Shown one piece after another: positions 1-64,000 of a stretch of 64,000 nt of DNA. Source of the stretch: an uncultured Gemmatimonadales bacterium. Lineage in GTDB: Bacteria; Gemmatimonadota; Gemmatimonadetes; Gemmatimonadales; Gemmatimonadaceae. The DNA lies in contig CAWKNZ010000003.1 of the NCBI GenBank assembly GCA_963851265.1, positions 216,014-280,013 on the forward strand, written 5' to 3'. Every line of letters begins with the position of its first letter. Within the stretch, counting starts at the first letter, position 1. The position numbers and the translations under genes are program-made. The notes under the pieces were generated by a model. The model was not told the DNA's origin, did not search any database, and was given only the letters and a program-made list of their open reading frames with translations.

Positions 1-172
1 CGAGCGTGTGAGCGCGGACGTCGACCGTGCAGGCGAGCGCCTGCATGCCGGCCACGCTGCCGGCCGGGGCGGTGAGCGTGCGGGTCGGGGCGGTGGGCGC
101 ATCCTGACACGCGCTCGCGATGAGGGCGAGGGCGAGCGCGGGGAGCGGACCGGCGGAACGGCGAACGGGCAT
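1..172 (-). CDS. Lipoprotein, N-terminal part only (runs off the window edge)
   Basis: Read manually on the minus strand from ATG 172: MPVRRSAGPLPALALALIASACQDAPTAPTRTLTAPAG...; signal peptide with lipobox-like ASAC; divergent from the gene at 357. Confidence 0.6.
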   Translation of the reverse strand, partial: MPVRRSAGPLPALALALIASACQDAPTAPTRTLTAPAGSVAGMQALACTVDVRAHTL

Positions 173-356
173 GAGAGCGAACACGCGACGGGGTGCGCGG
201 AAGCCGGCATACGGCCGGCGGTGAACTGCGGCACAGACGCCACAGTCCAGCCGGGGTCACGGCGGCCCCACGCGGCCGCCGCCGTGCGCGCCTCGCACGC
301 TCGCCCGGTCACGGCGGTGTTGCGCGCGCGCCACACCGCGCGTCTCCGCCCCTGTC

Positions 357-1598
357 ATGCGCCACGTCGTACTGTTCCCGCCCTGCCGGGCCGTCGCGCT
401 CCGCCGCGCGCGGCGGGCCCGCGCGCTCACCCCCGTCGTGCTCACGACGGCCGCGTTCGGCTGTACGGGCGGCGACCGGGGCGTGGTCGACCCCGGCGTT
501 CCGACGCGGAGCGATCCCGCCCCGGCGGTCGCGTTGCTGTACACCCTGTCGAGCACGGGCCGCGTCGAGCGCGGCGATTCGGTGCGCGTGGTGGCCGTTC
601 GCGGAGCCGACACGCTCGCCGTCGACAGCGTCACCGTCGCGCCCGCGGGCGCGGCCGCCGTCGCGCCGGGCGGGTGGCTGCGCCTGCGCACGGAAGGCAG
701 CCTGGCCGTGACGGCGGCCGTGCGCGACACCGTACACGGCCGCGCCGGCGCCGTGACGCTCGTCGCGGGCACCGTTGCGGTGGCCGAACCGCCGACGATC
801 GTGTTCGACCTCCTGCAGAACGGCAACCGCGACATCTGGCGCGTGGCGCTCGACGGCGGCGGGCTGCTGCGGCTGACCACGGCGACGGCCGACGATCAGC
901 ACCCGACGGCCGCCGGCGGAACGGTCGTGTTCACGAGCTACCGCACGGGACGGGCGCAGCTGTTCGCCGTCGCGCTCGACGGGTCCGGGGAGCGCCGCCT
1001 CACGACGACCGCCGACAACCTCGTCGAGCCCGCGCTCTCGCCCGATGGGCGGCGCCTGGCGTACGTACGCGACACCTCGGGCGCCCGCCGCCTCTGGTGG
1101 TCGGCGGCCGACGGCACCGCGCCGGCGGCGGCCGCGACCGCGCCGTGGGCGGGCGCAATCGACGGCGCACCGGCGTGGGCGCCGGACGGCAGCCGGCTGG
1201 CGTACATGTCGACGCGCAGCGGACCGGTCACCGTGTTCGTGCTCGATGCGGGCGCTGGCGCGGGGCCGACCGCGGCGTCCGGCGCCACACCCGATCCGCA
1301 GTCGGTCACGGTGGAGCCTGCGTGGAGTCCGGACGGCCGCCAGATGGCCGTGACGTCGACGCGCAGCGGCGGGAGCGAGCTGTTCGTGATCGATGTGGCA
1401 AGCGGCATCGCGACACAGCTGACCCGTTCGGGCGGCACCGTCGGACAGCCCGCGTGGCTTCCGGACGGCCGCATCGTGTTCACGGCGTTCGCGGCGGCCG
1501 GATCGCGACTGCGCTGGCTCGACCCCCGCGCGCCCGGCGTGCTGCACGACGTGCCGACCGGCGCGGGCAGCGCCGCGCACGCGGCTCCCGCGCGCTGA
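357..1598 (+). CDS. TolB-like/PD40 beta-propeller lipoprotein
   Basis: Signal peptide with AFGC; repeated PAWSPDG/PALSPDG/PAWLPDG blades. Confidence 0.85.
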   Translation: MRHVVLFPPCRAVALRRARRARALTPVVLTTAAFGCTGGDRGVVDPGVPTRSDPAPAVALLYTLSSTGRVERGDSVRVVAVRGADTLAVDSVTVAPAGAAAVAPGGWLRLRTEGSLAVTAAVRDTVHGRAGAVTLVAGTVAVAEPPTIVFDLLQNGNRDIWRVALDGGGLLRLTTATADDQHPTAAGGTVVFTSYRTGRAQLFAVALDGSGERRLTTTADNLVEPALSPDGRRLAYVRDTSGARRLWWSAADGTAPAAAATAPWAGAIDGAPAWAPDGSRLAYMSTRSGPVTVFVLDAGAGAGPTAASGATPDPQSVTVEPAWSPDGRQMAVTSTRSGGSELFVIDVASGIATQLTRSGGTVGQPAWLPDGRIVFTAFAAAGSRLRWLDPRAPGVLHDVPTGAGSAAHAAPAR

Positions 1599-1666
1599 GC
1601 GCCGCGCACCCGACCTCCGCCGTAGCCCTCACCGTCCGACCACGCCATTCCCCTCTCCTTCTGCCG

Positions 1667-1933
1667 ATGGCCGCCACTCTCGCGCCCGCGCCGCACGCTC
1701 TCGCCGCCCATCTCGACGACGGGACGGTGCTGCTCGACCTGCACACGCGCTCCTATTTCCAGCTCAACGCGACCGGCGCCGTCGTGTGGCAGAGCGTCGA
1801 AGCGCGCGACGACCGCACGGCGGCGATCGCGCGCCTGGTCGACGCGTTCGACGTGGCGCATGCGGACGCCGCGACCGGCTACGACGCGCTCGTCGCGGAG
1901 CTGCGGGCGCGCGCGCTCGTCGTGCCGGGGTGA
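1667..1933 (+). CDS. PqqD-family RiPP recognition element (lasso B1-like)
   Basis: 88 aa C-terminal part of ORF 8..1933 from ATG 1667; motif DGTVLLDLHTRSYFQLNATGAVVW and C-terminal LVAELRARALV typical of PqqD. Confidence 0.88.
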   Translation: MAATLAPAPHALAAHLDDGTVLLDLHTRSYFQLNATGAVVWQSVEARDDRTAAIARLVDAFDVAHADAATGYDALVAELRARALVVPG

Positions 1934-2391
1934 CGGGCCTGCGGGCGTCCGACGTCGCGTGCGCATGGTCGGCCGTCGCGCACGGCGTGTTCGCGGCGCT
2001 CCTCACCCGGCGCGTCGTGCACGGCCGCGGCCTCGACGCGCTGCTCACCGCGCCTCACGCGCGCGCGGCCCGGGCGCCGTCGGCCGCCGATGCGGCCCGG
2101 GCCCATCAGAGCACGGCGGTCGCGTTCGCCGCGCTTCGGTTGCTCGCCCGCCTGCCAGGCTGGCGAAACACGTGCCTGTACCGTGCGGTGGCGGAGTGCC
2201 TCGTCCTCCGCGGGCGTGGCATGCCGGCCGTGCTCCGAGTGGGCGTCGCGCGGGCGGCGGGGCCGGTCGCGGCCCACGCGTGGACGGAATGCGCCGGCCA
2301 CCGTTGCCAGAGCGCGACCGGGAGCGAGGGAAACGCGTACGCGCCGCTGCGGCGCACGGTGGCACACGCGGCCGAAGGGGCGGTCGCGTGA
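1930..2391 (+). CDS. Lasso peptide B2-type transglutaminase-like leader peptidase
   Basis: GTGA overlap with the PqqD gene; TCLYRA (Cys), LRVGV, AHAWTE (His) motifs. Confidence 0.82.
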   Translation: MTGLRASDVACAWSAVAHGVFAALLTRRVVHGRGLDALLTAPHARAARAPSAADAARAHQSTAVAFAALRLLARLPGWRNTCLYRAVAECLVLRGRGMPAVLRVGVARAAGPVAAHAWTECAGHRCQSATGSEGNAYAPLRRTVAHAAEGAVA

Positions 2392-3401
2392 GTTCGGCGC
2401 CGGACGCGATCGCGGCGCACCAGCACGTGTCGCTCACCGGGGACGGCGCGCTCGCGCTCACCGTGGACGCCGATCTCGCCGACGCGGTCGCCGCGTGGCT
2501 GCCGTCGCACCTGCGCCTGTCCGCACGGGCGAGCGCCGCAGTGCCGGAAGCGCGGATCGTGGCGCGACGTGGAGCCGGGCCCGCGTCCGCTTCGTCCAAC
2601 GTCGCGGGCACCGGCGCCCCGCGCGGACCGGACCTCGTGGCGGGCAACGTCGCCCTCTGGCGCGAGGGCGACGCCATGCGGCTTCAGACGCTTGGTGCGC
2701 GCGGCCCGGCGGGGGTCGTCGAACTCGCGGCCCGGCACGCCGTCCTCACCGTACCCGGTGGGCACGGCGCCGATGCGCCTGAGGTGACCGCCGCGCTCCA
2801 CACGATGTTGTTGCTCGCGAGCGCGTACCTGCTCGGGCGGCTCGGGCGCGCGCTCGTGCACGGCGCGTCACTCGTCGCACCCGACGGCCGCGCGTGGCTG
2901 CTCGTCGGCGACACGCACGCGGGCAAGACGACCACGTGCGCAACGCTCGTCGACGCCGGGTGGCAGTACTGCGCCGACGACCACGCGATCCTGCAGCCGA
3001 CGCCCGCGGGCGTGGTCGTCGAGGGGTGGCCGCGGCTCTTCCACCTCGACGGCGGTTGGGACCACGGCGTACCCGTGGGTGGCGCGCGGCGGGACGTGGA
3101 TGCGTTCGTCCGCTGGCCCGGCCGCTGGCGCCCGGCGGCTCCGCTCGCGGGCGTGCTCTGCCCACGCGTGGACGCCGACGCCGCCACCGCACTCGCCCCG
3201 CTCGAGCCGACCGGGCGCCTCTCCGCGCTCCTGCGTCAGTCGCCGTGGCTCACCGCCGACCCGGGGGCGGCCCCGGCGCTGCTCGCCCTGTTGCAGCGCG
3301 TGGCCGCCCGGCCTGGCGCCGCGCTCCGCCTCGGGCGCGACACCTTTCGCCGGCCGGAGCCGCTCGCCGCCGTGCTCGCCCCCCTCACCGCCCCCGCCTG
3401 A
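2388..3401 (+). CDS. HPr-kinase-like P-loop kinase (lasso-cluster type)
   Basis: GTGA overlap; VHGASL, Walker A GDTHAGKTT, ADD motif. Confidence 0.78.
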   Translation: MSSAPDAIAAHQHVSLTGDGALALTVDADLADAVAAWLPSHLRLSARASAAVPEARIVARRGAGPASASSNVAGTGAPRGPDLVAGNVALWREGDAMRLQTLGARGPAGVVELAARHAVLTVPGGHGADAPEVTAALHTMLLLASAYLLGRLGRALVHGASLVAPDGRAWLLVGDTHAGKTTTCATLVDAGWQYCADDHAILQPTPAGVVVEGWPRLFHLDGGWDHGVPVGGARRDVDAFVRWPGRWRPAAPLAGVLCPRVDADAATALAPLEPTGRLSALLRQSPWLTADPGAAPALLALLQRVAARPGAALRLGRDTFRRPEPLAAVLAPLTAPA

Positions 3402-3402
3402 C

Positions 3403-4653
3403 GTGCCGCGTCTGCCCATTCTCTTCCGCCGGGCCGGCCGCGATGCCGCCGTGCGCGGCGCGCTCGCCCTCCGCGCCCCCGCGCTCGCGCTGCTCGCCGG
3501 CCGGGCGCCCGACGCCGCGGGCCGTGCCGCGCTCGGCGCGCCCGCGGCCGCGTGGGAGCTGTTCCTCGCGGCCGAGTGTTGCGCGATCCCGGTGGCGCGC
3601 GCGCTGCGGATGGTCGGCGCGTGGGACTCGCTCTCGCCCGACGCCCGCGCCGCCGTCGCCGCCGCGGAATCGCGCGAGATGCAGCGCGTGCTGGCCGCGC
3701 GGGGGCAGCTGGCGGAGCTCGACCGCCTGGCTGCGGCGTTTGGCGTGATGCCGATCGTGCTGAAGGGCGGCGCCACCGTCGCCGAGGGCACCGCGCTGGA
3801 CCTCGGCGACATCGACCTGCTCGTCACGGGCGACGTGGCGGCCACGCTCGCGGCGGCTCTCGTCGCGCGCGGGTACGCGCCCTCGGGTGACGCGCTGGTG
3901 CGCCCCGGGGCGCTGCCGATCGAGCTGCACGACCACGTGTCGTACGGCCGCGCCGGGGGCGCCGGCGACCGGGCCGCGCGTCCGGCCGAATCGTGCGCGG
4001 CGGGACCGTGGACGGGTGCGTCGTGTGTGTCCCTCGCGTGCGCCGACGAGCCGCCGCTGGTGCCGCTCGCGGGCTGCCGCGCGCTGCGGCGGCTCGTCGG
4101 CGCGCCGGCTGTGCTGCTGCTCCTCCGCCACGGCGTGCTGCACCACCCGTTCCGCCGCGGCCACCTGCGCGACCTCGTCGTGCTCGCGGAGGCGATCGGG
4201 CGCTGCACGCCCGACGCGGTCGACGCCGTGTCGCGGGCGTGCGCGGCGGATCCCGATGCGGCGGACCTCACCGAGACCCTCGCGCTCGCGCTGGCGATCC
4301 GCGCGGGGGCGGACGTCGCCGACCCGCCCGCGGTGCGGCGGATGGCGACCCACAAGTACCTGTTCGCGCTCGGGACGTGGCGGCGCGCGGTGCGCATCGC
4401 GCCGCGGTGGCCGACGCTCCTCTGCGCGGCGATCGACCGTCCCGCGGCCCGCCACGCGCCGCTTCGCGACGCGCTCGCGAGTCGGGAGCAGACGGACCCG
4501 CACTGGGAATTGCGCCGCCTGGCGAGGCACGCGCCGAGGCTCGCGGCGGCCGCGCGTGGCGCGGCGCGCCTTCCGTACCGCGTCGTACTCGTGCTCTGCG
4601 CGCTCGGCGCGGGCCCGTTCGCGCGCCGCCGGGTCGCGCGCCTCGCCCGCTGA
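3403..4653 (+). CDS. Nucleotidyltransferase family protein (NTP_transf_5-like)
   Basis: PIVLKG...GDIDLLV and IELH motifs; starts 1 nt after the kinase stop. Confidence 0.75.
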   Translation: MPRLPILFRRAGRDAAVRGALALRAPALALLAGRAPDAAGRAALGAPAAAWELFLAAECCAIPVARALRMVGAWDSLSPDARAAVAAAESREMQRVLAARGQLAELDRLAAAFGVMPIVLKGGATVAEGTALDLGDIDLLVTGDVAATLAAALVARGYAPSGDALVRPGALPIELHDHVSYGRAGGAGDRAARPAESCAAGPWTGASCVSLACADEPPLVPLAGCRALRRLVGAPAVLLLLRHGVLHHPFRRGHLRDLVVLAEAIGRCTPDAVDAVSRACAADPDAADLTETLALALAIRAGADVADPPAVRRMATHKYLFALGTWRRAVRIAPRWPTLLCAAIDRPAARHAPLRDALASREQTDPHWELRRLARHAPRLAAAARGAARLPYRVVLVLCALGAGPFARRRVARLAR

Positions 4654-4847
4654 CGCAGCGACGGACCGGGCCGTCGGTTAGAACCTGGGTGCGCGATTAC
4701 TCACGATCGCACGCGAAGTTCCACGGCCCGGTACGCCTTTGTGAGATCTTTACGACGGGTTGATGCCACGGGGCCGTGCGCAGGCGGAGTATACGGGAGC
4801 GTCCCCGGTACGCCGGCGCCGCGTCTCCTCACTTCCCGCCCCGTCCC

Positions 4848-5873
4848 ATGCCCGTCCGGTTCACCACCGCTCGTCGCGGCACCCTCCGCGCGTCCGCCGC
4901 CCTCGCCGCCGCCTGCGCATTCGCGGCGTGCACCGACGGCGCCACCGCCCCGTCGGCCAGCAGCAATCTGTCGCCCGACGGCCCCTCGCTGAGCGCGGCG
5001 CCCGAGCTCAACCCCGGTGTGCGCCACGTGCACCACGTGCGCGACTACAGCGCGACCCACAACGCCGGGACCGGGACGGGCATCTCGTACCACGGCGGCG
5101 CGCTGCTGACCGCGCAGACCAACGTCGCGGCCGTGTACTGGGGCGGGAGCCCGATCTATACGAACGGCCCCGCCGCGGGCACGCACGGCGCCGGATCGAC
5201 CGACGGGTCGCTCGTCGGCTTCTTCCTGAGCCACATCGGCGGCTCGCCGTACTTCAACATCAACACGACGTACTACAACGCCTCCGGCACGCACGTGGCG
5301 AACGTCGTCAACTACACGCAGTACTGGGCGGCCAACACGAGCGTGCCGGCGTCGGGCGCGAGCGTCACCGACGCGCAGATGGTCGCCCTGCTGCAGGCCG
5401 GCATCAACAGCGGGGCCCTCACGTACGACGCCAGCACGGTCTACGCGATCTTCACGGCCGGCGGGGTGAACCTCGGCGGCGGGTTCGGGACGCAGTACTG
5501 CGCGTACCACACGACCGGCACCGTCACGGTGAACGGCGTGTCGCGTTCGGTGATCTACGCCGCGATGCCCTACAACAACTCGCAGCCGTCGGCGTGCACC
5601 GCCGGCACTGGCGCGCCTAACGGCGACCCCGGCGCGGACTACGAGGTGACCACCCTCGTCCACGAGATCGAGGAGAGCACCACCGACTACCTCGGCAACG
5701 CCTGGTACGACCGCTCGGGCAACGAGAACGCCGACAAGTGCGCGTGGAACTTCGGCGCCACGGCCAGCGCCACGAACGGCGCGAAGTACAACATCACGAT
5801 CGGCGGGAAGAACTTCCTCGTGCAGCAGAACTGGGTGAACGCGGGGACGGGCGGCTGCGCGCTGAAGTACTGA
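4848..5873 (+). CDS. Phosphate-induced protein 1/EXORDIUM-like secreted lipoprotein
   Basis: Lipobox FAAC; ISYHGG, YCAYH, APNGDPG, HEIEE..TD, AWY...ENADKC, FLVQQNW motifs. Confidence 0.7.
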   Translation: MPVRFTTARRGTLRASAALAAACAFAACTDGATAPSASSNLSPDGPSLSAAPELNPGVRHVHHVRDYSATHNAGTGTGISYHGGALLTAQTNVAAVYWGGSPIYTNGPAAGTHGAGSTDGSLVGFFLSHIGGSPYFNINTTYYNASGTHVANVVNYTQYWAANTSVPASGASVTDAQMVALLQAGINSGALTYDASTVYAIFTAGGVNLGGGFGTQYCAYHTTGTVTVNGVSRSVIYAAMPYNNSQPSACTAGTGAPNGDPGADYEVTTLVHEIEESTTDYLGNAWYDRSGNENADKCAWNFGATASATNGAKYNITIGGKNFLVQQNWVNAGTGGCALKY

Positions 5874-5874
5874 C

Positions 5875-5929
5875 GGGCTGAAGTTCCGAAGGGCTGAAGT
5901 TCCGAAGGGCCGAAGTTCCGAAGGGTTGA
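5875..5929. repeat. 16-bp tandem repeat GGGCYGAAGTTCCGAA, about 3.4 copies
   Basis: Units start at 5875, 5891 and 5907, with a partial unit at 5923. Confidence 0.9.
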
Positions 5930-5992
5930 CGAGCCCGACGTCGGGGATGCAGGGGCTGCAGCACGGGCCTCGGCTCCCCGACGTCGGGCTCG
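5930..5992. terminator. 18-bp perfect inverted repeat (terminator- or REP-like)
   Basis: CGAGCCCGACGTCGGGGA (5930-5947) pairs with TCCCCGACGTCGGGCTCG (5975-5992); downstream of the Phi-1-like gene. Confidence 0.55.
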
Positions 5993-6057
5993 AACGCTTT
6001 CACGCCCCCGTCCCGGGCGAGCGCATCGGGCCCGCCTCATGCGTGACGCACGACGCC

Positions 6058-6354
6058 ATGAGCGCCTCATCCGTGCACGTCGAACACCGCCCCGACGACC
6101 ACCGCTTCGTTGCCGACGTGGCCGGCGGCGAGGCCGTTCTCGTCTACCAGCGCCTCGCCGACGGCGAGCTCGACCTCCAGCACACGATCGTGCCCGAGGA
6201 AGCGCGCGGCGGTGGAGTGGGCGACGCGCTCGTCCGCGCCGCGGTCGACTACGCACGACGCGACGGGGTGACGCTCATCCCGACCTGCCCGTACGTGGCC
6301 GCCTGGCTGGCGCGTCATCCGAAGGAGCGGGCGGTCTTTTCCGACGACGAGTAG
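6058..6354 (+). CDS. Small GNAT N-acetyltransferase (YjdJ-like)
   Basis: HTIVPEEARGGGVG and IPTCPYV motifs. Confidence 0.88.
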   Translation: MSASSVHVEHRPDDHRFVADVAGGEAVLVYQRLADGELDLQHTIVPEEARGGGVGDALVRAAVDYARRDGVTLIPTCPYVAAWLARHPKERAVFSDDE

Positions 6355-6464
6355 GCCGCGTTGCAGGCGGCGGCCGGCGGACCCCGCCGGCCGGCCGCAA
6401 CTTCCGCCGAAGCGGCGCCGTACGGCTGGTCGCCGTCCTCCTCGCCCCGCTACCCCGCCGACCG

Positions 6465-6716
6465 ATGACCGCGCCGCGCTCCGTCTTCGAAGAGATTCCA
6501 GTCGCCGGGCACAAGCTGCTCGAAACGGTCCGCGAACTCGTGCGGGCGGGCAAGGTGCGCCGCATCGTGGTGCGCAACGCGAACGACCGGGTGGTGCTGG
6601 ACGTGCCGCTCACGGCCGGGGTGGTCGGCGCCGCGCTCCTGCCGATGTGGGCGGCGCTCGGCGGACTGGCCGCGCTGTCGGCGCGGTACACGGTGGGCGT
6701 CGAGCGCGACGCCTGA
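6465..6716 (+). CDS. DUF4342-domain protein
   Basis: VRELVRAGKVRRIVVR...LDVPLTAGVVG pattern. Confidence 0.8.
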   Translation: MTAPRSVFEEIPVAGHKLLETVRELVRAGKVRRIVVRNANDRVVLDVPLTAGVVGAALLPMWAALGGLAALSARYTVGVERDA

Positions 6717-6753
6717 TCCCGTCGGCCCGACGCGGTCCCGCCTGGCCCGTGGC

Positions 6754-7206
6754 CTAGCCGGGGCCGGCCGCTCGACCGGCCGCCGCGCGCCGTCGGCTCG
6801 CCCGCCACTCGCCGATTCCTCCCGCGGCCACCCCGCCCGCGTACGCGAGCAGGTCTCGCCAATCGAAGTCCGCGCCCAACACCAGGTGCCCGAGCGTCGT
6901 GGCCCGTACGGCGTCGATGCCAGGCGCGTGATAGCACTGGCTGAACTCGATCGCGAACGAGAACGCCAGCGCCGTCCCGATCCGGGTCGTCAGCCCCGCC
7001 GTCGGCCATCCGGCTCCGATCCACCAGTAGACCATCGCCGCCCAGAGCGCGTCGCCGAGCACGTCGCGGACGGCTGGCGGCAGTGCCGCACCGCGGAAGT
7101 GGACCGCGAGCCCGACCGCCATCGTCCCGAGCGCCGCGGCCGTATACGCGAGGCGCGCCGGGAGCGTCTCGCGCAGAGTGCGCGCGGCACGCACGTTTCC
7201 GCTCAT
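6754..7206 (-). CDS. DUF2809-family membrane protein
   Basis: GDALWAAMVY, IEFSQCYHAP..., LVLG..FDWRDLLAY; start uncertain. Confidence 0.8.
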   Translation of the reverse strand: MSGNVRAARTLRETLPARLAYTAAALGTMAVGLAVHFRGAALPPAVRDVLGDALWAAMVYWWIGAGWPTAGLTTRIGTALAFSFAIEFSQCYHAPGIDAVRATTLGHLVLGADFDWRDLLAYAGGVAAGGIGEWRASRRRAAAGRAAGPG

Positions 7207-7528
7207 GCCCTACGATAGCGGACTCGTCGAGCGCGTCGCCGACGCCCTCGCCCCGATCGGCGTGCGCGGCGCGCGCCAGCGCAGCATGTTCGGCGGGCGC
7301 GGCTTCATGCTCGGCAAGCAGACGTTCGTGATCGTCTGGGGCGAGGGGCTCATCGTCAAGGTCCCGCGCGCCGAATACGACGCGGCGCTCGCCGAACCTG
7401 GCGCCTCGCCGTTCGCCCCCGGCGGGGGGCGGCCGATGGGGACGTGGGTGGTGGTCACGGCGGAGGCCGTCGCCGACGACCCGGAGTTGCAGGCGTGGGT
7501 CGCACGCGGGGTGCGCGCGGTGGCCTGA
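7205..7528 (+). CDS. TfoX/Sxy N-terminal domain protein
   Basis: MPYD..LVERV, SMFGG, RPMGTWV, ELQAWV motifs. Confidence 0.82.
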   Translation: MPYDSGLVERVADALAPIGVRGARQRSMFGGRGFMLGKQTFVIVWGEGLIVKVPRAEYDAALAEPGASPFAPGGGRPMGTWVVVTAEAVADDPELQAWVARGVRAVA

Positions 7529-7740
7529 GCCGACCCGCGCGGGTGCCCGCGCGCGTGAGTGGTCGACCGATTGCGCGACCCGCTGCTCACGCGTCACTCT
7601 CGGGCGAGCAGGCGGCCCCGCTCGCGGTGCCCCGCTCGCGGTGTCGTTGCGCCCCGGCCGATCCGACGCCACGCGGAGGCATCGACGGAGCGCGCGCCGT
7701 ACCCGAGCGTGCACCCTCTGCCACCCTGTCGGACCCCGTC

Positions 7741-8430
7741 GTGCCGTACCCAACTCCCGCGTACCCGCTCGAGCTGTCGCCGGCCGACGCGTTCCGCCGC
7801 GCCGCAGCCCATCTGACGCCGCACGCGTCCCGCCCGGCCGTCCCGCCCCCCGTCGTGCTCGGCGGCGTGCTGCGCAGCGACTCGCCGTTCCTCGACGTGA
7901 CGCCGTCCCAGGCGGCGCTCCCCCCCGAGGACGGGATGGTGTTCCTGCCCTACGAACCGGTCGCCCCCGAACCACTGGGTCAGACCCGCATCGAGGTGCC
8001 GTTGCCCGACACGCCGTTCGACCGCGCGGCGGTTGCACGCGCCCGGGCGCGCGCGCGGCGGGCGGTCGAACACGTCGAAGCGACGGTGATGAGTGACGAC
8101 GGGGTGGCCGAACACATCTGTGACGTCACCGAGTGGCTCGCGGGTGCGACCGTGCGGGAGCTCGACGCGCTCGCGCGCGCCGGGTGGTCCGGGGACGAGG
8201 CGCTCGACGTGGCCGACACCCTCGCGGACGACGACCCCGAGGTGGCCGACGTGCTGCGGCACGCACGCCGCACCGACGCCGGCGTGAGCGTCGAGATCGA
8301 CGGCGGGGCGGTGATGGAGTGGCTCGCACGGCACCGGCCCGCGGTCGCCGCTGCCCTCGCCGACACGACCGACGCGGCCGACGACGACGCGGTCGAGCAC
8401 GAGACGGACGAGGCGTCGGACGAGGGCTGA
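7741..8430 (+). CDS. Hypothetical protein with acidic C-terminus
   Basis: Protein-like composition and codon usage in ORF 7444..8430 from about 7741; start uncertain. Confidence 0.6.
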   Translation: MPYPTPAYPLELSPADAFRRAAAHLTPHASRPAVPPPVVLGGVLRSDSPFLDVTPSQAALPPEDGMVFLPYEPVAPEPLGQTRIEVPLPDTPFDRAAVARARARARRAVEHVEATVMSDDGVAEHICDVTEWLAGATVRELDALARAGWSGDEALDVADTLADDDPEVADVLRHARRTDAGVSVEIDGGAVMEWLARHRPAVAAALADTTDAADDDAVEHETDEASDEG

Positions 8431-8466
8431 GGCGGGCACCCGCGCATCCCGCGGGGTATCACCGAC

Positions 8467-9678
8467 GTGACCACTTCGACGCTCCGACCGACCCCGCGTA
8501 CGCTCCCGCTGTTCGACCCTGCGCCGGCGGAGGCCGGCCCCGCGGCCGCGGGGGGCAAGCCCGGCGTGCGGCACCGCTGGATGCCCGACCGCGTGCTGTT
8601 CACGCGCGACGCGCTCGCCGAGCGCTGGGGGTGCCGCATTCACGACCGCGTCGCCGCGTTAGGGCTGCACGTCGAGGCGCTCCGCGGCAACCGCCTGCCG
8701 AGTCTTGCGGGCGCGGACGAGCGGGCGACGTACCGCCTGGCCAAGCGCACGCTCGCCGTCGTCAACGCGCCGGCCGGACAGCTCAAGCTGTCGCCCATCC
8801 CGCCGTCGGCCGACTGGCAGTTCCACCTCGCGCAGGGCTGCCCGGCCCATTGCCACTACTGCTACCTCGCGGGCTCGCTCGCCGGGCCGCCGGTGGTGCG
8901 CGCGTACGCCAACCTCGACGCGATCCTCGGCAACCTGGCCGGCTACGCGGGGCAACGCACGGGCGGGCGCGCCGCCGCCGAGTGGGCCGACGGCGGCGCG
9001 GACCCGGACGGCGGCCGCGCGCTCACCACGTTCGAGGCGAGCTGCTACACCGACCCGCTCGCGCTCGAGCACCTCACCGGATCGTTAGGCGCGGCGGTCG
9101 AGCGCTTCGGGACGGACCCGGCGCTCGCCGGCGCGCGGCTGCGCTGGACGACCAAGTTCTCGTCGCCGGCGCTCGTCGCGCCGCTGCTCGACCTGCCGCA
9201 CGCGGGGCGCACGCGTTGCCGCGTCAGCCTCAACGCCGACCCCGTCGCGCGCCGGTTCGAGGGCGGCACGGCGACCGTCGCGGAGCGACTCGCCGGGGCG
9301 ACGCAGCTCGCCGGGGCGGGCTACCCGGTGGGGCTCGTGCTCGCGCCCATCATGCCGGTCGAGGGGTGGGAGGGCGAGTACGGCGCCCTGCTCGACGCCG
9401 CGCGCGCCGCGCTGCCGCCGGAGGCGCTCGCGCCGGGGACGCGCCTGACCGTCGAGTGCATCACGCACCGCTACACCGAGGGCTCGCGCGACGTGCTGCG
9501 CGGGTGGTACCCGAACACCGCGCTCGAGATGGACGACGAGAAGCGGGCGGCCAAGCGGACGAAGTTCGGGAACGCGAAGTATGTGTATCCCCGCGACGTG
9601 ATGGGGGAGTTGAAGGCGTGGTTCACGGCCGCGGTGCGGGCGCGGTGGCCGGAGGCGGCGTTGTTGTACTGGACGTGA
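8467..9678 (+). CDS. Spore photoproduct lyase family radical SAM protein (SplB-like)
   Basis: CPAHCHYCYL triad, FEASCYTD, C-terminal KRTKFGNAKYVYP. Confidence 0.85.
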   Translation: MTTSTLRPTPRTLPLFDPAPAEAGPAAAGGKPGVRHRWMPDRVLFTRDALAERWGCRIHDRVAALGLHVEALRGNRLPSLAGADERATYRLAKRTLAVVNAPAGQLKLSPIPPSADWQFHLAQGCPAHCHYCYLAGSLAGPPVVRAYANLDAILGNLAGYAGQRTGGRAAAEWADGGADPDGGRALTTFEASCYTDPLALEHLTGSLGAAVERFGTDPALAGARLRWTTKFSSPALVAPLLDLPHAGRTRCRVSLNADPVARRFEGGTATVAERLAGATQLAGAGYPVGLVLAPIMPVEGWEGEYGALLDAARAALPPEALAPGTRLTVECITHRYTEGSRDVLRGWYPNTALEMDDEKRAAKRTKFGNAKYVYPRDVMGELKAWFTAAVRARWPEAALLYWT

Positions 9679-10984
9679 GGGGTGCCCCGATCGCGGACCC
9701 GGGCACCACGCCATCCCCCGCCCCTCTCGCCAGTATCGCCGCGACCGTCATGTCCGCGGTCACGTTGACTAACGTGTTGAACACGTCGGGTATCGCGTCC
9801 GCGGCGATCAGCAGCCCGACCCCTTCGAGCGGCAGCCCCACCGCGAGCAGCACCGGCGCGGTCACCACGAACAGCCCCCCGCTCGGGATCCCCGGGTTGC
9901 TGAAGCTCATCGCGATCGTGACGAGCGTCATCGTCGCGATCTGCCCCGGGCCGAGCGGTACGCCGTAGAGGTGGGCGAGAAAGAGCGGCCCGGCGAGGTC
10001 GGCGACCGGCGTGTTGAGCTTGAAGGTCGAGACCGCGAGCGGCAGCACGAAGCCCGTCACCGCGGGGCGGTCGCCTAACGTGTCGCGGAAGCCGGCGATG
10101 AGCGCGGGGAGCGAGGCGAGCGACGAGCGCGAGCTCACCGCGACCGCCTGCGCCGGCAATACGGCGCGCGCGAAGGTGCGCAGCGGGACGCGGCCGAACA
10201 GCGCCGCGACGGGGTAGCACAGCAGCATCACCACGGTCGCGAGCCCGCAGAGGATCAGCACGTAGCCGCCCACCGCGCCGATCGCCCCCGCGCCGAGGTC
10301 GCGGCCGAGTCCGGCGGCGAGCGCGAGCACCCCGATCGGCGTGAGCGCGAGCACCCAGCCGACGACGACGAGCATGGCGTCGCTCACGGCGCGGAAGAAT
10401 CCCGTGACCAGCGCGCGGGGCTCGGGGGCGAGGCGCGTGACGGCGGCCGCGAACAGCAGCGTGAAGACGATGAGCGGGAGCATCGCGCCGTCGACCGCGG
10501 CCTTGATCGGGTTGACCGGCACGAGCCCGGTCAGGAAGCCGCCGATCGTGGGCACCTCGGCGGGCGCGCTGGCCGCGGCGCCCGCGTGCGCGCGGAGCGC
10601 GGCGGCCGCGGACGCGTCCACCGGCACGTAGCGGAAGAGCGCCGGCGCGGCGAGCGCCGAGATGAGCGCGCAGCCGACGAGCAGGACGACGAACCAGACG
10701 AGGGCGCGCCCGCCGAGTCGCCCCACGGCGCGCACGTCGGCGACGCCCGCGACGCTCGTCACGAGCATCGAGACGACGAGCGGCACGAGCGTCATGCGGA
10801 TCGCGTTCACCCACAGCGTGCCGAGCGGCGCGAGCGCTTCGACGGCCGCGCCGAGGGCGCGACTGCCGGAGCCGGCGGCGACGGCGCCGAGGGCGGTGCC
10901 CGCGACGAGCGCGAGCAGGGCGAGCACGGTCGCGCCGGGCAGACGCCGGGCGCGGACTGGGGGTTGGGCGGCAGATTCCGGCAC
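9623..10984 (-). CDS. Dicarboxylate/amino acid:cation symporter (DAACS)
   Basis: Multiple TM segments; [27 protein letters not shown] motifs; start uncertain. Confidence 0.88.
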
Positions 10985-11079
10985 GACGGGGCGCGAGGCA
11001 CGTTGAAGGCCACGGGCGGCGAGCCCATCATCCCCGGATGCCAGAGCCACACGGAACCGCGCCGCGCGCACGCGCCACC

Positions 11080-11481
11080 ATGCCAGAACCCGCGGCCGAG
11101 CCCGCGCCAGGAACGTGGGAGATCTGGAAGGAGTTCACTTTCGAGGCCGCGCACCGGCTGCCGCACGTGCCCGACGGGCACAAGTGCCGGCGGCTGCACG
11201 GCCACTCGTTCCGCGTCGAGGTGCACGTGCGTGGGCCGCTCGCCGAGCGGGAGGGGTGGGTGATGGACTTCGGCGACCTCAAGACCGCGTGGATGCCCAT
11301 CGACGCGGTGCTCGACCACCACTACCTCAACGACGTGCCCGGCCTGGAGAATCCGACGAGCGAGGTGATCGCGCGCTGGCTGTGGGAGCGGCTCCGGCCG
11401 ACTCTCCCCGGACTCGCGCGCGTGGTCGTGCGCGAGACGTGCACCGCGGGGTGCGCGTACGTCGGGCCCGCCGCGGGATGA
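11080..11481 (+). CDS. queD: 6-carboxytetrahydropterin synthase
   Basis: [33 protein letters not shown] motifs. Confidence 0.92.
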
Positions 11482-11502
11482 TCGCGTGAGCCGGGGCGTG
11501 AC

Positions 11503-12726
11503 GTGACGGGGGTTGGCGCCGTGCTCGTCGGCGCGTTCATCGCGCTGCAGCTGCTCGCGCTCGCGCGCGTGCTGTGGCGACTGCTGCCCGGACTCGTGCG
11601 GACGCCGCCGGTGACGCCGCTCGTCGACGAGGCCGACGCGCGGTGGGCCGGGCTCGGCGGCGCGGCCGGCGACGGCGTGCGCGTCACGGTCATGGTCGCG
11701 ACGATGAACGAGGCCGCGCGACTCGGGCCCTGTCTGGACGGCCTCGCGCGGCAGGGCGCGACGTTGGCCGAGGTGCTCGTCGTGGATTCGCGCTCGACTG
11801 ACGGCACGCGCGCGCTGGTCGAGGCCGCGGCCCGGCGTGACGCGCGCGTGCGACTGCTCACCGATCCGCCGCTGCCGCCGGGGTGGGTGGGCAAGGTGTG
11901 GGCGCTCGAACACGGCCTGCAGCACGCGACCGGCGACTGGGTGCTCGGCGTCGACGCCGACACGGCGCCCGCGCCCGGCATGGTGGCCGCCGTCGTCGCG
12001 GCGGCGGAGGCGTTCGGGCTCGACGTGGTGAGCTTCGCGCCGCGCTTCGCGGGGCAGTCGCCGGGGGAGCGGTTCATCCAGCCGGCGATGCTCGCCACGC
12101 TCGTCTACCGGCTCGGCGCACCAACGCCGCGACCGAGCACGCCGAGCGACGTGCTCGCGAACGGACAGTGTTTTCTCGCGCGGCGCGACCTGCTGGTGCG
12201 CCACGGCGGGTACGGGCCCGCACGCGCGAGCTGGGCCGACGACGTCGCGCTCGCGCGCCACCTCATGCGCCGCGGTGCGCGCGTCGGGTTTCTGGACGGC
12301 GCGCGCCTGTACGACGTGCGCGCCTACGCCTCCGCGCGCGAGGCGTGGCGGGAGTGGGGGCGGAGCTTCGACCTCGCCGACGCGACCGCGCCGGCGCGCC
12401 AGGCGCTCGACCTGGCCGTCGTCACGCTCGCGATGGGGGCGCCGCCGCTCGTCCTGGCGGGCGCGCTCGCGTGGGCGGCGGCGGGCGGGGGGGCGGGGGG
12501 CACGTTCGGCAGTGCGTTAGGCGCAGCGCTCGTCGTCGTCAACGCGGTTCTGCTCTCGGTCCGGCTCGGCGTGTTGGCGGCGACGCGCGGGTCGTACGCG
12601 CGCCGCGGGTTCCCGTACTGGTGCAGCCCGCTCGCCGACCCGGCGGCGACGGCGCGGCTCTGGCTCAGCACGCTCCGCCGGCCGCGCGCGTGGCGGGGGC
12701 GGGCGTTCGCGCTGGGCGCGCCGTAA
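11503..12726 (+). CDS. GT2 glycosyltransferase, CruG-like carotenoid glycosyltransferase
   Basis: VVDSRSTDGT, GWVGK, DADT, ANGQCFL, DDVALAR, EWGRSFDL motifs. Confidence 0.75.
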   Translation: MTGVGAVLVGAFIALQLLALARVLWRLLPGLVRTPPVTPLVDEADARWAGLGGAAGDGVRVTVMVATMNEAARLGPCLDGLARQGATLAEVLVVDSRSTDGTRALVEAAARRDARVRLLTDPPLPPGWVGKVWALEHGLQHATGDWVLGVDADTAPAPGMVAAVVAAAEAFGLDVVSFAPRFAGQSPGERFIQPAMLATLVYRLGAPTPRPSTPSDVLANGQCFLARRDLLVRHGGYGPARASWADDVALARHLMRRGARVGFLDGARLYDVRAYASAREAWREWGRSFDLADATAPARQALDLAVVTLAMGAPPLVLAGALAWAAAGGGAGGTFGSALGAALVVVNAVLLSVRLGVLAATRGSYARRGFPYWCSPLADPAATARLWLSTLRRPRAWRGRAFALGAP

Positions 12727-12797
12727 CCCGAGCCCGCGCCGCGGTCGCCCGACCGGGGGACCCGGTGCGGGGCGCGGCGGTGCGGGCCGCACCGTCC

Positions 12798-15700
12798 CTA
12801 CTGCCCGCCCTCCCGCCGGCCCCACGTCGGCGGCGGGGGCTCGTTCATCCGCCGGTCCACCGGGTGCTGGGCGAGCAGGCGCAGTGCTTCCTGAACCGCG
12901 CGTTCCAGCTGCGGGTCGCGCCCCGACGCGACCTCCCTGGGCCAGTTCTCGACCGCGACGTCGGGCGCGACGCCCTCGTTCTCGATCGCCCAGTGCCCCT
13001 CGCGCGTGAAGAAGCCGCCGCGCGGCGCGATCATCGACCCGCCGTCGAGGAAGAGCGGCGTGTCGGCCGTGTGCACCAGGCCGCCCCACGTGCGCTCGCC
13101 GACGAGCGGGCCGATGTGGCGGTGGCGGAACATGTAGGGCATGAGGTCGCCGCCCGAACCGGCCATCTCGTTGATGATCATCACCTTGGGCCCCCAGATG
13201 CCCGCCGAAGGGCTCGTGAAGGGGACGCGCTGGTTGATGGCCGAGTTGAAGTAGCCGTCGAAATCGCGCTGCAGCAGGTCGATGATGTAGTCGGCCGCGG
13301 AGCCGCCGCCGTTGTAGCGCTCGTCGATCACGGCGCCCTGGCGGTCCTGCTGGGCGAAGTAGTAGCGGTTGAAGCTCTGGTAGCCCGGCTGCCCCGTGTT
13401 GGGCAGGTAGACGTAGGCGAGCTTGCCGCCGGACAGCGAGTCGACCGCGCGCCGGTTGTGCTCCACCCACGCGCGCGTGCGCAGCCCGGCCTCGCTGGCC
13501 ACCGGGAGCACCGTGACGCGGCGCGCGCCGTCCATGCTGGGGCGCGCGTTGACGAGCAGCACCGTCTGGCGGTTGGCCGTGCCGTCGAGCAGGCGGTAGA
13601 CGTCGTCGGTGCCGGCCAGTTCGGCGCCGTTCACCGCGAGCAGGTAGTCGCCGGGGCGCACGTCGATGCCGGGGCCGGCGAGCGGGGCGCGCAGCTCGGG
13701 GTTCCAGCTCTCGGCGTCGTAGATCTTGCGGATGCGGTAGCGGCCGTTCTCGACGGCGAGGTCGGCGCCTAACAGTCCGACGCCGGGGGCGCCGGTGCCG
13801 GTCTCGGGCAGGTCGCCGCCGCGCACGTAGGAGTGCCCGATGGCGAGCTCGGAGCCCATCCAGTCGAGCAGGTAGTTGAGGTCGGCGCGGTGCATGACGT
13901 ACGGCAGGAGCGCGCCGTAGGTGCGTCCGACGGCCGGCCAGTCGGCGCCGTGCGCGTTGCGGACGTACAGGTAGTCGCGCTCGTTGCGCCACCCCTCGTG
14001 GAAGATCTCCGCGAACTCCGCCTTCGGGTCGACCCACATCCGCAGGGCGACGGCGAGGCGCCCCTTGGCGGCGTCGGCCGGGGTCGCGGCGGGCGGCGCG
14101 CCCGCGTCGACGACGAAGAGGGTGGTGCCGCCCGCGCCGGCGGCCCCTGCCCCGCCGCCCGCGGCGGGCGGCGCGGCGGGGGTGCGGTAGAGCAGCTTCT
14201 GCCCGTTGGCGCTGACGACGAACTCCGCGACGTTGGGCGCGAAGGCCACCGCGCGCCGGTCGCGCAGCGTGTAGCGGTGGAGCGTGCCGCCCGGCGCCGG
14301 CGCGGCGGCGGTGCCCGCGGGGGTCAGGGTCTCGAGGAAGAACACCGTGCCCGGCGCGCCGCTCCGGAGGTCGGCGTAGTCGCGCGCGGCCACGCCCGGC
14401 ACGGGGAGGATGCGCTGGCGCATGCCGTCGAAATCGATGCGGACCGGGCGCGTGCCGTTGGGCGCGGGCGTGCGCGCGCTGTCGCGGTTGGCGGCCGCGG
14501 CGCGCGCGGTGTCGGCGCGCGTGCTGTCCACGCGCGCGCGGGCGGCCGCGCGGCGCGCCTGGTCCTCCTCGCGCGGCGGCTCGCCCGGGCGCTGCGGCGC
14601 GGGCGCCGCGCCCGCGAGGCTCGCCTCCTCGTCGCTCTCGGGGAGGAGCGGCGAGGGCTCGGCCTTCTGCAGCACCGCCATGTAGAGCGCCCGCGTCACG
14701 GGCCGCTCGTAGCTCGACATGTCGAGCCACTGCGAGGTGAGCGCGTAGTTGGTCGACGCGAGGAACCACAGGTACTTGCCCGACGCGTCCCACGCGGGCG
14801 CGACGGCGTCGGCGAGGCCGTCCGTGATCTGGCGCTTCTCGCCCGTCTCGACGTTGGCGACCACCACCGCGCGGTAGAGCGACGGCAGGCGCTTCGCGTA
14901 GGCGAGCCAGCGCCCGTCGGGGCTCCACACCGGCTCCAACTCGCGCCGCGGCACGAGGTACGTGTCCTGGTCGATCACGGTCGCCTTCCCCGACGCGACG
15001 TCGAGCGACCAGATGCGGAAGTCCGTGTCGGTGTAGGCGATGCGCCGCCCGTCGGGGCTCCAGGCCGGCGTGTAGTAGTGCGTGGGGTTGGGCAGCGCGA
15101 TCTCGCGCGCGGGCGACACGCCGTCCTGGGGCGCGATGTAGAGGCGGTACTCGCCCGACTTGTCCCCGAAGTACGCGACGAAGCGCCCGTCGGGCGACCA
15201 CACCGGGTCGCGCTCCGCCGACCCGCTCGACCGGGTCAGGTTGCGCGCGTCGCCCTTCTCCGCCGGCAGGGTGAAGATCTCGCCGCGCGCCTCGACCGCG
15301 GCGCGACGCCCCGTGGGCGAGATGGCGAGCGACGTCACGCGCCCCGAGACGTCCTTCCACTGCGGCATCATCCACGCGAAGTCGCCGGCCGCGGTGATGG
15401 GCACGACGCGCTCGCGCCCGCTCGCCGGGTCCAGCTCGTGGATCACGCCGGCCTGCTCGAACACCACTGCGTTAGGCGTCGCGTCGAGCGACTTGACGTC
15501 GAAGTCGCGCCCGTGGTAATGCGTCACCTCGCGCACCTGCTTCGACCGCGTGTCGTACGCCCACACGTTCTGCACCCCGTCGCGGTCCGACAGGAAGTAC
15601 ACGGCGTCGTTGCCCACCCACACGGGGTCGAGCTCCTTCGAGTCGGTCCACGGCACGGTCTCGACGGCCATCGTCTGCAGGTCGAGGATCCACACCGGGC

Positions 15701-16343
15701 GGTTCTGCCCGCCGCGGTAGTGGCGGCGCTCCTCGTCCCAGCTGTTGGCCATCCGGTAGGCGAGGCGGCGGCCGTCGGGCGAGATCTTGCCCTGGTACGC
15801 GCGCGGCATCGGCATGGGCGTCTCAGGCCCGCCGTCGACCGCCACCGTCCAGAACCGCGGCACCGGCGTGGGCGCGTCGGTCGCGCGCCCCGACGCGAAC
15901 ACCACGCGCCGCCCGTCCGGCGTCCACCCCTGCACCATGTCGGCGCCCGGGTGCCACGTGAGCCGGCGCGGCTCGCCGCCCAACGCGGGCACGACGTACA
16001 CGTCGGTATTGCCGCCGAGGTCGGCGCTGTAGGCGACCCAGCGGCCGTCGGGCGAGAGCTTGGGGTTGCTCGCCTCGCCGGGCGTGCTCGTGAGACGGCG
16101 GGCGGCCCCGCCCGCGCGGTCGACGATCCAGATGTTGCCGCCGTAGGCGAAGGCGATGTGCGCCGCGCTCACGCTCGGCGTTCGCAGCAGGCGCGTGGGG
16201 CCCGCGGGCGCGGGCTCCTGTCGGGGCGGGGGCGGCGCGTCCGCCTGCGCGGCCGCGGGCGACGGGCGGGCGGCGATCGCGGCGACGTGTGCGGCGACGA
16301 GCGCGGCGAGGACGGCAGGGGCGACGGCGGGGCGGATGGGCAT
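12798..16343 (-). CDS. Tricorn-like S41 peptidase
   Basis: Signal peptide, PD40 propellers, PDZ-like region, DERYNGGG and NEMAGSGGD catalytic motif, RTWGG. Confidence 0.92.
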   Translation of the reverse strand: MPIRPAVAPAVLAALVAAHVAAIAARPSPAAAQADAPPPPRQEPAPAGPTRLLRTPSVSAAHIAFAYGGNIWIVDRAGGAARRLTSTPGEASNPKLSPDGRWVAYSADLGGNTDVYVVPALGGEPRRLTWHPGADMVQGWTPDGRRVVFASGRATDAPTPVPRFWTVAVDGGPETPMPMPRAYQGKISPDGRRLAYRMANSWDEERRHYRGGQNRPVWILDLQTMAVETVPWTDSKELDPVWVGNDAVYFLSDRDGVQNVWAYDTRSKQVREVTHYHGRDFDVKSLDATPNAVVFEQAGVIHELDPASGRERVVPITAAGDFAWMMPQWKDVSGRVTSLAISPTGRRAAVEARGEIFTLPAEKGDARNLTRSSGSAERDPVWSPDGRFVAYFGDKSGEYRLYIAPQDGVSPAREIALPNPTHYYTPAWSPDGRRIAYTDTDFRIWSLDVASGKATVIDQDTYLVPRRELEPVWSPDGRWLAYAKRLPSLYRAVVVANVETGEKRQITDGLADAVAPAWDASGKYLWFLASTNYALTSQWLDMSSYERPVTRALYMAVLQKAEPSPLLPESDEEASLAGAAPAPQRPGEPPREEDQARRAAARARVDSTRADTARAAAANRDSARTPAPNGTRPVRIDFDGMRQRILPVPGVAARDYADLRSGAPGTVFFLETLTPAGTAAAPAPGGTLHRYTLRDRRAVAFAPNVAEFVVSANGQKLLYRTPAAPPAAGGGAGAAGAGGTTLFVVDAGAPPAATPADAAKGRLAVALRMWVDPKAEFAEIFHEGWRNERDYLYVRNAHGADWPAVGRTYGALLPYVMHRADLNYLLDWMGSELAIGHSYVRGGDLPETGTGAPGVGLLGADLAVENGRYRIRKIYDAESWNPELRAPLAGPGIDVRPGDYLLAVNGAELAGTDDVYRLLDGTANRQTVLLVNARPSMDGARRVTVLPVASEAGLRTRAWVEHNRRAVDSLSGGKLAYVYLPNTGQPGYQSFNRYYFAQQDRQGAVIDERYNGGGSAADYIIDLLQRDFDGYFNSAINQRVPFTSPSAGIWGPKVMIINEMAGSGGDLMPYMFRHRHIGPLVGERTWGGLVHTADTPLFLDGGSMIAPRGGFFTREGHWAIENEGVAPDVAVENWPREVASGRDPQLERAVQEALRLLAQHPVDRRMNEPPPPTWGRREGGQ

Positions 16344-16402
16344 GGGTGCGGGCGGGGGTGGGGACCGTGCATCGCTGTTACGCCGCGGAGCGCGAGGGCG
16401 CT

Positions 16403-16894
16403 GTGATCTCCGGTCTGGCGCGCACGCGGTCGGCGCGCGAAGCTTCCGGCGTGCCTTTCGCCGCCCCGCCCACCCCTCGCCGCCGCTGGCACGCGTGGTG
16501 GCTGTTTGCCGCCTGGGTCGCCTACTGGATCGCGCTCGCCGGTGCGGCGCTCGGACGCGCGGTACCTGCGGTCTGGCGCCTCGCCAGCGACCGCGCGAGC
16601 CACGGCGGTGTGAGCCTGAGCGCCGGCGACGCCGGCGTGTCGCTGCAGGTGACGGAACACGGCACGACCGCCTGGGCGGGCTCGGCGGGGCTGCTCGCCT
16701 TCGCGCTGTGTGTCGCGATCCCGCCGCTGGCGCTGTTTCTCCTCTGGCTGTGCGCCCGGCCGCGGGTCGCGGGCGGGGTGCTGCTCGAGACGGGGCCAGT
16801 CGTACGCCCGGCGGGCGTCACGGCCGGGCGCCCTCCCGACCCGCGCGCCGCGGACGCGGCCCGGTCGCCCGTGCCCGACGTTCGCTCTCCGTGA
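16403..16894 (+). CDS. Hypothetical membrane protein
   Basis: Two hydrophobic segments; GTGA overlap with the downstream GNAT; start uncertain. Confidence 0.6.
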   Translation: MISGLARTRSAREASGVPFAAPPTPRRRWHAWWLFAAWVAYWIALAGAALGRAVPAVWRLASDRASHGGVSLSAGDAGVSLQVTEHGTTAWAGSAGLLAFALCVAIPPLALFLLWLCARPRVAGGVLLETGPVVRPAGVTAGRPPDPRAADAARSPVPDVRSP

Positions 16895-17445
16895 CCGCCG
16901 ACGCGGGGGCTGGCGCCGTTCCGCGCCTCACGACCGAGCGCCTGCTGCTGCGCGGCTTCGCGCCACGCGACGTGGAGGCGTACGTCGCGATGATGGCCGA
17001 CCCCGCGGTCACCCGGTACCTCGGCGACGGGCGGCCGCTGTCGCGCGCGGACGCGTGGCGGCAGCTGGCGCTCATCATCGGGCACTGGGGGCTGCGCGGC
17101 TTCGGGCTCTGGGCCGTCGAGGAGCGCGCCACAGGGACGCTCGTCGGGCGCGTCGGATGCTACGAGCCCGACGGATGGCCCGGGTGCGAGGTCGGGTACG
17201 TGCTCGCCCGCCCGTTCTGGGGGCGCGGGTACGCGACCGAGGGCGCGCGGGCGGCGCTGGAGTACGCGCGCGGGGTGCTCGCGCGCGACCGCGTCATCAG
17301 CCTCATCCACCCCGACAACGTCGCCTCGGCGAGCGTCGCGACCCGCCTCGGCGCGACGGCCGACGAGACGATCGAGCTGTTCGGCCGGCCGGCGGCGGTG
17401 TACGCGTACCCGACCGGGTCCGGCGCGCCCGCGGCCATGCGTTAG
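16891..17445 (+). CDS. RimJ/RimL-type GNAT N-acetyltransferase
   Basis: LTTERLLLR, EVGY, WGRGYATE, N.AS..VA.RLG motifs. Confidence 0.88.
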   Translation: MTADAGAGAVPRLTTERLLLRGFAPRDVEAYVAMMADPAVTRYLGDGRPLSRADAWRQLALIIGHWGLRGFGLWAVEERATGTLVGRVGCYEPDGWPGCEVGYVLARPFWGRGYATEGARAALEYARGVLARDRVISLIHPDNVASASVATRLGATADETIELFGRPAAVYAYPTGSGAPAAMR

Positions 17446-18332
17446 GCGGTCGCGGTCGCGTACCCGGCGAGCGCCTCGGGGTACGCGGCGACCACCCCGG
17501 GCGGCGCGGCCGCCGGCGCGCCCGCGAGCATCGCCTCGAGCATCAGCGCGTTGGTGACCGCCTGCCCGCGGTAGTGGTTGTTGGTGACCACGTACACCTC
17601 GGGCGCGGCCGCGGCGACCTCGCGCGTGCGCTCCGCCCACGGCGCGAGCTCGGCGGCCGAGTAGAGGTAGTCGTAGCGCGCCTCCACGCCGGCGTCGGGG
17701 CGCCACCAGTCCTCGTAGTTGCGGCCGTGGAGCCGCACGTAGCCGACCGGCGCGGTGGCCGTCGCGCTCGGGCCTAACGACCGGGCGAAGAGCGGCTGGT
17801 CGACGTTGACGAAGCCGATCCCGCGCTCGGCGAGCCCCCGGTAGAAGGCGGGCACGTTCCACGACGCGTGGCGCACCTCGAGCGCGAGCGGGTACCCCGC
17901 CCCGCCGCGGCCGAACGCCCGCGCGACGTCGTCGAGCCACTCGCGGCCGGCGTCGTCGCGCTTGAAGGACCAGGGGAACTGGACGAGCACCGCGCCGAGC
18001 CGTCCGGCGTCGGCGAGCACGTCGAAGCCGCGGCGCACGGCGTCGACGTCGGCCGGGGTGAAGGCGGCGTCTCGCTCGTGCGTGAACCGCTGCCAGAGCT
18101 TCGCGGTGAAGCGGAAGCGGTCGCGGGCGCGCTCGCCGGCTGCGGCGCGCTCGACCCAGCCCCCGGCGGCCGCCGGGGAAGCCGGGCGGTAGAAGGTGCT
18201 GTTCACCTCGACGGTGTCGAAGTACCCCGCCACGTAGGTGAGCGGGTCGAAGTCGCGCGGGCGGGGCGCCGGGTACACGATGCCGTCCCAATCCTTGTAG
18301 GACCACCCGGCGGGGCCGATGCGGACGGTCAT
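17442..18332 (-). CDS. DUF72 (YecE-like) protein
   Basis: IGPAGWSY.DW, EVNSTFY, QFP.SF, EVRHASW, YVRLHGRN, YDYLY. Confidence 0.9.
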   Translation of the reverse strand: MTVRIGPAGWSYKDWDGIVYPAPRPRDFDPLTYVAGYFDTVEVNSTFYRPASPAAAGGWVERAAAGERARDRFRFTAKLWQRFTHERDAAFTPADVDAVRRGFDVLADAGRLGAVLVQFPWSFKRDDAGREWLDDVARAFGRGGAGYPLALEVRHASWNVPAFYRGLAERGIGFVNVDQPLFARSLGPSATATAPVGYVRLHGRNYEDWWRPDAGVEARYDYLYSAAELAPWAERTREVAAAAPEVYVVTNNHYRGQAVTNALMLEAMLAGAPAAAPPGVVAAYPEALAGYATATA

Positions 18333-18493
18333 TCGGCATAATCTACCGATGCCCGAGAGGGAGTCAGCCGCGGCTGGACCTTCCAGCGCACGGCCCGGTC
18401 GCACGCGACCGGTCCACCGCGCCTCAACGCCGCCTGCGGCGCGGGCGTAAGGCCATCAACGCCCCTCCCCCGCCCCGCGCGCCCCGCCCCGCC

Positions 18494-21400
18494 ATGGCCA
18501 CCCGCCTTCCGTCCGCCGCCTTCACCACCCGCGCGCTCGCCGTCGGAGCGCTCGCAGCCTCCGCCGCGGCCTCCGCCGCCGGCGCGCAGCCGGCCGAGCC
18601 CCTCGACTCGGCCTACACCGCGCAGATCCGCGCGCTGACGCCCACCGACCCGCACTGGAAGTTCTCCACCGAGTTGGTCGACCACCTGCCCGCATCGGCC
18701 GCGGTCCCGACCCCGCTCAAGTTCCTCGGCTACGTCCCGGGCACCGTCGGCCGGCTGAGCAAGGTGGCCGACATCAACCGGTACCTGCGCGCGGTCGCGG
18801 CGGCGTCGCCGCGGGTGAAGGTGTTCTCGTTAGGCACCAGCGAGGAGGGGCGCGAGATGCTCGCCGTCGCGGTCGCCGACGAGGCGACCATCGCCCGGCT
18901 CGACGACTACCGCGCGATGGCCGGGCGGCTCGCCGACCCGCGCGGGCTCGCGGACGCGGAGCGCGCGCGGCTGATCGCGCAGGCCAAGCCCATCTACTGG
19001 CTCACCGGCTCCATCCACTCCCCCGAGACGGGGAGCCCCGAGATGCTGATGGAGCTCGTGTACCGGCTCGCGGTGAGCGACGCGCCCAACGTGCGGCGCG
19101 TCCGCGACGGCGTGATCACGCTCGTCACCCCCGTGACCGAGACCGACGGGCGCGACCGCGCCGTCGACGCGTACGCGCTCGAGCGCCAGCTCAAGGTCGG
19201 GCGCGGCGGCGTGCCGCTCGTGTACTGGGGCAAGTACGTCGCGCACGACAACAACCGCGACGGGCTGGTGCTGAGCCTGAAGCTGTCACAGCACATCAAC
19301 GACGGCGGGCTGTACTGGCACCCGACCGTGCTGCACGACCTGCACGAGAGCGTGCCCTTCCTGTACGCGAGCACCGGCACCGGCCCGTACAACGACGAGT
19401 TCGACCCGGTGGTGGTCGACGAGTGGCACACGCTCGCCTACCAGGAGATCACGGAGCTCACCAAGCGCGGGCTGCCGGGCGTGTGGACGCACGGCTTCTA
19501 CGACGGGTGGGCGCCCAACTACATGTTCGGGATCGCGCAGTTCCACAACGCGATCGGGCGCTTCTACGAGACGTACACGTCGTCGGGCGCCGACTGCCAC
19601 GTCGTGAACCTCCCCGCCGCGCAGGTCTCGCGCGAGTGGGACCGGCCGAGCCCGCCGGTGAACGGGGTCAAGTGGTGCATCCGGAGCAACATCAACTACC
19701 AGGAGTCGGGCGTGCTGGTCGCGCTCGACTACGTGGCGCGCAACAAGGAGACGTTCCTCGAGAACTTCGCGCTCAAGGCGCGGCGCATGGTCGACCGCGG
19801 GCGGACCTCGGCGCCCTACGCGTTCGTCATCCCGCGCGGGCAGCGGCGCGCGGCGGAGGCGGCGGACCTCGTCAACTACTTCCGCCGCACCGGGAGCGAG
19901 GTGCAGGTCGCGACCGGCGACTTCACCGTCGGGACGATGCCCGCGGTGGTCGAACGCGCCGCGCCGGCGAACCCGAACAGCGCGGGCGGCACGGGGCGGC
20001 GCGGAAGCGAGACGCTCGCGCGCGGCGCCGACGCCGACACGACGCACCGCGCCCGGCGCGACAGCGCCGGCGCGGCGTCCACCGTTCAGGTCCACGCCGG
20101 CGACTGGGTCGTGCGCATGGACCAGCCCTACACGGCACTCGTCCGCACCGTGCTCGCCGTGCAGCGCTACCGCCCCGACGACCCGTCGCCCTACGACGAC
20201 ACCGGGTGGTCGCTCGACAAGCTCCGGCACGTGACCGTCCACACGGTCAACGACTCGTCGGTGCTGACCCGCCCCATGCAGCGCCTGACCGTCGAGGCGC
20301 GCGTGGCCGGCGCGGTCGCGGGCGCCGGGCCCACGCTCGCCGTCGCGCCGTTAGGCGACTGGCGGTCGGCGACGCTTCCCTGGCAGGTCGCCGGCGCGCG
20401 CGTGACGGTGGCCGACACCGCCTTCGCCGCCGGCGGCGCGAGCTTCCCGGCCGGCACGGCGCTCCTCGCCAACACGCCCGCCACGCGCGCCGCGGTCGAG
20501 CGGTTGGGGCTCGCCGCGACGGCGCTCGCCGCCGCGCCGGCCGTGCGCGCGCACGCCGTCGCGCTGCCGCGCATCGCCTTCGTGCACACCTGGCTCGAGA
20601 CGCAGAACGAGGGCTGGCTGCGCCACGCACTCGACGAGATGGGCGTGCCGTTCACCTACGTCTCGACGCAGCGCCTGCGCGACCCGCGCTTCCTCGACCG
20701 CTTCGACGTGGTGCTCTTCCCGCACGCGAACGGCACGTCCGCGCAGCTCGTCAACGGCCGCCCGATGGTCGGGCCGCCGATCCCGTGGCGGCGCTCCGCG
20801 ATCACGCCGAGTTTCGCGGGCACCCCCGACTCCACCGACGACCTGCGCCCGGGGATGGGCTACGAGGGCGTGGCCGCACTCCACCACTTCGTCGAGCGCG
20901 GGGGCCTGCTGGTGACCGAAGGGAACTCGGTCCGCCTTCCGGTCGACATGGGCTTCAACCCGACGGTGAGCGTGGTCGCCACGCCGCGGCTCGTCGCGCA
21001 CGGCGCGGTCTACCGCGCGCAGGCGGTCGAGCGCACGCACCCGGTGCTCTACGGCTACGAGGCCGGCTCCATGCCCGTGTACTTCAACCAGGCGCCGGTG
21101 TTGGCGGTGCAGGCCAACGAGAACGCGGCGGCCGACGCGCGCACCCGCGCGGTGATGCAGAACGTGGCCGACACGGCCATCACCGGCGCGACCGAGCGCC
21201 AGCGCGCGCGCGTGGTGCTGCGGTTCGACCCGAACGCCGATTCGCTGCTCGTGTCGGGACAGCTGGAAAACGGTGGAGAGCTGGCGGGCAAGGCGGCGGT
21301 GGTCGACGCGCCGTTGGGCCGCGGGCACGTGATCCTCTTCGGCATCCGCCCGATGTGGCGCTACGAGACGCAGGGGAGCTACGCGATGGTGCTCAACGCG

Positions 21401-21505
21401 CTCGCCAACTGGAACGCGCTCGACGTCAATCGCGACCGCTCCCCCGCGCCGGTGGCAGCGGCCGCCGCCCGCGCGACCGAGCCCGGGGAGGGGCGCGAGC
21501 ACTGA
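18494..21505 (+). CDS. Secreted M14-family zinc carboxypeptidase-like protein
   Basis: Signal peptide; IHSPE, DNNRD, DLHE zinc and substrate motifs; C-terminal GATase-like region. Confidence 0.82.
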   Translation: MATRLPSAAFTTRALAVGALAASAAASAAGAQPAEPLDSAYTAQIRALTPTDPHWKFSTELVDHLPASAAVPTPLKFLGYVPGTVGRLSKVADINRYLRAVAAASPRVKVFSLGTSEEGREMLAVAVADEATIARLDDYRAMAGRLADPRGLADAERARLIAQAKPIYWLTGSIHSPETGSPEMLMELVYRLAVSDAPNVRRVRDGVITLVTPVTETDGRDRAVDAYALERQLKVGRGGVPLVYWGKYVAHDNNRDGLVLSLKLSQHINDGGLYWHPTVLHDLHESVPFLYASTGTGPYNDEFDPVVVDEWHTLAYQEITELTKRGLPGVWTHGFYDGWAPNYMFGIAQFHNAIGRFYETYTSSGADCHVVNLPAAQVSREWDRPSPPVNGVKWCIRSNINYQESGVLVALDYVARNKETFLENFALKARRMVDRGRTSAPYAFVIPRGQRRAAEAADLVNYFRRTGSEVQVATGDFTVGTMPAVVERAAPANPNSAGGTGRRGSETLARGADADTTHRARRDSAGAASTVQVHAGDWVVRMDQPYTALVRTVLAVQRYRPDDPSPYDDTGWSLDKLRHVTVHTVNDSSVLTRPMQRLTVEARVAGAVAGAGPTLAVAPLGDWRSATLPWQVAGARVTVADTAFAAGGASFPAGTALLANTPATRAAVERLGLAATALAAAPAVRAHAVALPRIAFVHTWLETQNEGWLRHALDEMGVPFTYVSTQRLRDPRFLDRFDVVLFPHANGTSAQLVNGRPMVGPPIPWRRSAITPSFAGTPDSTDDLRPGMGYEGVAALHHFVERGGLLVTEGNSVRLPVDMGFNPTVSVVATPRLVAHGAVYRAQAVERTHPVLYGYEAGSMPVYFNQAPVLAVQANENAAADARTRAVMQNVADTAITGATERQRARVVLRFDPNADSLLVSGQLENGGELAGKAAVVDAPLGRGHVILFGIRPMWRYETQGSYAMVLNALANWNALDVNRDRSPAPVAAAAARATEPGEGREH

Positions 21506-21581
21506 GACGGGCGCGCGGGGTATCAGAAGCCAGTGCTACCTCGCGCCCCGCGTACGTCTCGTACCCGCACACCCAGCTCTC

Positions 21582-22106
21582 ATGACGACCGCCTTCACCC
21601 CGCCCGACGCCGCCACCGGCGCGCGCTCCGCGTCGGGCTTCGACCTCACCCCGCCGGACGCCACCGAACGCCGCGCCCTCGCGGCCGACCTGACGGACGA
21701 GGAGCGGCACGTGCTGCTCTCGCACGGCACGGAGGCGCCGTTCTGCGGCGTCTTCAACGCGCACAAGGAGGCGGGCACGTACACCTGCCGCCAGTGCGGG
21801 CTGCCGCTCTTCCGCTCCGACGCGAAGTTCGAGTCGGGCACGGGGTGGCCGAGCTTCTTCACGCCGCTCGACGCGCGGCACGTCGCGTTCGTGCGCGACA
21901 CGAGCTTCGGCATGACGCGCGTCGAGATCTGCTGCGCCCGCTGCGACGGGCACCTCGGCCACGTCTTCCCCGATGGACCGCCGCCCACGGGCGAGCGCTA
22001 CTGCCTCAACTCGGTGTCGCTCGCCTTCACCGAGGACGGCACGCCGCTTCCGGACCTCCTGCACCGCGGCTCGCCCGAGGGCGTCCCGCTCGCGCACGGA
22101 CGGTAG
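21582..22106 (+). CDS. msrB: Peptide-methionine (R)-S-oxide reductase
   Basis: GTEAPF, CRQC, KFESGTGWPSF, HLGHVFPDGP, RYCLNS. Confidence 0.95.
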   Translation: MTTAFTPPDAATGARSASGFDLTPPDATERRALAADLTDEERHVLLSHGTEAPFCGVFNAHKEAGTYTCRQCGLPLFRSDAKFESGTGWPSFFTPLDARHVAFVRDTSFGMTRVEICCARCDGHLGHVFPDGPPPTGERYCLNSVSLAFTEDGTPLPDLLHRGSPEGVPLAHGR

Positions 22107-22112
22107 CGGCTG

Positions 22113-22140
22113 CGGACCGCGCCGTCGCCGGCGCGGTCCG
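22113..22140. terminator. 12-bp hairpin between convergent msrB and VOC genes
   Basis: CGGACCGCGCCG-tcgc-CGGCGCGGTCCG perfect stem. Confidence 0.55.
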
Positions 22141-22147
22141 TTGGGCG

Positions 22148-22555
22148 CTACTGGGGCGGCTCCCAGAGCTCGAACCGCGTGCCCTCCGGGTCGGCCGCCC
22201 ACCCGAAGCGCCCGTATGACTCCGCCTGCACCTCGTCGGAAACCCACACGCCCGCCGCGCGCAGCTGGGCGAGCATCGCGTCGAGGTCGGTCACGCGGTA
22301 GTTGACCATCCAGCCCGCGGGGCCCGCGCCGAAGTAGCCCGTGTCCGCGGGGAAGGTCGACCACACGGTGAGGAGCGGATCGTCGCTGGCTTCCTTGCCG
22401 CCCGGCCCGGCGCCGAACATGGCGTACGTCCCGCCCCCCTCGACGGGCACGCCCAGGTGCTCGCGGTACCAGGCCGCGAGCGCGGCGGGGTCGCGCGCCT
22501 TGAAGAACACGCCGCCGATACCCGTCACGCGGGCCCGTGCGCCGTCCGTGGTCAT
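22148..22555 (-). CDS. VOC/glyoxalase family protein
   Basis: VTGIGGVFFK, MVNYRV.DLD, YGRFGW..DPEG..FELWEP. Confidence 0.9.
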   Translation of the reverse strand: MTTDGARARVTGIGGVFFKARDPAALAAWYREHLGVPVEGGGTYAMFGAGPGGKEASDDPLLTVWSTFPADTGYFGAGPAGWMVNYRVTDLDAMLAQLRAAGVWVSDEVQAESYGRFGWAADPEGTRFELWEPPQ

Positions 22556-22732
22556 CGAAAACACTCCGGGGCAAATGGGAACAAGCGTCGGCGCGCCGTA
22601 TACTGCCGCGCGCGCGCCGGAGCGCTACTCCCGGGGCGCGGCGAACGCCGGCCGCGAGGGTGAGCGTGGTCGCGCGGAAGTCGCCCTGCCGCCGTCCCGA
22701 TGCGGCACGGGCCCTGCCCGGGACGTCGCGCC

Positions 22733-23932
22733 ATGGCCCGCCTCCCAGTGCTCGAGTCAGACGCCGAGACGCTCGACCTGTTCGATCCCCCGCCGGCGGC
22801 GCCACTCCCCGCCGCGGCGGACGCCCCGGAGAGCGCGGCCGAGGCGCTCGCCGCGCCGGCGGGCGGATCGCCGACGGGGCGCCTGCTCCGCGTCGGCCGC
22901 ATCTACCTCGAGCCCGGGGTGGCCGCCTACCCGCGCGGCCGCGAGATCCTCGCCCGCTTCCCCGACGCGGAGCGCGTCGAGGTGCCGTCGCACTGGAACA
23001 TCCCGGGGCTGCACGGCAACGAGGGGCTCGTGAAGGACTGGACGCGGGTGAAGCGCGACACGCTCGTGTTGGGCGTTCGCAAGTCGCTCTCGTGCCGGCC
23101 TAACGGGCGGAGCGCGGACTACATCGCGCCCGGACTGTCCAACGGCTGCGCCATGGCCTGCGCGTACTGCTACGTCCCGCGCCGCAAGGGCCACGCGAAC
23201 CCGATCACCACGTTCGTGAACGCCGACGAGGTGCTCGGCTTCCTGGAGCGCCACGCGCGCCGGCTCGGCCCCAAGCGCGAGCCCAACCAGGTGGACCCCG
23301 AGGCGTGGGTGTACGACGTCGGCGAGAACGGCGACTGCTCGGTCGACGCGCTCGTGAGCGACAACGTCCGCGACACCGTCGCGCGCTTCGGCGCCCTGCC
23401 CAACGTGAAGGCGAGCTTCGCCACGAAGTACGTGAACCCCGCCCTGCTCGACTACGACCCGCGCGGGCGGACGCGCGTGCGCTTCTCGCTCATGCCGCCC
23501 CGCGTGGCGCGCGTGCTCGACGTGCGCACGTCGCCCGTCCCGCGGCGGCTGGCCGCGGCGTCGGACTTCGTGGCCGCCGGGTACGAGGTGCACCTCAACT
23601 TCTCGCCGGTGGTCGTCTACGACGGGTGGCTCGACGACTGGCGGGCGCTGCTGCGAGACGTCGACGACGCACTGTCGCCCGCGGCCAAGGCGCAGCTCGC
23701 GTGCGAGGTCATCTTCCTCACGCACAACGAGGCGCTGCACCTGGTGAATCTCGGCTGGCACCCGGCCGCGGAGGCGCTGCTCTGGACGCCCGACAACCAG
23801 GAGGCCAAGGAGAGCGAGCAGGGGCAGCGCAACGTGCGGTACCGGACCGGGACGAAGGGGCGCTACGTCCGGGCGTTGGGCGAGCTGTTAGGCACGGAGC
23901 TGCCGTACTGCCGCGTGCGGTACGCGTTCTAG
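22733..23932 (+). CDS. Second spore photoproduct lyase family radical SAM protein
   Basis: SHWNIPGLHG, NGCAMACAYCYV, YDVGENGDC, C-terminal CRVRYAF. Confidence 0.85.
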   Translation: MARLPVLESDAETLDLFDPPPAAPLPAAADAPESAAEALAAPAGGSPTGRLLRVGRIYLEPGVAAYPRGREILARFPDAERVEVPSHWNIPGLHGNEGLVKDWTRVKRDTLVLGVRKSLSCRPNGRSADYIAPGLSNGCAMACAYCYVPRRKGHANPITTFVNADEVLGFLERHARRLGPKREPNQVDPEAWVYDVGENGDCSVDALVSDNVRDTVARFGALPNVKASFATKYVNPALLDYDPRGRTRVRFSLMPPRVARVLDVRTSPVPRRLAAASDFVAAGYEVHLNFSPVVVYDGWLDDWRALLRDVDDALSPAAKAQLACEVIFLTHNEALHLVNLGWHPAAEALLWTPDNQEAKESEQGQRNVRYRTGTKGRYVRALGELLGTELPYCRVRYAF

Positions 23933-23970
23933 GCGCGTGGCGCGGGCCGGCGGGCCGCGGTCGAGGAACG

Positions 23971-24696
23971 TCAAGGCGCGTGGTGGCGCCGCGCGAGGCG
24001 GGCGAGCCAGTGGCGCGTCGTGAAGCTCGCCGCGGTGCCGACGATCGCGCCCGCGACGACGTCGCTCGCCCAGTGCGCGTCGTCGTGCACGCGCGACCAC
24101 CCGACGAGCGCCGCGGTGCCGTACGCGACCGCGCCGACCCACGGGCGGTGCGTCTCGTCGGCGATGCCGGCCGCGAGGGCGAACGCGTGCGTCGCGTGTC
24201 CCGATGCGAACGAGTGCTCGCGGTCGGTGCCCGCGAACGGGCGGAAGTGATACGCGCCGTCGCCGGCGTATGGTCGCGCCCTCCCGACGAGGGGCTTGAG
24301 CACCGACGTCACCGCGTCGGCCGCGACGTAGCCCGCGGCGACGCGGAGCGTCGCGCGCGCCCACGCGGGTTGCCGGCTCAACTCCGCGGCGGCGAAGCTG
24401 CCGCCGAGTCCGATGAGCGCGGTGCGGGCGAGGCCGAGCGGCTCGACGGCGCGCGCGGTCGCCTGCACGACGGGCGCGCCCGGGCGATGCAGTTCACGGC
24501 GGAGCCAGCCGTCCGTCGCGGCCGTGCCGGCGAGCGCCGCTCCCGCGGCCGCCCAGAACGCGCGGTCGGCCGGCTGCAGCTGGGCGAGGGCGCGCGCGGG
24601 GGCGAACGCGGGAGCGAGTGCGACGCCCGCGGCGAGTGCGAGGGTGCGCGTCGTGGGCGCGCCGCGCGGGCGCGGCGGGGCGGGGATGGGGCGCAT
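23971..24696 (-). CDS. PAP2-family phosphatase
   Basis: KPLVGRARP, SFASGH, SRVHDDAHWASDV. Confidence 0.88.
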   Translation of the reverse strand: MRPIPAPPRPRGAPTTRTLALAAGVALAPAFAPARALAQLQPADRAFWAAAGAALAGTAATDGWLRRELHRPGAPVVQATARAVEPLGLARTALIGLGGSFAAAELSRQPAWARATLRVAAGYVAADAVTSVLKPLVGRARPYAGDGAYHFRPFAGTDREHSFASGHATHAFALAAGIADETHRPWVGAVAYGTAALVGWSRVHDDAHWASDVVAGAIVGTAASFTTRHWLARLARRHHAP

Positions 24697-24751
24697 TGCG
24701 GACGTCCTGTCGTGGTCCTGCGGTGGACCGGTCTCGCGTAAGTTAGGCCGG

Positions 24752-26014
24752 GTGGACAACATCACCCATTCGCTCGCCGGGCTGCTGCTCGCCGAATCGG
24801 CGTGGCGGGCGCGGCGGGTGTGGGACCGCGAGGCGCCGGGTGCCGCATACCGGCCGACGGCGGCGATCGCGGCCGTGGTCGCCGCCAACCTGCCCGACGT
24901 GGACGTGCTATACGGCGCGGCCCGCCGGCTCGACCCGCTGGCATCGCTGCTCCAGCACCGGGGTTACACGCACACGCTGCTCGCCGCGGCCGCGGGAGCG
25001 GTCGTGACGTGGGGGGTGGCCGTCGCCGCGGCGCGAACCGCGACGCGCGCGGACCGGTGGTGGCTGCTGGCGCTGATCGTCGTCGCGGTGCTGAGCCACC
25101 TCGCGCTCGACTGGACCAACGACTACGGCGTGCACCCGTTCTCGCCGTTCGACAACACCTGGCACTACGGCGACTCGGTATTCATCGTCGAGCCGTGGCT
25201 GTGGGTGGCCGCGGTGCCGCCGCTGCTGTTCGCCGCGCGGCGCCCGGGCGCCCGCGTCGCCCTCGGCCTCGTGCTCGGCGCCGCACTCGCGCTCGCGTGG
25301 GGGGTGTCGCTCGTGCCCCGGCCCGCCGCGCTGGCGCTCACCGTGGGCGCTGCCCTCGCCGTGGCCGCGTGCGCCCGGCTCGGGGGCGGCGCGCGCGCCG
25401 CGCTCGGCGTCGCGGGCTGGCTCGCCGCCGAGCTGGCGTTCGGGGCGGGCGCGCGCGCGGCGCGGGCGCAGGTGGTCGCCGCGGCGGCGTTAGGCGGCGG
25501 GCCGGGCGGCGCGCGCGTGGTCGACGTCGTGATCACGCCCGCGCCCGCCGACCCGCTCTGCGCCCGCGCGATCGCGGTCGAGACGGCCGGCCCGGCGGGC
25601 GCGGCGACCTACCGCGTGACCACCGCGTGGGCCGCCGCGCTGCCCGGCCTCGTGCCGGCCGCGCGCTGCGCTCCCCCGCCCGGGGGGCTGGCCGGAGCGC
25701 CGAGCCTGCCGATGCGCGTCCCGACCCGGGCGTCGACGCCCGGTGTGCGGTGGGAGCGCACGTGGGCCGCGCCGCTCGCCGAGCTCGTCGCGCTCGGCCG
25801 CGACAACTGTTGGGCGGCGGCGGTGCTGCGCTTCGCGCGCGTGCCGGCGTGGGCGCCCGACGGGCCCGACGCCCTCACGCTCGAGGACCTGCGCTACGAC
25901 CGCGGCGGCGGGGCCGGATTCGCGGGGTTCCGCATCCCGGCGCACCCGACCTCGTGCCCCGCGGGCGTGCCGCCGTGGCGGCCGCCGCGCGCGGACGTGC
26001 TGGGCGCGCGATAG
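24752..26014 (+). CDS. YdjM-like inner-membrane metal-dependent hydrolase
   Basis: MDNITH, NLPDVD, HRGYTH, SHLALD..NDYG motifs. Confidence 0.85.
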   Translation: MDNITHSLAGLLLAESAWRARRVWDREAPGAAYRPTAAIAAVVAANLPDVDVLYGAARRLDPLASLLQHRGYTHTLLAAAAGAVVTWGVAVAAARTATRADRWWLLALIVVAVLSHLALDWTNDYGVHPFSPFDNTWHYGDSVFIVEPWLWVAAVPPLLFAARRPGARVALGLVLGAALALAWGVSLVPRPAALALTVGAALAVAACARLGGGARAALGVAGWLAAELAFGAGARAARAQVVAAAALGGGPGGARVVDVVITPAPADPLCARAIAVETAGPAGAATYRVTTAWAAALPGLVPAARCAPPPGGLAGAPSLPMRVPTRASTPGVRWERTWAAPLAELVALGRDNCWAAAVLRFARVPAWAPDGPDALTLEDLRYDRGGGAGFAGFRIPAHPTSCPAGVPPWRPPRADVLGAR

Positions 26015-26021
26015 CCCGCCG

Positions 26022-26672
26022 TCAGGCGACCGCGCCGCCCGCCCCGCGCCGCACGACCCACGTCATCATCGTGCGGCGCCCGTGCACGACGGTGCTCTTG
26101 ATGGGGTCGAGCAGTTCGCCGCCTAACGAGTCCGTCGCGGCGCGCAGCGTCGCCTCGTCGGCCAGGAACCACTCGGCGCCGTCGGGGAGGAGGTAGCGGC
26201 CGCGGCCGAGCGGGTGCACGTGGTTGTCGAGCCCCGTGCGGCCGGCGAGACGGCAGAAGAGCAGGCCGCCGGGGCGGAGCACGCGCCACGTGCCGCGCAG
26301 CATCGCCTCGAAGTGCGCGGCGTCGCGCGCGAAGTGCAGCACCGCGCTGCTGACGACGACGTCCGCGATGGCGTCGGGGAAGGTCATCGCCTCCACGGGC
26401 TCCGCGCGGAACGCGTCGACCGGCGTGTCCGCGGCGGCGGGGGCGAGCTCCGAGGCGAGGCGTCGCACGTCCGCGATCGCGGCGGGGTCGGCGTCGGCGC
26501 CGAGCACGCGGTAGCCCTCACGGAGGAAGTAGACGAGGTTGCGGCCGCTGCCGCAGCCCGCCTCGAGGATCGTGCTGCCCGGCGGGATGTTGCCGCGCAG
26601 GAGCTGGTCGAACAGATAGACGTCGATCGCGCCGAAGGCGGCGCGCAGATCGGCCACGGGCTCGGGCTCCAC
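26022..26672 (-). CDS. Class I SAM-dependent methyltransferase
   Basis: EAGCGSGRN, AVLHFA, LRPGG. Confidence 0.88.
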   Translation of the reverse strand: MEPEPVADLRAAFGAIDVYLFDQLLRGNIPPGSTILEAGCGSGRNLVYFLREGYRVLGADADPAAIADVRRLASELAPAAADTPVDAFRAEPVEAMTFPDAIADVVVSSAVLHFARDAAHFEAMLRGTWRVLRPGGLLFCRLAGRTGLDNHVHPLGRGRYLLPDGAEWFLADEATLRAATDSLGGELLDPIKSTVVHGRRTMMTWVVRRGAGGAVA

Positions 26673-26673
26673 G

Positions 26674-27657
26674 TCAGGCCACCCGGCGGTCGGGCACCAG
26701 CACGACCTTCCCCCGCGCGCCGCCCGCCACCCGCCCGTACGCCTCCGCCGCCTGCGACAGCGGGTACCGCTCCGTGAGCGGCAGCGGCCGCAGCGTGCCC
26801 TCGTCGAACAGCGGCGCGAGTTCGGCCAGGATGTGCGCGCCCCGCACTGCGTCGATCGCTCCCGTGTTGACGCCCAACAGCTGCAACCGCCGCCGGTAGA
26901 AGGCGAGCAGGTCGAGCGTCACCTCGCGCCCCGCCACCGCGGCGTAGACCGCCAGCCGCCCACCCTCGACCAGCGCGTCGAGCAGCGGCTGGAAGATGGC
27001 CCCCCCGACCCCGTTGAGGGCCACGTCCGCGCCGCGCCCGCCGGTCGCCTCGCGCACCACGTCGCCGAGGTCGTTCGCGTCGGAGTGCGCCACCGCGGCG
27101 ACCTTGCTCCGGTCGAGTCGCCCGTCCTCTTCCGCACCCCGCACGAGCGCGACCACGCGCGCGCCGCGCGCGGCCGCGATCTCGACCGCCGCGCGCCCGA
27201 CCGCGCCCGCCGCGCCCGACACGATCACCCACTCGCCTTCCGCGAGCCGGGCCGTGTCGACGAGCGCCGTCCACGCCGTCACGAACGGCACGCCCACCCC
27301 GGCCGCCTCCGCCGCCGACAGTCGCGCCGGACGGCGCGACACCGCACCGGCCGGCAGCACCACCTGCTCGGCGTGCGTGCCGTCGCGACTGATGCCGAGG
27401 TCGCCGCCCGATCCCCACACCGCAGCGCCGACCCACTCGGGCGGCCCCTCGATCACGCGCCCCGCGAAGTCGCGCCCGAGCACGCGCGGCAGGGGCGAGT
27501 GCGGGAAGCGGCCCTCCGCACTCACCACGTCGCTCGGGTTGACGCCCGCGGCCTCGATCTCGACGCGCACGTCGCCCGGACCGAGCGGAGGCGGAGCTAC
27601 GTCGCGCGGGGTGAGCGTGTCGACGGGGCCGTGGCGATCGATCTGCAGTGCCTGCAT
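26674..27657 (-). CDS. MDR-family quinone oxidoreductase-like protein
   Basis: AAGVNPSD, GRDFAG, SGAAGAVG, GKVVL. Confidence 0.88.
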   Translation of the reverse strand: MQALQIDRHGPVDTLTPRDVAPPPLGPGDVRVEIEAAGVNPSDVVSAEGRFPHSPLPRVLGRDFAGRVIEGPPEWVGAAVWGSGGDLGISRDGTHAEQVVLPAGAVSRRPARLSAAEAAGVGVPFVTAWTALVDTARLAEGEWVIVSGAAGAVGRAAVEIAAARGARVVALVRGAEEDGRLDRSKVAAVAHSDANDLGDVVREATGGRGADVALNGVGGAIFQPLLDALVEGGRLAVYAAVAGREVTLDLLAFYRRRLQLLGVNTGAIDAVRGAHILAELAPLFDEGTLRPLPLTERYPLSQAAEAYGRVAGGARGKVVLVPDRRVA

Positions 27658-27761
27658 CGTCGGAGCGAACTGGACGGAGAAGGTGGTCGGCCGCGGTGGC
27701 ACGCCGTGCGGCCGACTGACTCACGGCGCGACGAAGGATAAGCGGCCCGGGCGCGCCCGGT

Positions 27762-28564
27762 TCAGCCGCTCGCCACCACGCGACGCGGCGGGTACACCGC
27801 CACCGCCGAGCCCTCGGCGACGAACGCGCTCGCCGGCGCCGCCGCGAGCGCGCTTTCCCACGCCGCCCCGTACAGCCCGCGCACGTCGGCGTCGAACTCC
27901 GGGCGCTCCACGGCCCACGTTCGCCACGGCGGGTGCTCCACCTGATACTCGACCGTCCCGCCGTCGCGCTGGCGCGTGTACCCCCAGTAGTGCTCGGCGA
28001 CGAACGCCGTCTCGGAACCGGCGGACGGCGCCGTGGGCGCGCCCACCGCCGTCGCGGCCGCGCGCTGCCAGCGGCCGGCGGTGCGCCACTCGTACGCGAC
28101 CCGCCCGGGTGCGTCCGTCGGCCCCCGCGGCGCGACGCTGCGCATCGGCACCGCGCGGTACGGCTCGTTGTACCCGAGGCGCGCGACCACCGCGATCGCG
28201 GCCCGCGGCACGAGTTCGCGCACGAACGTCGCCGCGCGCCGCACCTCGCCGCCGGGCAGCTCGCGCCGCACGTAGAAGCGCAGGTTCACCTCGTCGAAGT
28301 CGCGGTGGAACGGGACCGGGACGCCTAACAGCCGCGTGCGAAGGAAGCGGAAGCCGACGATGCTCGCGATCGCGCGACCGCGGTAGAGGTCGAGCACCGT
28401 GCCGCGGGGCGCGAGCGGCGCGAGCAGCGCCGGGTCGACGTCGTAGTTGAGCATCAGCAGGTAGCGCCACTCCGCCCGCAGAAACGGAACGCGCGATCCC
28501 GCGCGCCGCGGCGCACCGACGGGCGGCGCAGGCCCCCGGCCGCCCCGCTCGTCGTTGGGCTCAC
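27762..28564 (-). CDS. DUF2071 (YqjF-like) protein; probable 1-nt frameshift near the 5' end
   Basis: FLRAEWRYLLMLNY, EVNLRFYV, EHYWGY, VEHPPW; the coupled GTG at 28564 is out of frame unless the G5 run (plus-strand C5, 28533-28537) has one more G. Confidence 0.8.
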
Positions 28565-31500
28565 GGCGCCGGCGCCCCGCGCGCCCGCTCCGCGGCCGCC
28601 GCCGCAGCGGTCGCGCGTAGCCGTGCTTCGACGGCGGCGCGCGCCGCCGCCACGGCGGCCGTGTCGAACTCGTGGCGCGACCCGCCGCCCGACGCGGGGA
28701 AGAAGAAGCTGAACGCCGCGGGCTCGGCGTGGATCGCGGCGAGGGCGGCCGCGTACAGCGCGCGCTGCGTCGCGTACCCCGCAGCCACACCCGCCTCGCC
28801 CCCGGCCGCGACGCGGTTGGTCTTGTAGTCGAGCACCTCGACCGCGGACCCGCCCGCGCGCGCCGCGTCCGCCACTCGGGCGACGAGGTCCATCGCCCCG
28901 TGCAGCACGTGCGGCGTGCCGTCGACCACGGCGAACCAGGTGAACGCCAGCTCGCGCTCGACCGCCTCGGCGTCCAGCAGCCGCCGCACGTCGGGGTGCG
29001 CGCGGGTCGCCTCGACGAGCCGCGCGATGCGTGCGACCTCCGCCGGCGGCAGCCCACCCATCCCTTCGCGCTCCAGCAGGGCTTCGAGGTCGCGCCGAGC
29101 GTCGCGCGCGACGCCGCCGTCCTCTTCGAGCAGCCGGTGCACGAGGTCGCCGGCGGTTCGGGCGTCGAGCGCGGGCGCCGCACCGGCTCCGCGCGCCTCG
29201 TGCGGCACGCCGGCCGCCGGCTCGGGGCGCAGGCCGAGCACGTACTGCCGCCGGTGCGCGGCGGGGTCCCGTTCGAAGGCCATCAGCTCCGTCGCCGACC
29301 GCCGCCCGAACGGCACCGCGTCCACCCCCGCCACACGCCGGAGCAGCGCGGGGTCGAGTCGCGCCTCGCCCGCCACGTCCGCGAACGCCAGCTCGGCGGC
29401 CGCCACCTCGGCGTGCTCCGGCCGTGCCTCGCCCGCGGCGTCGCCCGCCGCGCCCTGTGCGGCACTCCGTGCCGCGATCCCGTCCGTTAGGCCGAGTGCG
29501 CCGAGCAGCCAGCGCGCGGGGCACGCCGCCGCCGCCGGCTTCGCGCCCGCGCCGGCGACGCGCGCGGGGAGGATGAGCCGCGCGCGCGCCCGCGTCGCCG
29601 CGACGTACGCGACGCGCAGCTCCTCCGCCAGCTCGCGCGCCGCCGCGCCCGCCTGCGCGCACGTCCACGCGGCGGCGACGCGGGTGACCTTCGCGCCGGG
29701 CGCGCGCTCCTGCAGCCGCAGCGTCGCGCCTAACGCCGGGTCGAGCAGGCACGCGGGCGGGCCGAACCCGCCGCCGGCCGCGTCGCGTTCGAGGTCGCAG
29801 AGCACGACGGCCTCCCACTCGAGCCCCTTCGCGCCGTGCACGGTGGCGAGCGTGACCACGTCCTCGCCGGCCCCGTACAGCGGCGCCTCGCCCTCGCGCG
29901 CCTCGCGCCGCGCCTCCGCCGCGCGCCGCCGGTCGAGCCACGCGACGAACGCGGCGAGCGACGCGCCGCCCGCGTCCGCGCTCGCGTCGAAGGCGTCGGC
30001 GAGTTGCACGAGCTTGCGCACGTTCGCGAGCGCGCGCGCGCCGTCGGGTCCGCGCAGCAGCACGGCCGCATAGCCCGTCCGCTCGAGCGCGCGCTCCAGC
30101 AGCGCGGCCACGGGCACGCGGTCGCGCAGAAGGGCGAGCTCGTCGAGCCACGCGCGCGCCGAGGCGATGGCGCGCGCGTCGTCGGGGGCGAACGCGTGCG
30201 CGGCCGCCCCGGGCGGCACGTCCGTCGCCCCGGCCGCGCGCGCGAACGCCAGCGCGAGCGGTGCCTCGGGGTCGGCCCGTCGCACGCGCAGCAGCGCGTC
30301 GTCCGTGAGCCCGACCAGCGGCGAGCGGAGTAGCCCGAGCCACGCCACGTCGTCGTGCGCGTCCGAGACCGCGCGCAGCAGGAGTCCGCAATCGAGCACC
30401 GCGCGCGCGCCGTAGAACCCGGCCCCGCCCGCGACGTGGCACGGCACCCCCGCCGCGCGCAGCGCGTCCTCGTAGGCGGCCATGTGCGTCCGGTTGCGAA
30501 AGAGCAGCGCGACCTCGCGCGGCCGTAGCCCCGCCGCGCCGTCGGGCGTGCCACCGGCGAGGAGCGCGCGGACGCGCGCGGCCACGGCGCGGGCCTCCGC
30601 CGTGCGGCGTACGTCCACGGTGCGTGCGTCGTCGGGAGAGTCGACGAGCAGTATCTCCACCGCGCCGTCCGCACGCGACGCGTCGGGCGCGGGGCGCAGC
30701 GGGCGGAACCGGACTTCGTGGCTCGGCGCCGCCTCGTCGTCCACGGCGGGCATGAGCGCGCCGAACGCCGCGTTCACGTAGTCGACGAGCGCGGCCCCGC
30801 TCCGAAAGCTCGTGTCGAGCGCGATCCGCGGCGCGCCGAGCCGGGCGAAGTCGCGGGCCACCGCGTCCCAGAGCGAGACGTCGGCCCCGCGGAACGCGTA
30901 GAGGCTCTGCTTCGGGTCGCCGACCACGCAGAGCGAGGGCGCGGACAGCGCGAACCCCCTCGGCGCGGGCGAGCCGCCGGGAGCGGCGTCCAGCGCGTCG
31001 AGCGCCTCGCGCACACCGCAGACGAGGTACGCGACGTCGCGCTGCGCGGGATCGGTGTCCTGGAATTCGTCGACGCACAGCCAGCGGAGCCGCGCGCGCA
31101 CCGCGCGCCGCACGCCGGGGTGGTCGGTCAGGAGGGCGCGCGCGCCCGCGACGAGCGCGTCGTAGTCGAGCGCGCCCGCCGCGGCGAGCGCCGTCGCGTG
31201 CCGCGCCCGCACCTCGCCCGCGATGCCCAACAGCGTCGCGCCGAGCGCGGCGGCCTCGCCGTCGAGCCGCTCGTCCCACGCCGGCGCCGCGCCCGCGGAC
31301 GCGGCGGCCGAAACGGCCGCGCGCAGCCGCTCGAGGTGCGCCGACGACGGCGCCGCGCGCGGCCCGTCGCGCCCGGGCGCGCAGCCGGCCTCGCGCGCGG
31401 CGTCCAGCGCGTCGCCCGCGGCGGCGAGGCGCGCGGCCTCGCGCACCAGGCCCTCCACGCCCAGTCGGAGCGCGAGCGCCGCGGCCGGCGCCGCGCCCCC

Positions 31501-31983
31501 CGCGGGGTCGCCTAACGTGCGGAGCACGACCTCGCGCGCCGCGCGCGTCCGGAACTCCGCCGCCTCCGCCTCGTCGAGGACGCGGAACGCGGGGTCCAGC
31601 CCCGCACGCACCCCGAACTCGCGCAGCAGGCCGCCGCAGAACCCGTGGATCGTGCCGACGCGCGCGCCATCGACGGCGTAGGCCATCCGGCGCCAGCGCG
31701 CGTCGCGCGTCGCGCGGTACTCGCGGTGCAGCCGCTCGCGAAGCGCGCCCTTGAGGTCCGCGGCCGCCGCCTCGGTGAAGGTGATCGCGGCCACCTCGTC
31801 GAGCGTGCACGGGCGCGCGGCGCGCTCGCCCGGGAGGACGTCGGCGCCGAGGTGGTGCGCGAGCTTCGCGACGAGGGTGGTCGTCTTGCCCGAGCCCGCG
31901 CCCGCCTCGATGAGCGTGTGCCCCTCGCGGCGCACGGCCTCGCGCTGGGCGTCGGTGTAGGTGCGCTGCGCGGGCGCGGTCAC
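28561..31983 (-). CDS. addA: AddA/RecB-like UvrD helicase with C-terminal PD-(D/E)xK nuclease
   Basis: AGAGSGKT, TIHGFC, VDEFQDT, VGDPKQS.Y.FRG, TVHGAKGLE, YVAATRAR; G.MDL...DYKT nuclease. Confidence 0.88.
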   Translation of the reverse strand: MTAPAQRTYTDAQREAVRREGHTLIEAGAGSGKTTTLVAKLAHHLGADVLPGERAARPCTLDEVAAITFTEAAAADLKGALRERLHREYRATRDARWRRMAYAVDGARVGTIHGFCGGLLREFGVRAGLDPAFRVLDEAEAAEFRTRAAREVVLRTLGDPAGGAAPAAALALRLGVEGLVREAARLAAAGDALDAAREAGCAPGRDGPRAAPSSAHLERLRAAVSAAASAGAAPAWDERLDGEAAALGATLLGIAGEVRARHATALAAAGALDYDALVAGARALLTDHPGVRRAVRARLRWLCVDEFQDTDPAQRDVAYLVCGVREALDALDAAPGGSPAPRGFALSAPSLCVVGDPKQSLYAFRGADVSLWDAVARDFARLGAPRIALDTSFRSGAALVDYVNAAFGALMPAVDDEAAPSHEVRFRPLRPAPDASRADGAVEILLVDSPDDARTVDVRRTAEARAVAARVRALLAGGTPDGAAGLRPREVALLFRNRTHMAAYEDALRAAGVPCHVAGGAGFYGARAVLDCGLLLRAVSDAHDDVAWLGLLRSPLVGLTDDALLRVRRADPEAPLALAFARAAGATDVPPGAAAHAFAPDDARAIASARAWLDELALLRDRVPVAALLERALERTGYAAVLLRGPDGARALANVRKLVQLADAFDASADAGGASLAAFVAWLDRRRAAEARREAREGEAPLYGAGEDVVTLATVHGAKGLEWEAVVLCDLERDAAGGGFGPPACLLDPALGATLRLQERAPGAKVTRVAAAWTCAQAGAAARELAEELRVAYVAATRARARLILPARVAGAGAKPAAAACPARWLLGALGLTDGIAARSAAQGAAGDAAGEARPEHAEVAAAELAFADVAGEARLDPALLRRVAGVDAVPFGRRSATELMAFERDPAAHRRQYVLGLRPEPAAGVPHEARGAGAAPALDARTAGDLVHRLLEEDGGVARDARRDLEALLEREGMGGLPPAEVARIARLVEATRAHPDVRRLLDAEAVERELAFTWFAVVDGTPHVLHGAMDLVARVADAARAGGSAVEVLDYKTNRVAAGGEAGVAAGYATQRALYAAALAAIHAEPAAFSFFFPASGGGSRHEFDTAAVAAARAAVEARLRATAAAAAAERARGAPAP

Positions 31984-33929
31984 GTCCGCACCTCGCGGCA
32001 GGCGTCGCGCACCGCGCAGTGGGGCGGGCACCCGGCCGTGACGCACGCGGGGATCTGCGCCGGAAACACGCCGGCGACGATGCCGTCCACGTGGTACAGC
32101 GCGTGGTCGAGCGCGTCGTGCAGCCGCCGTTCGGCCTCCTCCTGGCGCGCGCCCGGGGCCGCCGCCCGCGCCCGCTTGGCGGCCGCGCTCGCGAGGTGCA
32201 GGTGCGCGGTGCGCGCGCCGCCGTGCTTCACGATCTGGTACGCCCCGCCCCACACCCCCGACTTCCCCTCGGGCAGTCGGCCGAGCGCGTGGAGGTAGAG
32301 CGGCAACTGCAGGATCCCGCCGTGCTCGTACAGCCCGACCGGCGTGAGCGAGCCCGTCGACGTCTTGTAGTCGACGGCGTACGTGAGCCCCCGCAGGGCC
32401 GGGTCGACGAACTCGTCGACGCGGTCGATGCGGCCGCGCAGGCGCAGCGTGCGGCCGTCGCGCGTGAGCGTCACGGGCGCGATCCCGCCGACGCCGAACG
32501 CGACCTCGAACGCCGCCGGACGCCGCTGCGGGGTCGCGGCGCGCGACGTCCGCTCGTTCTCCTCCACCTCCCACGCCACGTACGCGAGCACCGACTCGGC
32601 CAGCTCGGCCGCCGCCACCGCGCGCAGCGCGGGCGGCACCGCCTGCCCGTCGGCCTCGGCCTCCGCGAGCGCACGCTCGACGTGGCGCGGCACGAGCCGG
32701 TCCGCCTGCCGCAGCGCGGCGCGCGTGAGCGCGGCGTCGCCGTGCGCCTCCGCGAGCCCGCGGTGCAGCAACTCGAGCACGCGGTGCACGAGCGTGCCGC
32801 GCGCACGCGGACCGAACGCGCTGGCCTCGTCGTCGGCGTCGGCGGGCGGGGCGTCGGGTTCGCGCACGCCCAACACGTCGCGTGCGAAGAAGTCCCACGG
32901 GCAGCGGCCGTAGCGCTCCAACTCCGCCGCACTCCACACGCGGTCGCCGTAGCGCGCGGCGAGCCACGCGCGCAGGTCGGGGCTCGTCACCGCGCCGTTC
33001 CACGCGCGCACGCTCTCGCGCGGCAGGGACGCCGGGCGCACGGCCCGCCGCGCCGCGCGCGCGCGTTCCCGCTCCGCCACGGCGAGCACGTGCGCCACGA
33101 GCGCGCGCTCGCCCGCCTCGGCGGCGAGGTGCGCCAGGACCGCGCGCGACTCCGCGCGCGCCGCGGCGCTGTCGGCCGCGGCACGTGCGGCCGCGACGAG
33201 GTGTAGGTCCGCCGCGCACCACGCGTCCGCGACGGTGTCGGGCGCGACGGCCGACGCGCGCGCGCGCTCGACCCACGAGGCCGGCTCACCGGAGGGCGGC
33301 TCGCCCGCGCCCGGTGCCGATGCGGCGGGCCCGGCGAGGCGCCCGACCAGGTCGTCGAAGTACGCCGAGGGCAACTGCGGGCGGCCGCGCGCGTCGCCCG
33401 CCGCGTAGCTCAGGTGCAACGAGCGCGCGGCCCCTGCGGCGAGCGTGCGCCAGAGCGACGCCTCGCGCGCGGCCCACGCGTCGGGCGCGTCGACGGGAAG
33501 CCCCGCGCGCGCGAGCGCCCGCCGCTCGTGCGCCGCGAACAGCCCGCCCCCGTCACCCTCGGCGGGAAAGCTCCCCGCCTCCATGCCGACGACGAACAGG
33601 TGGTCGCACGTGCGCCAGACCGCGGCCGACGCTTCCGCCACCTGCACGCCCCGCCGGTGCGGCGTGGTGAGCGCGAGGTCCGCGTCCTCGAGCGCCTCGG
33701 CGAGTTCGTCGTGCCACGCGGCGGCGGTGAGCACCTCGCCCGACGCGTCCGGGGCGCCCGCCCCGCCGTCGCCCAGCGCGAGCGCCGTCCGCCACGCGGC
33801 GAGCGCGTCGCCGAGCGCCGCCAGCCCTTCGACGTCGCGCCGCACGGCGTCCACCGCGAGCGCGTCGCGCGCGAACGCCTGCGGGTCGCGGTGCGGCGCG
33901 CGGCACGCGATCCGACAGAGCCCGAACAC
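31980..33929 (-). CDS. addB: AddB-like protein, C-terminal part (nuclease with Fe-S cysteines)
   Basis: YGRCP..F, RGTLVH, GRIDRVD, DYKT, QLPLY, C-terminal Cys cluster CPPHCAVRDACR; GTGA-coupled to addA. Confidence 0.8.
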   Translation of the reverse strand: MFGLCRIACRAPHRDPQAFARDALAVDAVRRDVEGLAALGDALAAWRTALALGDGGAGAPDASGEVLTAAAWHDELAEALEDADLALTTPHRRGVQVAEASAAVWRTCDHLFVVGMEAGSFPAEGDGGGLFAAHERRALARAGLPVDAPDAWAAREASLWRTLAAGAARSLHLSYAAGDARGRPQLPSAYFDDLVGRLAGPAASAPGAGEPPSGEPASWVERARASAVAPDTVADAWCAADLHLVAAARAAADSAAARAESRAVLAHLAAEAGERALVAHVLAVAERERARAARRAVRPASLPRESVRAWNGAVTSPDLRAWLAARYGDRVWSAAELERYGRCPWDFFARDVLGVREPDAPPADADDEASAFGPRARGTLVHRVLELLHRGLAEAHGDAALTRAALRQADRLVPRHVERALAEAEADGQAVPPALRAVAAAELAESVLAYVAWEVEENERTSRAATPQRRPAAFEVAFGVGGIAPVTLTRDGRTLRLRGRIDRVDEFVDPALRGLTYAVDYKTSTGSLTPVGLYEHGGILQLPLYLHALGRLPEGKSGVWGGAYQIVKHGGARTAHLHLASAAAKRARAAAPGARQEEAERRLHDALDHALYHVDGIVAGVFPAQIPACVTAGCPPHCAVRDACREVRT

Positions 33930-33933
33930 GCCC

Positions 33934-35673
33934 TCACGCGCGCCCTCCGCACGTTCGCGCTCCGCCCGCAGCGCCGCCGCCGCCGCGCCCGAGCCGGCCC
34001 AGCGTGTGATCGATCCACGCGCGACGTGCGCGCGGCGCGTCCGCGTCGCCGACGGTCGCGGCGAACGCCGTGAATGCGTCGCGCAGCGCCTCCGCGCGCC
34101 CGCCGCCGAGCGCGGCCGGCGCGCGCTCGTCCTCGTCGGCCTCGTCGCAGAACGCCGCGATCGCGGCCGACCACTCCGAGAGCGGGACGGCCCGCACCGC
34201 CCCCCACCCCCGCCGGCGTGCGACGGCGGCGAGCCCCGCGGCGTCGAGCCCCGTCGCGAAGTACGGCGACCCGGCGATTGCGCCTAACGAGGCCGGCGAC
34301 CACCCCGCGGCTGCGGCCGCGCTGAGGCGCAGCAGCGCGCCCACCGCGCCCACGCGCGGCAGCGCGACGCGGAGCCGCGCCGTGACCGGTACGCCGTACC
34401 GCCGGAGCGCTTCGACCACGCGCTCGCCATACGGGCGCGCCTGGCGCGAGACGACGAGCACGCGGTGGGGCGCGACCGGCCCGGCGCCGTCCCCCTCGAC
34501 GAGCAGCCGCTTCACGCGCCGCGCGACGAGGTCGGCCTCGCGCGCGACGTCGGGCGCGGCGAGCGCGCGCACGGCCGCGGGGGCGTCGCCCTGCACCGGC
34601 GCCGCCACACGCTCGAACTCCGGGCCCAACGCGAGCGCCGACGCCGCGCCCGCCGCGCCGCCGAGCAAGGTGTCCTGCACGTGCGCGAGCACCGCCGGGC
34701 GCGCCGCGGCTTCGGGGTCGGGCGCGGCGCGCTCCACCCGCGCCGGCCCGCGCGCGAGCAGCGCGTGCGCGAGCGCGTCCTCCCCCAGCGGCTCCGCGTC
34801 GTCCGCGTCGGCGTCTGCCGCGTCCCACGGGTCGCGGCACCGCAGGGCCGCCGCGTGCCGCGACCCGTGGCGCGCCGCCGCGGCATGGACATCCTCGGCG
34901 AGCACCGACACGCGCAGCTCGTCCACGAACGGCGCGGCGTGCAGTGCGCCCACGAGCCGCGCCCACCCGCGCCGCAGGTCGCCGAGCCCGTGCACGCACA
35001 CGGTTCGCGGCGCGTCCGCGGCACCGAACGGCACACGCAGGCGCTCGCGCACCGCGTCCGGCTCCGCCGCGACGGCCTCCGCGGCGCACGCCACCGCGTC
35101 GCGCCCGTCCACGCGCCGCAGCGCGCCGAGCGGGGGCAGCGCGCCCAGGGCGTCGACGTACGCGGCGTAGATGGCCGCGACGTCGGCGTCGCGGAGGCGC
35201 GCCCACGGGTCGTCGTGCTCCGCGCCGGTCGACGCCGGGGAGAGCGCGGCGAACGCGGCGTCGGCCTCCGCGGGCGTGACGCGCTCCGCGACGAGGTCGC
35301 CGACGAGCGCGTCGAGCGCGCGCAGCACCCCGCGCGCCGGCCGGCCGCGCCCGTTCCCGCCCACGGCGAGCGCGCGCCCCGGCGCCGCCTCCGCGGCGCG
35401 CACCAGCAGCGCCCGCCGCTCGAACGCGGTGAGCGGCGCCATCGGGCCGGCGAGCACCTCGGGCAGCTCGTGGAAGACCACGACCGGCGCGCCGAGCCAC
35501 CCCGCGCACCCGGCGCGCGCGGCGCGGTCGAGCAGCGCGTCGCGCACGCCGCCCTGCCGCACGGCCACGAGCGGCAGCGGCCCCGCGGGGCGTCCCGCCA
35601 CGCAGAACGGAGCGGCTACGTGCGCGAGCAGCGCGGCAGGGTCGGACGAGTGGACGAGAACGAGATCGGCCAC
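33934..35673 (-). CDS. AddB-like protein, N-terminal part (inactive-helicase-like); apparently frameshifted from the C-terminal part
   Basis: AAPDVAREADLVARRVKRLL and YGVPV resemble the AddB/RecC scaffold; joins the next ORF if one G is removed at 33988-33990. Confidence 0.65.
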   Translation of the reverse strand: MADLVLVHSSDPAALLAHVAAPFCVAGRPAGPLPLVAVRQGGVRDALLDRAARAGCAGWLGAPVVVFHELPEVLAGPMAPLTAFERRALLVRAAEAAPGRALAVGGNGRGRPARGVLRALDALVGDLVAERVTPAEADAAFAALSPASTGAEHDDPWARLRDADVAAIYAAYVDALGALPPLGALRRVDGRDAVACAAEAVAAEPDAVRERLRVPFGAADAPRTVCVHGLGDLRRGWARLVGALHAAPFVDELRVSVLAEDVHAAAARHGSRHAAALRCRDPWDAADADADDAEPLGEDALAHALLARGPARVERAAPDPEAAARPAVLAHVQDTLLGGAAGAASALALGPEFERVAAPVQGDAPAAVRALAAPDVAREADLVARRVKRLLVEGDGAGPVAPHRVLVVSRQARPYGERVVEALRRYGVPVTARLRVALPRVGAVGALLRLSAAAAAGWSPASLGAIAGSPYFATGLDAAGLAAVARRRGWGAVRAVPLSEWSAAIAAFCDEADEDERAPAALGGGRAEALRDAFTAFAATVGDADAPRARRAWIDHTLGRLGRGGGGAAGGARTCGGRA

Positions 35674-35701
35674 GAGGAGGGCAGAGGGAGGGTGACGCGG
35701 G

Positions 35702-35731
35702 ACGTTGGCGGCACGTTAGCAGTACGTTAGC
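35702..35731 (-). promoter_or_regulatory. Three ACGTTRGC direct repeats at 11-bp spacing upstream of addB
   Basis: Copies at 35702, 35713 and 35724; two read TAACGT (-10-like) on the minus strand. Confidence 0.45.
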
Positions 35732-35788
35732 ACGGCGGTCGCCGGCACGCGCGCGATCCTCCCCCGCCACTCCCCCGGCCCGCAGCGC

Positions 35789-37171
35789 CTAACAAATATC
35801 GTCCGCCCCCCGCAACACCCGCCCCACCCGCTCCGGCCCCACCAGATCCTCCGCGCTCGTCGCCCCCAACTCCCGCAACCGCCGCGCCTGCGGCAGCACC
35901 CGCAGCTCCAGCGATCCCACGGCCGAGTTGTACGCGTCGCTCGCCCGCTCCAGCCCCTTCCGCATGTCCCCGAAGTGGGCGGCGAACACGCGCACCCGGT
36001 CGTACAACTCCCGCCCGGCCGCGCTCACCTGCTCGGCGTTGCGCGCCACGCGCTCCTGCTGCCACCCGTACGCCACCGCGCGCAGGAGCGCGATCAGCGT
36101 CGTCGGACTCGCCGCGATCACGCGCTGCGCCGCCCCGGCCTCCAGCAGCGCCGGGTCGTGCGCGAGCGCCGCGCCGAACACCCCCTCGCCCGGCAGGAAC
36201 ATCACGACGAACTCCGGCGCCTCGGCGAACTGCCCCCAGTAGGCCTTCGCCGAGAGCTTCGCCACGTGGTCGCGCACGTGCCGCGCGTGGTCGCGCAGCC
36301 GCTCGGCCCGCGCGCCGTCGTCGGGGGCGTCGGTGGCCGCGAGGTACGCCTCCAGCGGCGCCTTCGCGTCGACGACCACCACCTTGCCGCCGGGGAGCTT
36401 CACGACGAGGTCCGGCCGCAGCCGCCCACCCCCCTCCGCGGGCCCGTCGAGCTGCACCTGCTCGACGAAGTCGCAGTGCTCCAGCATCCCGGCCATCTCG
36501 CACACGCGCTTGAGCTGCACCTCGCCCCAGCGCCCCCGCGCGTGCGGCGTGCGCAGCGCGTCGACCAGCTGCTGCGTGCGCGCGCCTAACGCGCGCTGCC
36601 CGTCGGCCAGCGCGCGCACCTGCGCGAGCAGCCCCTCGTAGGCGCCCGCGCGCGCGACCTCGACGGCGTGCACCGCCCCGCCCACCCGCTCGAGCGACTC
36701 GCGCAGCGGCGCGACGAGCTCGGCCACCGCGCCCGCGCGCGCCGCGTCGCGCGCGTCGAGGTCCGCCATCCCGGCCTGCTTCGCCTCGCTCGCCGCACTC
36801 GCGAGCGCCGTCCGCGCGAGGGCGAGGAAGTGCGCGCCGTTCTCGCGCAGCGCCTCCGCACTCGCGCTCTGGAAGGTTTCGAGCAGCCGCGCGTGCCGCG
36901 CCGCGTCCCCCGCGGCGGCCCGGCGCTCGGCCGCGAGCTCCGCGCCTAACGCGGCCGCGGCGCGCTCCGCCTCGCCGCGCGCCGCCTGCGCCGCGGCCCG
37001 CTCCGCGTCGCCCCGGCGCAGCGCGTCCTCGCGCTCCGCCAGGCGCGCGGCGAGCGCGGCGGCCTGCGCCGCGCCGCGCGCCCGGGCCGCGGTCCAGGCG
37101 AGGGCGCCGGCGCCCGCGGCGCCGAGCAGCAGCCCGGCGGCGGCGCCGGCGACGAGGTCGGAGGTGGGCAT
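35789..37171 (-). CDS. rmuC: DNA recombination protein RmuC
   Basis: N-terminal TM and coiled coil; [39 protein letters not shown]. Confidence 0.92.
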
Positions 37172-37323
37172 CGGGCGGGCGAGACGTGGACGGGGCGGAC
37201 GGAACCGACGCGCGAAGCTAAGCGCCGGCGGCACCCTCGAACGCGAGAATCCTCGCGCGTCGCCTGCCGCACCCGGGTCCGGGCGGCAGGCGCTGGCGGC
37301 GCCGTCGCGGCGGTCGCCCCGGC

Positions 37324-37905
37324 TCAGCCCCGCCGCCGCTCCTCGCCGCGGCCGCCCTGCGGCACCGGCACGCGCGCCGCCAACGCCCGCCCGACCAGCG
37401 CGTCGAGCGACTCGCCGTCGTCCCGCGTCACCCAGCCGAGCGCGAGCGCGCCCGGCGCCTTGTTGAAGGCGAGCAGCTGCAGACGCCGCGCGACGCGGTC
37501 CGTGTCGCGCCGGCCGGCACCGGGCAGCAGCAGCAGAAACTCGTCGGCGCCGATCCGCAGCAGCGGCTCCGTCCCGCGCACGTGGCGCATGAGGAAGCGC
37601 GCGGTCTGGACGCGGAGCGCGTCGCGCAACACGTCGTCCGGCACCCCGCGGTCGTCGCCCGCCGAGCCCTCGCCTTCGAGCAGCACCACGATCGCGCCCA
37701 CCGGGCCGCTGTTCTTCGCGAGCCGCGTTTCGAGCACGGCGAGGTGCGAACGCACCAGACACCCCGTGAGCGGGTCACGCTCCCCGACGAGCGCCGCGGG
37801 ATCGGCGAGCGGGTGCAGGGGTTCGTGCACCACCGTGCGCCCGTGCTCGGGCACGGAATGCAGGACGACGGCGGGCTGCGACACGGTAGGCGTGGCTGAC
37901 GACAT
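37324..37905 (-). CDS. Degenerate GGDEF-domain protein
   Basis: RDPLTG and RIGADEF present; DxDxFK and NDxxGH motifs absent. Confidence 0.7.
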
Positions 37906-38011
37906 GGACGGCGCCTCGGGAAACGGGGTGCGGGAATGTGCGTGCGGGACCGCGGCACGGCAAAGGTCCGACGTGCCCCCCCGACGGTAACCCGCGCCGC
38001 CGCACCGGGGT

Positions 38012-38899
38012 ATGAACACCGTGACTTCGACTACCGACGCCGCGACGCCGCGACTCTGGTCGCTCGGCTCCGGCTCCAAGGGCAACGCCATGGTGCTCGC
38101 CCACGCCGGGCACCACCTCATGTTCGACGCGGGCTTCGAGCTGCCCGCGCTCGTCGACCGGCTCCGCGACGCGGGGCTCCACCCCTGGGACATCGACGAT
38201 GTCGTGCTCTCGCACGGGCACCGCGACCACGTGGTGGGCGCCGCGGCCGGCGCGCACGCCTACGGCTGGCGCGTGTGGGGCGCGCTCGGCACGGTCTGGC
38301 GCTGGCGCGCCCTGCGCGAGATTCCGCTGCTCCCGTTCGAGCCCGGCGGGTCGTTCGCGGCCGGGCCGTGGACGGTGCACACGACTCCCGTTCCGCACGA
38401 CGTCGACGACGCGGCGGCGTTCCTCGCGGTCGCGGACGCCGACCCCGCCCTGCGCGTGGGCTACGCGACCGACCTCGGGCGCGCACCCGACGCCCTCGTC
38501 GACCTCTTCCGCGACGCGAGCGCCCTCGTGCTCGAGAGCAACCACGACCGCGAGTTGCTGCGCACCGGGCCCTATCCGCCCGACCGCCAGGCGCGCGTGG
38601 GTGGGGAGTACGGGCACCTGAGCAACGACCGCGCGGCCGCGGTGCTGCGCGCCGTCGCGCACCCGGGGCTCGCACAGGTCGTGCTCGCCCACGTCAGCCG
38701 GCACAACAACACGCCGGCGCTCGCCCTCGCCACAGCTCGCGCGGCCCTCGACGCGGCGGCCTACGCGGGCGCGCTCCACGCCGCGCCGCAGGATGCGGTG
38801 CTCGGGCCGCTCGACGCCGGACCGCTCCACGTCGCGCCGCTCGCCGCCGGGCTGGAGAGTGGACCGTCGCGAGTCCACGGGTGGTATCAGGGAGTGTGA
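38012..38899 (+). CDS. MBL-fold metallo-hydrolase (YycJ/WalJ-like)
   Basis: LGSGSKGN, SHGHRDH, PHD, TDLG, ESNHD, GHLSN, LAHVS..NN. Confidence 0.88.
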   Translation: MNTVTSTTDAATPRLWSLGSGSKGNAMVLAHAGHHLMFDAGFELPALVDRLRDAGLHPWDIDDVVLSHGHRDHVVGAAAGAHAYGWRVWGALGTVWRWRALREIPLLPFEPGGSFAAGPWTVHTTPVPHDVDDAAAFLAVADADPALRVGYATDLGRAPDALVDLFRDASALVLESNHDRELLRTGPYPPDRQARVGGEYGHLSNDRAAAVLRAVAHPGLAQVVLAHVSRHNNTPALALATARAALDAAAYAGALHAAPQDAVLGPLDAGPLHVAPLAAGLESGPSRVHGWYQGV

Positions 38900-39009
38900 C
38901 CGGCGCAACGCACCACCGCGCCGGCGCGTGTGCAGGGCAGGCGTGGCCGCGCGGCCTTCGTCGCGCGGCCGCTCCGGCCGCTCCGCCCCCTTCCTTCCCG
39001 AGCGCCACG

Positions 39010-39570
39010 ATGCCTCTCAACCGCCGCCACGTCCCGCTCTGTGCTGCCGCCGTCTTCGCGGCCGTCTCCGCCGCGGCCTGCAGCGGTGGCCACGCGGCAG
39101 CCAACGACGCGCTCCGTCGCGACCTCGACGCGGCCGGTGGCGACGGGCTCGCGCTCGCCCCACGCGCCTCGCAGACCCAGGTCGTGTCCCCGCTCGAGCT
39201 CGGGAACGGCAAAGCCAGCGCGGCCGGCACGCCGGCGCGCGCGGCCACGGGTACGCCAGCCCCGGCCCCCCGGCGTCTGGTGGCGCGCGCGCCGGCCCCG
39301 GTGGTCGAGCGGGTCCGGATCATCGAGCGCGTGATCGAGCGCGATCCCGCACCGGCGCCGGCGCCCACGCGCACCGAAGTCGCTGCCGCTCCGACCGCGG
39401 CGACGCCCGCGGCCCCCACCGCTGTGGACCCGGCGCCGGTGGCCGCCCCGTCGCCCGGCTCGCGCCACATGCCGCAGACCACGGATGCGCCTGCGCCCAC
39501 CCGCGCCCGCCGCGGTGCGTGGAACATGGGCGACGTGATCCGCAACGCGCCCTTCCCGATCAACCCGTAA
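39010..39570 (+). CDS. Hypothetical Pro/Ala-rich lipoprotein
   Basis: Lipobox AAAC; conserved-looking C-terminus DVIRNAPFPINP. Confidence 0.65.
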   Translation: MPLNRRHVPLCAAAVFAAVSAAACSGGHAAANDALRRDLDAAGGDGLALAPRASQTQVVSPLELGNGKASAAGTPARAATGTPAPAPRRLVARAPAPVVERVRIIERVIERDPAPAPAPTRTEVAAAPTAATPAAPTAVDPAPVAAPSPGSRHMPQTTDAPAPTRARRGAWNMGDVIRNAPFPINP

Positions 39571-39706
39571 CCCCTCCTAAGTCGCTCGGCGCCAGCTACT
39601 TGCGCTGGATGGCCGAGTTGCGGGACGGGCTCCGCCGAGCGTAGTGTGGTGGCCCGCGCCGAGCGACGTGCTCGGCGCGGGCCACCGTCGTTCGGAGTGC
39701 ACTCGG

Positions 39707-39946
39707 ATGGCCCTGCCGCTCCCACTGCCCGACCCCGGCCAGCACTCGCGAGTCGACGGCGCCGCGAACGCGGACCCCGTCGGCCCGATGACGCCCGACG
39801 AGTACGACGCGTTCGAGGCGGAATCCGAGGTCCGCCACGAGTACGTCGACGTCCCGCGCGAGCCGCCGCCGCTCCCGCAGCTCCGCCGCGTTCGCGAGCC
39901 CGACGCCGAGTACGAGGTCGACGGCGTGCCCGAGTACGCCGACTGA
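39707..39946 (+). pseudogene. Possible internally deleted Uma2 (DUF820) endonuclease remnant
   Basis: MTPDEYDAFEAESEVRHEYVD resembles the Uma2 N-terminus but no nuclease core follows. Confidence 0.45.
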
Positions 39947-40001
39947 CCCGGGCACACGCGTTGCACCCCCGCCCTGTCTCCCCAACGACGGAGCGCGGTT
40001 G

Positions 40002-40385
40002 ATGAAGGACACCCCCGAGAACGACAAGAGCGAGTACACCGACACCGGCTTCCGTGACGGCGACGCGCGCCAGGGCTTCGGCGACGACGGCGGCACGCGC
40101 GTCGGACGCCCGGACGGCGCCGGCTCCAATTCGAGCGTCCAGGACCCCAATGGCGGGTCGGGCACCGGCGCACGTCCGGCGCCGCGCGACGCGCAGGGCG
40201 GACACCAGATCCCGGGGCAACCGGGCACCAACACCACGCCCGTCCCCGACGGAATCGAGGGGTCCGAGATCGGAGGCGACGCGACCGCCGCTCAAGGGCA
40301 GCAGCAGTCGCGGATCCAGGCGTCCGCCGAAGGGCTCACGCCGGGTCCGGCGGTGGGCGACGACCGGTCGACGTTCGACCTCTGA
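40002..40385 (+). CDS. Hypothetical hydrophilic, probably disordered protein
   Basis: G/D/Q/P/T-rich with no hydrophobic core; GGAG upstream. Confidence 0.65.
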   Translation: MKDTPENDKSEYTDTGFRDGDARQGFGDDGGTRVGRPDGAGSNSSVQDPNGGSGTGARPAPRDAQGGHQIPGQPGTNTTPVPDGIEGSEIGGDATAAQGQQQSRIQASAEGLTPGPAVGDDRSTFDL

Positions 40386-40396
40386 CGGGCGCCCGA

Positions 40397-40717
40397 ATGC
40401 CCGATTCCCAGAACGACCCCCAGAACCCGAACGGCAAGTCGCTCGGCATGGGCGGCGAGGCCGTGGAAAACGTGCACGCGGCCCAGCAGGACGCCGCGGG
40501 GCGCCCGCCGTCGCCCGCCGCCACCAGCCAGCAGAACGCGGCCGAGACGGGCGTGCAGGGAGGCGCCAGCGTCGGCTCCCAGCCGATCGCCGGGCGCGAG
40601 ACGGAGCACGTCTCGGGCTACGGCGGCAAGCTCGGTGCGGCGCGGACGAGCGCCGACGAGCACGAACCGGTGGACCCGACGGGCACGACGAACGTCGGTG
40701 GGACGAAGGGAGCGTAG
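40397..40717 (+). CDS. Hypothetical hydrophilic, probably disordered protein
   Basis: G/Q/A/T-rich; 11 nt after the previous gene. Confidence 0.65.
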   Translation: MPDSQNDPQNPNGKSLGMGGEAVENVHAAQQDAAGRPPSPAATSQQNAAETGVQGGASVGSQPIAGRETEHVSGYGGKLGAARTSADEHEPVDPTGTTNVGGTKGA

Positions 40718-40765
40718 AGCGGGCTCCCGCGCCACGCGGGTCGGCGCCCACCTCGCCCGCCCGGG

Positions 40766-42229
40766 GTGACAAACCCGCCCGACCGGGCTTGTCTTGTCCG
40801 GGTGCCCGCCCCCGCCGAAGTCGCTCTCACCGAGGCGCCCGTCGCCGACGCGGTTCCGGTCTGCGCCCGCTGCGGCGCCGAGTACGGCCCGCGCACCCTG
40901 CTCGCCGAGTGCCCGGCGTGCGGCGGACTGCTGGACCTCAGGGTCCCCCCGCCCGCCCTGTGCGGCGCCGACCTCCGCGCCCTGTTCGACGCACGCCGGG
41001 TCGACGCGCACGCGCCCATCCCCTTCGCCGACGACGCGACCCGCCCCCGCCGTTCCGGCGTCTGGCGCTTTCGCGAGCTGATCCTCCCCGGCGCGGTCGA
41101 CGCCGAGGTCGTCAGCCAGCCGGAAGGTGACACCCCACTCCTGCACCGGGCCGCCGTCGCCCGCTGGGCCGGGCGCGACGCCCTGCTCCTCAAGCACGAC
41201 GGCTTCAATCCCACGGGCTCGTTCAAGGACCGGGGCATGACGGTCGCGCTCACGCAGGCCCGGCGCGCCGGCGCGCGTGCGGTCGCCTGCGCGAGTACCG
41301 GCAACACGAGCGCCGCCCTGGCCTCGTACGCGGCCCTGGCCGGCATGGCGGGGCTCGTGCTCGTCCCCGCGCCCAAGGCCGCCGTGCGCGGCGAGGCCGT
41401 CCAGCAGGTGGCACTCGGCAAGCTCGCGCAGACGCTCGCCTACGGCGCGCGCACGCTGCTCGTGCGCGGCGACTTCGACCGCTGCCTCGCGCTCCTGCGG
41501 GCGCACGCCGAGTCGTTGGGCGTCTACCTCGTCAACTCGGTCAACCCGTACCGCGTCGCGGGACAGCAGAGCGTCGCGTTCGAGATCGTGCAGCAGCTCG
41601 GCTGGACGGCGCCCGACTGGATCGTCCTCCCCGCCGGCAATCTCGGCAACACCTCGGCCGTGGGCGCCGCGCTGCGCACGATGCGCGCGCTCGGCCTCAT
41701 CGACCGCGTCCCGCGCGTGGCCGCCGTACAGGCCGCGGGCGCGGCGCCGTTCGCGCGCGCGTTCCGGGAGCAGTTCGCCCGGCGCCACGCGGTCGCGGCC
41801 GAGACCGTGGCCACGGCCATCAAGATCGGCGACCCGGCGAGCTGGGAGCGGGCCGAACGCGTGGTGCGCGAGACCGACGGCGTGGTCACCGACGTGAGCG
41901 ACGCCGAGCTGCTCGAAGCGAAGGCCGTGATCGACGCGTCGGGCGTGGGGTGCGAGCCGGCGAGCGCGGCGAGCGTCGCCGGGGTGAGACGCCTCGCCCA
42001 CGAGGGAGTGATCCGCCCCGCCGACACCGTGGTCGCGATCCTCACCGGCCACGTACTCAAGGACCCCGGCCTCCTGCTCGACTACCACCGCGCGGCGAGC
42101 GACGCGTCGGGTGCGACGCCGTCCGGCGCCAATCCGCCCGTCGAGATCGACGCCACCCCCGACGCCCTCGCTCGGGCAGTCGAGACGGCGATGACCGACG
42201 CGGCCCGGGTGCGGAGCGCCCGCGCGTGA
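40766..42229 (+). CDS. thrC: Threonine synthase
   Basis: NPTGSFKDRG (PLP Lys), ASTGNT, NSVNPYR, GNLGN, EPASA, LTGH.LKD; start uncertain. Confidence 0.92.
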   Translation: MTNPPDRACLVRVPAPAEVALTEAPVADAVPVCARCGAEYGPRTLLAECPACGGLLDLRVPPPALCGADLRALFDARRVDAHAPIPFADDATRPRRSGVWRFRELILPGAVDAEVVSQPEGDTPLLHRAAVARWAGRDALLLKHDGFNPTGSFKDRGMTVALTQARRAGARAVACASTGNTSAALASYAALAGMAGLVLVPAPKAAVRGEAVQQVALGKLAQTLAYGARTLLVRGDFDRCLALLRAHAESLGVYLVNSVNPYRVAGQQSVAFEIVQQLGWTAPDWIVLPAGNLGNTSAVGAALRTMRALGLIDRVPRVAAVQAAGAAPFARAFREQFARRHAVAAETVATAIKIGDPASWERAERVVRETDGVVTDVSDAELLEAKAVIDASGVGCEPASAASVAGVRRLAHEGVIRPADTVVAILTGHVLKDPGLLLDYHRAASDASGATPSGANPPVEIDATPDALARAVETAMTDAARVRSARA

Positions 42230-43176
42230 GCGGCGCGCCCGCCCGCCGCGTCCGCGTCCGCGTCCCCTGCTCGACTTCCAACCTCGGCGGCGGCTTCGAT
42301 TGCGTCGGCGTCGCGCTCGACCGGTGGCTCTCGGCCGAGGCGTGGCTCGACCTCGCGGTAGGCGCCCGGCCCTCGCTCCGGAGGGCCGGCACGCTCACCG
42401 ACCTCGACCGGAACGACGTTCCGCCCGACGACGACCTCATCGTGCAGGGCGCCCGGCTCGCGTGCGCGGCAGCCGGCTCCGAGCTGCCCGGCGGGTTCAC
42501 CGTCGCCGCCGAGTCGGAGGTGCCCGTGGGCCGCGGGCTCGGCTCGTCCGCCGCCGCCCTCGCCGCCGGCGCGCTCCTCGCCGACGCCCTGCTGGGGCTC
42601 GCGTTGGGCGCGCGGCGCGTGGCCGCGCTCTGCGCCACGGCGGAGGGGCACCCCGACAACGCCTCGCCCATGCTCATGGGCGGCGCCGTGCTCGGCGTCC
42701 CCGCGCCCACGTGCGACGGCGGGTGGGCGTTCGCTCCGCTCGCGCTGCACCCGGACGTGGGGTTCGCGCTCGCGGTTCCCGACTTCGGCACATCGACGCG
42801 CGCGATGCGCGGGGCGCTGCCCGCGTCGGTGTCACACCGCGACGCGGTCGCGGCGGCGTCCAAGGGGGCCGCGCTCGTGCGCGGACTCGCCGGGGCCGAC
42901 GGCGCGCTGCTCGCACACGCGCTCGACGACGTGCTGCACGTCCCCTACCGCCGCGCGCTCGTGCCGGGGTACGACGCGGTCACGGCCGCGGCGGTCGCGG
43001 CCGGCGCGTGGGGGGCCACGCTGAGCGGGGCGGGGTCGTCGCTCATCGCGCTCGCGCCGCGCGAGCGGGCCGCTGAGGTCGCGGCCACGATGGCCGCGGC
43101 GTGGCACGAGGCGGGGGTGTCGGCGGAGGGGTGGGCGGCGCCGGTCGCCGGCGGGGCGGAGGTCGCAGTCGCCTAA
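42226..43176 (+). CDS. thrB: Homoserine kinase
   Basis: PCSTSNLGGGFD, PVGRGLGSS, EGHPDN, LSGAG. Confidence 0.92.
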   Translation: MSGAPARRVRVRVPCSTSNLGGGFDCVGVALDRWLSAEAWLDLAVGARPSLRRAGTLTDLDRNDVPPDDDLIVQGARLACAAAGSELPGGFTVAAESEVPVGRGLGSSAAALAAGALLADALLGLALGARRVAALCATAEGHPDNASPMLMGGAVLGVPAPTCDGGWAFAPLALHPDVGFALAVPDFGTSTRAMRGALPASVSHRDAVAAASKGAALVRGLAGADGALLAHALDDVLHVPYRRALVPGYDAVTAAAVAAGAWGATLSGAGSSLIALAPRERAAEVAATMAAAWHEAGVSAEGWAAPVAGGAEVAVA

Positions 43177-43198
43177 CGCGGCGCGTCAGGCGCTCGCG

Positions 43199-43588
43199 TC
43201 ACCACACCCGCGCCACGCCGAACGCGTCGAGCGCGGCGTCGTTCGAGACGATCGCGAGACGGTTGTGCAGGGCCTGCGCTGCGAGCATGCGGTCGAACGG
43301 GTCCCGGTGCGCCTGGGCGAACGAGCCCGCGAGGTCGCCGTCGTCGAACGTGACGCCGAGTTCCTCGAATCCGTGCGAGGCCGCGATCGCGGACAGCCCG
43401 ACGGCGAGCGTTGGGCTGACTTCCGGAAGCTTGCCGAGTCGGTACTTCGTCCGTACTTCCCACGCGCTGGCCGCACTCACCCAGACGCGCTCCGCTGCCG
43501 GAACCCGGCTCCTCACGCGCTCGGGCAGGCGCTCGTCGCCGAGTACCCACCAGAGGAACGTGTGGGTGTCGAGCAGGAGTTCGCTCAT
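43199..43588 (-). CDS. vapC: PIN-domain toxin (VapC family)
   Basis: LLLDTH.FLW, SAASAWE, HRDPFDRML.AQA. Confidence 0.9.
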   Translation of the reverse strand: MSELLLDTHTFLWWVLGDERLPERVRSRVPAAERVWVSAASAWEVRTKYRLGKLPEVSPTLAVGLSAIAASHGFEELGVTFDDGDLAGSFAQAHRDPFDRMLAAQALHNRLAIVSNDAALDAFGVARVW

Positions 43589-43815
43589 CCGAGTCCGTCC
43601 ACCTCGGCGTCCGGCAGCGGTTCGAAGAACGCGTCGGTCACGCGCCCCAGGTGGCGATGACGCCCGAACTCCGGACGCGTGGGCGGCGGCGTCACCGGGA
43701 CCATCCGCACCGCCGGCACGTTCCGGCGCGCGATCACCACCTCCTCACCGTTCACCGCGCGCTCGACGAGCTCGCTCAAGCCGTTCTTCGCGTCGTACAG
43801 GTTGTACGTGGCCAC
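43585..43815 (-). CDS. Phd/YefM-family antitoxin
   Basis: YNLYDAKNGLSELVERA..GEEVVIARRNVP; 4-nt overlap with the toxin; GGAGG RBS at 43822-43826. Confidence 0.9.
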   Translation of the reverse strand: MATYNLYDAKNGLSELVERAVNGEEVVIARRNVPAVRMVPVTPPPTRPEFGRHRHLGRVTDAFFEPLPDAEVDGLG

Positions 43816-43832
43816 GAGGAACCTCCAGTGTA

Positions 43833-43868
43833 AGTTGGCCTACAACTAGGCTAGCAAGGACGCTAGCC
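43833..43868. promoter_or_regulatory. Two inverted repeats, putative TA autorepression operators
   Basis: AGTTG-n5-CAACT (43833-43847) and GGCTAGC-n6-GCTAGCC (43849-43868) immediately upstream of the antitoxin. Confidence 0.5.
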
Positions 43869-43969
43869 GGGTCGTGTGCCTGGTGCCACTCGGTGCCGCG
43901 ACGCACGTTACAGCCGCTCTCGCCAGCGTGCAGGGCCGTTTCATTGCACCCTCTCCATCATTCCGACAC

Positions 43970-44647
43970 ATGCGCCAGCTTTCCGCTTTCGCCCTGCTGC
44001 TCGCCCCCGCCCTCGCCGCCGCGCAGGCGCACGCGCCCGCCGGACAGGCGGCCGACCCCGACCAGCAGGTCGCCGGCGGACTGCGCGTCCCCGGCTGGAC
44101 GGCCCACTTCGACCACGCGAACGCGAGCCCCACCGCGGTCAAGTTCTTCCCGATGGGCTCGGGCTACCACGTGATCGGCGGCCCGGCCGCGATCTACTTC
44201 GACTCGACCAAGACGGCCTCGGGCGCCTACACCGCGCGCGTCAGCATCACGCAGACCAAGGCGCCCATGCACCCCGAGGCGTACGGCCTGTTCGTCGGCG
44301 GCCAGAACCTCTCGAGCGACGCGGCGAGCTACGTCTACTACCTCGTCCGCGGCGACGGCAAGTACACGATCAAGCAGCGCGCCGGCGCCAACGACGTCCG
44401 CAACCTCGTCGACTGGACCGCCTCGCCCGCCATCCACGCCGCCGACGCTGCCGGCAAGGCGACCAACGCGATCCGCGTGCAGGTCGGCGCCGACTCGGTG
44501 CGCTTCTACGCCAACGACCAGCTCGTGACCGCGCTCCCGGCCGCGAAGATGGGCACCCTGGCCGGCGTGGCGGGCGTGCGCGTCAATCACAACCTCGACG
44601 TACACATCGCCGGCTTCTCGGTCGCGAGCGGCGCCGCGGCGCGCTGA
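43970..44647 (+). CDS. Secreted beta-rich protein (concanavalin/DUF1080-like fold suspected)
   Basis: Signal peptide; HPEAYGLF.GG, YYLVRGDGKY, G.RVNHNLDVH. Confidence 0.65.
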   Translation: MRQLSAFALLLAPALAAAQAHAPAGQAADPDQQVAGGLRVPGWTAHFDHANASPTAVKFFPMGSGYHVIGGPAAIYFDSTKTASGAYTARVSITQTKAPMHPEAYGLFVGGQNLSSDAASYVYYLVRGDGKYTIKQRAGANDVRNLVDWTASPAIHAADAAGKATNAIRVQVGADSVRFYANDQLVTALPAAKMGTLAGVAGVRVNHNLDVHIAGFSVASGAAAR

Positions 44648-44668
44648 TCGCGAGCGCTACCGCCCCGC

Positions 44669-45670
<1,002 letters not shown>

Positions 45671-45721
45671 CGACCCACGCGCGCGCCCATCTCCCCCGCG
45701 CAACGCTGCACACTGTCTGCC

Positions 45722-47827
45722 GTGGTGCGCCGAGTGCTCGACGGCGCGCCGGGGGTCGCAGACGGGGTCTTGCTGGGCGCGCCCGCTCCCGATCCCGCCG
45801 CGGTCGTCGAGGCCCGTCTGGCGCGCGCGCCGGCCCACCTCCGGCAGGACCTCGCCCGCGTGCTCACCGTCTTCGGCGGGCGCGCGGCCGCGTTCGTCAC
45901 GCTCGGCACCGCTACGCCGTTCGCGCGCCTCGACGCGGCGCGCCAGGACCGGATGCTCGCGCGGTGGGCGACTTCGCGCGTCCCCGTCCAGCGCACGGTG
46001 TTTCAGGCCCTCCGCCGCCTCACCCTGGCCGCATGGTACGGCCAGCCCGCCGTTCAGGCCACGCTGGGCTACCGCGGCCCGTTTCACCGCCGCGAGCCCG
46101 CGCTCGCCTGGGAAGGACCGGCCGCGGGCACCACGACGCCCGCCGAACCGATTGCCCGCGCCACCGCACCCGAACGCGGCGCACCGCCCATCCGCAGTAC
46201 CTCGCTCCCCGTCATCCCCCCAGCGCCGCCAGGGGCCGCGAGCGCCCCGACGACGGCCGCGTCCATCGGCCGCGTCGTTCCGGGCCATGCGCTCTCCGGC
46301 GAGATCCGCCGCACCGCGGACGTGGTCGTGATCGGGAGCGGAGCGGGCGGCGCGGTGGTCGCCGCCCGACTCGCGGAGTCGGGGCGGGAGGTGGTCGTGC
46401 TCGAGTCGGGCGGCCTCTGGACGGCGACCGATTTCACGGAAGACGAGGCCGCACTCGGTGAGCGACTCTACGCCGACCAGGGGCTACGGGCCACCGAAGA
46501 CCTTGGCGTATCCATCGTGCAGGGCAACACGGTGGGCGGCAGCACGACGGTCAACTGGATGGCGATGCTCCGCCCCGACGCGCACGTGCGCGAGGAATGG
46601 GCGAACCGCTTCGGAATCGACGCGATCGGGAACGGCGTGCTCGACGCCGCCCTCGACCGCGTGTGGGCCGAGGTGCATGCCCGCCGCATGCCCGACGACG
46701 CGCACTCGGCTAACAACCGCCTGCTCTTGGATGGCGCCGCCGCCCTCGGCTGGCGCGTACGCGCACTCGAGCTCAACGCGCGGGGCTGCGTGCGCTCCGG
46801 CTTTTGCGGCCAGGGCTGCCGCTACGACGCCAAGCAGGGCACGCTCCTCACCTACGTCCCCCGCGCCCTCAAGGCCGGCGCGACGGTCTACGCCGATGCC
46901 ACCGCCGACCGCATCACCACACTCGGCGCGAATTCCCGCGGCGGCGTGAAACGCGTGACCGCGACGGTGCACGACCGCGACACCCGGGCGCCACGTGCCA
47001 CGCTCGTGGTTGACGCCCCGACGGTGGTCGTCGCCGCGGGGGCGATTGGCACCCCCGCTCTGCTGCAGCGCTCGGGGCTCGGCGGCGGCGGAGTGGGCCG
47101 CTACCTGCGCTTTCACCCGACCACGGCGGTGAGCGCCCGCTATGACCGCGAGATCAACGGTGGAACGGGCGTCCCGCTGTCGACGATCTGCGACGAGTTC
47201 TCCGGCACGGGCACCAACGGCTACGGCTTCTGGCTCGAGACGCCCCCGTTCCACCCCATGCTCGCCGCGGTCGGGACGACGGGATTCGGGCGCGACCACT
47301 TCGCGCTCGCCCGCGACTACCTCCGCACGGGCGTGATCGTCGTCCTCGTTCGCGACGGCGCGGACCAGGACCGCTCCAACGGCAGCGTGTCGGTCGACCG
47401 CGGCGGCCGAACCCGCATCCGCTACCGCCTGGGACCCGCCGACGCACGCCACCTCCGCGACGGGATGGCGGCCGCCGCCCGCGTCCACCTCGCCGCGGGG
47501 TCCAGCGACGTGCACACGCTCCACACCCGCCCACTCGTCGTCCGCGCCCCGTCCGACGTCGACGAGATCCTCCGCCGCTCCACGGCGCCCAACGACGTCG
47601 GACTGTTCAGCGCCCACGTCAACGGCACGTGCCGGCTCGGGCGCGACCCCCGCACGAGCGGCGCGTCGAGCGAGCCCGAACGGTTCGGCGAGCGCCACGG
47701 CGTGCCGGGCGTGTACGTCGCCGACGGCTCGCTGCTTCCGACGGGGGTGGGCGTGAACCCCCAGGGAATAATCATGGCGTTGGGCGAGGTCGTCGCCGGC
47801 GGCTTGATGCACCGATCGACGCACTGA
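45722..47827 (+). CDS. GMC-family flavoprotein oxidoreductase (long-chain alcohol oxidase-like)
   Basis: VIGSGAGG, VGGSTTVN, C..SGFC..GC, SAHVNGTC, VADGS..PT..GVNP; start uncertain. Confidence 0.88.
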   Translation: MVRRVLDGAPGVADGVLLGAPAPDPAAVVEARLARAPAHLRQDLARVLTVFGGRAAAFVTLGTATPFARLDAARQDRMLARWATSRVPVQRTVFQALRRLTLAAWYGQPAVQATLGYRGPFHRREPALAWEGPAAGTTTPAEPIARATAPERGAPPIRSTSLPVIPPAPPGAASAPTTAASIGRVVPGHALSGEIRRTADVVVIGSGAGGAVVAARLAESGREVVVLESGGLWTATDFTEDEAALGERLYADQGLRATEDLGVSIVQGNTVGGSTTVNWMAMLRPDAHVREEWANRFGIDAIGNGVLDAALDRVWAEVHARRMPDDAHSANNRLLLDGAAALGWRVRALELNARGCVRSGFCGQGCRYDAKQGTLLTYVPRALKAGATVYADATADRITTLGANSRGGVKRVTATVHDRDTRAPRATLVVDAPTVVVAAGAIGTPALLQRSGLGGGGVGRYLRFHPTTAVSARYDREINGGTGVPLSTICDEFSGTGTNGYGFWLETPPFHPMLAAVGTTGFGRDHFALARDYLRTGVIVVLVRDGADQDRSNGSVSVDRGGRTRIRYRLGPADARHLRDGMAAAARVHLAAGSSDVHTLHTRPLVVRAPSDVDEILRRSTAPNDVGLFSAHVNGTCRLGRDPRTSGASSEPERFGERHGVPGVYVADGSLLPTGVGVNPQGIIMALGEVVAGGLMHRSTH

Positions 47828-48152
47828 AGCCGATCGCGGTCGGGCGTCGCGAGGTTGGCCGCTGCTGGCGAGAACGCGGGGGGTTCACCGGCGACGGTGG
47901 CCCCCCGCATCGCGCGCGACCCCGGTCACGCGCGGGCGCTCAAGTCGCGCCGGGGGCGCGCCGATACCGCACCCCGAGGGCGTCTCCACCTCGGGAGCGC
48001 GCCCTCACGGACCTTCTCAACACAGCAAAGACGCAGATGTCGCCACGTCGCAACAGCAGCCCCCGGCTGCCGCGCGCGCGCCACACCGCCCGCGTCGGCC
48101 CGGCGCTCGGCCCCGCCGCCCGCGCCGGCACCCTCGCCCCCCGGTTCCGCTG

Positions 48153-48866
48153 ATGCGCGCCCTCCTGACCGCGGGCCGCCGCGGGCTGCGCGCCGCCACG
48201 CCGGCGCTCGCCCTCGGGACCGCCACGCTCACCGCGGCGCTCGCCGCGTGCTCCGACGCCACGACCGGCCCGACCACGACCCGCGCCCCGCAGTTCGCGA
48301 ACCAGGTCCAGGGTACGTCGGCGGGCAACGGGGGCACCGCGTCCACCACGCTCTCGCAGACGCTCGTCGGCGACACCACGGTGACCAAATTCGTGCTGGG
48401 CACGGACGGCAAGCAGGCCATCGTCCGGCTCGACGCCCAGAACGCGAGCCAGGTCGTCTTCCCGATCGGGCTCTACTCCGTGTGCGACCCCGCCACCTCG
48501 AGCTACGGCGTGGGCACCTGGGACAGCCCCTGCACCGCGGCCGCGAAGCCGATCACGATCACGGCCAAGGTCTGGACGGACAAGGCCTCGGGCAAGACCG
48601 TGTCCGACTTCCAGCCCGCGATGCGCTTCGTGCCGGGCCAGAAGTGGCCGGTCCAGCTCTATCTCAAGGATTCGAACTACCAGGCGGGTGACGTGATCTG
48701 GTACTGCCCCGCGGGCTCCACGTACACCACCGGCACGGGCACCTCGTGTGTGAACGAGGCGCTCACCGATGCGAGCCTCACGACCAGCTTCGGCAGCAGC
48801 AACGGCTGGGCCTATCGCACGATCAAACACTTCTCGGGCTACCTCGTGTCGTGGGGCCGGCAGTGA
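48153..48866 (+). CDS. Hypothetical lipoprotein, paralog 1 (C-terminal HFSGY)
   Basis: Lipobox LAAC; SVCDPATSSYGVGTWDSPC; ends RTIKHFSGYLVSWGRQ. Confidence 0.8.
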   Translation: MRALLTAGRRGLRAATPALALGTATLTAALAACSDATTGPTTTRAPQFANQVQGTSAGNGGTASTTLSQTLVGDTTVTKFVLGTDGKQAIVRLDAQNASQVVFPIGLYSVCDPATSSYGVGTWDSPCTAAAKPITITAKVWTDKASGKTVSDFQPAMRFVPGQKWPVQLYLKDSNYQAGDVIWYCPAGSTYTTGTGTSCVNEALTDASLTTSFGSSNGWAYRTIKHFSGYLVSWGRQ

Positions 48867-49597
48867 CGCGCGCCCTCCCGCCGTTTCGCCGCGCGCTCCA
48901 GCGCGCCACGCCCGCGCTCGCCCTCGGCACCGCGGTCCTGACCGCCGCGCTGGCCGCGTGCGCGGACACCCCGACCGGGCCGGCTGCCCCGGCCGCACCG
49001 TCCGCGGCGTCGGTGGCCGCGTCGGGCGCCCGGCTCGACGCCAAGCTCGTCGCCCCCACGGCCCGCCGCTCCGGCGTCACCGCCCAGACCCAGCACGGCG
49101 ACACCCTCGTCAGCACCCTCGTCCTCCAGCCGGACGGCGCCTGGGTGGCGGCCGCGCTCGGCGGCGGCCACACCATCACCTTCCCCGCCGGCGCCGCCTC
49201 GGTCTGCGACCCGCGGACGTCGAGCTACGGCGCGGGCACCTGGGACGCACCGTGCGCCCCGAGCCGCGACTCGGTCGTCATCACCGCCCTGACGTGGCTG
49301 GACCACGGCGTGCCGCGCGTCGAGTTCAGCCCCGCCCTGCGCTTCGTCCCCACGCCCGGCGCCACCCCCGGGGCCGGCGTGCAGCTCGCGCTCAAGAACC
49401 CGCACGCCAAGTTCACCGGCACCGCCAACCGGATCGACTACTGCCCGGCGCTCGCCCCGGCCGCCGGCCCCGCCCCCGCCAAGGGCTGCGTCGACGAGTC
49501 CGCGGCCGACCCGAGCGTGGCCACCGTCACGACCCCCAACGGCTTCTGGCAGCGCCGCGTCAAGCACTTCTCCGGCTACACCGTCGTCGTCAACTGA
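48863..49597 (+). CDS. Hypothetical lipoprotein, paralog 2 (C-terminal HFSGY)
   Basis: GTGA overlap; lipobox LAAC; SVCDPRTSSYGAGTWDAPC; ends RRVKHFSGYTVVVN. Confidence 0.8.
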   Translation: MTRALPPFRRALQRATPALALGTAVLTAALAACADTPTGPAAPAAPSAASVAASGARLDAKLVAPTARRSGVTAQTQHGDTLVSTLVLQPDGAWVAAALGGGHTITFPAGAASVCDPRTSSYGAGTWDAPCAPSRDSVVITALTWLDHGVPRVEFSPALRFVPTPGATPGAGVQLALKNPHAKFTGTANRIDYCPALAPAAGPAPAKGCVDESAADPSVATVTTPNGFWQRRVKHFSGYTVVVN

Positions 49598-49606
49598 CGG
49601 CCGCGT

Positions 49607-49672
49607 CGCCCGGCACCAGCGCACGAACGCCCCGCCCTCCCCGGCGGGGCGTTCGTGCGCTGGTGCCGGGCG
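49607..49672. terminator. 30-bp perfect inverted repeat with 6-nt loop between convergent genes
   Basis: 49607-49636 is the exact reverse complement of 49643-49672. Confidence 0.7.
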
Positions 49673-49805
49673 CTGGCGCAGAGCGTCCCGGTCACGATCC
49701 CGCCGTGGCGGGCCGGGAGGGGCCGGGACGACAGCGCGGACAGTCCGTCGTACGGCCGATCCCGCTACGACCAACTGCGAACTCCTGGAACAGCCGGGTC
49801 GGGCC

Positions 49806-51074
49806 TTACCGCCCCCGCCCGATGCGCCCCCGATCTCCTACCGCCCACCCCCCGCCTGTCGTGTAGCTCACCGCGTTCCACCCCGCGCTGTCCACCGCCA
49901 CCCACGTCCGCCCGTCGTCACGCGTCACCGCCGTCCCCCCACCTCCGACGGCGACGGCAGTTCTCGCCAGCCCCGGCGCGTACGCCAACCCCGACCAGTA
50001 CCCCGGGACCGTTCCCCCCTTCTCCCATCGGTCGCCGTCGTCCGTGCGCACCACCTGCCCCGTTCCGGCGCGCGCCTGTCGGTAGTCGCCCCCCACCGCG
50101 ATCGCCGGCGCGGGCAGCGTCCGCAGCGTGCGCGAGCGCAGGTTGGCCGTGACCGCGCTCCCTCCGCCTCGCGGCGCTCCCGCGACCGCGAACAGTCCGG
50201 CGCTCGCCCCCTGCGGCGTTCCCGCCACCGTCACCGGGTCCCAGCGCGCGCCCCCCGTCGTCGTCGTGAAGATCCTCGCCCCGCGCGGCCCGCCCGTGAC
50301 GAACCACGCGCGCGTGTCGTCCGCGACGCCCAACGCCGCATTCCCCGCGGCGAACGCCCCCTCGTCGGGCAGCGCGTCGGGCATCCCCTCGGCCGGCGTA
50401 CGCCGCCACGTCAGCCCGCCGTCGCTCGTCACGAGCACGAGGAAGCGGCGGTGCCCCCCTTCGGTGACCGGGTCGCTCAGCACCAGCCCGTACTGCCGGT
50501 CCCAGAAGGCGATCGCGTCGTAGAACACCCCCGGCGCGCTGTCCTGTCGCACGAGCGTCCAGTTGCGCCCGCCGTTGACGGTGCGGTACAGCCTCGCCTG
50601 CCCCGCCGCACCGTCACCCGCGCTCGCGACGATCGCCGTGAGCGAGTCGAAGGCCCACACCGAGCGGAAGTCGAGCGACTCGGCACCCGGCACCGGCCGC
50701 CGGAGCCACGTCGCGCCCCCGTCCGTGGTGCGGAGTACCGTTCCGCCGCTGCCACTCGCCCACCCCACCTGCGCGCTCACCGCGCGCACGCCCCGCAGCG
50801 ACGCGCCGCGGGCCTCGGGCGCGGGCTGCAGCGTCCAGAACGGCGACGGCAGCGTGCGCCACCGGTCCGTCTCGCCGCCGAGGATGGACTTGTCGAACGG
50901 CTGTCCGCCGACCGGCGGGCCGACGAGCGGGGCCCCGGTGCGGCCGCACGCGGCGAGGGCCGTGACGACCACGGCCCCCGCGACGCGGCGGGCGGCGGTG
51001 CGGCAGAGCGCGCGCTGGCGGTGGGGAATCGCGACGAGCGGGCAGACGGGCGGGTGCGGCATGAGGTCAGGCAT
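49806..51074 (-). CDS. BNR/Ycf48-like beta-propeller lipoprotein
   Basis: Lipobox LAAC; repeated T.DGG.TW; LDFR, EGAFAA motifs; start uncertain. Confidence 0.8.
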   Translation of the reverse strand: MPDLMPHPPVCPLVAIPHRQRALCRTAARRVAGAVVVTALAACGRTGAPLVGPPVGGQPFDKSILGGETDRWRTLPSPFWTLQPAPEARGASLRGVRAVSAQVGWASGSGGTVLRTTDGGATWLRRPVPGAESLDFRSVWAFDSLTAIVASAGDGAAGQARLYRTVNGGRNWTLVRQDSAPGVFYDAIAFWDRQYGLVLSDPVTEGGHRRFLVLVTSDGGLTWRRTPAEGMPDALPDEGAFAAGNAALGVADDTRAWFVTGGPRGARIFTTTTGGARWDPVTVAGTPQGASAGLFAVAGAPRGGGSAVTANLRSRTLRTLPAPAIAVGGDYRQARAGTGQVVRTDDGDRWEKGGTVPGYWSGLAYAPGLARTAVAVGGGGTAVTRDDGRTWVAVDSAGWNAVSYTTGGGWAVGDRGRIGRGR

Positions 51075-51723
51075 CGGGGGCAGGCGCGCGCGTCGTCCCC
51101 GACGACCGCGGCAGCGCCCAGTACACGGCGAACAGCCCGAGCGCCGCGACGCTCACCGGAACGCTCACGAGCGCCACCAGCGTGATCACGAGGTAGAGAG
51201 CCGGGCCATAGCGAAAACTTTCGGTGATGGTGCGCGCACCCGGGTGCGACGGGTCGTGCAGCAGTCGCGCGCGGCGGATGTAGAACCAGAGCACGTTGAA
51301 GGCGATCGCCATCCAGAAGAACGAGCCGCCGAACACCAGCGCCGCGACCGTCCGATCGTGCCCCGGTCCGCCCGCGAGGTGCTCGGCGAGCACCGCCGTC
51401 GGGAAGGGGAGGAACGACACGGTGAGCAGAAAGAACACCGTCACCATCAGCAGGCCGCGGTCCGCGCGGCGCACGTGGTCCATCACCGCGTGGTGGTTGG
51501 CCCAGATCACGCCGATCGTGAGGAAGCTGATGACGTAGGCCACGTACGCCGGCCAGCGCGCGAGCAGGGCGGCGCCGAGCCCCCCGGCGCCCCCCTCGCC
51601 CACGGCGGGCACCTTGATCTCGAGGATCAGCAGCGTGATCGCGATCGCGAACACGCCGTCGCTGAACGCTTCGAGGCGCGTCGTGGTCGTCGTGCCGTCG
51701 AGCGACGGGGGCTCGTCCGCCAT
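51067..51723 (-). CDS. TMEM175-family potassium channel (DUF1211)
   Basis: RLEAFSDGVFAIAITLL signature, W.NHH, six TM segments. Confidence 0.9.
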   Translation of the reverse strand: MADEPPSLDGTTTTTRLEAFSDGVFAIAITLLILEIKVPAVGEGGAGGLGAALLARWPAYVAYVISFLTIGVIWANHHAVMDHVRRADRGLLMVTVFFLLTVSFLPFPTAVLAEHLAGGPGHDRTVAALVFGGSFFWMAIAFNVLWFYIRRARLLHDPSHPGARTITESFRYGPALYLVITLVALVSVPVSVAALGLFAVYWALPRSSGTTRAPAPDA

Positions 51724-51754
51724 CGCGCGGCTACCGTCGGCGGCCGCGACGCAT

Positions 51755-52198
51755 TCAGCCCGCCGCCGGCGGCGCGTCGATCTCCTCGATCCGCCGCTGG
51801 TGCCGGCCGCCCTCGAAGGGCGTTTCGATCCATGTGCGGACGATCCCCTCGAGGTCGCCCTCCGCGATCAACCGCTCGCCTAACGACAGCACGTTCGCGT
51901 CGTTGTGCTGCCGGCCGAAGCGCGCCGCGTCCACGTTCCAGCAGAGCGCGCAGCGCACGCCGGGGACGCGGTTGGCGACGATCGCCTCCCCGTTGCCCGA
52001 CCCGCCGAGCACCACGCCGCGCTCGAAGTCTCCGCGCGCGACCGCCTCGGCGGCGGGGCGGATGAACAGCGGGTAGTCGACCGGCTCTTCCGAGTTGGTG
52101 CCGAAGTCGGTCACGTCGTGCCCCCAGCCGCGGAGCATGGGGACGATGAGCGACTTGTAGCGGTAGCCCGCGTGGTCCGAAGCGATGACGATGCGCAT
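51755..52198 (-). CDS. rpiB: Ribose-5-phosphate isomerase B
   Basis: SDHAG, VDYP, GGSGNG, HNDANVL, FEGGRH.RR. Confidence 0.93.
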   Translation of the reverse strand: MRIVIASDHAGYRYKSLIVPMLRGWGHDVTDFGTNSEEPVDYPLFIRPAAEAVARGDFERGVVLGGSGNGEAIVANRVPGVRCALCWNVDAARFGRQHNDANVLSLGERLIAEGDLEGIVRTWIETPFEGGRHQRRIEEIDAPPAAG

Positions 52199-52223
52199 GG
52201 CGGAACGATGTAGCTTGCGCCGC

Positions 52224-53459
52224 ATGTGGGACAGTCCCCCGGCCGCGATCGCCGTCGACACGGCGCCCAGCGCCGCCCGCGCCGACAGCGCGGGCGTGCT
52301 CCCCGGCGTCGAGGTGCTTCTCCGCGACTCGCTCGGCCTGCTGCGCGGCAAGCGCGTCGGGCTGATCACCAACCCGACGGGGCGCGACCGCGCCGGCACC
52401 AGCACCGCCGACCTCCTCGCCCGCGCACCCGGCGTGCACCTCGCGGCCCTCTTCGGTCCCGAGCACGGCATCCGCGGCACCGCGGCCGCCGGCGCGCACG
52501 TCGCCTCGTCGGTCGATTCGGCCACCGGCGTCCCCGTCTACTCGCTCTACGGTGCCACCCGCGCCCCCACGCGCGAGATGCTCGCGAACGTGGACGTGCT
52601 CGTCTACGACATCCAGGACGTCGGGGCGCGCGTCTACACGTACGAGTGGACGATGGCGCTCGCCGCGGCCGCGGCCGACTCGGCCGGCATCCCCTTCGTC
52701 GTGCTCGACCGCCCCGACCCGGTCCGCGCCGACCGCGTGGAGGGGGGCGTGCTCGACCCGCGCTTCGCGAGCTTCGTGGGCCAGTACCCGGTCGCGATGC
52801 GCTACGGACTCACCCCCGGCGAACTGCTCCGCTACCTCGCCGGCACCGGGGCGGTGCGCGTGCGCCGCCTCACCGTGGTGCCGATGCGCGGGTACGGGCG
52901 CGCCATGTGGTACGCGAGCACGCGCCTGCCGCGCGTGAACCCGTCGCCCAACCTCCGCAGCGCCGACGCCGAGCTGCTGTACACCGGGACCGTGCTGTTC
53001 GAGGGCACGAACGTGAGCGAGGGGCGCGGCACCGACGAGCCGTTCGCCCTCGTCGGCGCGCCGTGGCTCATCGACGCGCCCGCGCTGGCGCAGGCGCTCA
53101 CCGCGCGCGCCGCGCGCGACCCCGCGCTAAGCGGCGTGCGCTTCGAGGCCGTCGCGCGCGCCGTGGCGGCGGGCACCGAGAAGTTCGGCGGCCAGACCAT
53201 CCCGATGCTTCGCGTCGTGGTCACCGACCGCGACCGCGTGCGACCGGACGCGGTGGGGCTCTGGATGCTCCGCGCGATCTACGCGGCGCACCCGCGCGAA
53301 TTCGCCTGGCGCACGGCGCACGCGGACCGGCTCGCGGGGAGCGACCGGATGCGGCGGGCCGTGGAGGAGGGTGACGGGGCGGTCGCGGCGTTGCTGGGGC
53401 GGTATGAAGAAGAGGCGCGCGCGTTCGAGAGGGGAACGGAGAAGTACCGGATCTATTGA
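52224..53459 (+). CDS. Exo-beta-N-acetylmuramidase NamZ family (DUF1343)
   Basis: VGLITNPTG, FGPEHG, YSLYG, DIQDVGAR.YTY, SPN, SEGRGT. Confidence 0.88.
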   Translation: MWDSPPAAIAVDTAPSAARADSAGVLPGVEVLLRDSLGLLRGKRVGLITNPTGRDRAGTSTADLLARAPGVHLAALFGPEHGIRGTAAAGAHVASSVDSATGVPVYSLYGATRAPTREMLANVDVLVYDIQDVGARVYTYEWTMALAAAAADSAGIPFVVLDRPDPVRADRVEGGVLDPRFASFVGQYPVAMRYGLTPGELLRYLAGTGAVRVRRLTVVPMRGYGRAMWYASTRLPRVNPSPNLRSADAELLYTGTVLFEGTNVSEGRGTDEPFALVGAPWLIDAPALAQALTARAARDPALSGVRFEAVARAVAAGTEKFGGQTIPMLRVVVTDRDRVRPDAVGLWMLRAIYAAHPREFAWRTAHADRLAGSDRMRRAVEEGDGAVAALLGRYEEEARAFERGTEKYRIY

Positions 53460-53530
53460 GGCGTTGCACGGTCAGGCGGGGGATGGCCGATCACGGACAC
53501 GCGCGACCCTCTCGCCTAACGCCCCCACCA

Positions 53531-55636
<2,106 letters not shown>

Positions 55637-55685
55637 CCCACGAACCTACACCGGGCAACCCGAACTGCCATGCCGCGGCGCGCTC

Positions 55686-56399
55686 CTAACGCTGCGGCTT
55701 GCCGCTGCCGCGCCCCGCGCTCGGCGACTTGGCCTCGGGCGCCGAGGCGTCGGCGGCCGACTTCCCGCCCTGCGGCACCATCGAGATGTACGCCGTCGAC
55801 GGCTCCTGGCCGGGTGGCACCGGCCGCGGCGTGCGCTCGCCCTTGGGACCGAGCGCGTGGACGTAGCGGTACAGCGCGCGCAGGTCCGCGTCGTTCATCG
55901 CGGCCGTGTTCATCCACGGCATCGGCGGTCGGCCGTGCCCACCGTCTGCCGTGGTGAGGATCTGGACCCACCGGTCCTCGGGGATGCGGCTCACCACCAG
56001 GCGCAGGTTGGCCGCGTACGTCGTCCCCCACGGGCCGCGGTAGCCGATCCCGCTCCCGGCGAGGCGGTCGGCGTCCGGCGTCTTCCCCATCGTCTCGTCC
56101 CAGTTGCTCGTGTGACAGTCGTTGCAGCCGCCCACGACGGCGAGGTACGCGCCCGCGACGGAGTCGCTGGTCGCCGTCACGCGCGGGCGCGAGCTGTCGG
56201 GCTGCGGTGCGCGCGTTTGCGGAGTGGTCTGCGGCGCGACCGCCGGCCGAGCCGGCGCGGGGCGGGCTGCAGCGAGCACGCCGGCGCCGGCGAGCAGCGC
56301 CGCCGCAGCCGTGGCGAGCGGGCGGCGCGCCGGGGCACGCATCCACAGGGAGTGGACGCGCGCGAGTGCCGCCGTGGAGCGGCGCGTGGACGGACGCAT
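55686..56399 (-). CDS. c-type cytochrome
   Basis: CNDCH haem motif, GPWGTTYAANL, PPMPW; start uncertain (56399 or 56342). Confidence 0.82.
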   Translation of the reverse strand: MRPSTRRSTAALARVHSLWMRAPARRPLATAAAALLAGAGVLAAARPAPARPAVAPQTTPQTRAPQPDSSRPRVTATSDSVAGAYLAVVGGCNDCHTSNWDETMGKTPDADRLAGSGIGYRGPWGTTYAANLRLVVSRIPEDRWVQILTTADGGHGRPPMPWMNTAAMNDADLRALYRYVHALGPKGERTPRPVPPGQEPSTAYISMVPQGGKSAADASAPEAKSPSAGRGSGKPQR

Positions 56400-56490
56400 G
56401 AGACCTCGTGGTGAGAGGACGGCGAGTAGTCGACCAATCGGACTCGGCCATACGGCTGCACCTCGCGCGCCACGCCACCTGGGGACCGGA

Positions 56491-57498
56491 TCAGACCACG
56501 CGGTCGGGCGGTGTTCGGCCGGCAAGCACCGCGTCGAGGTTGGCGACCGCGCGCATGCCCATCGCTGTCCGCGTCTCGACCGTCGCGCTCCCGAGATGGG
56601 GCAGCAGCACCACGTTCTCGAGCGCGAGCAGCGACGCGGGCACGGCGGGCTCGCGCTCGTACACGTCGAGCCCCGCCGCGGCGAGCGGACCGTCGCGCAG
56701 CGCCGCCGCGAGCGCGGCCTCGTCGACCACCGAACCGCGCGCCGTGTTCACGAGTACCGCGCCCGGGCGCATCCGCGCGAACGCGGCGGCGTTCATCAGG
56801 TGGTGCGTCTCGGGCGTGGCCGGGCAGTGGAGCGACACCACGTCGCTCTCGCCCAGCAAGGACTCGAGCGACGGCGCCGCGCTCGCCCACGGCTCGGGAT
56901 CTGGCACCGGGCGCCGCGACACGTACCGGACGCGCATGCCGAGCGCGTGATGCGCCTTGCGCGAGAGCGCCCGCCCGATCCGGCCGTACCCCACGATGCC
57001 CAGCGTCTTGCCCGCGGGCGAGATGCCGAGGTGGTGGGTCGGCGCGAGGCCCGCCCAGCGCCCGGCGCGGACGAGGCGTTCGGCCTCGCCGAGTCGACGG
57101 GCGGCCATCAGCAGCAGGGCGAGCGCGAGGTCGGCCGTGTCCTCGGTGAGCACGTCGGGCGTGTTGGTCACCGGCACGCCGGCCACGCGTGCCGCGTCGA
57201 GGTCGATGTGGTCGACGCCGACGCCGCAGTTCGCGACCACGCGGCAGCGCAATGGGGCGCCGCCGGTGATGTCGCGCGCCGCATGCCACACCGCCCGATC
57301 CAACCGGTCGCCCACCACGGGCAAAAGCCCGTCCGCCGTCGCGAGCGCGATGGAGAGCGCGGCGCCGCCGAGCGGCACGTCGGCGGGGTTGAACGTGCAG
57401 TCGAAGCGCGCGGCGAGAGCGTCCTCGACCGCCGCGGGGAGCCGTCGGGTGACGACGACGCGCGGACGCGCGGCGCCGGGCGGTTCGAGGTGCGTCAT
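56491..57498 (-). CDS. D-2-hydroxyacid dehydrogenase (glyoxylate reductase-like)
   Basis: TNTPDVLT, GYGRIG, VSLHCP, NTARG, LDVYE.EP, PHLGS. Confidence 0.92.
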   Translation of the reverse strand: MTHLEPPGAARPRVVVTRRLPAAVEDALAARFDCTFNPADVPLGGAALSIALATADGLLPVVGDRLDRAVWHAARDITGGAPLRCRVVANCGVGVDHIDLDAARVAGVPVTNTPDVLTEDTADLALALLLMAARRLGEAERLVRAGRWAGLAPTHHLGISPAGKTLGIVGYGRIGRALSRKAHHALGMRVRYVSRRPVPDPEPWASAAPSLESLLGESDVVSLHCPATPETHHLMNAAAFARMRPGAVLVNTARGSVVDEAALAAALRDGPLAAAGLDVYEREPAVPASLLALENVVLLPHLGSATVETRTAMGMRAVANLDAVLAGRTPPDRVV

Positions 57499-57508
57499 CG
57501 CGGATCGG

Positions 57509-58397
57509 TCATCGGGGGTCGGTCACCGCAGCGCGCTCGCGCACGAACGTTCGGGGGTCGGCGAGGAAGCGGGCCGCGAGCGCCGTCGCGCCGGCGCGTG
57601 AGGCGGGCGCGAGCAGGTGATCCTCGCCGGGGAATGGCACGAGCACGTGAGGCGCTCCCGCCCGCGTCAGCACGCGATCCACGCGTTCGGCCACGCGGAA
57701 CGGCACCGCGCCGTCGGCGGTGCCGTGGAGGAGGAGGCTGGGCGGAAACGGACGGTCCGCCGGGCGGCGGCCGCCCGAGTCGATCTGCGCCGCGACACCG
57801 CGAAACAGTCCACCCGACACGACGACGAGCGCGTCGGGGCGCGAATCGACCGCGCCGAGCGCGAGTGCGAGGTAGCCACCCAGGGAGAGGCCGACGACCC
57901 CGGTGCGCGCGCTGTCGACGTCGGCGTCGTGCCGCAGCGCCGTGAGCGCGTCGCCCAGGGTCGCGGTCCACGTCGGCCAGAGGCGCGCCTCGGTCGCGTC
58001 GTTCGTGTGGCGCTGGCCGGTGCGGTCGAAGTAGTGGACCACGTACGCCACGTACCCGCGGTGCGCGAGCGCGTCGGCCCAGCGCCGCGTTTCGGCCCCG
58101 GTTTTCGCGCCGATGCCCGCCGAGGTGTGGAGCACCAGCACGGCCGCCCGGCGCACCCGGGGCGCTCCCGCTGCAGGCCTCGCCGCGGCGGGCGGCGCGG
58201 CGGGCGTCGAGTCGAGCGGTGCGAAGCGCTCGACCGCGATCGGGCGTCCACCGCTGGTGATCGTCGTGCGTGCGTAGGCGAGGTCGCGCGGTGGGTGGTA
58301 GGTGGCGCACGCGCCGCCCACGGCCGCGCTGCCCGCGGCGGAGCGCGAGCGCGAGCGTCCACGGAGCCCCCCGCCGGACCGCCACGCACCTGTCCAT
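57509..58397 (-). CDS. Dienelactone-hydrolase-like alpha/beta hydrolase lipoprotein; probable 1-nt frameshift in the signal peptide
   Basis: GLSLGG, LHGTADGAVP, GEDH triad; ATG 58397 gives a clean lipoprotein leader if one base is removed at 58340-58341. Confidence 0.78.
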
Positions 58398-58423
58398 CCG
58401 TCCGGCCCCCGCGTGCGACCGCG

Positions 58424-59482
58424 TCAGTGCCGCGACTCCCGGTTCGCGCGCGCCACCTGTCCGAGGCCGCGGGCATCGAGGCTGTCGACCAGCCAGTCGA
58501 CGTCGTGTTCGATGAGCGGGCCGGCGATCAGGAGGCGCCGGAACGCGTGCCCGCCGAGCGGGACCAGGGTGCGGCGGAAGCGCGCCCCGCCGGCGACGGC
58601 GAGCGCGGAGTCGGCGATGCGGTACGCGTCGCCCCCGCCGCGCACCACCGCGATGCGTACGGTCGGGTCGGTGGCGCGAATCGCGTCGGCGGTCGAGAAG
58701 GTGCCCGGTCCGATCGGGTTCTGCAGGTGTTCGAGCGGGTTGATTCGCGAGAGGCCGAGGTGCCCACGCGAGCCCGGGCCCATGGCGAGCACGCCCACGG
58801 TGCCGCGCGGCGGCGCGTGGGCCGCGGTCCAGATGGCGAGATCGGCGCCGAACGAGTGCCCCGCGATGATCACCGGCGCGGTGGGCGCGCCGAACTCCGC
58901 GCGCACGCGCTCGACCAGCGGGCCGACGCTCGCCGCGAACGCGCTGTCGCGGACTGCCGGCGTGCTGGACGGCAGGACGGGCAGGTGCCGCATCAGGTCG
59001 AGCCCGACCACGGCGAACCCGTGCCGCGCGAGGAGTTCGGCGAGCTTCTGGTGCTCGCGGGTGAACGCCCCGTCGTTGCCGTAGAACAGGACGACGCCGC
59101 GCGGCTCGCGCGGAGCGGCGCCCCTGGGCGCGGGCGGCATCACCGCGGGGAAGAGCGCGACCGGCATGTCGCGGAGCAGCGGGTCGCGCGGCACGTACTG
59201 CGGCACCGCCGGCGGGAAGATGAGCCGGTGCGCGAACGGGTACGCGACGACCAGCGCGGCCGCGACGAGCGCCAGCGTCCCGAGCCAGGCGCGCCAGTTC
59301 GCCGGGCGCCACCACCGGCGCCACCGACGCCAGCGCGCAGCGCGTGCACGAGGCGCGGGCTCACCCGCGGGCTCACGCATCGGCGCCCCCGACGGCGCAC
59401 CGCGTGCGCGCGGTGCGCGCTCACGCCGTCGGTCGACGGGGACGGCGGGGAGGGCCGCGGCGGACCGCGTCGGCGCACGCAT
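58424..59482 (-). CDS. AcvB/VirJ-family hydrolase
   Basis: TM anchor; LFYGNDG, GFAVVGLD, GHSFGAD, GGHAF. Confidence 0.68.
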   Translation of the reverse strand: MRAPTRSAAALPAVPVDRRRERAPRARGAPSGAPMREPAGEPAPRARAARWRRWRRWWRPANWRAWLGTLALVAAALVVAYPFAHRLIFPPAVPQYVPRDPLLRDMPVALFPAVMPPAPRGAAPREPRGVVLFYGNDGAFTREHQKLAELLARHGFAVVGLDLMRHLPVLPSSTPAVRDSAFAASVGPLVERVRAEFGAPTAPVIIAGHSFGADLAIWTAAHAPPRGTVGVLAMGPGSRGHLGLSRINPLEHLQNPIGPGTFSTADAIRATDPTVRIAVVRGGGDAYRIADSALAVAGGARFRRTLVPLGGHAFRRLLIAGPLIEHDVDWLVDSLDARGLGQVARANRESRH

Positions 59483-59524
59483 GGCGGGGCAATCTACGCC
59501 ACCCGGGCGTTCGCGTGCCGCGCG

Positions 59525-60223
59525 TCATGCCCCGTTCGAGTCATCTCGTACCGGATCCGCGCCGCCCCGTGCGACGTCGCCGACGAGCGCGGTCGTCCAC
59601 GCCACGTCGTCGCGCGCGAGCTGGTGGCCGGCCGGCGTCCAGCGCACCTCCGCCGCGCATCCGACCGCCCGCAGCAACGTCGCCAGCCGACCTGGCTGGT
59701 CGGCGGGCACGAGCGGGTCGGCGCGCCCGGCCGCGATGACCACCCGCGCGCCCGGAGACGCGGCCGGCGGGACGCGATCGGGCTCGTACGGCACCATCGG
59801 CCGCAGGAGCGCCGCGGCCGCCAACGCGTCGGGGCGCCGGAGCAGCAGGCTCGCGGCGATGTTGGCGCCGTTCGAGAAGCCGACCGCGACCACGCGCCCG
59901 CGATCGCGCCCGTACGCCGCGACCGCCGCGTCGACGAACGCGCCCAGCTGCCCGGTGCGCTCGGCCAGATCCTCCAGGTCGAACACCCCTTCGGCCAACC
60001 GCCGGAAGAAGCGCGGCATGCCGTGCTCCAGCACCCCGCCCCGCGGGCTGAGGACCGCCGCCCCGGGCGCGACGCGCACGGCCAGCGGCAGCAGGTCGCG
60101 CTCGTCGCCGCCCGTGCCGTGCAGCATGAGCAGGGTGAGGTCGGCCAGCGGTGTGCCCGGCGTGGGTGGAACGAAGACGTGCGCGAAGCCGTGGGCCGTG
60201 ACCGTGGGCGGGTTGGGCGACAT
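59525..60223 (-). CDS. Alpha/beta hydrolase (MhqD-like carboxylesterase)
   Basis: LHGTGGDE, PRFFRR..EGVFD, GFSNGANIA, GHQL. Confidence 0.88.
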   Translation of the reverse strand: MSPNPPTVTAHGFAHVFVPPTPGTPLADLTLLMLHGTGGDERDLLPLAVRVAPGAAVLSPRGGVLEHGMPRFFRRLAEGVFDLEDLAERTGQLGAFVDAAVAAYGRDRGRVVAVGFSNGANIAASLLLRRPDALAAAALLRPMVPYEPDRVPPAASPGARVVIAAGRADPLVPADQPGRLATLLRAVGCAAEVRWTPAGHQLARDDVAWTTALVGDVARGGADPVRDDSNGA

Positions 60224-60276
60224 GGACGTGGGAAGTCGGGGCGGTGAGCCCGGCGCGCGGACGCGGGCGCGGGCCG

Positions 60277-61362
60277 TCAGTCGGCCGCGCGCTCGTACTG
60301 CACCGGCCACGTGATCGACTCGCCGAGCGCTTTCGCCGCCCGGAGCGGCCAGTACGGATCGCGCAGCAGCTGACGCGCCAGCAGCACCACGTCCGCCTGC
60401 TCGCGCTGCAGGACGTCCTGCGCCTGTTCGGGCGTGGTGATCAGCCCCACGGCGCCCGTCGCGATCCCCGCCTCGCGGCGCACCCGTTCGGCGAACTCCA
60501 CCTGATAGCCCGGTCCCACCGGGATCTTCACCCCCGGCACCAGCCCGCCTGTCGAACAGTCGACGAGGTCCACCCCGCGGGCGGTCAGGAGGCGCGCCAG
60601 CTCGACCGTCTGGTCGGCGTCCCACCCGCCGGGCGCCCAGTCCGTGGCCGACACGCGCACCCAGAGCGGCAGCTCGTCGGGCCACTCGCGGCGTACCGCG
60701 TCGACGACGTCGAGCGTGAACCGCACGCGGTTCTCGAAGCTGCCGCCGTACGCGTCCGTGCGGTGGTTGCTGAGCGGCGAGAGGAACTGGTGCATCAGGT
60801 AGCCGTGCGCCGCGTGCAACTCGATCACGCGAAACCCGGCCTCGCGCGACCGGCGCGTCGCCGCGGCGAACGCGTCCACCACCCCGCGCACCTCCTCACC
60901 CGTCAGGGCGTGCGGGACCGGGTCGCCGTCGCGAAACGGCACCGCGCTCGGCGCCACGGGCAGCCAACCGCCGTTCTCCGGGCGGACCACCCGTCCGCCC
61001 TCCCACGGCGGGGTCACGCTCGCTTTGCGCCCGGCATGGCCCAGCTGCACGCCCGAGGGCGCGCCCTGCGCGTCCATGAAACGCACGCACCGCGCGAGCC
61101 CGTCCACGTGGGCGTCGTCCCAGATGCCGAGGTCCTGGGCCGAGATCCGGCCGTCGGCCGTGACCGCGGTGGCTTCGAGCAGCACGAGGCCCGCGCCGCC
61201 GACGGCGCGGCTGCCGAGGTGCACGAAGTGCCAGTCGTTGGCGAGTCCGTCGGTGCTCGAGTACTGGCACATCGGGCTCACGACGATGCGGTTGCGGATC
61301 TCGAGTCCGCGCTGCCGGAAGGGGCTGAACAGCCCGGTCGCGGCGAGGGTGGCGTCAGTCAT
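60277..61362 (-). CDS. NADH:flavin oxidoreductase (YqjM/NamA-type old yellow enzyme)
   Basis: NRIVVSPMCQY, QLGHAGRK, HAAHGYL..FLSP, C-terminal PVQYER. Confidence 0.92.
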   Translation of the reverse strand: MTDATLAATGLFSPFRQRGLEIRNRIVVSPMCQYSSTDGLANDWHFVHLGSRAVGGAGLVLLEATAVTADGRISAQDLGIWDDAHVDGLARCVRFMDAQGAPSGVQLGHAGRKASVTPPWEGGRVVRPENGGWLPVAPSAVPFRDGDPVPHALTGEEVRGVVDAFAAATRRSREAGFRVIELHAAHGYLMHQFLSPLSNHRTDAYGGSFENRVRFTLDVVDAVRREWPDELPLWVRVSATDWAPGGWDADQTVELARLLTARGVDLVDCSTGGLVPGVKIPVGPGYQVEFAERVRREAGIATGAVGLITTPEQAQDVLQREQADVVLLARQLLRDPYWPLRAAKALGESITWPVQYERAAD

Positions 61363-61689
61363 GGATGTGCGCTGGCGCACGCTGCATGCGCGAAGGCCGT
61401 CCCGGCAGCGGAACATCGATGCTGCACGCGACGACACGGCCGCCCTCGGTGCGTGGAGTGTCATCAGGCGTCCCATATGAAGGACACGTCAGAAAACATC
61501 CGACTCACGACGGACGCGGACGGATTCACGTAACGCGTTGACGTGCCGATACTTGCGGGCGCACCAAGGCGTATGTGTCCATGATCGTGGCATGGTCCGC
61601 AGACTGCTTTGGGAGGATGCGCTCCACCCGCGCGGCACCGGCATCGGCCGGAGCTGGCCGCGCTCCACATTCGGCAACTGAGTCGCACG

Positions 61690-62163
61690 ATGTCCTATTA
61701 CTCCACCGCGTCCACCGCCATGGAGCACGACACTGCTCGCCGGTTGGAAGCGCTCGATCCGTCGCACGACCGCCTCGCCCGTCGGCTGAGCGACATCCGG
61801 CTCGACCACGGCCGTCTGGTGCGCGACCTGGCCCCTGCGGTCCCGGCGTCGGGCCACGATGGCACGCCCGACGCGCTCGAGGTGGACGGCCAGAGGCCGA
61901 CGCCGGCCGAGGGCGAGGCGGCGGCCGTCGTGCTCGACCCGGCGCGGGAGGCGCTCGACCGCACGTGTCTCACGGTCAAGCGCATCGCGCACGACATCGG
62001 GATGCCCCGCGCCACGCTCGAGGCCTACCGGCTCGGCACCCGCCGTATGCCGCACGGCGCGCGCGTGCGGCTCGGCAAGTACCTCGCCGCGCACGCCGCC
62101 ATGCTGGACGGCCTCGCGCAGGCGCTCATGGCGCCACCCCCCTCCAAATCGTCCGACGTCTGA
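61690..62163 (+). CDS. Hypothetical protein with C-terminal HTH-like segment
   Basis: TVKRIAHDIGMPRATLEAYRLGTRRMP resembles an XRE-type HTH. Confidence 0.55.
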   Translation: MSYYSTASTAMEHDTARRLEALDPSHDRLARRLSDIRLDHGRLVRDLAPAVPASGHDGTPDALEVDGQRPTPAEGEAAAVVLDPAREALDRTCLTVKRIAHDIGMPRATLEAYRLGTRRMPHGARVRLGKYLAAHAAMLDGLAQALMAPPPSKSSDV

Positions 62164-62172
62164 CGTGCCGGG

Positions 62173-62793
62173 TCAGCCGTCGGCCGCGGGCGCCCCGGGC
62201 GGCCGCGCGTCGGTGGCGGACACGTCCGCGGCCGGCGCGTCGGCCGCCAGTCGCACCTCGCGAAAGAGGTCGGCCAGCGCGTCGAGCTGGTAGTGCGCGT
62301 TGAGTCCGCTCGGGTTGGGCAGCACCCACACTCGTGTGCGGCCTAACGGCTCCGACTGCGGGCCGAGCGCGGCTTTCGGCCGGACGAACGCGGTGCGGTA
62401 TGCGCCCACGCCCAGTACCGCGAGCACGCGGGGCCGGTAAACCTCTACCTTCTCGCGCAGCGCGCGCCCACCCGCGACGTACTCCTCGGGCGCCAGCTCG
62501 GCCGCCGTCGCGGTCACGCGCGGCACGACGTTGGTCACCCCGTAGCCGCGCTCCAGCAGCGTGCGCTCCTCACTCGGCGCGAGCAGGCGGTCCGTGAACC
62601 CGGCGCGGTAGAGCGCGGGCCAGAACCGGTTGCCCGGCCGCGCGAAGTGGTGCCCGGTGTAGGCGGTGTAGAGCCCCGGGTTGATGCCGCAAAAGAGCAC
62701 GCGGAGCCCGGGCGCGATCACGTCCTCGACGCGCACGTCGGGCCCCGACGCGGCGAGCAGGTCCGCGCGGCTCGGCCGCCGCACCGTCGTCAC
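62173..62793 (-). CDS. mug: G/U mismatch-specific DNA glycosylase
   Basis: CGINPG, HHFARPGNRFW, GVTN, LPNPSGLN. Confidence 0.9.
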   Translation of the reverse strand: MTTVRRPSRADLLAASGPDVRVEDVIAPGLRVLFCGINPGLYTAYTGHHFARPGNRFWPALYRAGFTDRLLAPSEERTLLERGYGVTNVVPRVTATAAELAPEEYVAGGRALREKVEVYRPRVLAVLGVGAYRTAFVRPKAALGPQSEPLGRTRVWVLPNPSGLNAHYQLDALADLFREVRLAADAPAADVSATDARPPGAPAADG

Positions 62794-62800
62794 CGCGCGT

Positions 62801-63055
62801 TCAGCGCCCGATGGGTGACGTGGCGCTGTGGTCGGTGATGTCGCCCGCACCCTTGGCGCGCGCGCAGTGGGCCGAGCAGTAGAAATCCTGGTTGGCGTCG
62901 ACGCCGTGCCCGAGCACCTTCACGCCGCAGTTGGCGCAGACGGGCGCGAGCTTGTGGATGGCGCACTCGAAGCTGTCGAAGACGTGCCGGTTGCCGGCGG
63001 TGACGACCTCGAAGGCGAGATAGTAGTCGTTGCCGCACACTTCGCATCGGGCCAT
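62801..63055 (-). CDS. Small Cys/His-rich metal-binding protein (prokaryotic metallothionein-like)
   Basis: CEVCGNDY, FDSFECAIH, CANC, GHG, CSAHCA. Confidence 0.8.
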   Translation of the reverse strand: MARCEVCGNDYYLAFEVVTAGNRHVFDSFECAIHKLAPVCANCGVKVLGHGVDANQDFYCSAHCARAKGAGDITDHSATSPIGR

Positions 63056-63297
63056 GCCGGGCGCCTCGTGGGGAGTTCGGGTCGAAGGTCGGGATTGCCG
63101 GAAGCGGGCGGCCGGCGCAAGAAGGACGCCGATCAGGCGCCGCGGGCCGCCGGTCCCGGGCGCGTCGCGCGCGGCGGCGGACGAGAGGCGAACCGCGTCG
63201 GCGTGGCGTGCGACGGTCGGCGGAGGCGGCGACCGATGGTACGTTCGGCGCACGTTTCCTGCCGGTCCTGACGCTTCACCCTGCCACTCCCGGTTCG

Positions 63298-63846
63298 ATG
63301 ACCGTTCCCGCCGCGCCAGCGCTCGATCCGCTCCGCTACCCCACGGGCAAGTGGGCTCCGCTGCCCGCCGACACGCCGCCCGCGGTGATCGCCGCCCTCG
63401 TCGACCGCATCGCCGCGACGCCGGCCGCGTTGCGCGCCGCGGTCAACGGGCTGAACGATGCGCAGCTCGACACGCCGTACCGCGAGGCGGGGTGGACGGT
63501 GCGGCAGGTGGTGCACCACGTGGCGGACTCGCACATGCAGGCGTACGCGCGCTTCAAGAAGGCGCTCACCGAGGACGTGCCGCCGATCATGACGTACGAG
63601 GAGGCGCGATGGGCGGAGCTGCCGGATTCGCGGCTGCCGGTGGGGCCGTCGCTGGCGCTGCTGGACGCCCTGCACGCGCGCTGGGACGTGGTGCTGCGGG
63701 CGTTAGGCCCGGCGGAGTTGGCGCGGGCGTACCGGCATCCGGAGATGGGCGAGGTGCCGCTGCGGACGGCGGTGGCGATCTACGCGTGGCACGGGGGGCA
63801 CCACGTGGCGCACGTGGTGGAGCTGAGGGGGCGGATGGGGTGGTGA
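63298..63846 (+). CDS. YfiT/BstA-like DinB-superfamily thiol transferase
   Basis: LRYP.GK, LDTPYR..GWTVRQVVHHVADSH, YAWHG.HH.AH. Confidence 0.9.
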   Translation: MTVPAAPALDPLRYPTGKWAPLPADTPPAVIAALVDRIAATPAALRAAVNGLNDAQLDTPYREAGWTVRQVVHHVADSHMQAYARFKKALTEDVPPIMTYEEARWAELPDSRLPVGPSLALLDALHARWDVVLRALGPAELARAYRHPEMGEVPLRTAVAIYAWHGGHHVAHVVELRGRMGW

Positions 63847-64000
63847 GGGCGGAGGTTCGGGGCGAAGCAGCCGGCCGTGGAGATCTGCAGAATTTTTCGA
63901 GCCGCAGGGTTCCGGATCACCGCGAGCCCACCCCGCCAACAGGAACCAGGGGCCGCGGGCGGTGCGGTGTAGCAGCCACGTGACGTCGAGCACGGCAATG

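What the first reader, a model, noticed from the sequence alone, without database searches (positions are those of the whole stretch)
5615..63708. Highly iterated non-palindromic word YGTTAGGC embedded in genes in several frames: candidate unrecognised DNA signal
Seen (manual count): GTTAGG on + at 8658, 9084, 12516, 15471, 17441, 18829, 20350, 23887, 24742, 25489, 29486, 63702. The reverse complement NCCTAAC starts at 5615, 10073, 13767, 17772, 23098, 26121, 28323, 29728, 31510, 34282, 35787, 36584, 36944, 43171, 51878, 53514, 55684, 62341. Of the 30, 28 are GTTAGGC and 29 have a pyrimidine before the G (never G). About half of all TTA/TAA trinucleotides I could find lie in this word. It reads as TTA-GGN Leu-Gly 20 times (nearly every TTA codon seen), CCT-AAC Pro-Asn 3 times, CTA-ACG once, as stop codons 4 times (at 17441 it supplies both convergent stops) and is intergenic twice. 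Inference: very rare codons chosen in different frames and strands indicate selection or biased repair at the DNA level rather than the protein level. Established analogues are Chi sites (an AddAB-like machine is encoded here), DNA uptake sequences, cyanobacterial HIP1, and methyltransferase or nucleoid-protein sites. I do not recognise this word as any of those.
Basis: partly seen in the sequence, partly recalled or inferred. Interest (0 to 1): 0.88.

Follow-up and report, generated by a model that had tools for sequence, protein, structure and literature searches.

The report
Genome-wide DNA word YGTTAGGC in Gemmatimonadaceae
A soil bacterium of the family Gemmatimonadaceae has written one exact eight-letter DNA word about 1,800 times into its genes, stop codons and spacers against its own codon habits and keeps the copies evenly apart, much like the self-tags that Neisseria and Haemophilus use for DNA uptake; the word is also the core recombination site of integrons, and what reads it is unknown.

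Summary
Observation confirmed. The whole genome (4.6 Mb, 73% GC) holds 1,762 copies, 1,396 as CGTTAGGC. It is the most over-represented 7- and 8-mer under low-order Markov models (O/E 11-28).

The signal acts on DNA. Synonymous openings are used on both transcription strands (16.6% of [SPTA]-Leu-Gly, 13.7% of X-Pro-Asn). Flanks are identical in sense, antisense and intergenic copies. Sites are kept about twice as often as control 7-mers in sister species. Copies repel each other below about 500 bp, even across strands.

Largely excluded:
- Replication polarity, hence Chi or KOPS.
- m6A methylation, from the published SMRT methylome of a word-rich cultured relative.
- m5C with Vsr repair.
- Plain mutation bias.

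Best reading, at confidence 0.45: a DUS/USS-like self-tag kept by uptake or recombination drive. No reader was found. Competence genes occur in word-rich and word-poor relatives alike.

The word equals the integron attC R-box of this order; this is unexplained. This scan had already noted the word, in this genome and in others. No paper was found describing it.

The parts
5615..5621 (-). word, antisense in + gene 4848-5873, read CCT-AAC (Pro-Asn)
8658..8663 (+). GTTAGG variant (7th base not C), G-TTA-GGN Leu-Gly in gene 8467-9678
9084..9090 (+). word, sense G-TTA-GGC in gene 8467-9678 (SPL family)
10073..10079 (-). word, sense TTA-GGC in - gene 9623-10927 (SDF symporter)
12516..12522 (+). word, sense TTA-GGC in gene 11521-12726 (glycosyltransferase 2)
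13767..13773 (-). word, sense TTA-GGC in - gene 12798-16343 (tricorn-like protease)
15471..15477 (+). word, antisense CCT-AAC (Pro-Asn) in - gene 12798-16343
17441..17447 (+). word supplying both convergent stops: TAG of + gene 16891-17445 and TAA of - gene 17442-18332
17772..17778 (-). word, sense TTA-GGC in - gene 17442-18332 (DUF72)
18829..18835 (+). word, sense TTA-GGC in gene 18494-21505 (M14 peptidase domain)
20350..20356 (+). word, sense TTA-GGC in gene 18494-21505
23098..23104 (-). word, antisense CCT-AAC (Pro-Asn) in + gene 22748-23932
23887..23893 (+). word, sense TTA-GGC in gene 22748-23932 (SPL family)
24742..24748 (+). word, intergenic between genes 23971-24696 (-) and 24752-26014 (+)
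25489..25495 (+). word, sense TTA-GGC in gene 24752-26014 (YdjM)
26121..26127 (-). word, sense TTA-GGC in - gene 26022-26672 (small-molecule methyltransferase fold)
28323..28329 (-). word, sense TTA-GGC in - gene 27762-28454 (DUF2071)
29486..29492 (+). word, antisense xGC-CTA-ACx in - gene 28561-31983 (AddA-like helicase-nuclease)
29728..29734 (-). word, sense TTA-GGC in AddA-like gene 28561-31983
31510..31516 (-). word, sense TTA-GGC in AddA-like gene 28561-31983
34282..34288 (-). word, sense TTA-GGC in - gene 33934-35601
35787..35793 (-). word supplying the TAG stop of - gene 35789-37171 (RmuC)
36584..36590 (-). word, sense TTA-GGC in RmuC gene
36944..36950 (-). word, sense TTA-GGC in RmuC gene
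43171..43177 (-). word supplying the TAA stop (GCC-TAA-C) of + gene 42226-43176 (GHMP kinase)
51878..51884 (-). word, sense TTA-GGC in - gene 51755-52198
53514..53520 (-). word, intergenic, 11 bases beyond the end of - gene 53531-55636
55685..55690 (-). GTTAGG variant supplying the TAG stop of - gene 55686-56180
62341..62347 (-). word, sense TTA-GGC in - gene 62173-62793 (UDG superfamily)
63702..63708 (+). word, sense TTA-GGC in gene 63385-63846 (DinB superfamily)

Best explanation
5'-(C>T)GTTAGGC(G>A>C, rarely T)-3' is a signal on double-stranded DNA that works in either orientation. A sequence-specific reader, not yet identified, acts on it. The word is written wherever coding allows and is kept over evolutionary time.

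One copy per roughly 0.5-1 kb seems to be enough, because extra copies nearby are lost.

The most likely mechanism is that of the DNA uptake sequences of Neisseriaceae (DUS) and Pasteurellaceae (USS):
1. The transformation pathway prefers fragments that carry the word.
2. Alleles with the word therefore replace alleles without it (molecular drive).
3. GC pressure and codon selection remove surplus copies and keep the word out of highly expressed genes.

Shown here: the DNA-level nature of the signal, its maintenance, its spacing and its phylogenetic patchiness.
For: Abundance:
- The word is the top 7- and 8-mer of the genome under order 1-3 Markov models, with O/E 11-28.

DNA-level placement:
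- Use of synonymous openings is 780 of 4,687 [SPTA]LG (16.6%), 196 of 1,431 XPN in antisense (13.7%), 70 of 1,855 [CRSG]LT and 24 of 3,452 VR[LPHQR].
- There are also 185 stop codons and 296 intergenic copies.
- The flanks are the same in all classes.

Maintenance:
- 23 of 40 and 21 of 37 sites are kept in two sister species, against 24-27% of control 7-mers in the same codon phase.

Gains:
- Of 7 gain-like sites whose ancestral state is clear, 5 needed 2 or 3 substitutions.

Spacing:
- Occupied sites less than 200 bp apart number 5, against 49.8 +/- 6.5 under random use of the openings.
- Below 500 bp the figures are 52 against 116 +/- 9.
- Across strands, 0 against 13 +/- 3.3 lie within 200 bp.
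- Short spacings are also few in G012, G004 and Gemmatirosa.

Where it is scarce:
- Use rises with codon adaptation from 7% to 24%.
- The ribosomal-protein region is free of the word.

Orientation:
- No strand bias appears on any contig.

Competence genes:
- ComEC, ComEA, DprA, secretin and PilB/T/C are encoded.

Literature on USS/DUS (passages read, PMC7811141):
- USS/DUS are likewise scarce in new segments and in constrained genes.
- Their relatively even distribution is described there as an expected result of drive.
Against: - No uptake experiment exists for this word.
- Competence genes occur equally in word-rich and word-poor relatives (ComEC 31 of 31), so they do not explain the patchiness.
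- No ComP-type receptor was found: 0 hits in G000, and the only hit over the cut-off is in a word-poor genome.
- One-mismatch variants are barely enriched (0.1-2.3 fold at core positions), whereas drive models expect a graded halo.
- Four word-poor relatives show no other word of their own ('dialect') in 200-kb samples.
- The effect on tripeptide frequencies is small (O/E 1.12-1.14 in the genus, 1.48 in Gemmatirosa, against 0.94-1.11 in word-poor genomes), not the doubling reported for USS (abstract of PMC2817400).
- Gain sites show no locally raised divergence.
- The identity with the integron core is not explained by this model.
Confidence: 0.45

Rival explanations
1. Integron-linked word. 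The reader is the integron integrase, or a protein with the same R-box specificity. The genome-wide copies would then act as double-stranded integrase sites (attG/attI-like) or as raw material for attC sites.
For: - In word-poor relatives the same 8-mer marks classical cassette arrays: attC sites of 72-136 bp, GCCTAAC...GTTAGGC.
- R' is preceded by C in 19 of 21 and 6 of 6 sites.
- The mirror arm is preceded by T in 17 of 19 and 6 of 6 sites.
- This matches the C>T preference at -1 genome-wide.
- Integron integrases over the cut-off occur in 18 of 31 genomes of the order.
- IntI inserts cassettes at double-stranded genomic sites, with consensus GWT (preprint 10.1101/2022.09.11.507474, passages read).
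Against: - Integrase presence does not track the word: 5 of 10 word-rich against 13 of 21 word-poor genomes are over the cut-off.
- The richest genome (G012, 6,360 copies) has only frameshifted pieces.
- G008 (93% complete) has none.
- G000's own gene is in two pieces.
- No second (L-box) half-site is conserved next to the word.
- Only about 11 of 1,750 neighbouring pairs have attC-like geometry.
- Insertion into in-gene sites would be harmful.
- No mechanism is known by which an integrase would multiply its own site.
Confidence: 0.13
2. Chi-like control signal for the AddAB helicase-nuclease encoded in the window, protecting self DNA and promoting RecA loading.
For: - AddA- and AddB-like genes lie at 28561-33929.
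- The density, one per 2.6 kb, and the regular spacing suit a signal that must be met within a few kb.
Against: - No polarity. Per-contig use on the + and - strand is about equal, for example C2 0.138 against 0.155 and C7 0.155 against 0.148.
- Contig C1 carries dnaA and gidA-parAB and has 36 + against 46 - copies.
- Among 3,111 strand-skewed 7-mers on C2 the word ranks 116th, and its turning points coincide with those of the top-ranked words, at positions where the table shows gene orientation changing.
- From my own knowledge, O/E of 11-28 with the rarest codon exceeds what I recall for Chi enrichment.
- Word-poor relatives show no comparable word.
Confidence: 0.1
3. Binding site of a chromosome-structuring or other cytoplasmic DNA-binding protein that needs landmarks at regular distance.
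For: The word is orientation-independent, evenly spaced and repels itself at short range. It is also present on both megaplasmids of Gemmatirosa, with 42 and 25 copies per 50 kb.
Against: - No candidate protein is known.
- Such proteins rarely need an exact 8-mer.
- The word is absent from many close genera with the same cell plan.
- A 45-kb stretch with gidA-parAB lacks it in G000 but not in G004 or G012, so no fixed chromosomal domain is involved.
Confidence: 0.12
4. Methylation- or repair-driven word, like HIP1 with its methylases or like CCWGG with Dcm and Vsr.
For: HIP1 is a comparable in-gene 8-mer linked to orphan methylases (abstract of PMC4390886).
Against: - The SMRT methylome of word-rich Gemmatirosa kalamazoonensis reports only RGATCY, ATGCAC and CCAGN7TCA (PMC3974934, whole text).
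- The word's abundance in that strain was checked.
- C5 methylase (PF00145) was found in 3 of 31 genomes and in none of the 5 genomes of the genus.
- Vsr was found in 3 of 31 genomes, all word-poor.
- No transition neighbour of the word is depleted.
- The word is not a palindrome.
Confidence: 0.04
5. Neutral context-dependent mutation bias with no reader.
For: - The commonest alternative state is the one-transition neighbour GTTGGGC.
- CTG-GGC is about twice as depleted in word-rich as in word-poor genomes.
- Adding TTG-GGC and TTA-GGC restores the balance. The path CTG > TTG > TTA therefore runs by two transitions.
Against: - Mutation bias cannot make copies repel each other across strands.
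- It cannot keep sites at twice the control rate.
- It cannot give the same flanks in all classes.
- It cannot avoid poorly adapted genes and the ribosomal-protein region.
Confidence: 0.03

Closest known systems
DNA uptake sequences: USS of Pasteurellaceae (9-bp core) and DUS of Neisseriaceae (10-12 bp)
   Same: - A short non-palindromic exact word with hundreds to thousands of copies.
- Both orientations are used and there is no replication polarity.
- It is written into permissive reading frames, stop codons and a few hairpin pairs.
- It is scarce in poorly adapted or new DNA and in highly expressed genes.
- It is relatively evenly spaced and shared by related genera.
   Different: - A different phylum (Gemmatimonadota) and a different word.
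- No uptake bias has been shown.
- No ComP homologue was found.
- There is almost no halo of one-mismatch variants.
- No dialects were seen in 4 word-poor relatives.
- The effect on the proteome is small.
- The word costs the rarest codon of a 73% GC genome.
Integron core sites: R' GTTRRRY and R'' RYYYAAC of attC, the R box of attI, and genomic attG sites
   Same: The letters are identical, including the pyrimidine before the G. Real attC arrays with this core occur in the same genome and across the order.
   Different: - More than 97% of copies are single, in genes, without a partner arm, hairpin or L box.
- Abundance does not follow the presence of an integrase.
HIP1 (GCGATCGC) of cyanobacteria
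   Same: A hyper-abundant 8-mer inside genes with unknown primary function. A 2024 preprint (10.1101/2024.09.10.611283, search listing and start of abstract only) links it to transformation efficiency.
   Different: HIP1 is a palindrome and contains methylase sites. Here the word is asymmetric and no methylation or methylase fits.
Chi sites of RecBCD/AddAB
   Same: A short asymmetric word at a density of one per few kb. An AddAB-like pair is encoded in the window.
   Different: Chi is polar with replication, and this word is not. From my own knowledge, the enrichment here also exceeds what I recall for Chi.

Membership tests
DNA uptake sequence (DUS/USS) | Short exact word far above chance genome-wide, in both orientations equally | tested here: met
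   1,762 copies, 885 + and 877 -. O/E 11-28 and rank 1.
DNA uptake sequence (DUS/USS) | No polarity with replication | tested here: met
   Per-contig use on the two strands is about equal. C1, which carries dnaA and parAB, has 36 + and 46 -. GC skew is too weak to place the replichores exactly.
DNA uptake sequence (DUS/USS) | Placed in permissive frames; scarce in new, constrained or highly expressed DNA | tested here: met
   Use of openings is 0.7-16.6% by frame. It rises from 7% to 24% with codon score. Word-free stretches cover the ribosomal-protein region.
DNA uptake sequence (DUS/USS) | Relatively even spacing | tested here: met
   Pairs below 200 bp number 5 against 49.8 +/- 6.5. Gaps above 8 kb number 153 against 171 +/- 7. 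The repulsion also holds across strands.
DNA uptake sequence (DUS/USS) | Competent cells prefer DNA that carries the word | not testable with these tools
   This needs an uptake or transformation assay in a word-rich strain.
DNA uptake sequence (DUS/USS) | Transformation machinery encoded | tested here: met
   ComEC, secretin, PilT, DprA and ComEA and a ComEA-PilB-PilT-PilC cluster. The same genes occur in word-poor relatives, so this does not discriminate.
DNA uptake sequence (DUS/USS) | Dedicated receptor of the ComP type (Neisseria) | tested here: not met
   PF16732 gives no hit in G000. Weak hits occur in 13 of 31 genomes without relation to the word. Pilins diverge fast, so this is weak evidence.
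DNA uptake sequence (DUS/USS) | Graded enrichment of near-matches | tested here: inconclusive
   Core one-mismatch variants have O/E 0.14-2.25. Only position -1 tolerates change, with T at 26-fold.
Integron recombination site (attC/attI) | Core GTTRRRY / RYYYAAC | tested here: met
   GTTAGGC / GCCTAAC is identical to the cores of real arrays.
Integron recombination site (attC/attI) | Two inverted cores 50-150 bp apart forming an imperfect hairpin, or an adjoining L box | tested here: not met
   Only 11 '-+' pairs lie within 200 bp among 1,750 neighbouring pairs. Nothing is conserved beyond -1 and +7.
Integron recombination site (attC/attI) | Depends on an integron integrase in the genome | tested here: not met
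   Over the cut-off in 5 of 10 word-rich and 13 of 21 word-poor genomes. G012 has only broken pieces.
Chi / KOPS-type polar signals | Strong orientation bias with replication | tested here: not met
Methyltransferase or R-M site; HIP1-like | The word or its core is methylated; cognate methylase present | tested here: not met
   The published SMRT methylome of a word-rich strain lacks it. PF00145 was found in 0 of 5 genomes of the genus. m5C was not measured directly.
Very-short-patch repair product (Dcm/Vsr-like) | Transition neighbour of the word depleted; Vsr present | tested here: not met
   Transition neighbours have O/E 0.54-2.25. Vsr was found in 0 of 10 word-rich genomes.

The most novel reading that the evidence does not exclude
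The word is the integron R box put to genome-wide use. Some Gemmatimonadales would have a reader with integron-integrase-like specificity, either an uptake or recombination component tuned to the attC core or a derivative of IntI.

Self-DNA recognition and capture of integron cassettes would then share one tag. In G000, 185 genes end their reading frame inside the word, which could also give them half of an attC site. That could make these bacteria a source of new gene cassettes, whose origin is an open question.
Probability: 0.1. Interest if true: 0.95.

Novelty: new variant of a known kind. Interest (0 to 1): 0.8.

Why it matters
A third case would be independent and very clean. It lies in a different phylum, in abundant soil bacteria, and has a cultured representative with a finished genome and methylome. 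That would make several questions testable:
- How such words arise.
- What reads them.
- Whether they need any benefit at all.

The identity with the integron core raises a second testable question: whether natural transformation, self-recognition and cassette capture are coupled.

There is also a practical side. The word distorts codon usage and stop-codon choice, and it affects k-mer-based binning and HGT detection in these genomes.

Tried and rejected
1. High-order Markov models. With maximal-order models the 7- and 8-mer do not stand out, because their sub-words are made almost only of the word itself. I used orders 1-3 instead.

2. Replichore mapping. GC skew is flat. Skewed 7-mers only trace gene orientation.

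3. Dialects. 200-kb samples of G006, G015 and G028 show no hyper-abundant word. G029 shows intergenic heptamer arrays, which are a different thing.

4. Exclusion from the origin region.
- The longest word-free stretch of G000 (45 kb) holds gidA, parA, parB and mnmE.
- dnaA lies in another word-free stretch.
- The same region in G004 and G012 carries the word, so I dropped the idea.

5. Imported tracts. Own-branch divergence around 33 gain-like sites equals the control. This is inconclusive at such divergence.

6. Shared sites in rpoB.
- Motif-poor genomes have 0 sites in 17 of 17 rpoB genes.
- G012 has 10 sites.
- Two positions coincide between genera, too few to tell common descent from convergence.

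7. Reader hunt. ComP_DUS and the neighbourhood of the ComEA-pilus cluster in 5 genomes gave no gene specific to word-rich genomes.

8. The 21-kb element and the chromosome of Gemmatirosa could not be fetched.

9. The paper on Ssn nucleases (PMC11893778, results part 1 read) concerns 30-bp intergenic hairpins and is not this.

10. The careful tree search did not finish. The tree is the quick one.

Full report
**The observation**

The window (73-80% GC) holds 28 exact GTTAGGC, against 2.18 +/- 1.49 in dinucleotide shuffles. It holds 30 GTTAGG against 4.98 +/- 2.18.

- 20 G-TTA-GGN Leu-Gly.
- 3 CCT-AAC Pro-Asn.
- 1 CTA-AC.
- 4 stop codons.
- 2 intergenic.

At 17441 the word gives TAG to one gene and TAA to the convergent one. 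The base before the G is C 25 times, T 4 times and A once. Of the 59 TTA or TAA on the + strand, 30 lie in the word. The script undercounted this through an offset slip.

**The whole genome**

The window is C3:216014-280013 of a 4.6-Mb, 12-contig assembly. That assembly has 1,762 GTTAGGC, 885 on the + strand and 877 on the - strand. The base before the word is C in 1,396, T in 243, A in 54 and G in 69.

Under Markov models of order 1, 2 and 3 it is the most over-represented 7-mer (O/E 11.0, 18.3, 13.9). CGTTAGGC is the most over-represented 8-mer (O/E 16.9, 27.8, 24.0). Maximal-order models absorb the signal, because the sub-words consist almost only of the word. TTA is a codon 1,277 times, and 999 of these are followed by GGC.

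**The signal acts on DNA, not on protein or mRNA**

I counted the places where the word could be written without changing the protein, and how many are used:

| Opening | Strand | Used | Total | Share |
|---|---|---|---|---|
| [SPTA]-Leu-Gly | sense | 780 | 4,687 | 16.6% |
| X-Pro-Asn | antisense | 196 | 1,431 | 13.7% |
| [CRSG]-Leu-Thr | antisense | 70 | 1,855 | 3.8% |
| Val-Arg-[LPHQR] | sense | 24 | 3,452 | 0.7% |

A further 185 copies supply stop codons and 296 are intergenic.

The flanks are the same in sense, antisense and intergenic copies. At -1, C is 73-85% and T 8-17%. At +7, G is about 52%, A 22-29%, C 16-19% and T 4-5%. Nothing is conserved further out. The unit is therefore YGTTAGGC plus a weak ninth position.

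**Maintenance and turnover**

I aligned about 87 kb and 83 kb of two sister species (G004, G001). Third codon positions are 69-70% identical. Of G000's sites, 23 of 40 and 21 of 37 are kept. Control 7-mers in the same codon phase are kept at 24-27%, and xCTCGGC at 31-40%.

In 73.9 kb aligned in all three genomes there are 74 sites:
- 12 are shared by all three.
- 24 are shared by two.
- 38 stand in one genome only.

The commonest alternative state is GTTGGGC. Seven single-genome sites have an identical 7-mer in both other genomes. Of these, 2 differ from the word by one substitution, 4 by two and 1 by three. On branches of 7-9% divergence this suggests a directional push. That is inference, not a calibrated test.

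Codon-pair counts show where the sites come from:
- CTG-GGC relative to CTC-GGC is 0.15-0.27 in word-rich samples and 0.45-0.82 in word-poor ones.
- Adding TTG-GGC and TTA-GGC brings G000 to 0.61.

**Spacing**

I kept the number of used sites per class and per codon-score fifth and drew them at random among the openings, 500 times.

| Measure | Observed | Random draw |
|---|---|---|
| Neighbours < 200 bp apart | 5 | 49.8 +/- 6.5 |
| Neighbours < 500 bp apart | 52 | 116 +/- 9.3 |
| Gaps > 8 kb | 153 | 171 +/- 7.4 |

The repulsion also holds between classes on opposite strands. Of 196 antisense Pro-Asn copies:
- 0 have a used Leu-Gly copy within 200 bp (13.0 +/- 3.3 expected).
- 9 have one within 500 bp (30.6 +/- 4.5 expected).

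It is therefore not an effect of two rare codons in one mRNA.

Against a plain Poisson expectation, short spacings are also few in other genomes:
- G012: 16 against 28.5 below 200 bp.
- Gemmatirosa: 3 against 8.2.
- G004: 11 against 18.7.
- G001: hardly any deficit, 10 against 13.8.

**Where the word is scarce**

Use of [SPTA]LG rises from 7% in the least codon-adapted tenth of genes to 21-24% in the best-adapted. Long word-free stretches cover the ribosomal-protein region of C2.

The longest word-free stretch is 45 kb on C1, where 0 of 66 openings are used. It holds gidA, parA, parB and mnmE. dnaA lies in another word-free stretch. The same region carries the word in G004 and G012, so this is not a rule. 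That stretch is also more diverged from the sister species than the window is (78-80% against 82-88%).

**No polarity**

GC skew is flat. Use on the + and - strand is about equal on every contig. C1 has 36 + and 46 - copies. On C2 the word's strand profile turns at the same positions as those of the top-ranked skewed 7-mers, where gene orientation changes in the table, and it ranks 116th of 3,111.

**Who has it**

Earlier notes of this scan name the family Gemmatimonadaceae and a cultured carrier, Gemmatirosa kalamazoonensis. I checked the latter. 50 kb of its plasmid 1 hold 42 copies (1.2 expected, top word), and 50 kb of plasmid 2 hold 25.

Among 31 relatives, 10 have at least 1.5 times as many CGTTAGGC as the reversed control word:
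- All 5 genomes of the genus.
- G008.
- G012, with 6,360 copies.
- G017 and G018.
- G030, which belongs to another family.

Most others have a tenth of the control.

In 251 genomes of the phylum, my reading of the table gives:

| Group | Word-rich | Genomes |
|---|---|---|
| Own family | 6 | 54 |
| Second family (one genus) | 3 | 113 |
| Third family | 0 | 3 |
| Nine further families | 0 | 81 |

Several genomes are intermediate.

A quick rpoB tree of 25 genomes needs at least 3-4 changes of the label. G005 and G017 were left out as partial. G002, G008, G013 and G014 gave no rpoB.

In rpoB itself all 17 word-poor genomes have 0 copies. G012 has 10, the genus 1-2 at shared positions, G030 has 1, and word-rich G017 and G018 have none.

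Unpublished genomes enter only as word-poor rows.

**The integron coincidence**

In word-poor relatives the few copies cluster in same-strand arrays about 550 bp apart. These are textbook integron cassette arrays, with attC sites of 72-136 bp reading GCCTAAC...GTTAGGC.
- R' is preceded by C in 19 of 21 and 6 of 6 sites.
- The other arm, read on the opposite strand, is preceded by T in 17 of 19 and 6 of 6 sites.

This echoes the C>T preference genome-wide.

G000 has such an array on C10 and an intI-like gene in two pieces on C6. Integron integrases over the cut-off occur in 18 of 31 genomes, in 5 of 10 word-rich and 13 of 21 word-poor ones. G012 has only frameshifted pieces.

Outside the arrays the word stands alone. 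It has no partner arm (11 '-+' pairs within 200 bp) and no second conserved box. The identity is too exact to dismiss and is not explained.

**Rivals tested**

*Methylation*
- The SMRT methylome of G. kalamazoonensis lists only RGATCY, ATGCAC and CCAGN7TCA (PMC3974934, whole text).
- C5 methylases were found in 3 of 31 genomes and in none of the genus.
- Vsr was found in 3 of 31, all word-poor.
- No transition neighbour of the word is depleted.

*Uptake machinery*
- ComEC occurs in 31 of 31 genomes.
- Secretin, PilT, DprA and ComEA are in G000, but also in word-poor G006 and G028.
- A ComEA-PilB-PilT-PilC cluster is conserved in both kinds of genome.
- No ComP-type receptor was found.

*Dialects*
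- None were seen in 200-kb samples of 4 word-poor relatives.

*Proteome effect*
- It is small.

**Reading**

The data require a sequence-specific reader of double-stranded or either-strand DNA. Its benefit or drive saturates at about one copy per 0.5-1 kb.

This is the pattern described for USS and DUS, whose relatively even spacing and scarcity in new or constrained DNA are attributed to uptake-driven molecular drive (PMC7811141, passages; PMC2817400, abstract). I therefore rank a DUS/USS-like self-tag first, at 0.45. Ahead of the other rivals I keep an integron-linked reader, a Chi-like signal and a structural binding site.

**Novelty**

Searches for the word itself found 2 unrelated papers. 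A search for Gemmatimonad* with uptake-sequence terms listed no paper among its 12 shown that names the phylum. This scan, however, had already noted the word in this genome and in at least three others.

- The cross-strand repulsion test.
- The methylome argument.
- The absence of C5 methylase and Vsr.
- The codon-pair mass balance.
- The negative dialect and origin-region tests.
- The matching pyrimidine of the attC arms.

Noticed in passing
L046-L055 (G029:C4:100001-300000): A relative of another family carries short intergenic arrays of the heptamer GGTAAGA/GGTGAGA. They often form facing pairs 60-560 bp apart. There are 60 hits of GTAAGAG in 200 kb against about 2 expected.
   Followed up: partly
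G000 C1:182876-227962 (outside the window; L098-L100): This is the longest stretch without the word, 45 kb, with 0 of 66 openings used. It holds gidA/mnmG, parA, parB and mnmE. It is not word-free in G004 or G012, and it is more diverged from sister species than the window is. It may have been replaced from a word-poor donor.
   Followed up: partly
G000 C6:3005-6044 and C10:186001-206000 (L101, L102): The integron-integrase-like gene lies in two pieces about 2 kb apart. A cassette array with attC sites of 97-121 bp is on another contig.
   Followed up: partly
G000 C7:759936-764498 (L123) and the same locus in G006, G028, G030, G012: A ComEA-like gene sits directly beside pilB, pilT and pilC in word-rich and word-poor genomes alike. 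This hints at pilus-linked DNA uptake across the order.
   Followed up: partly
window 28561-37171: An AddA-like gene, an AddB-like gene, an unassigned gene and RmuC lie in a row on the - strand. Together they carry 7 copies of the word.
   Followed up: no
whole genome G000: Under maximal-order Markov models the top 7-mers are AGGCGCT, AAGCGCT, AGCGGCT and AGCGTCT. Each is one letter away from the palindrome AGCGCT.
   Followed up: no
G000 C2:11210-11230, C7:601245-601273, C2:116117-116147: A few intergenic inverted pairs of the word form perfect hairpins between convergent genes, as DUS pairs do in Neisseria terminators.
   Followed up: no
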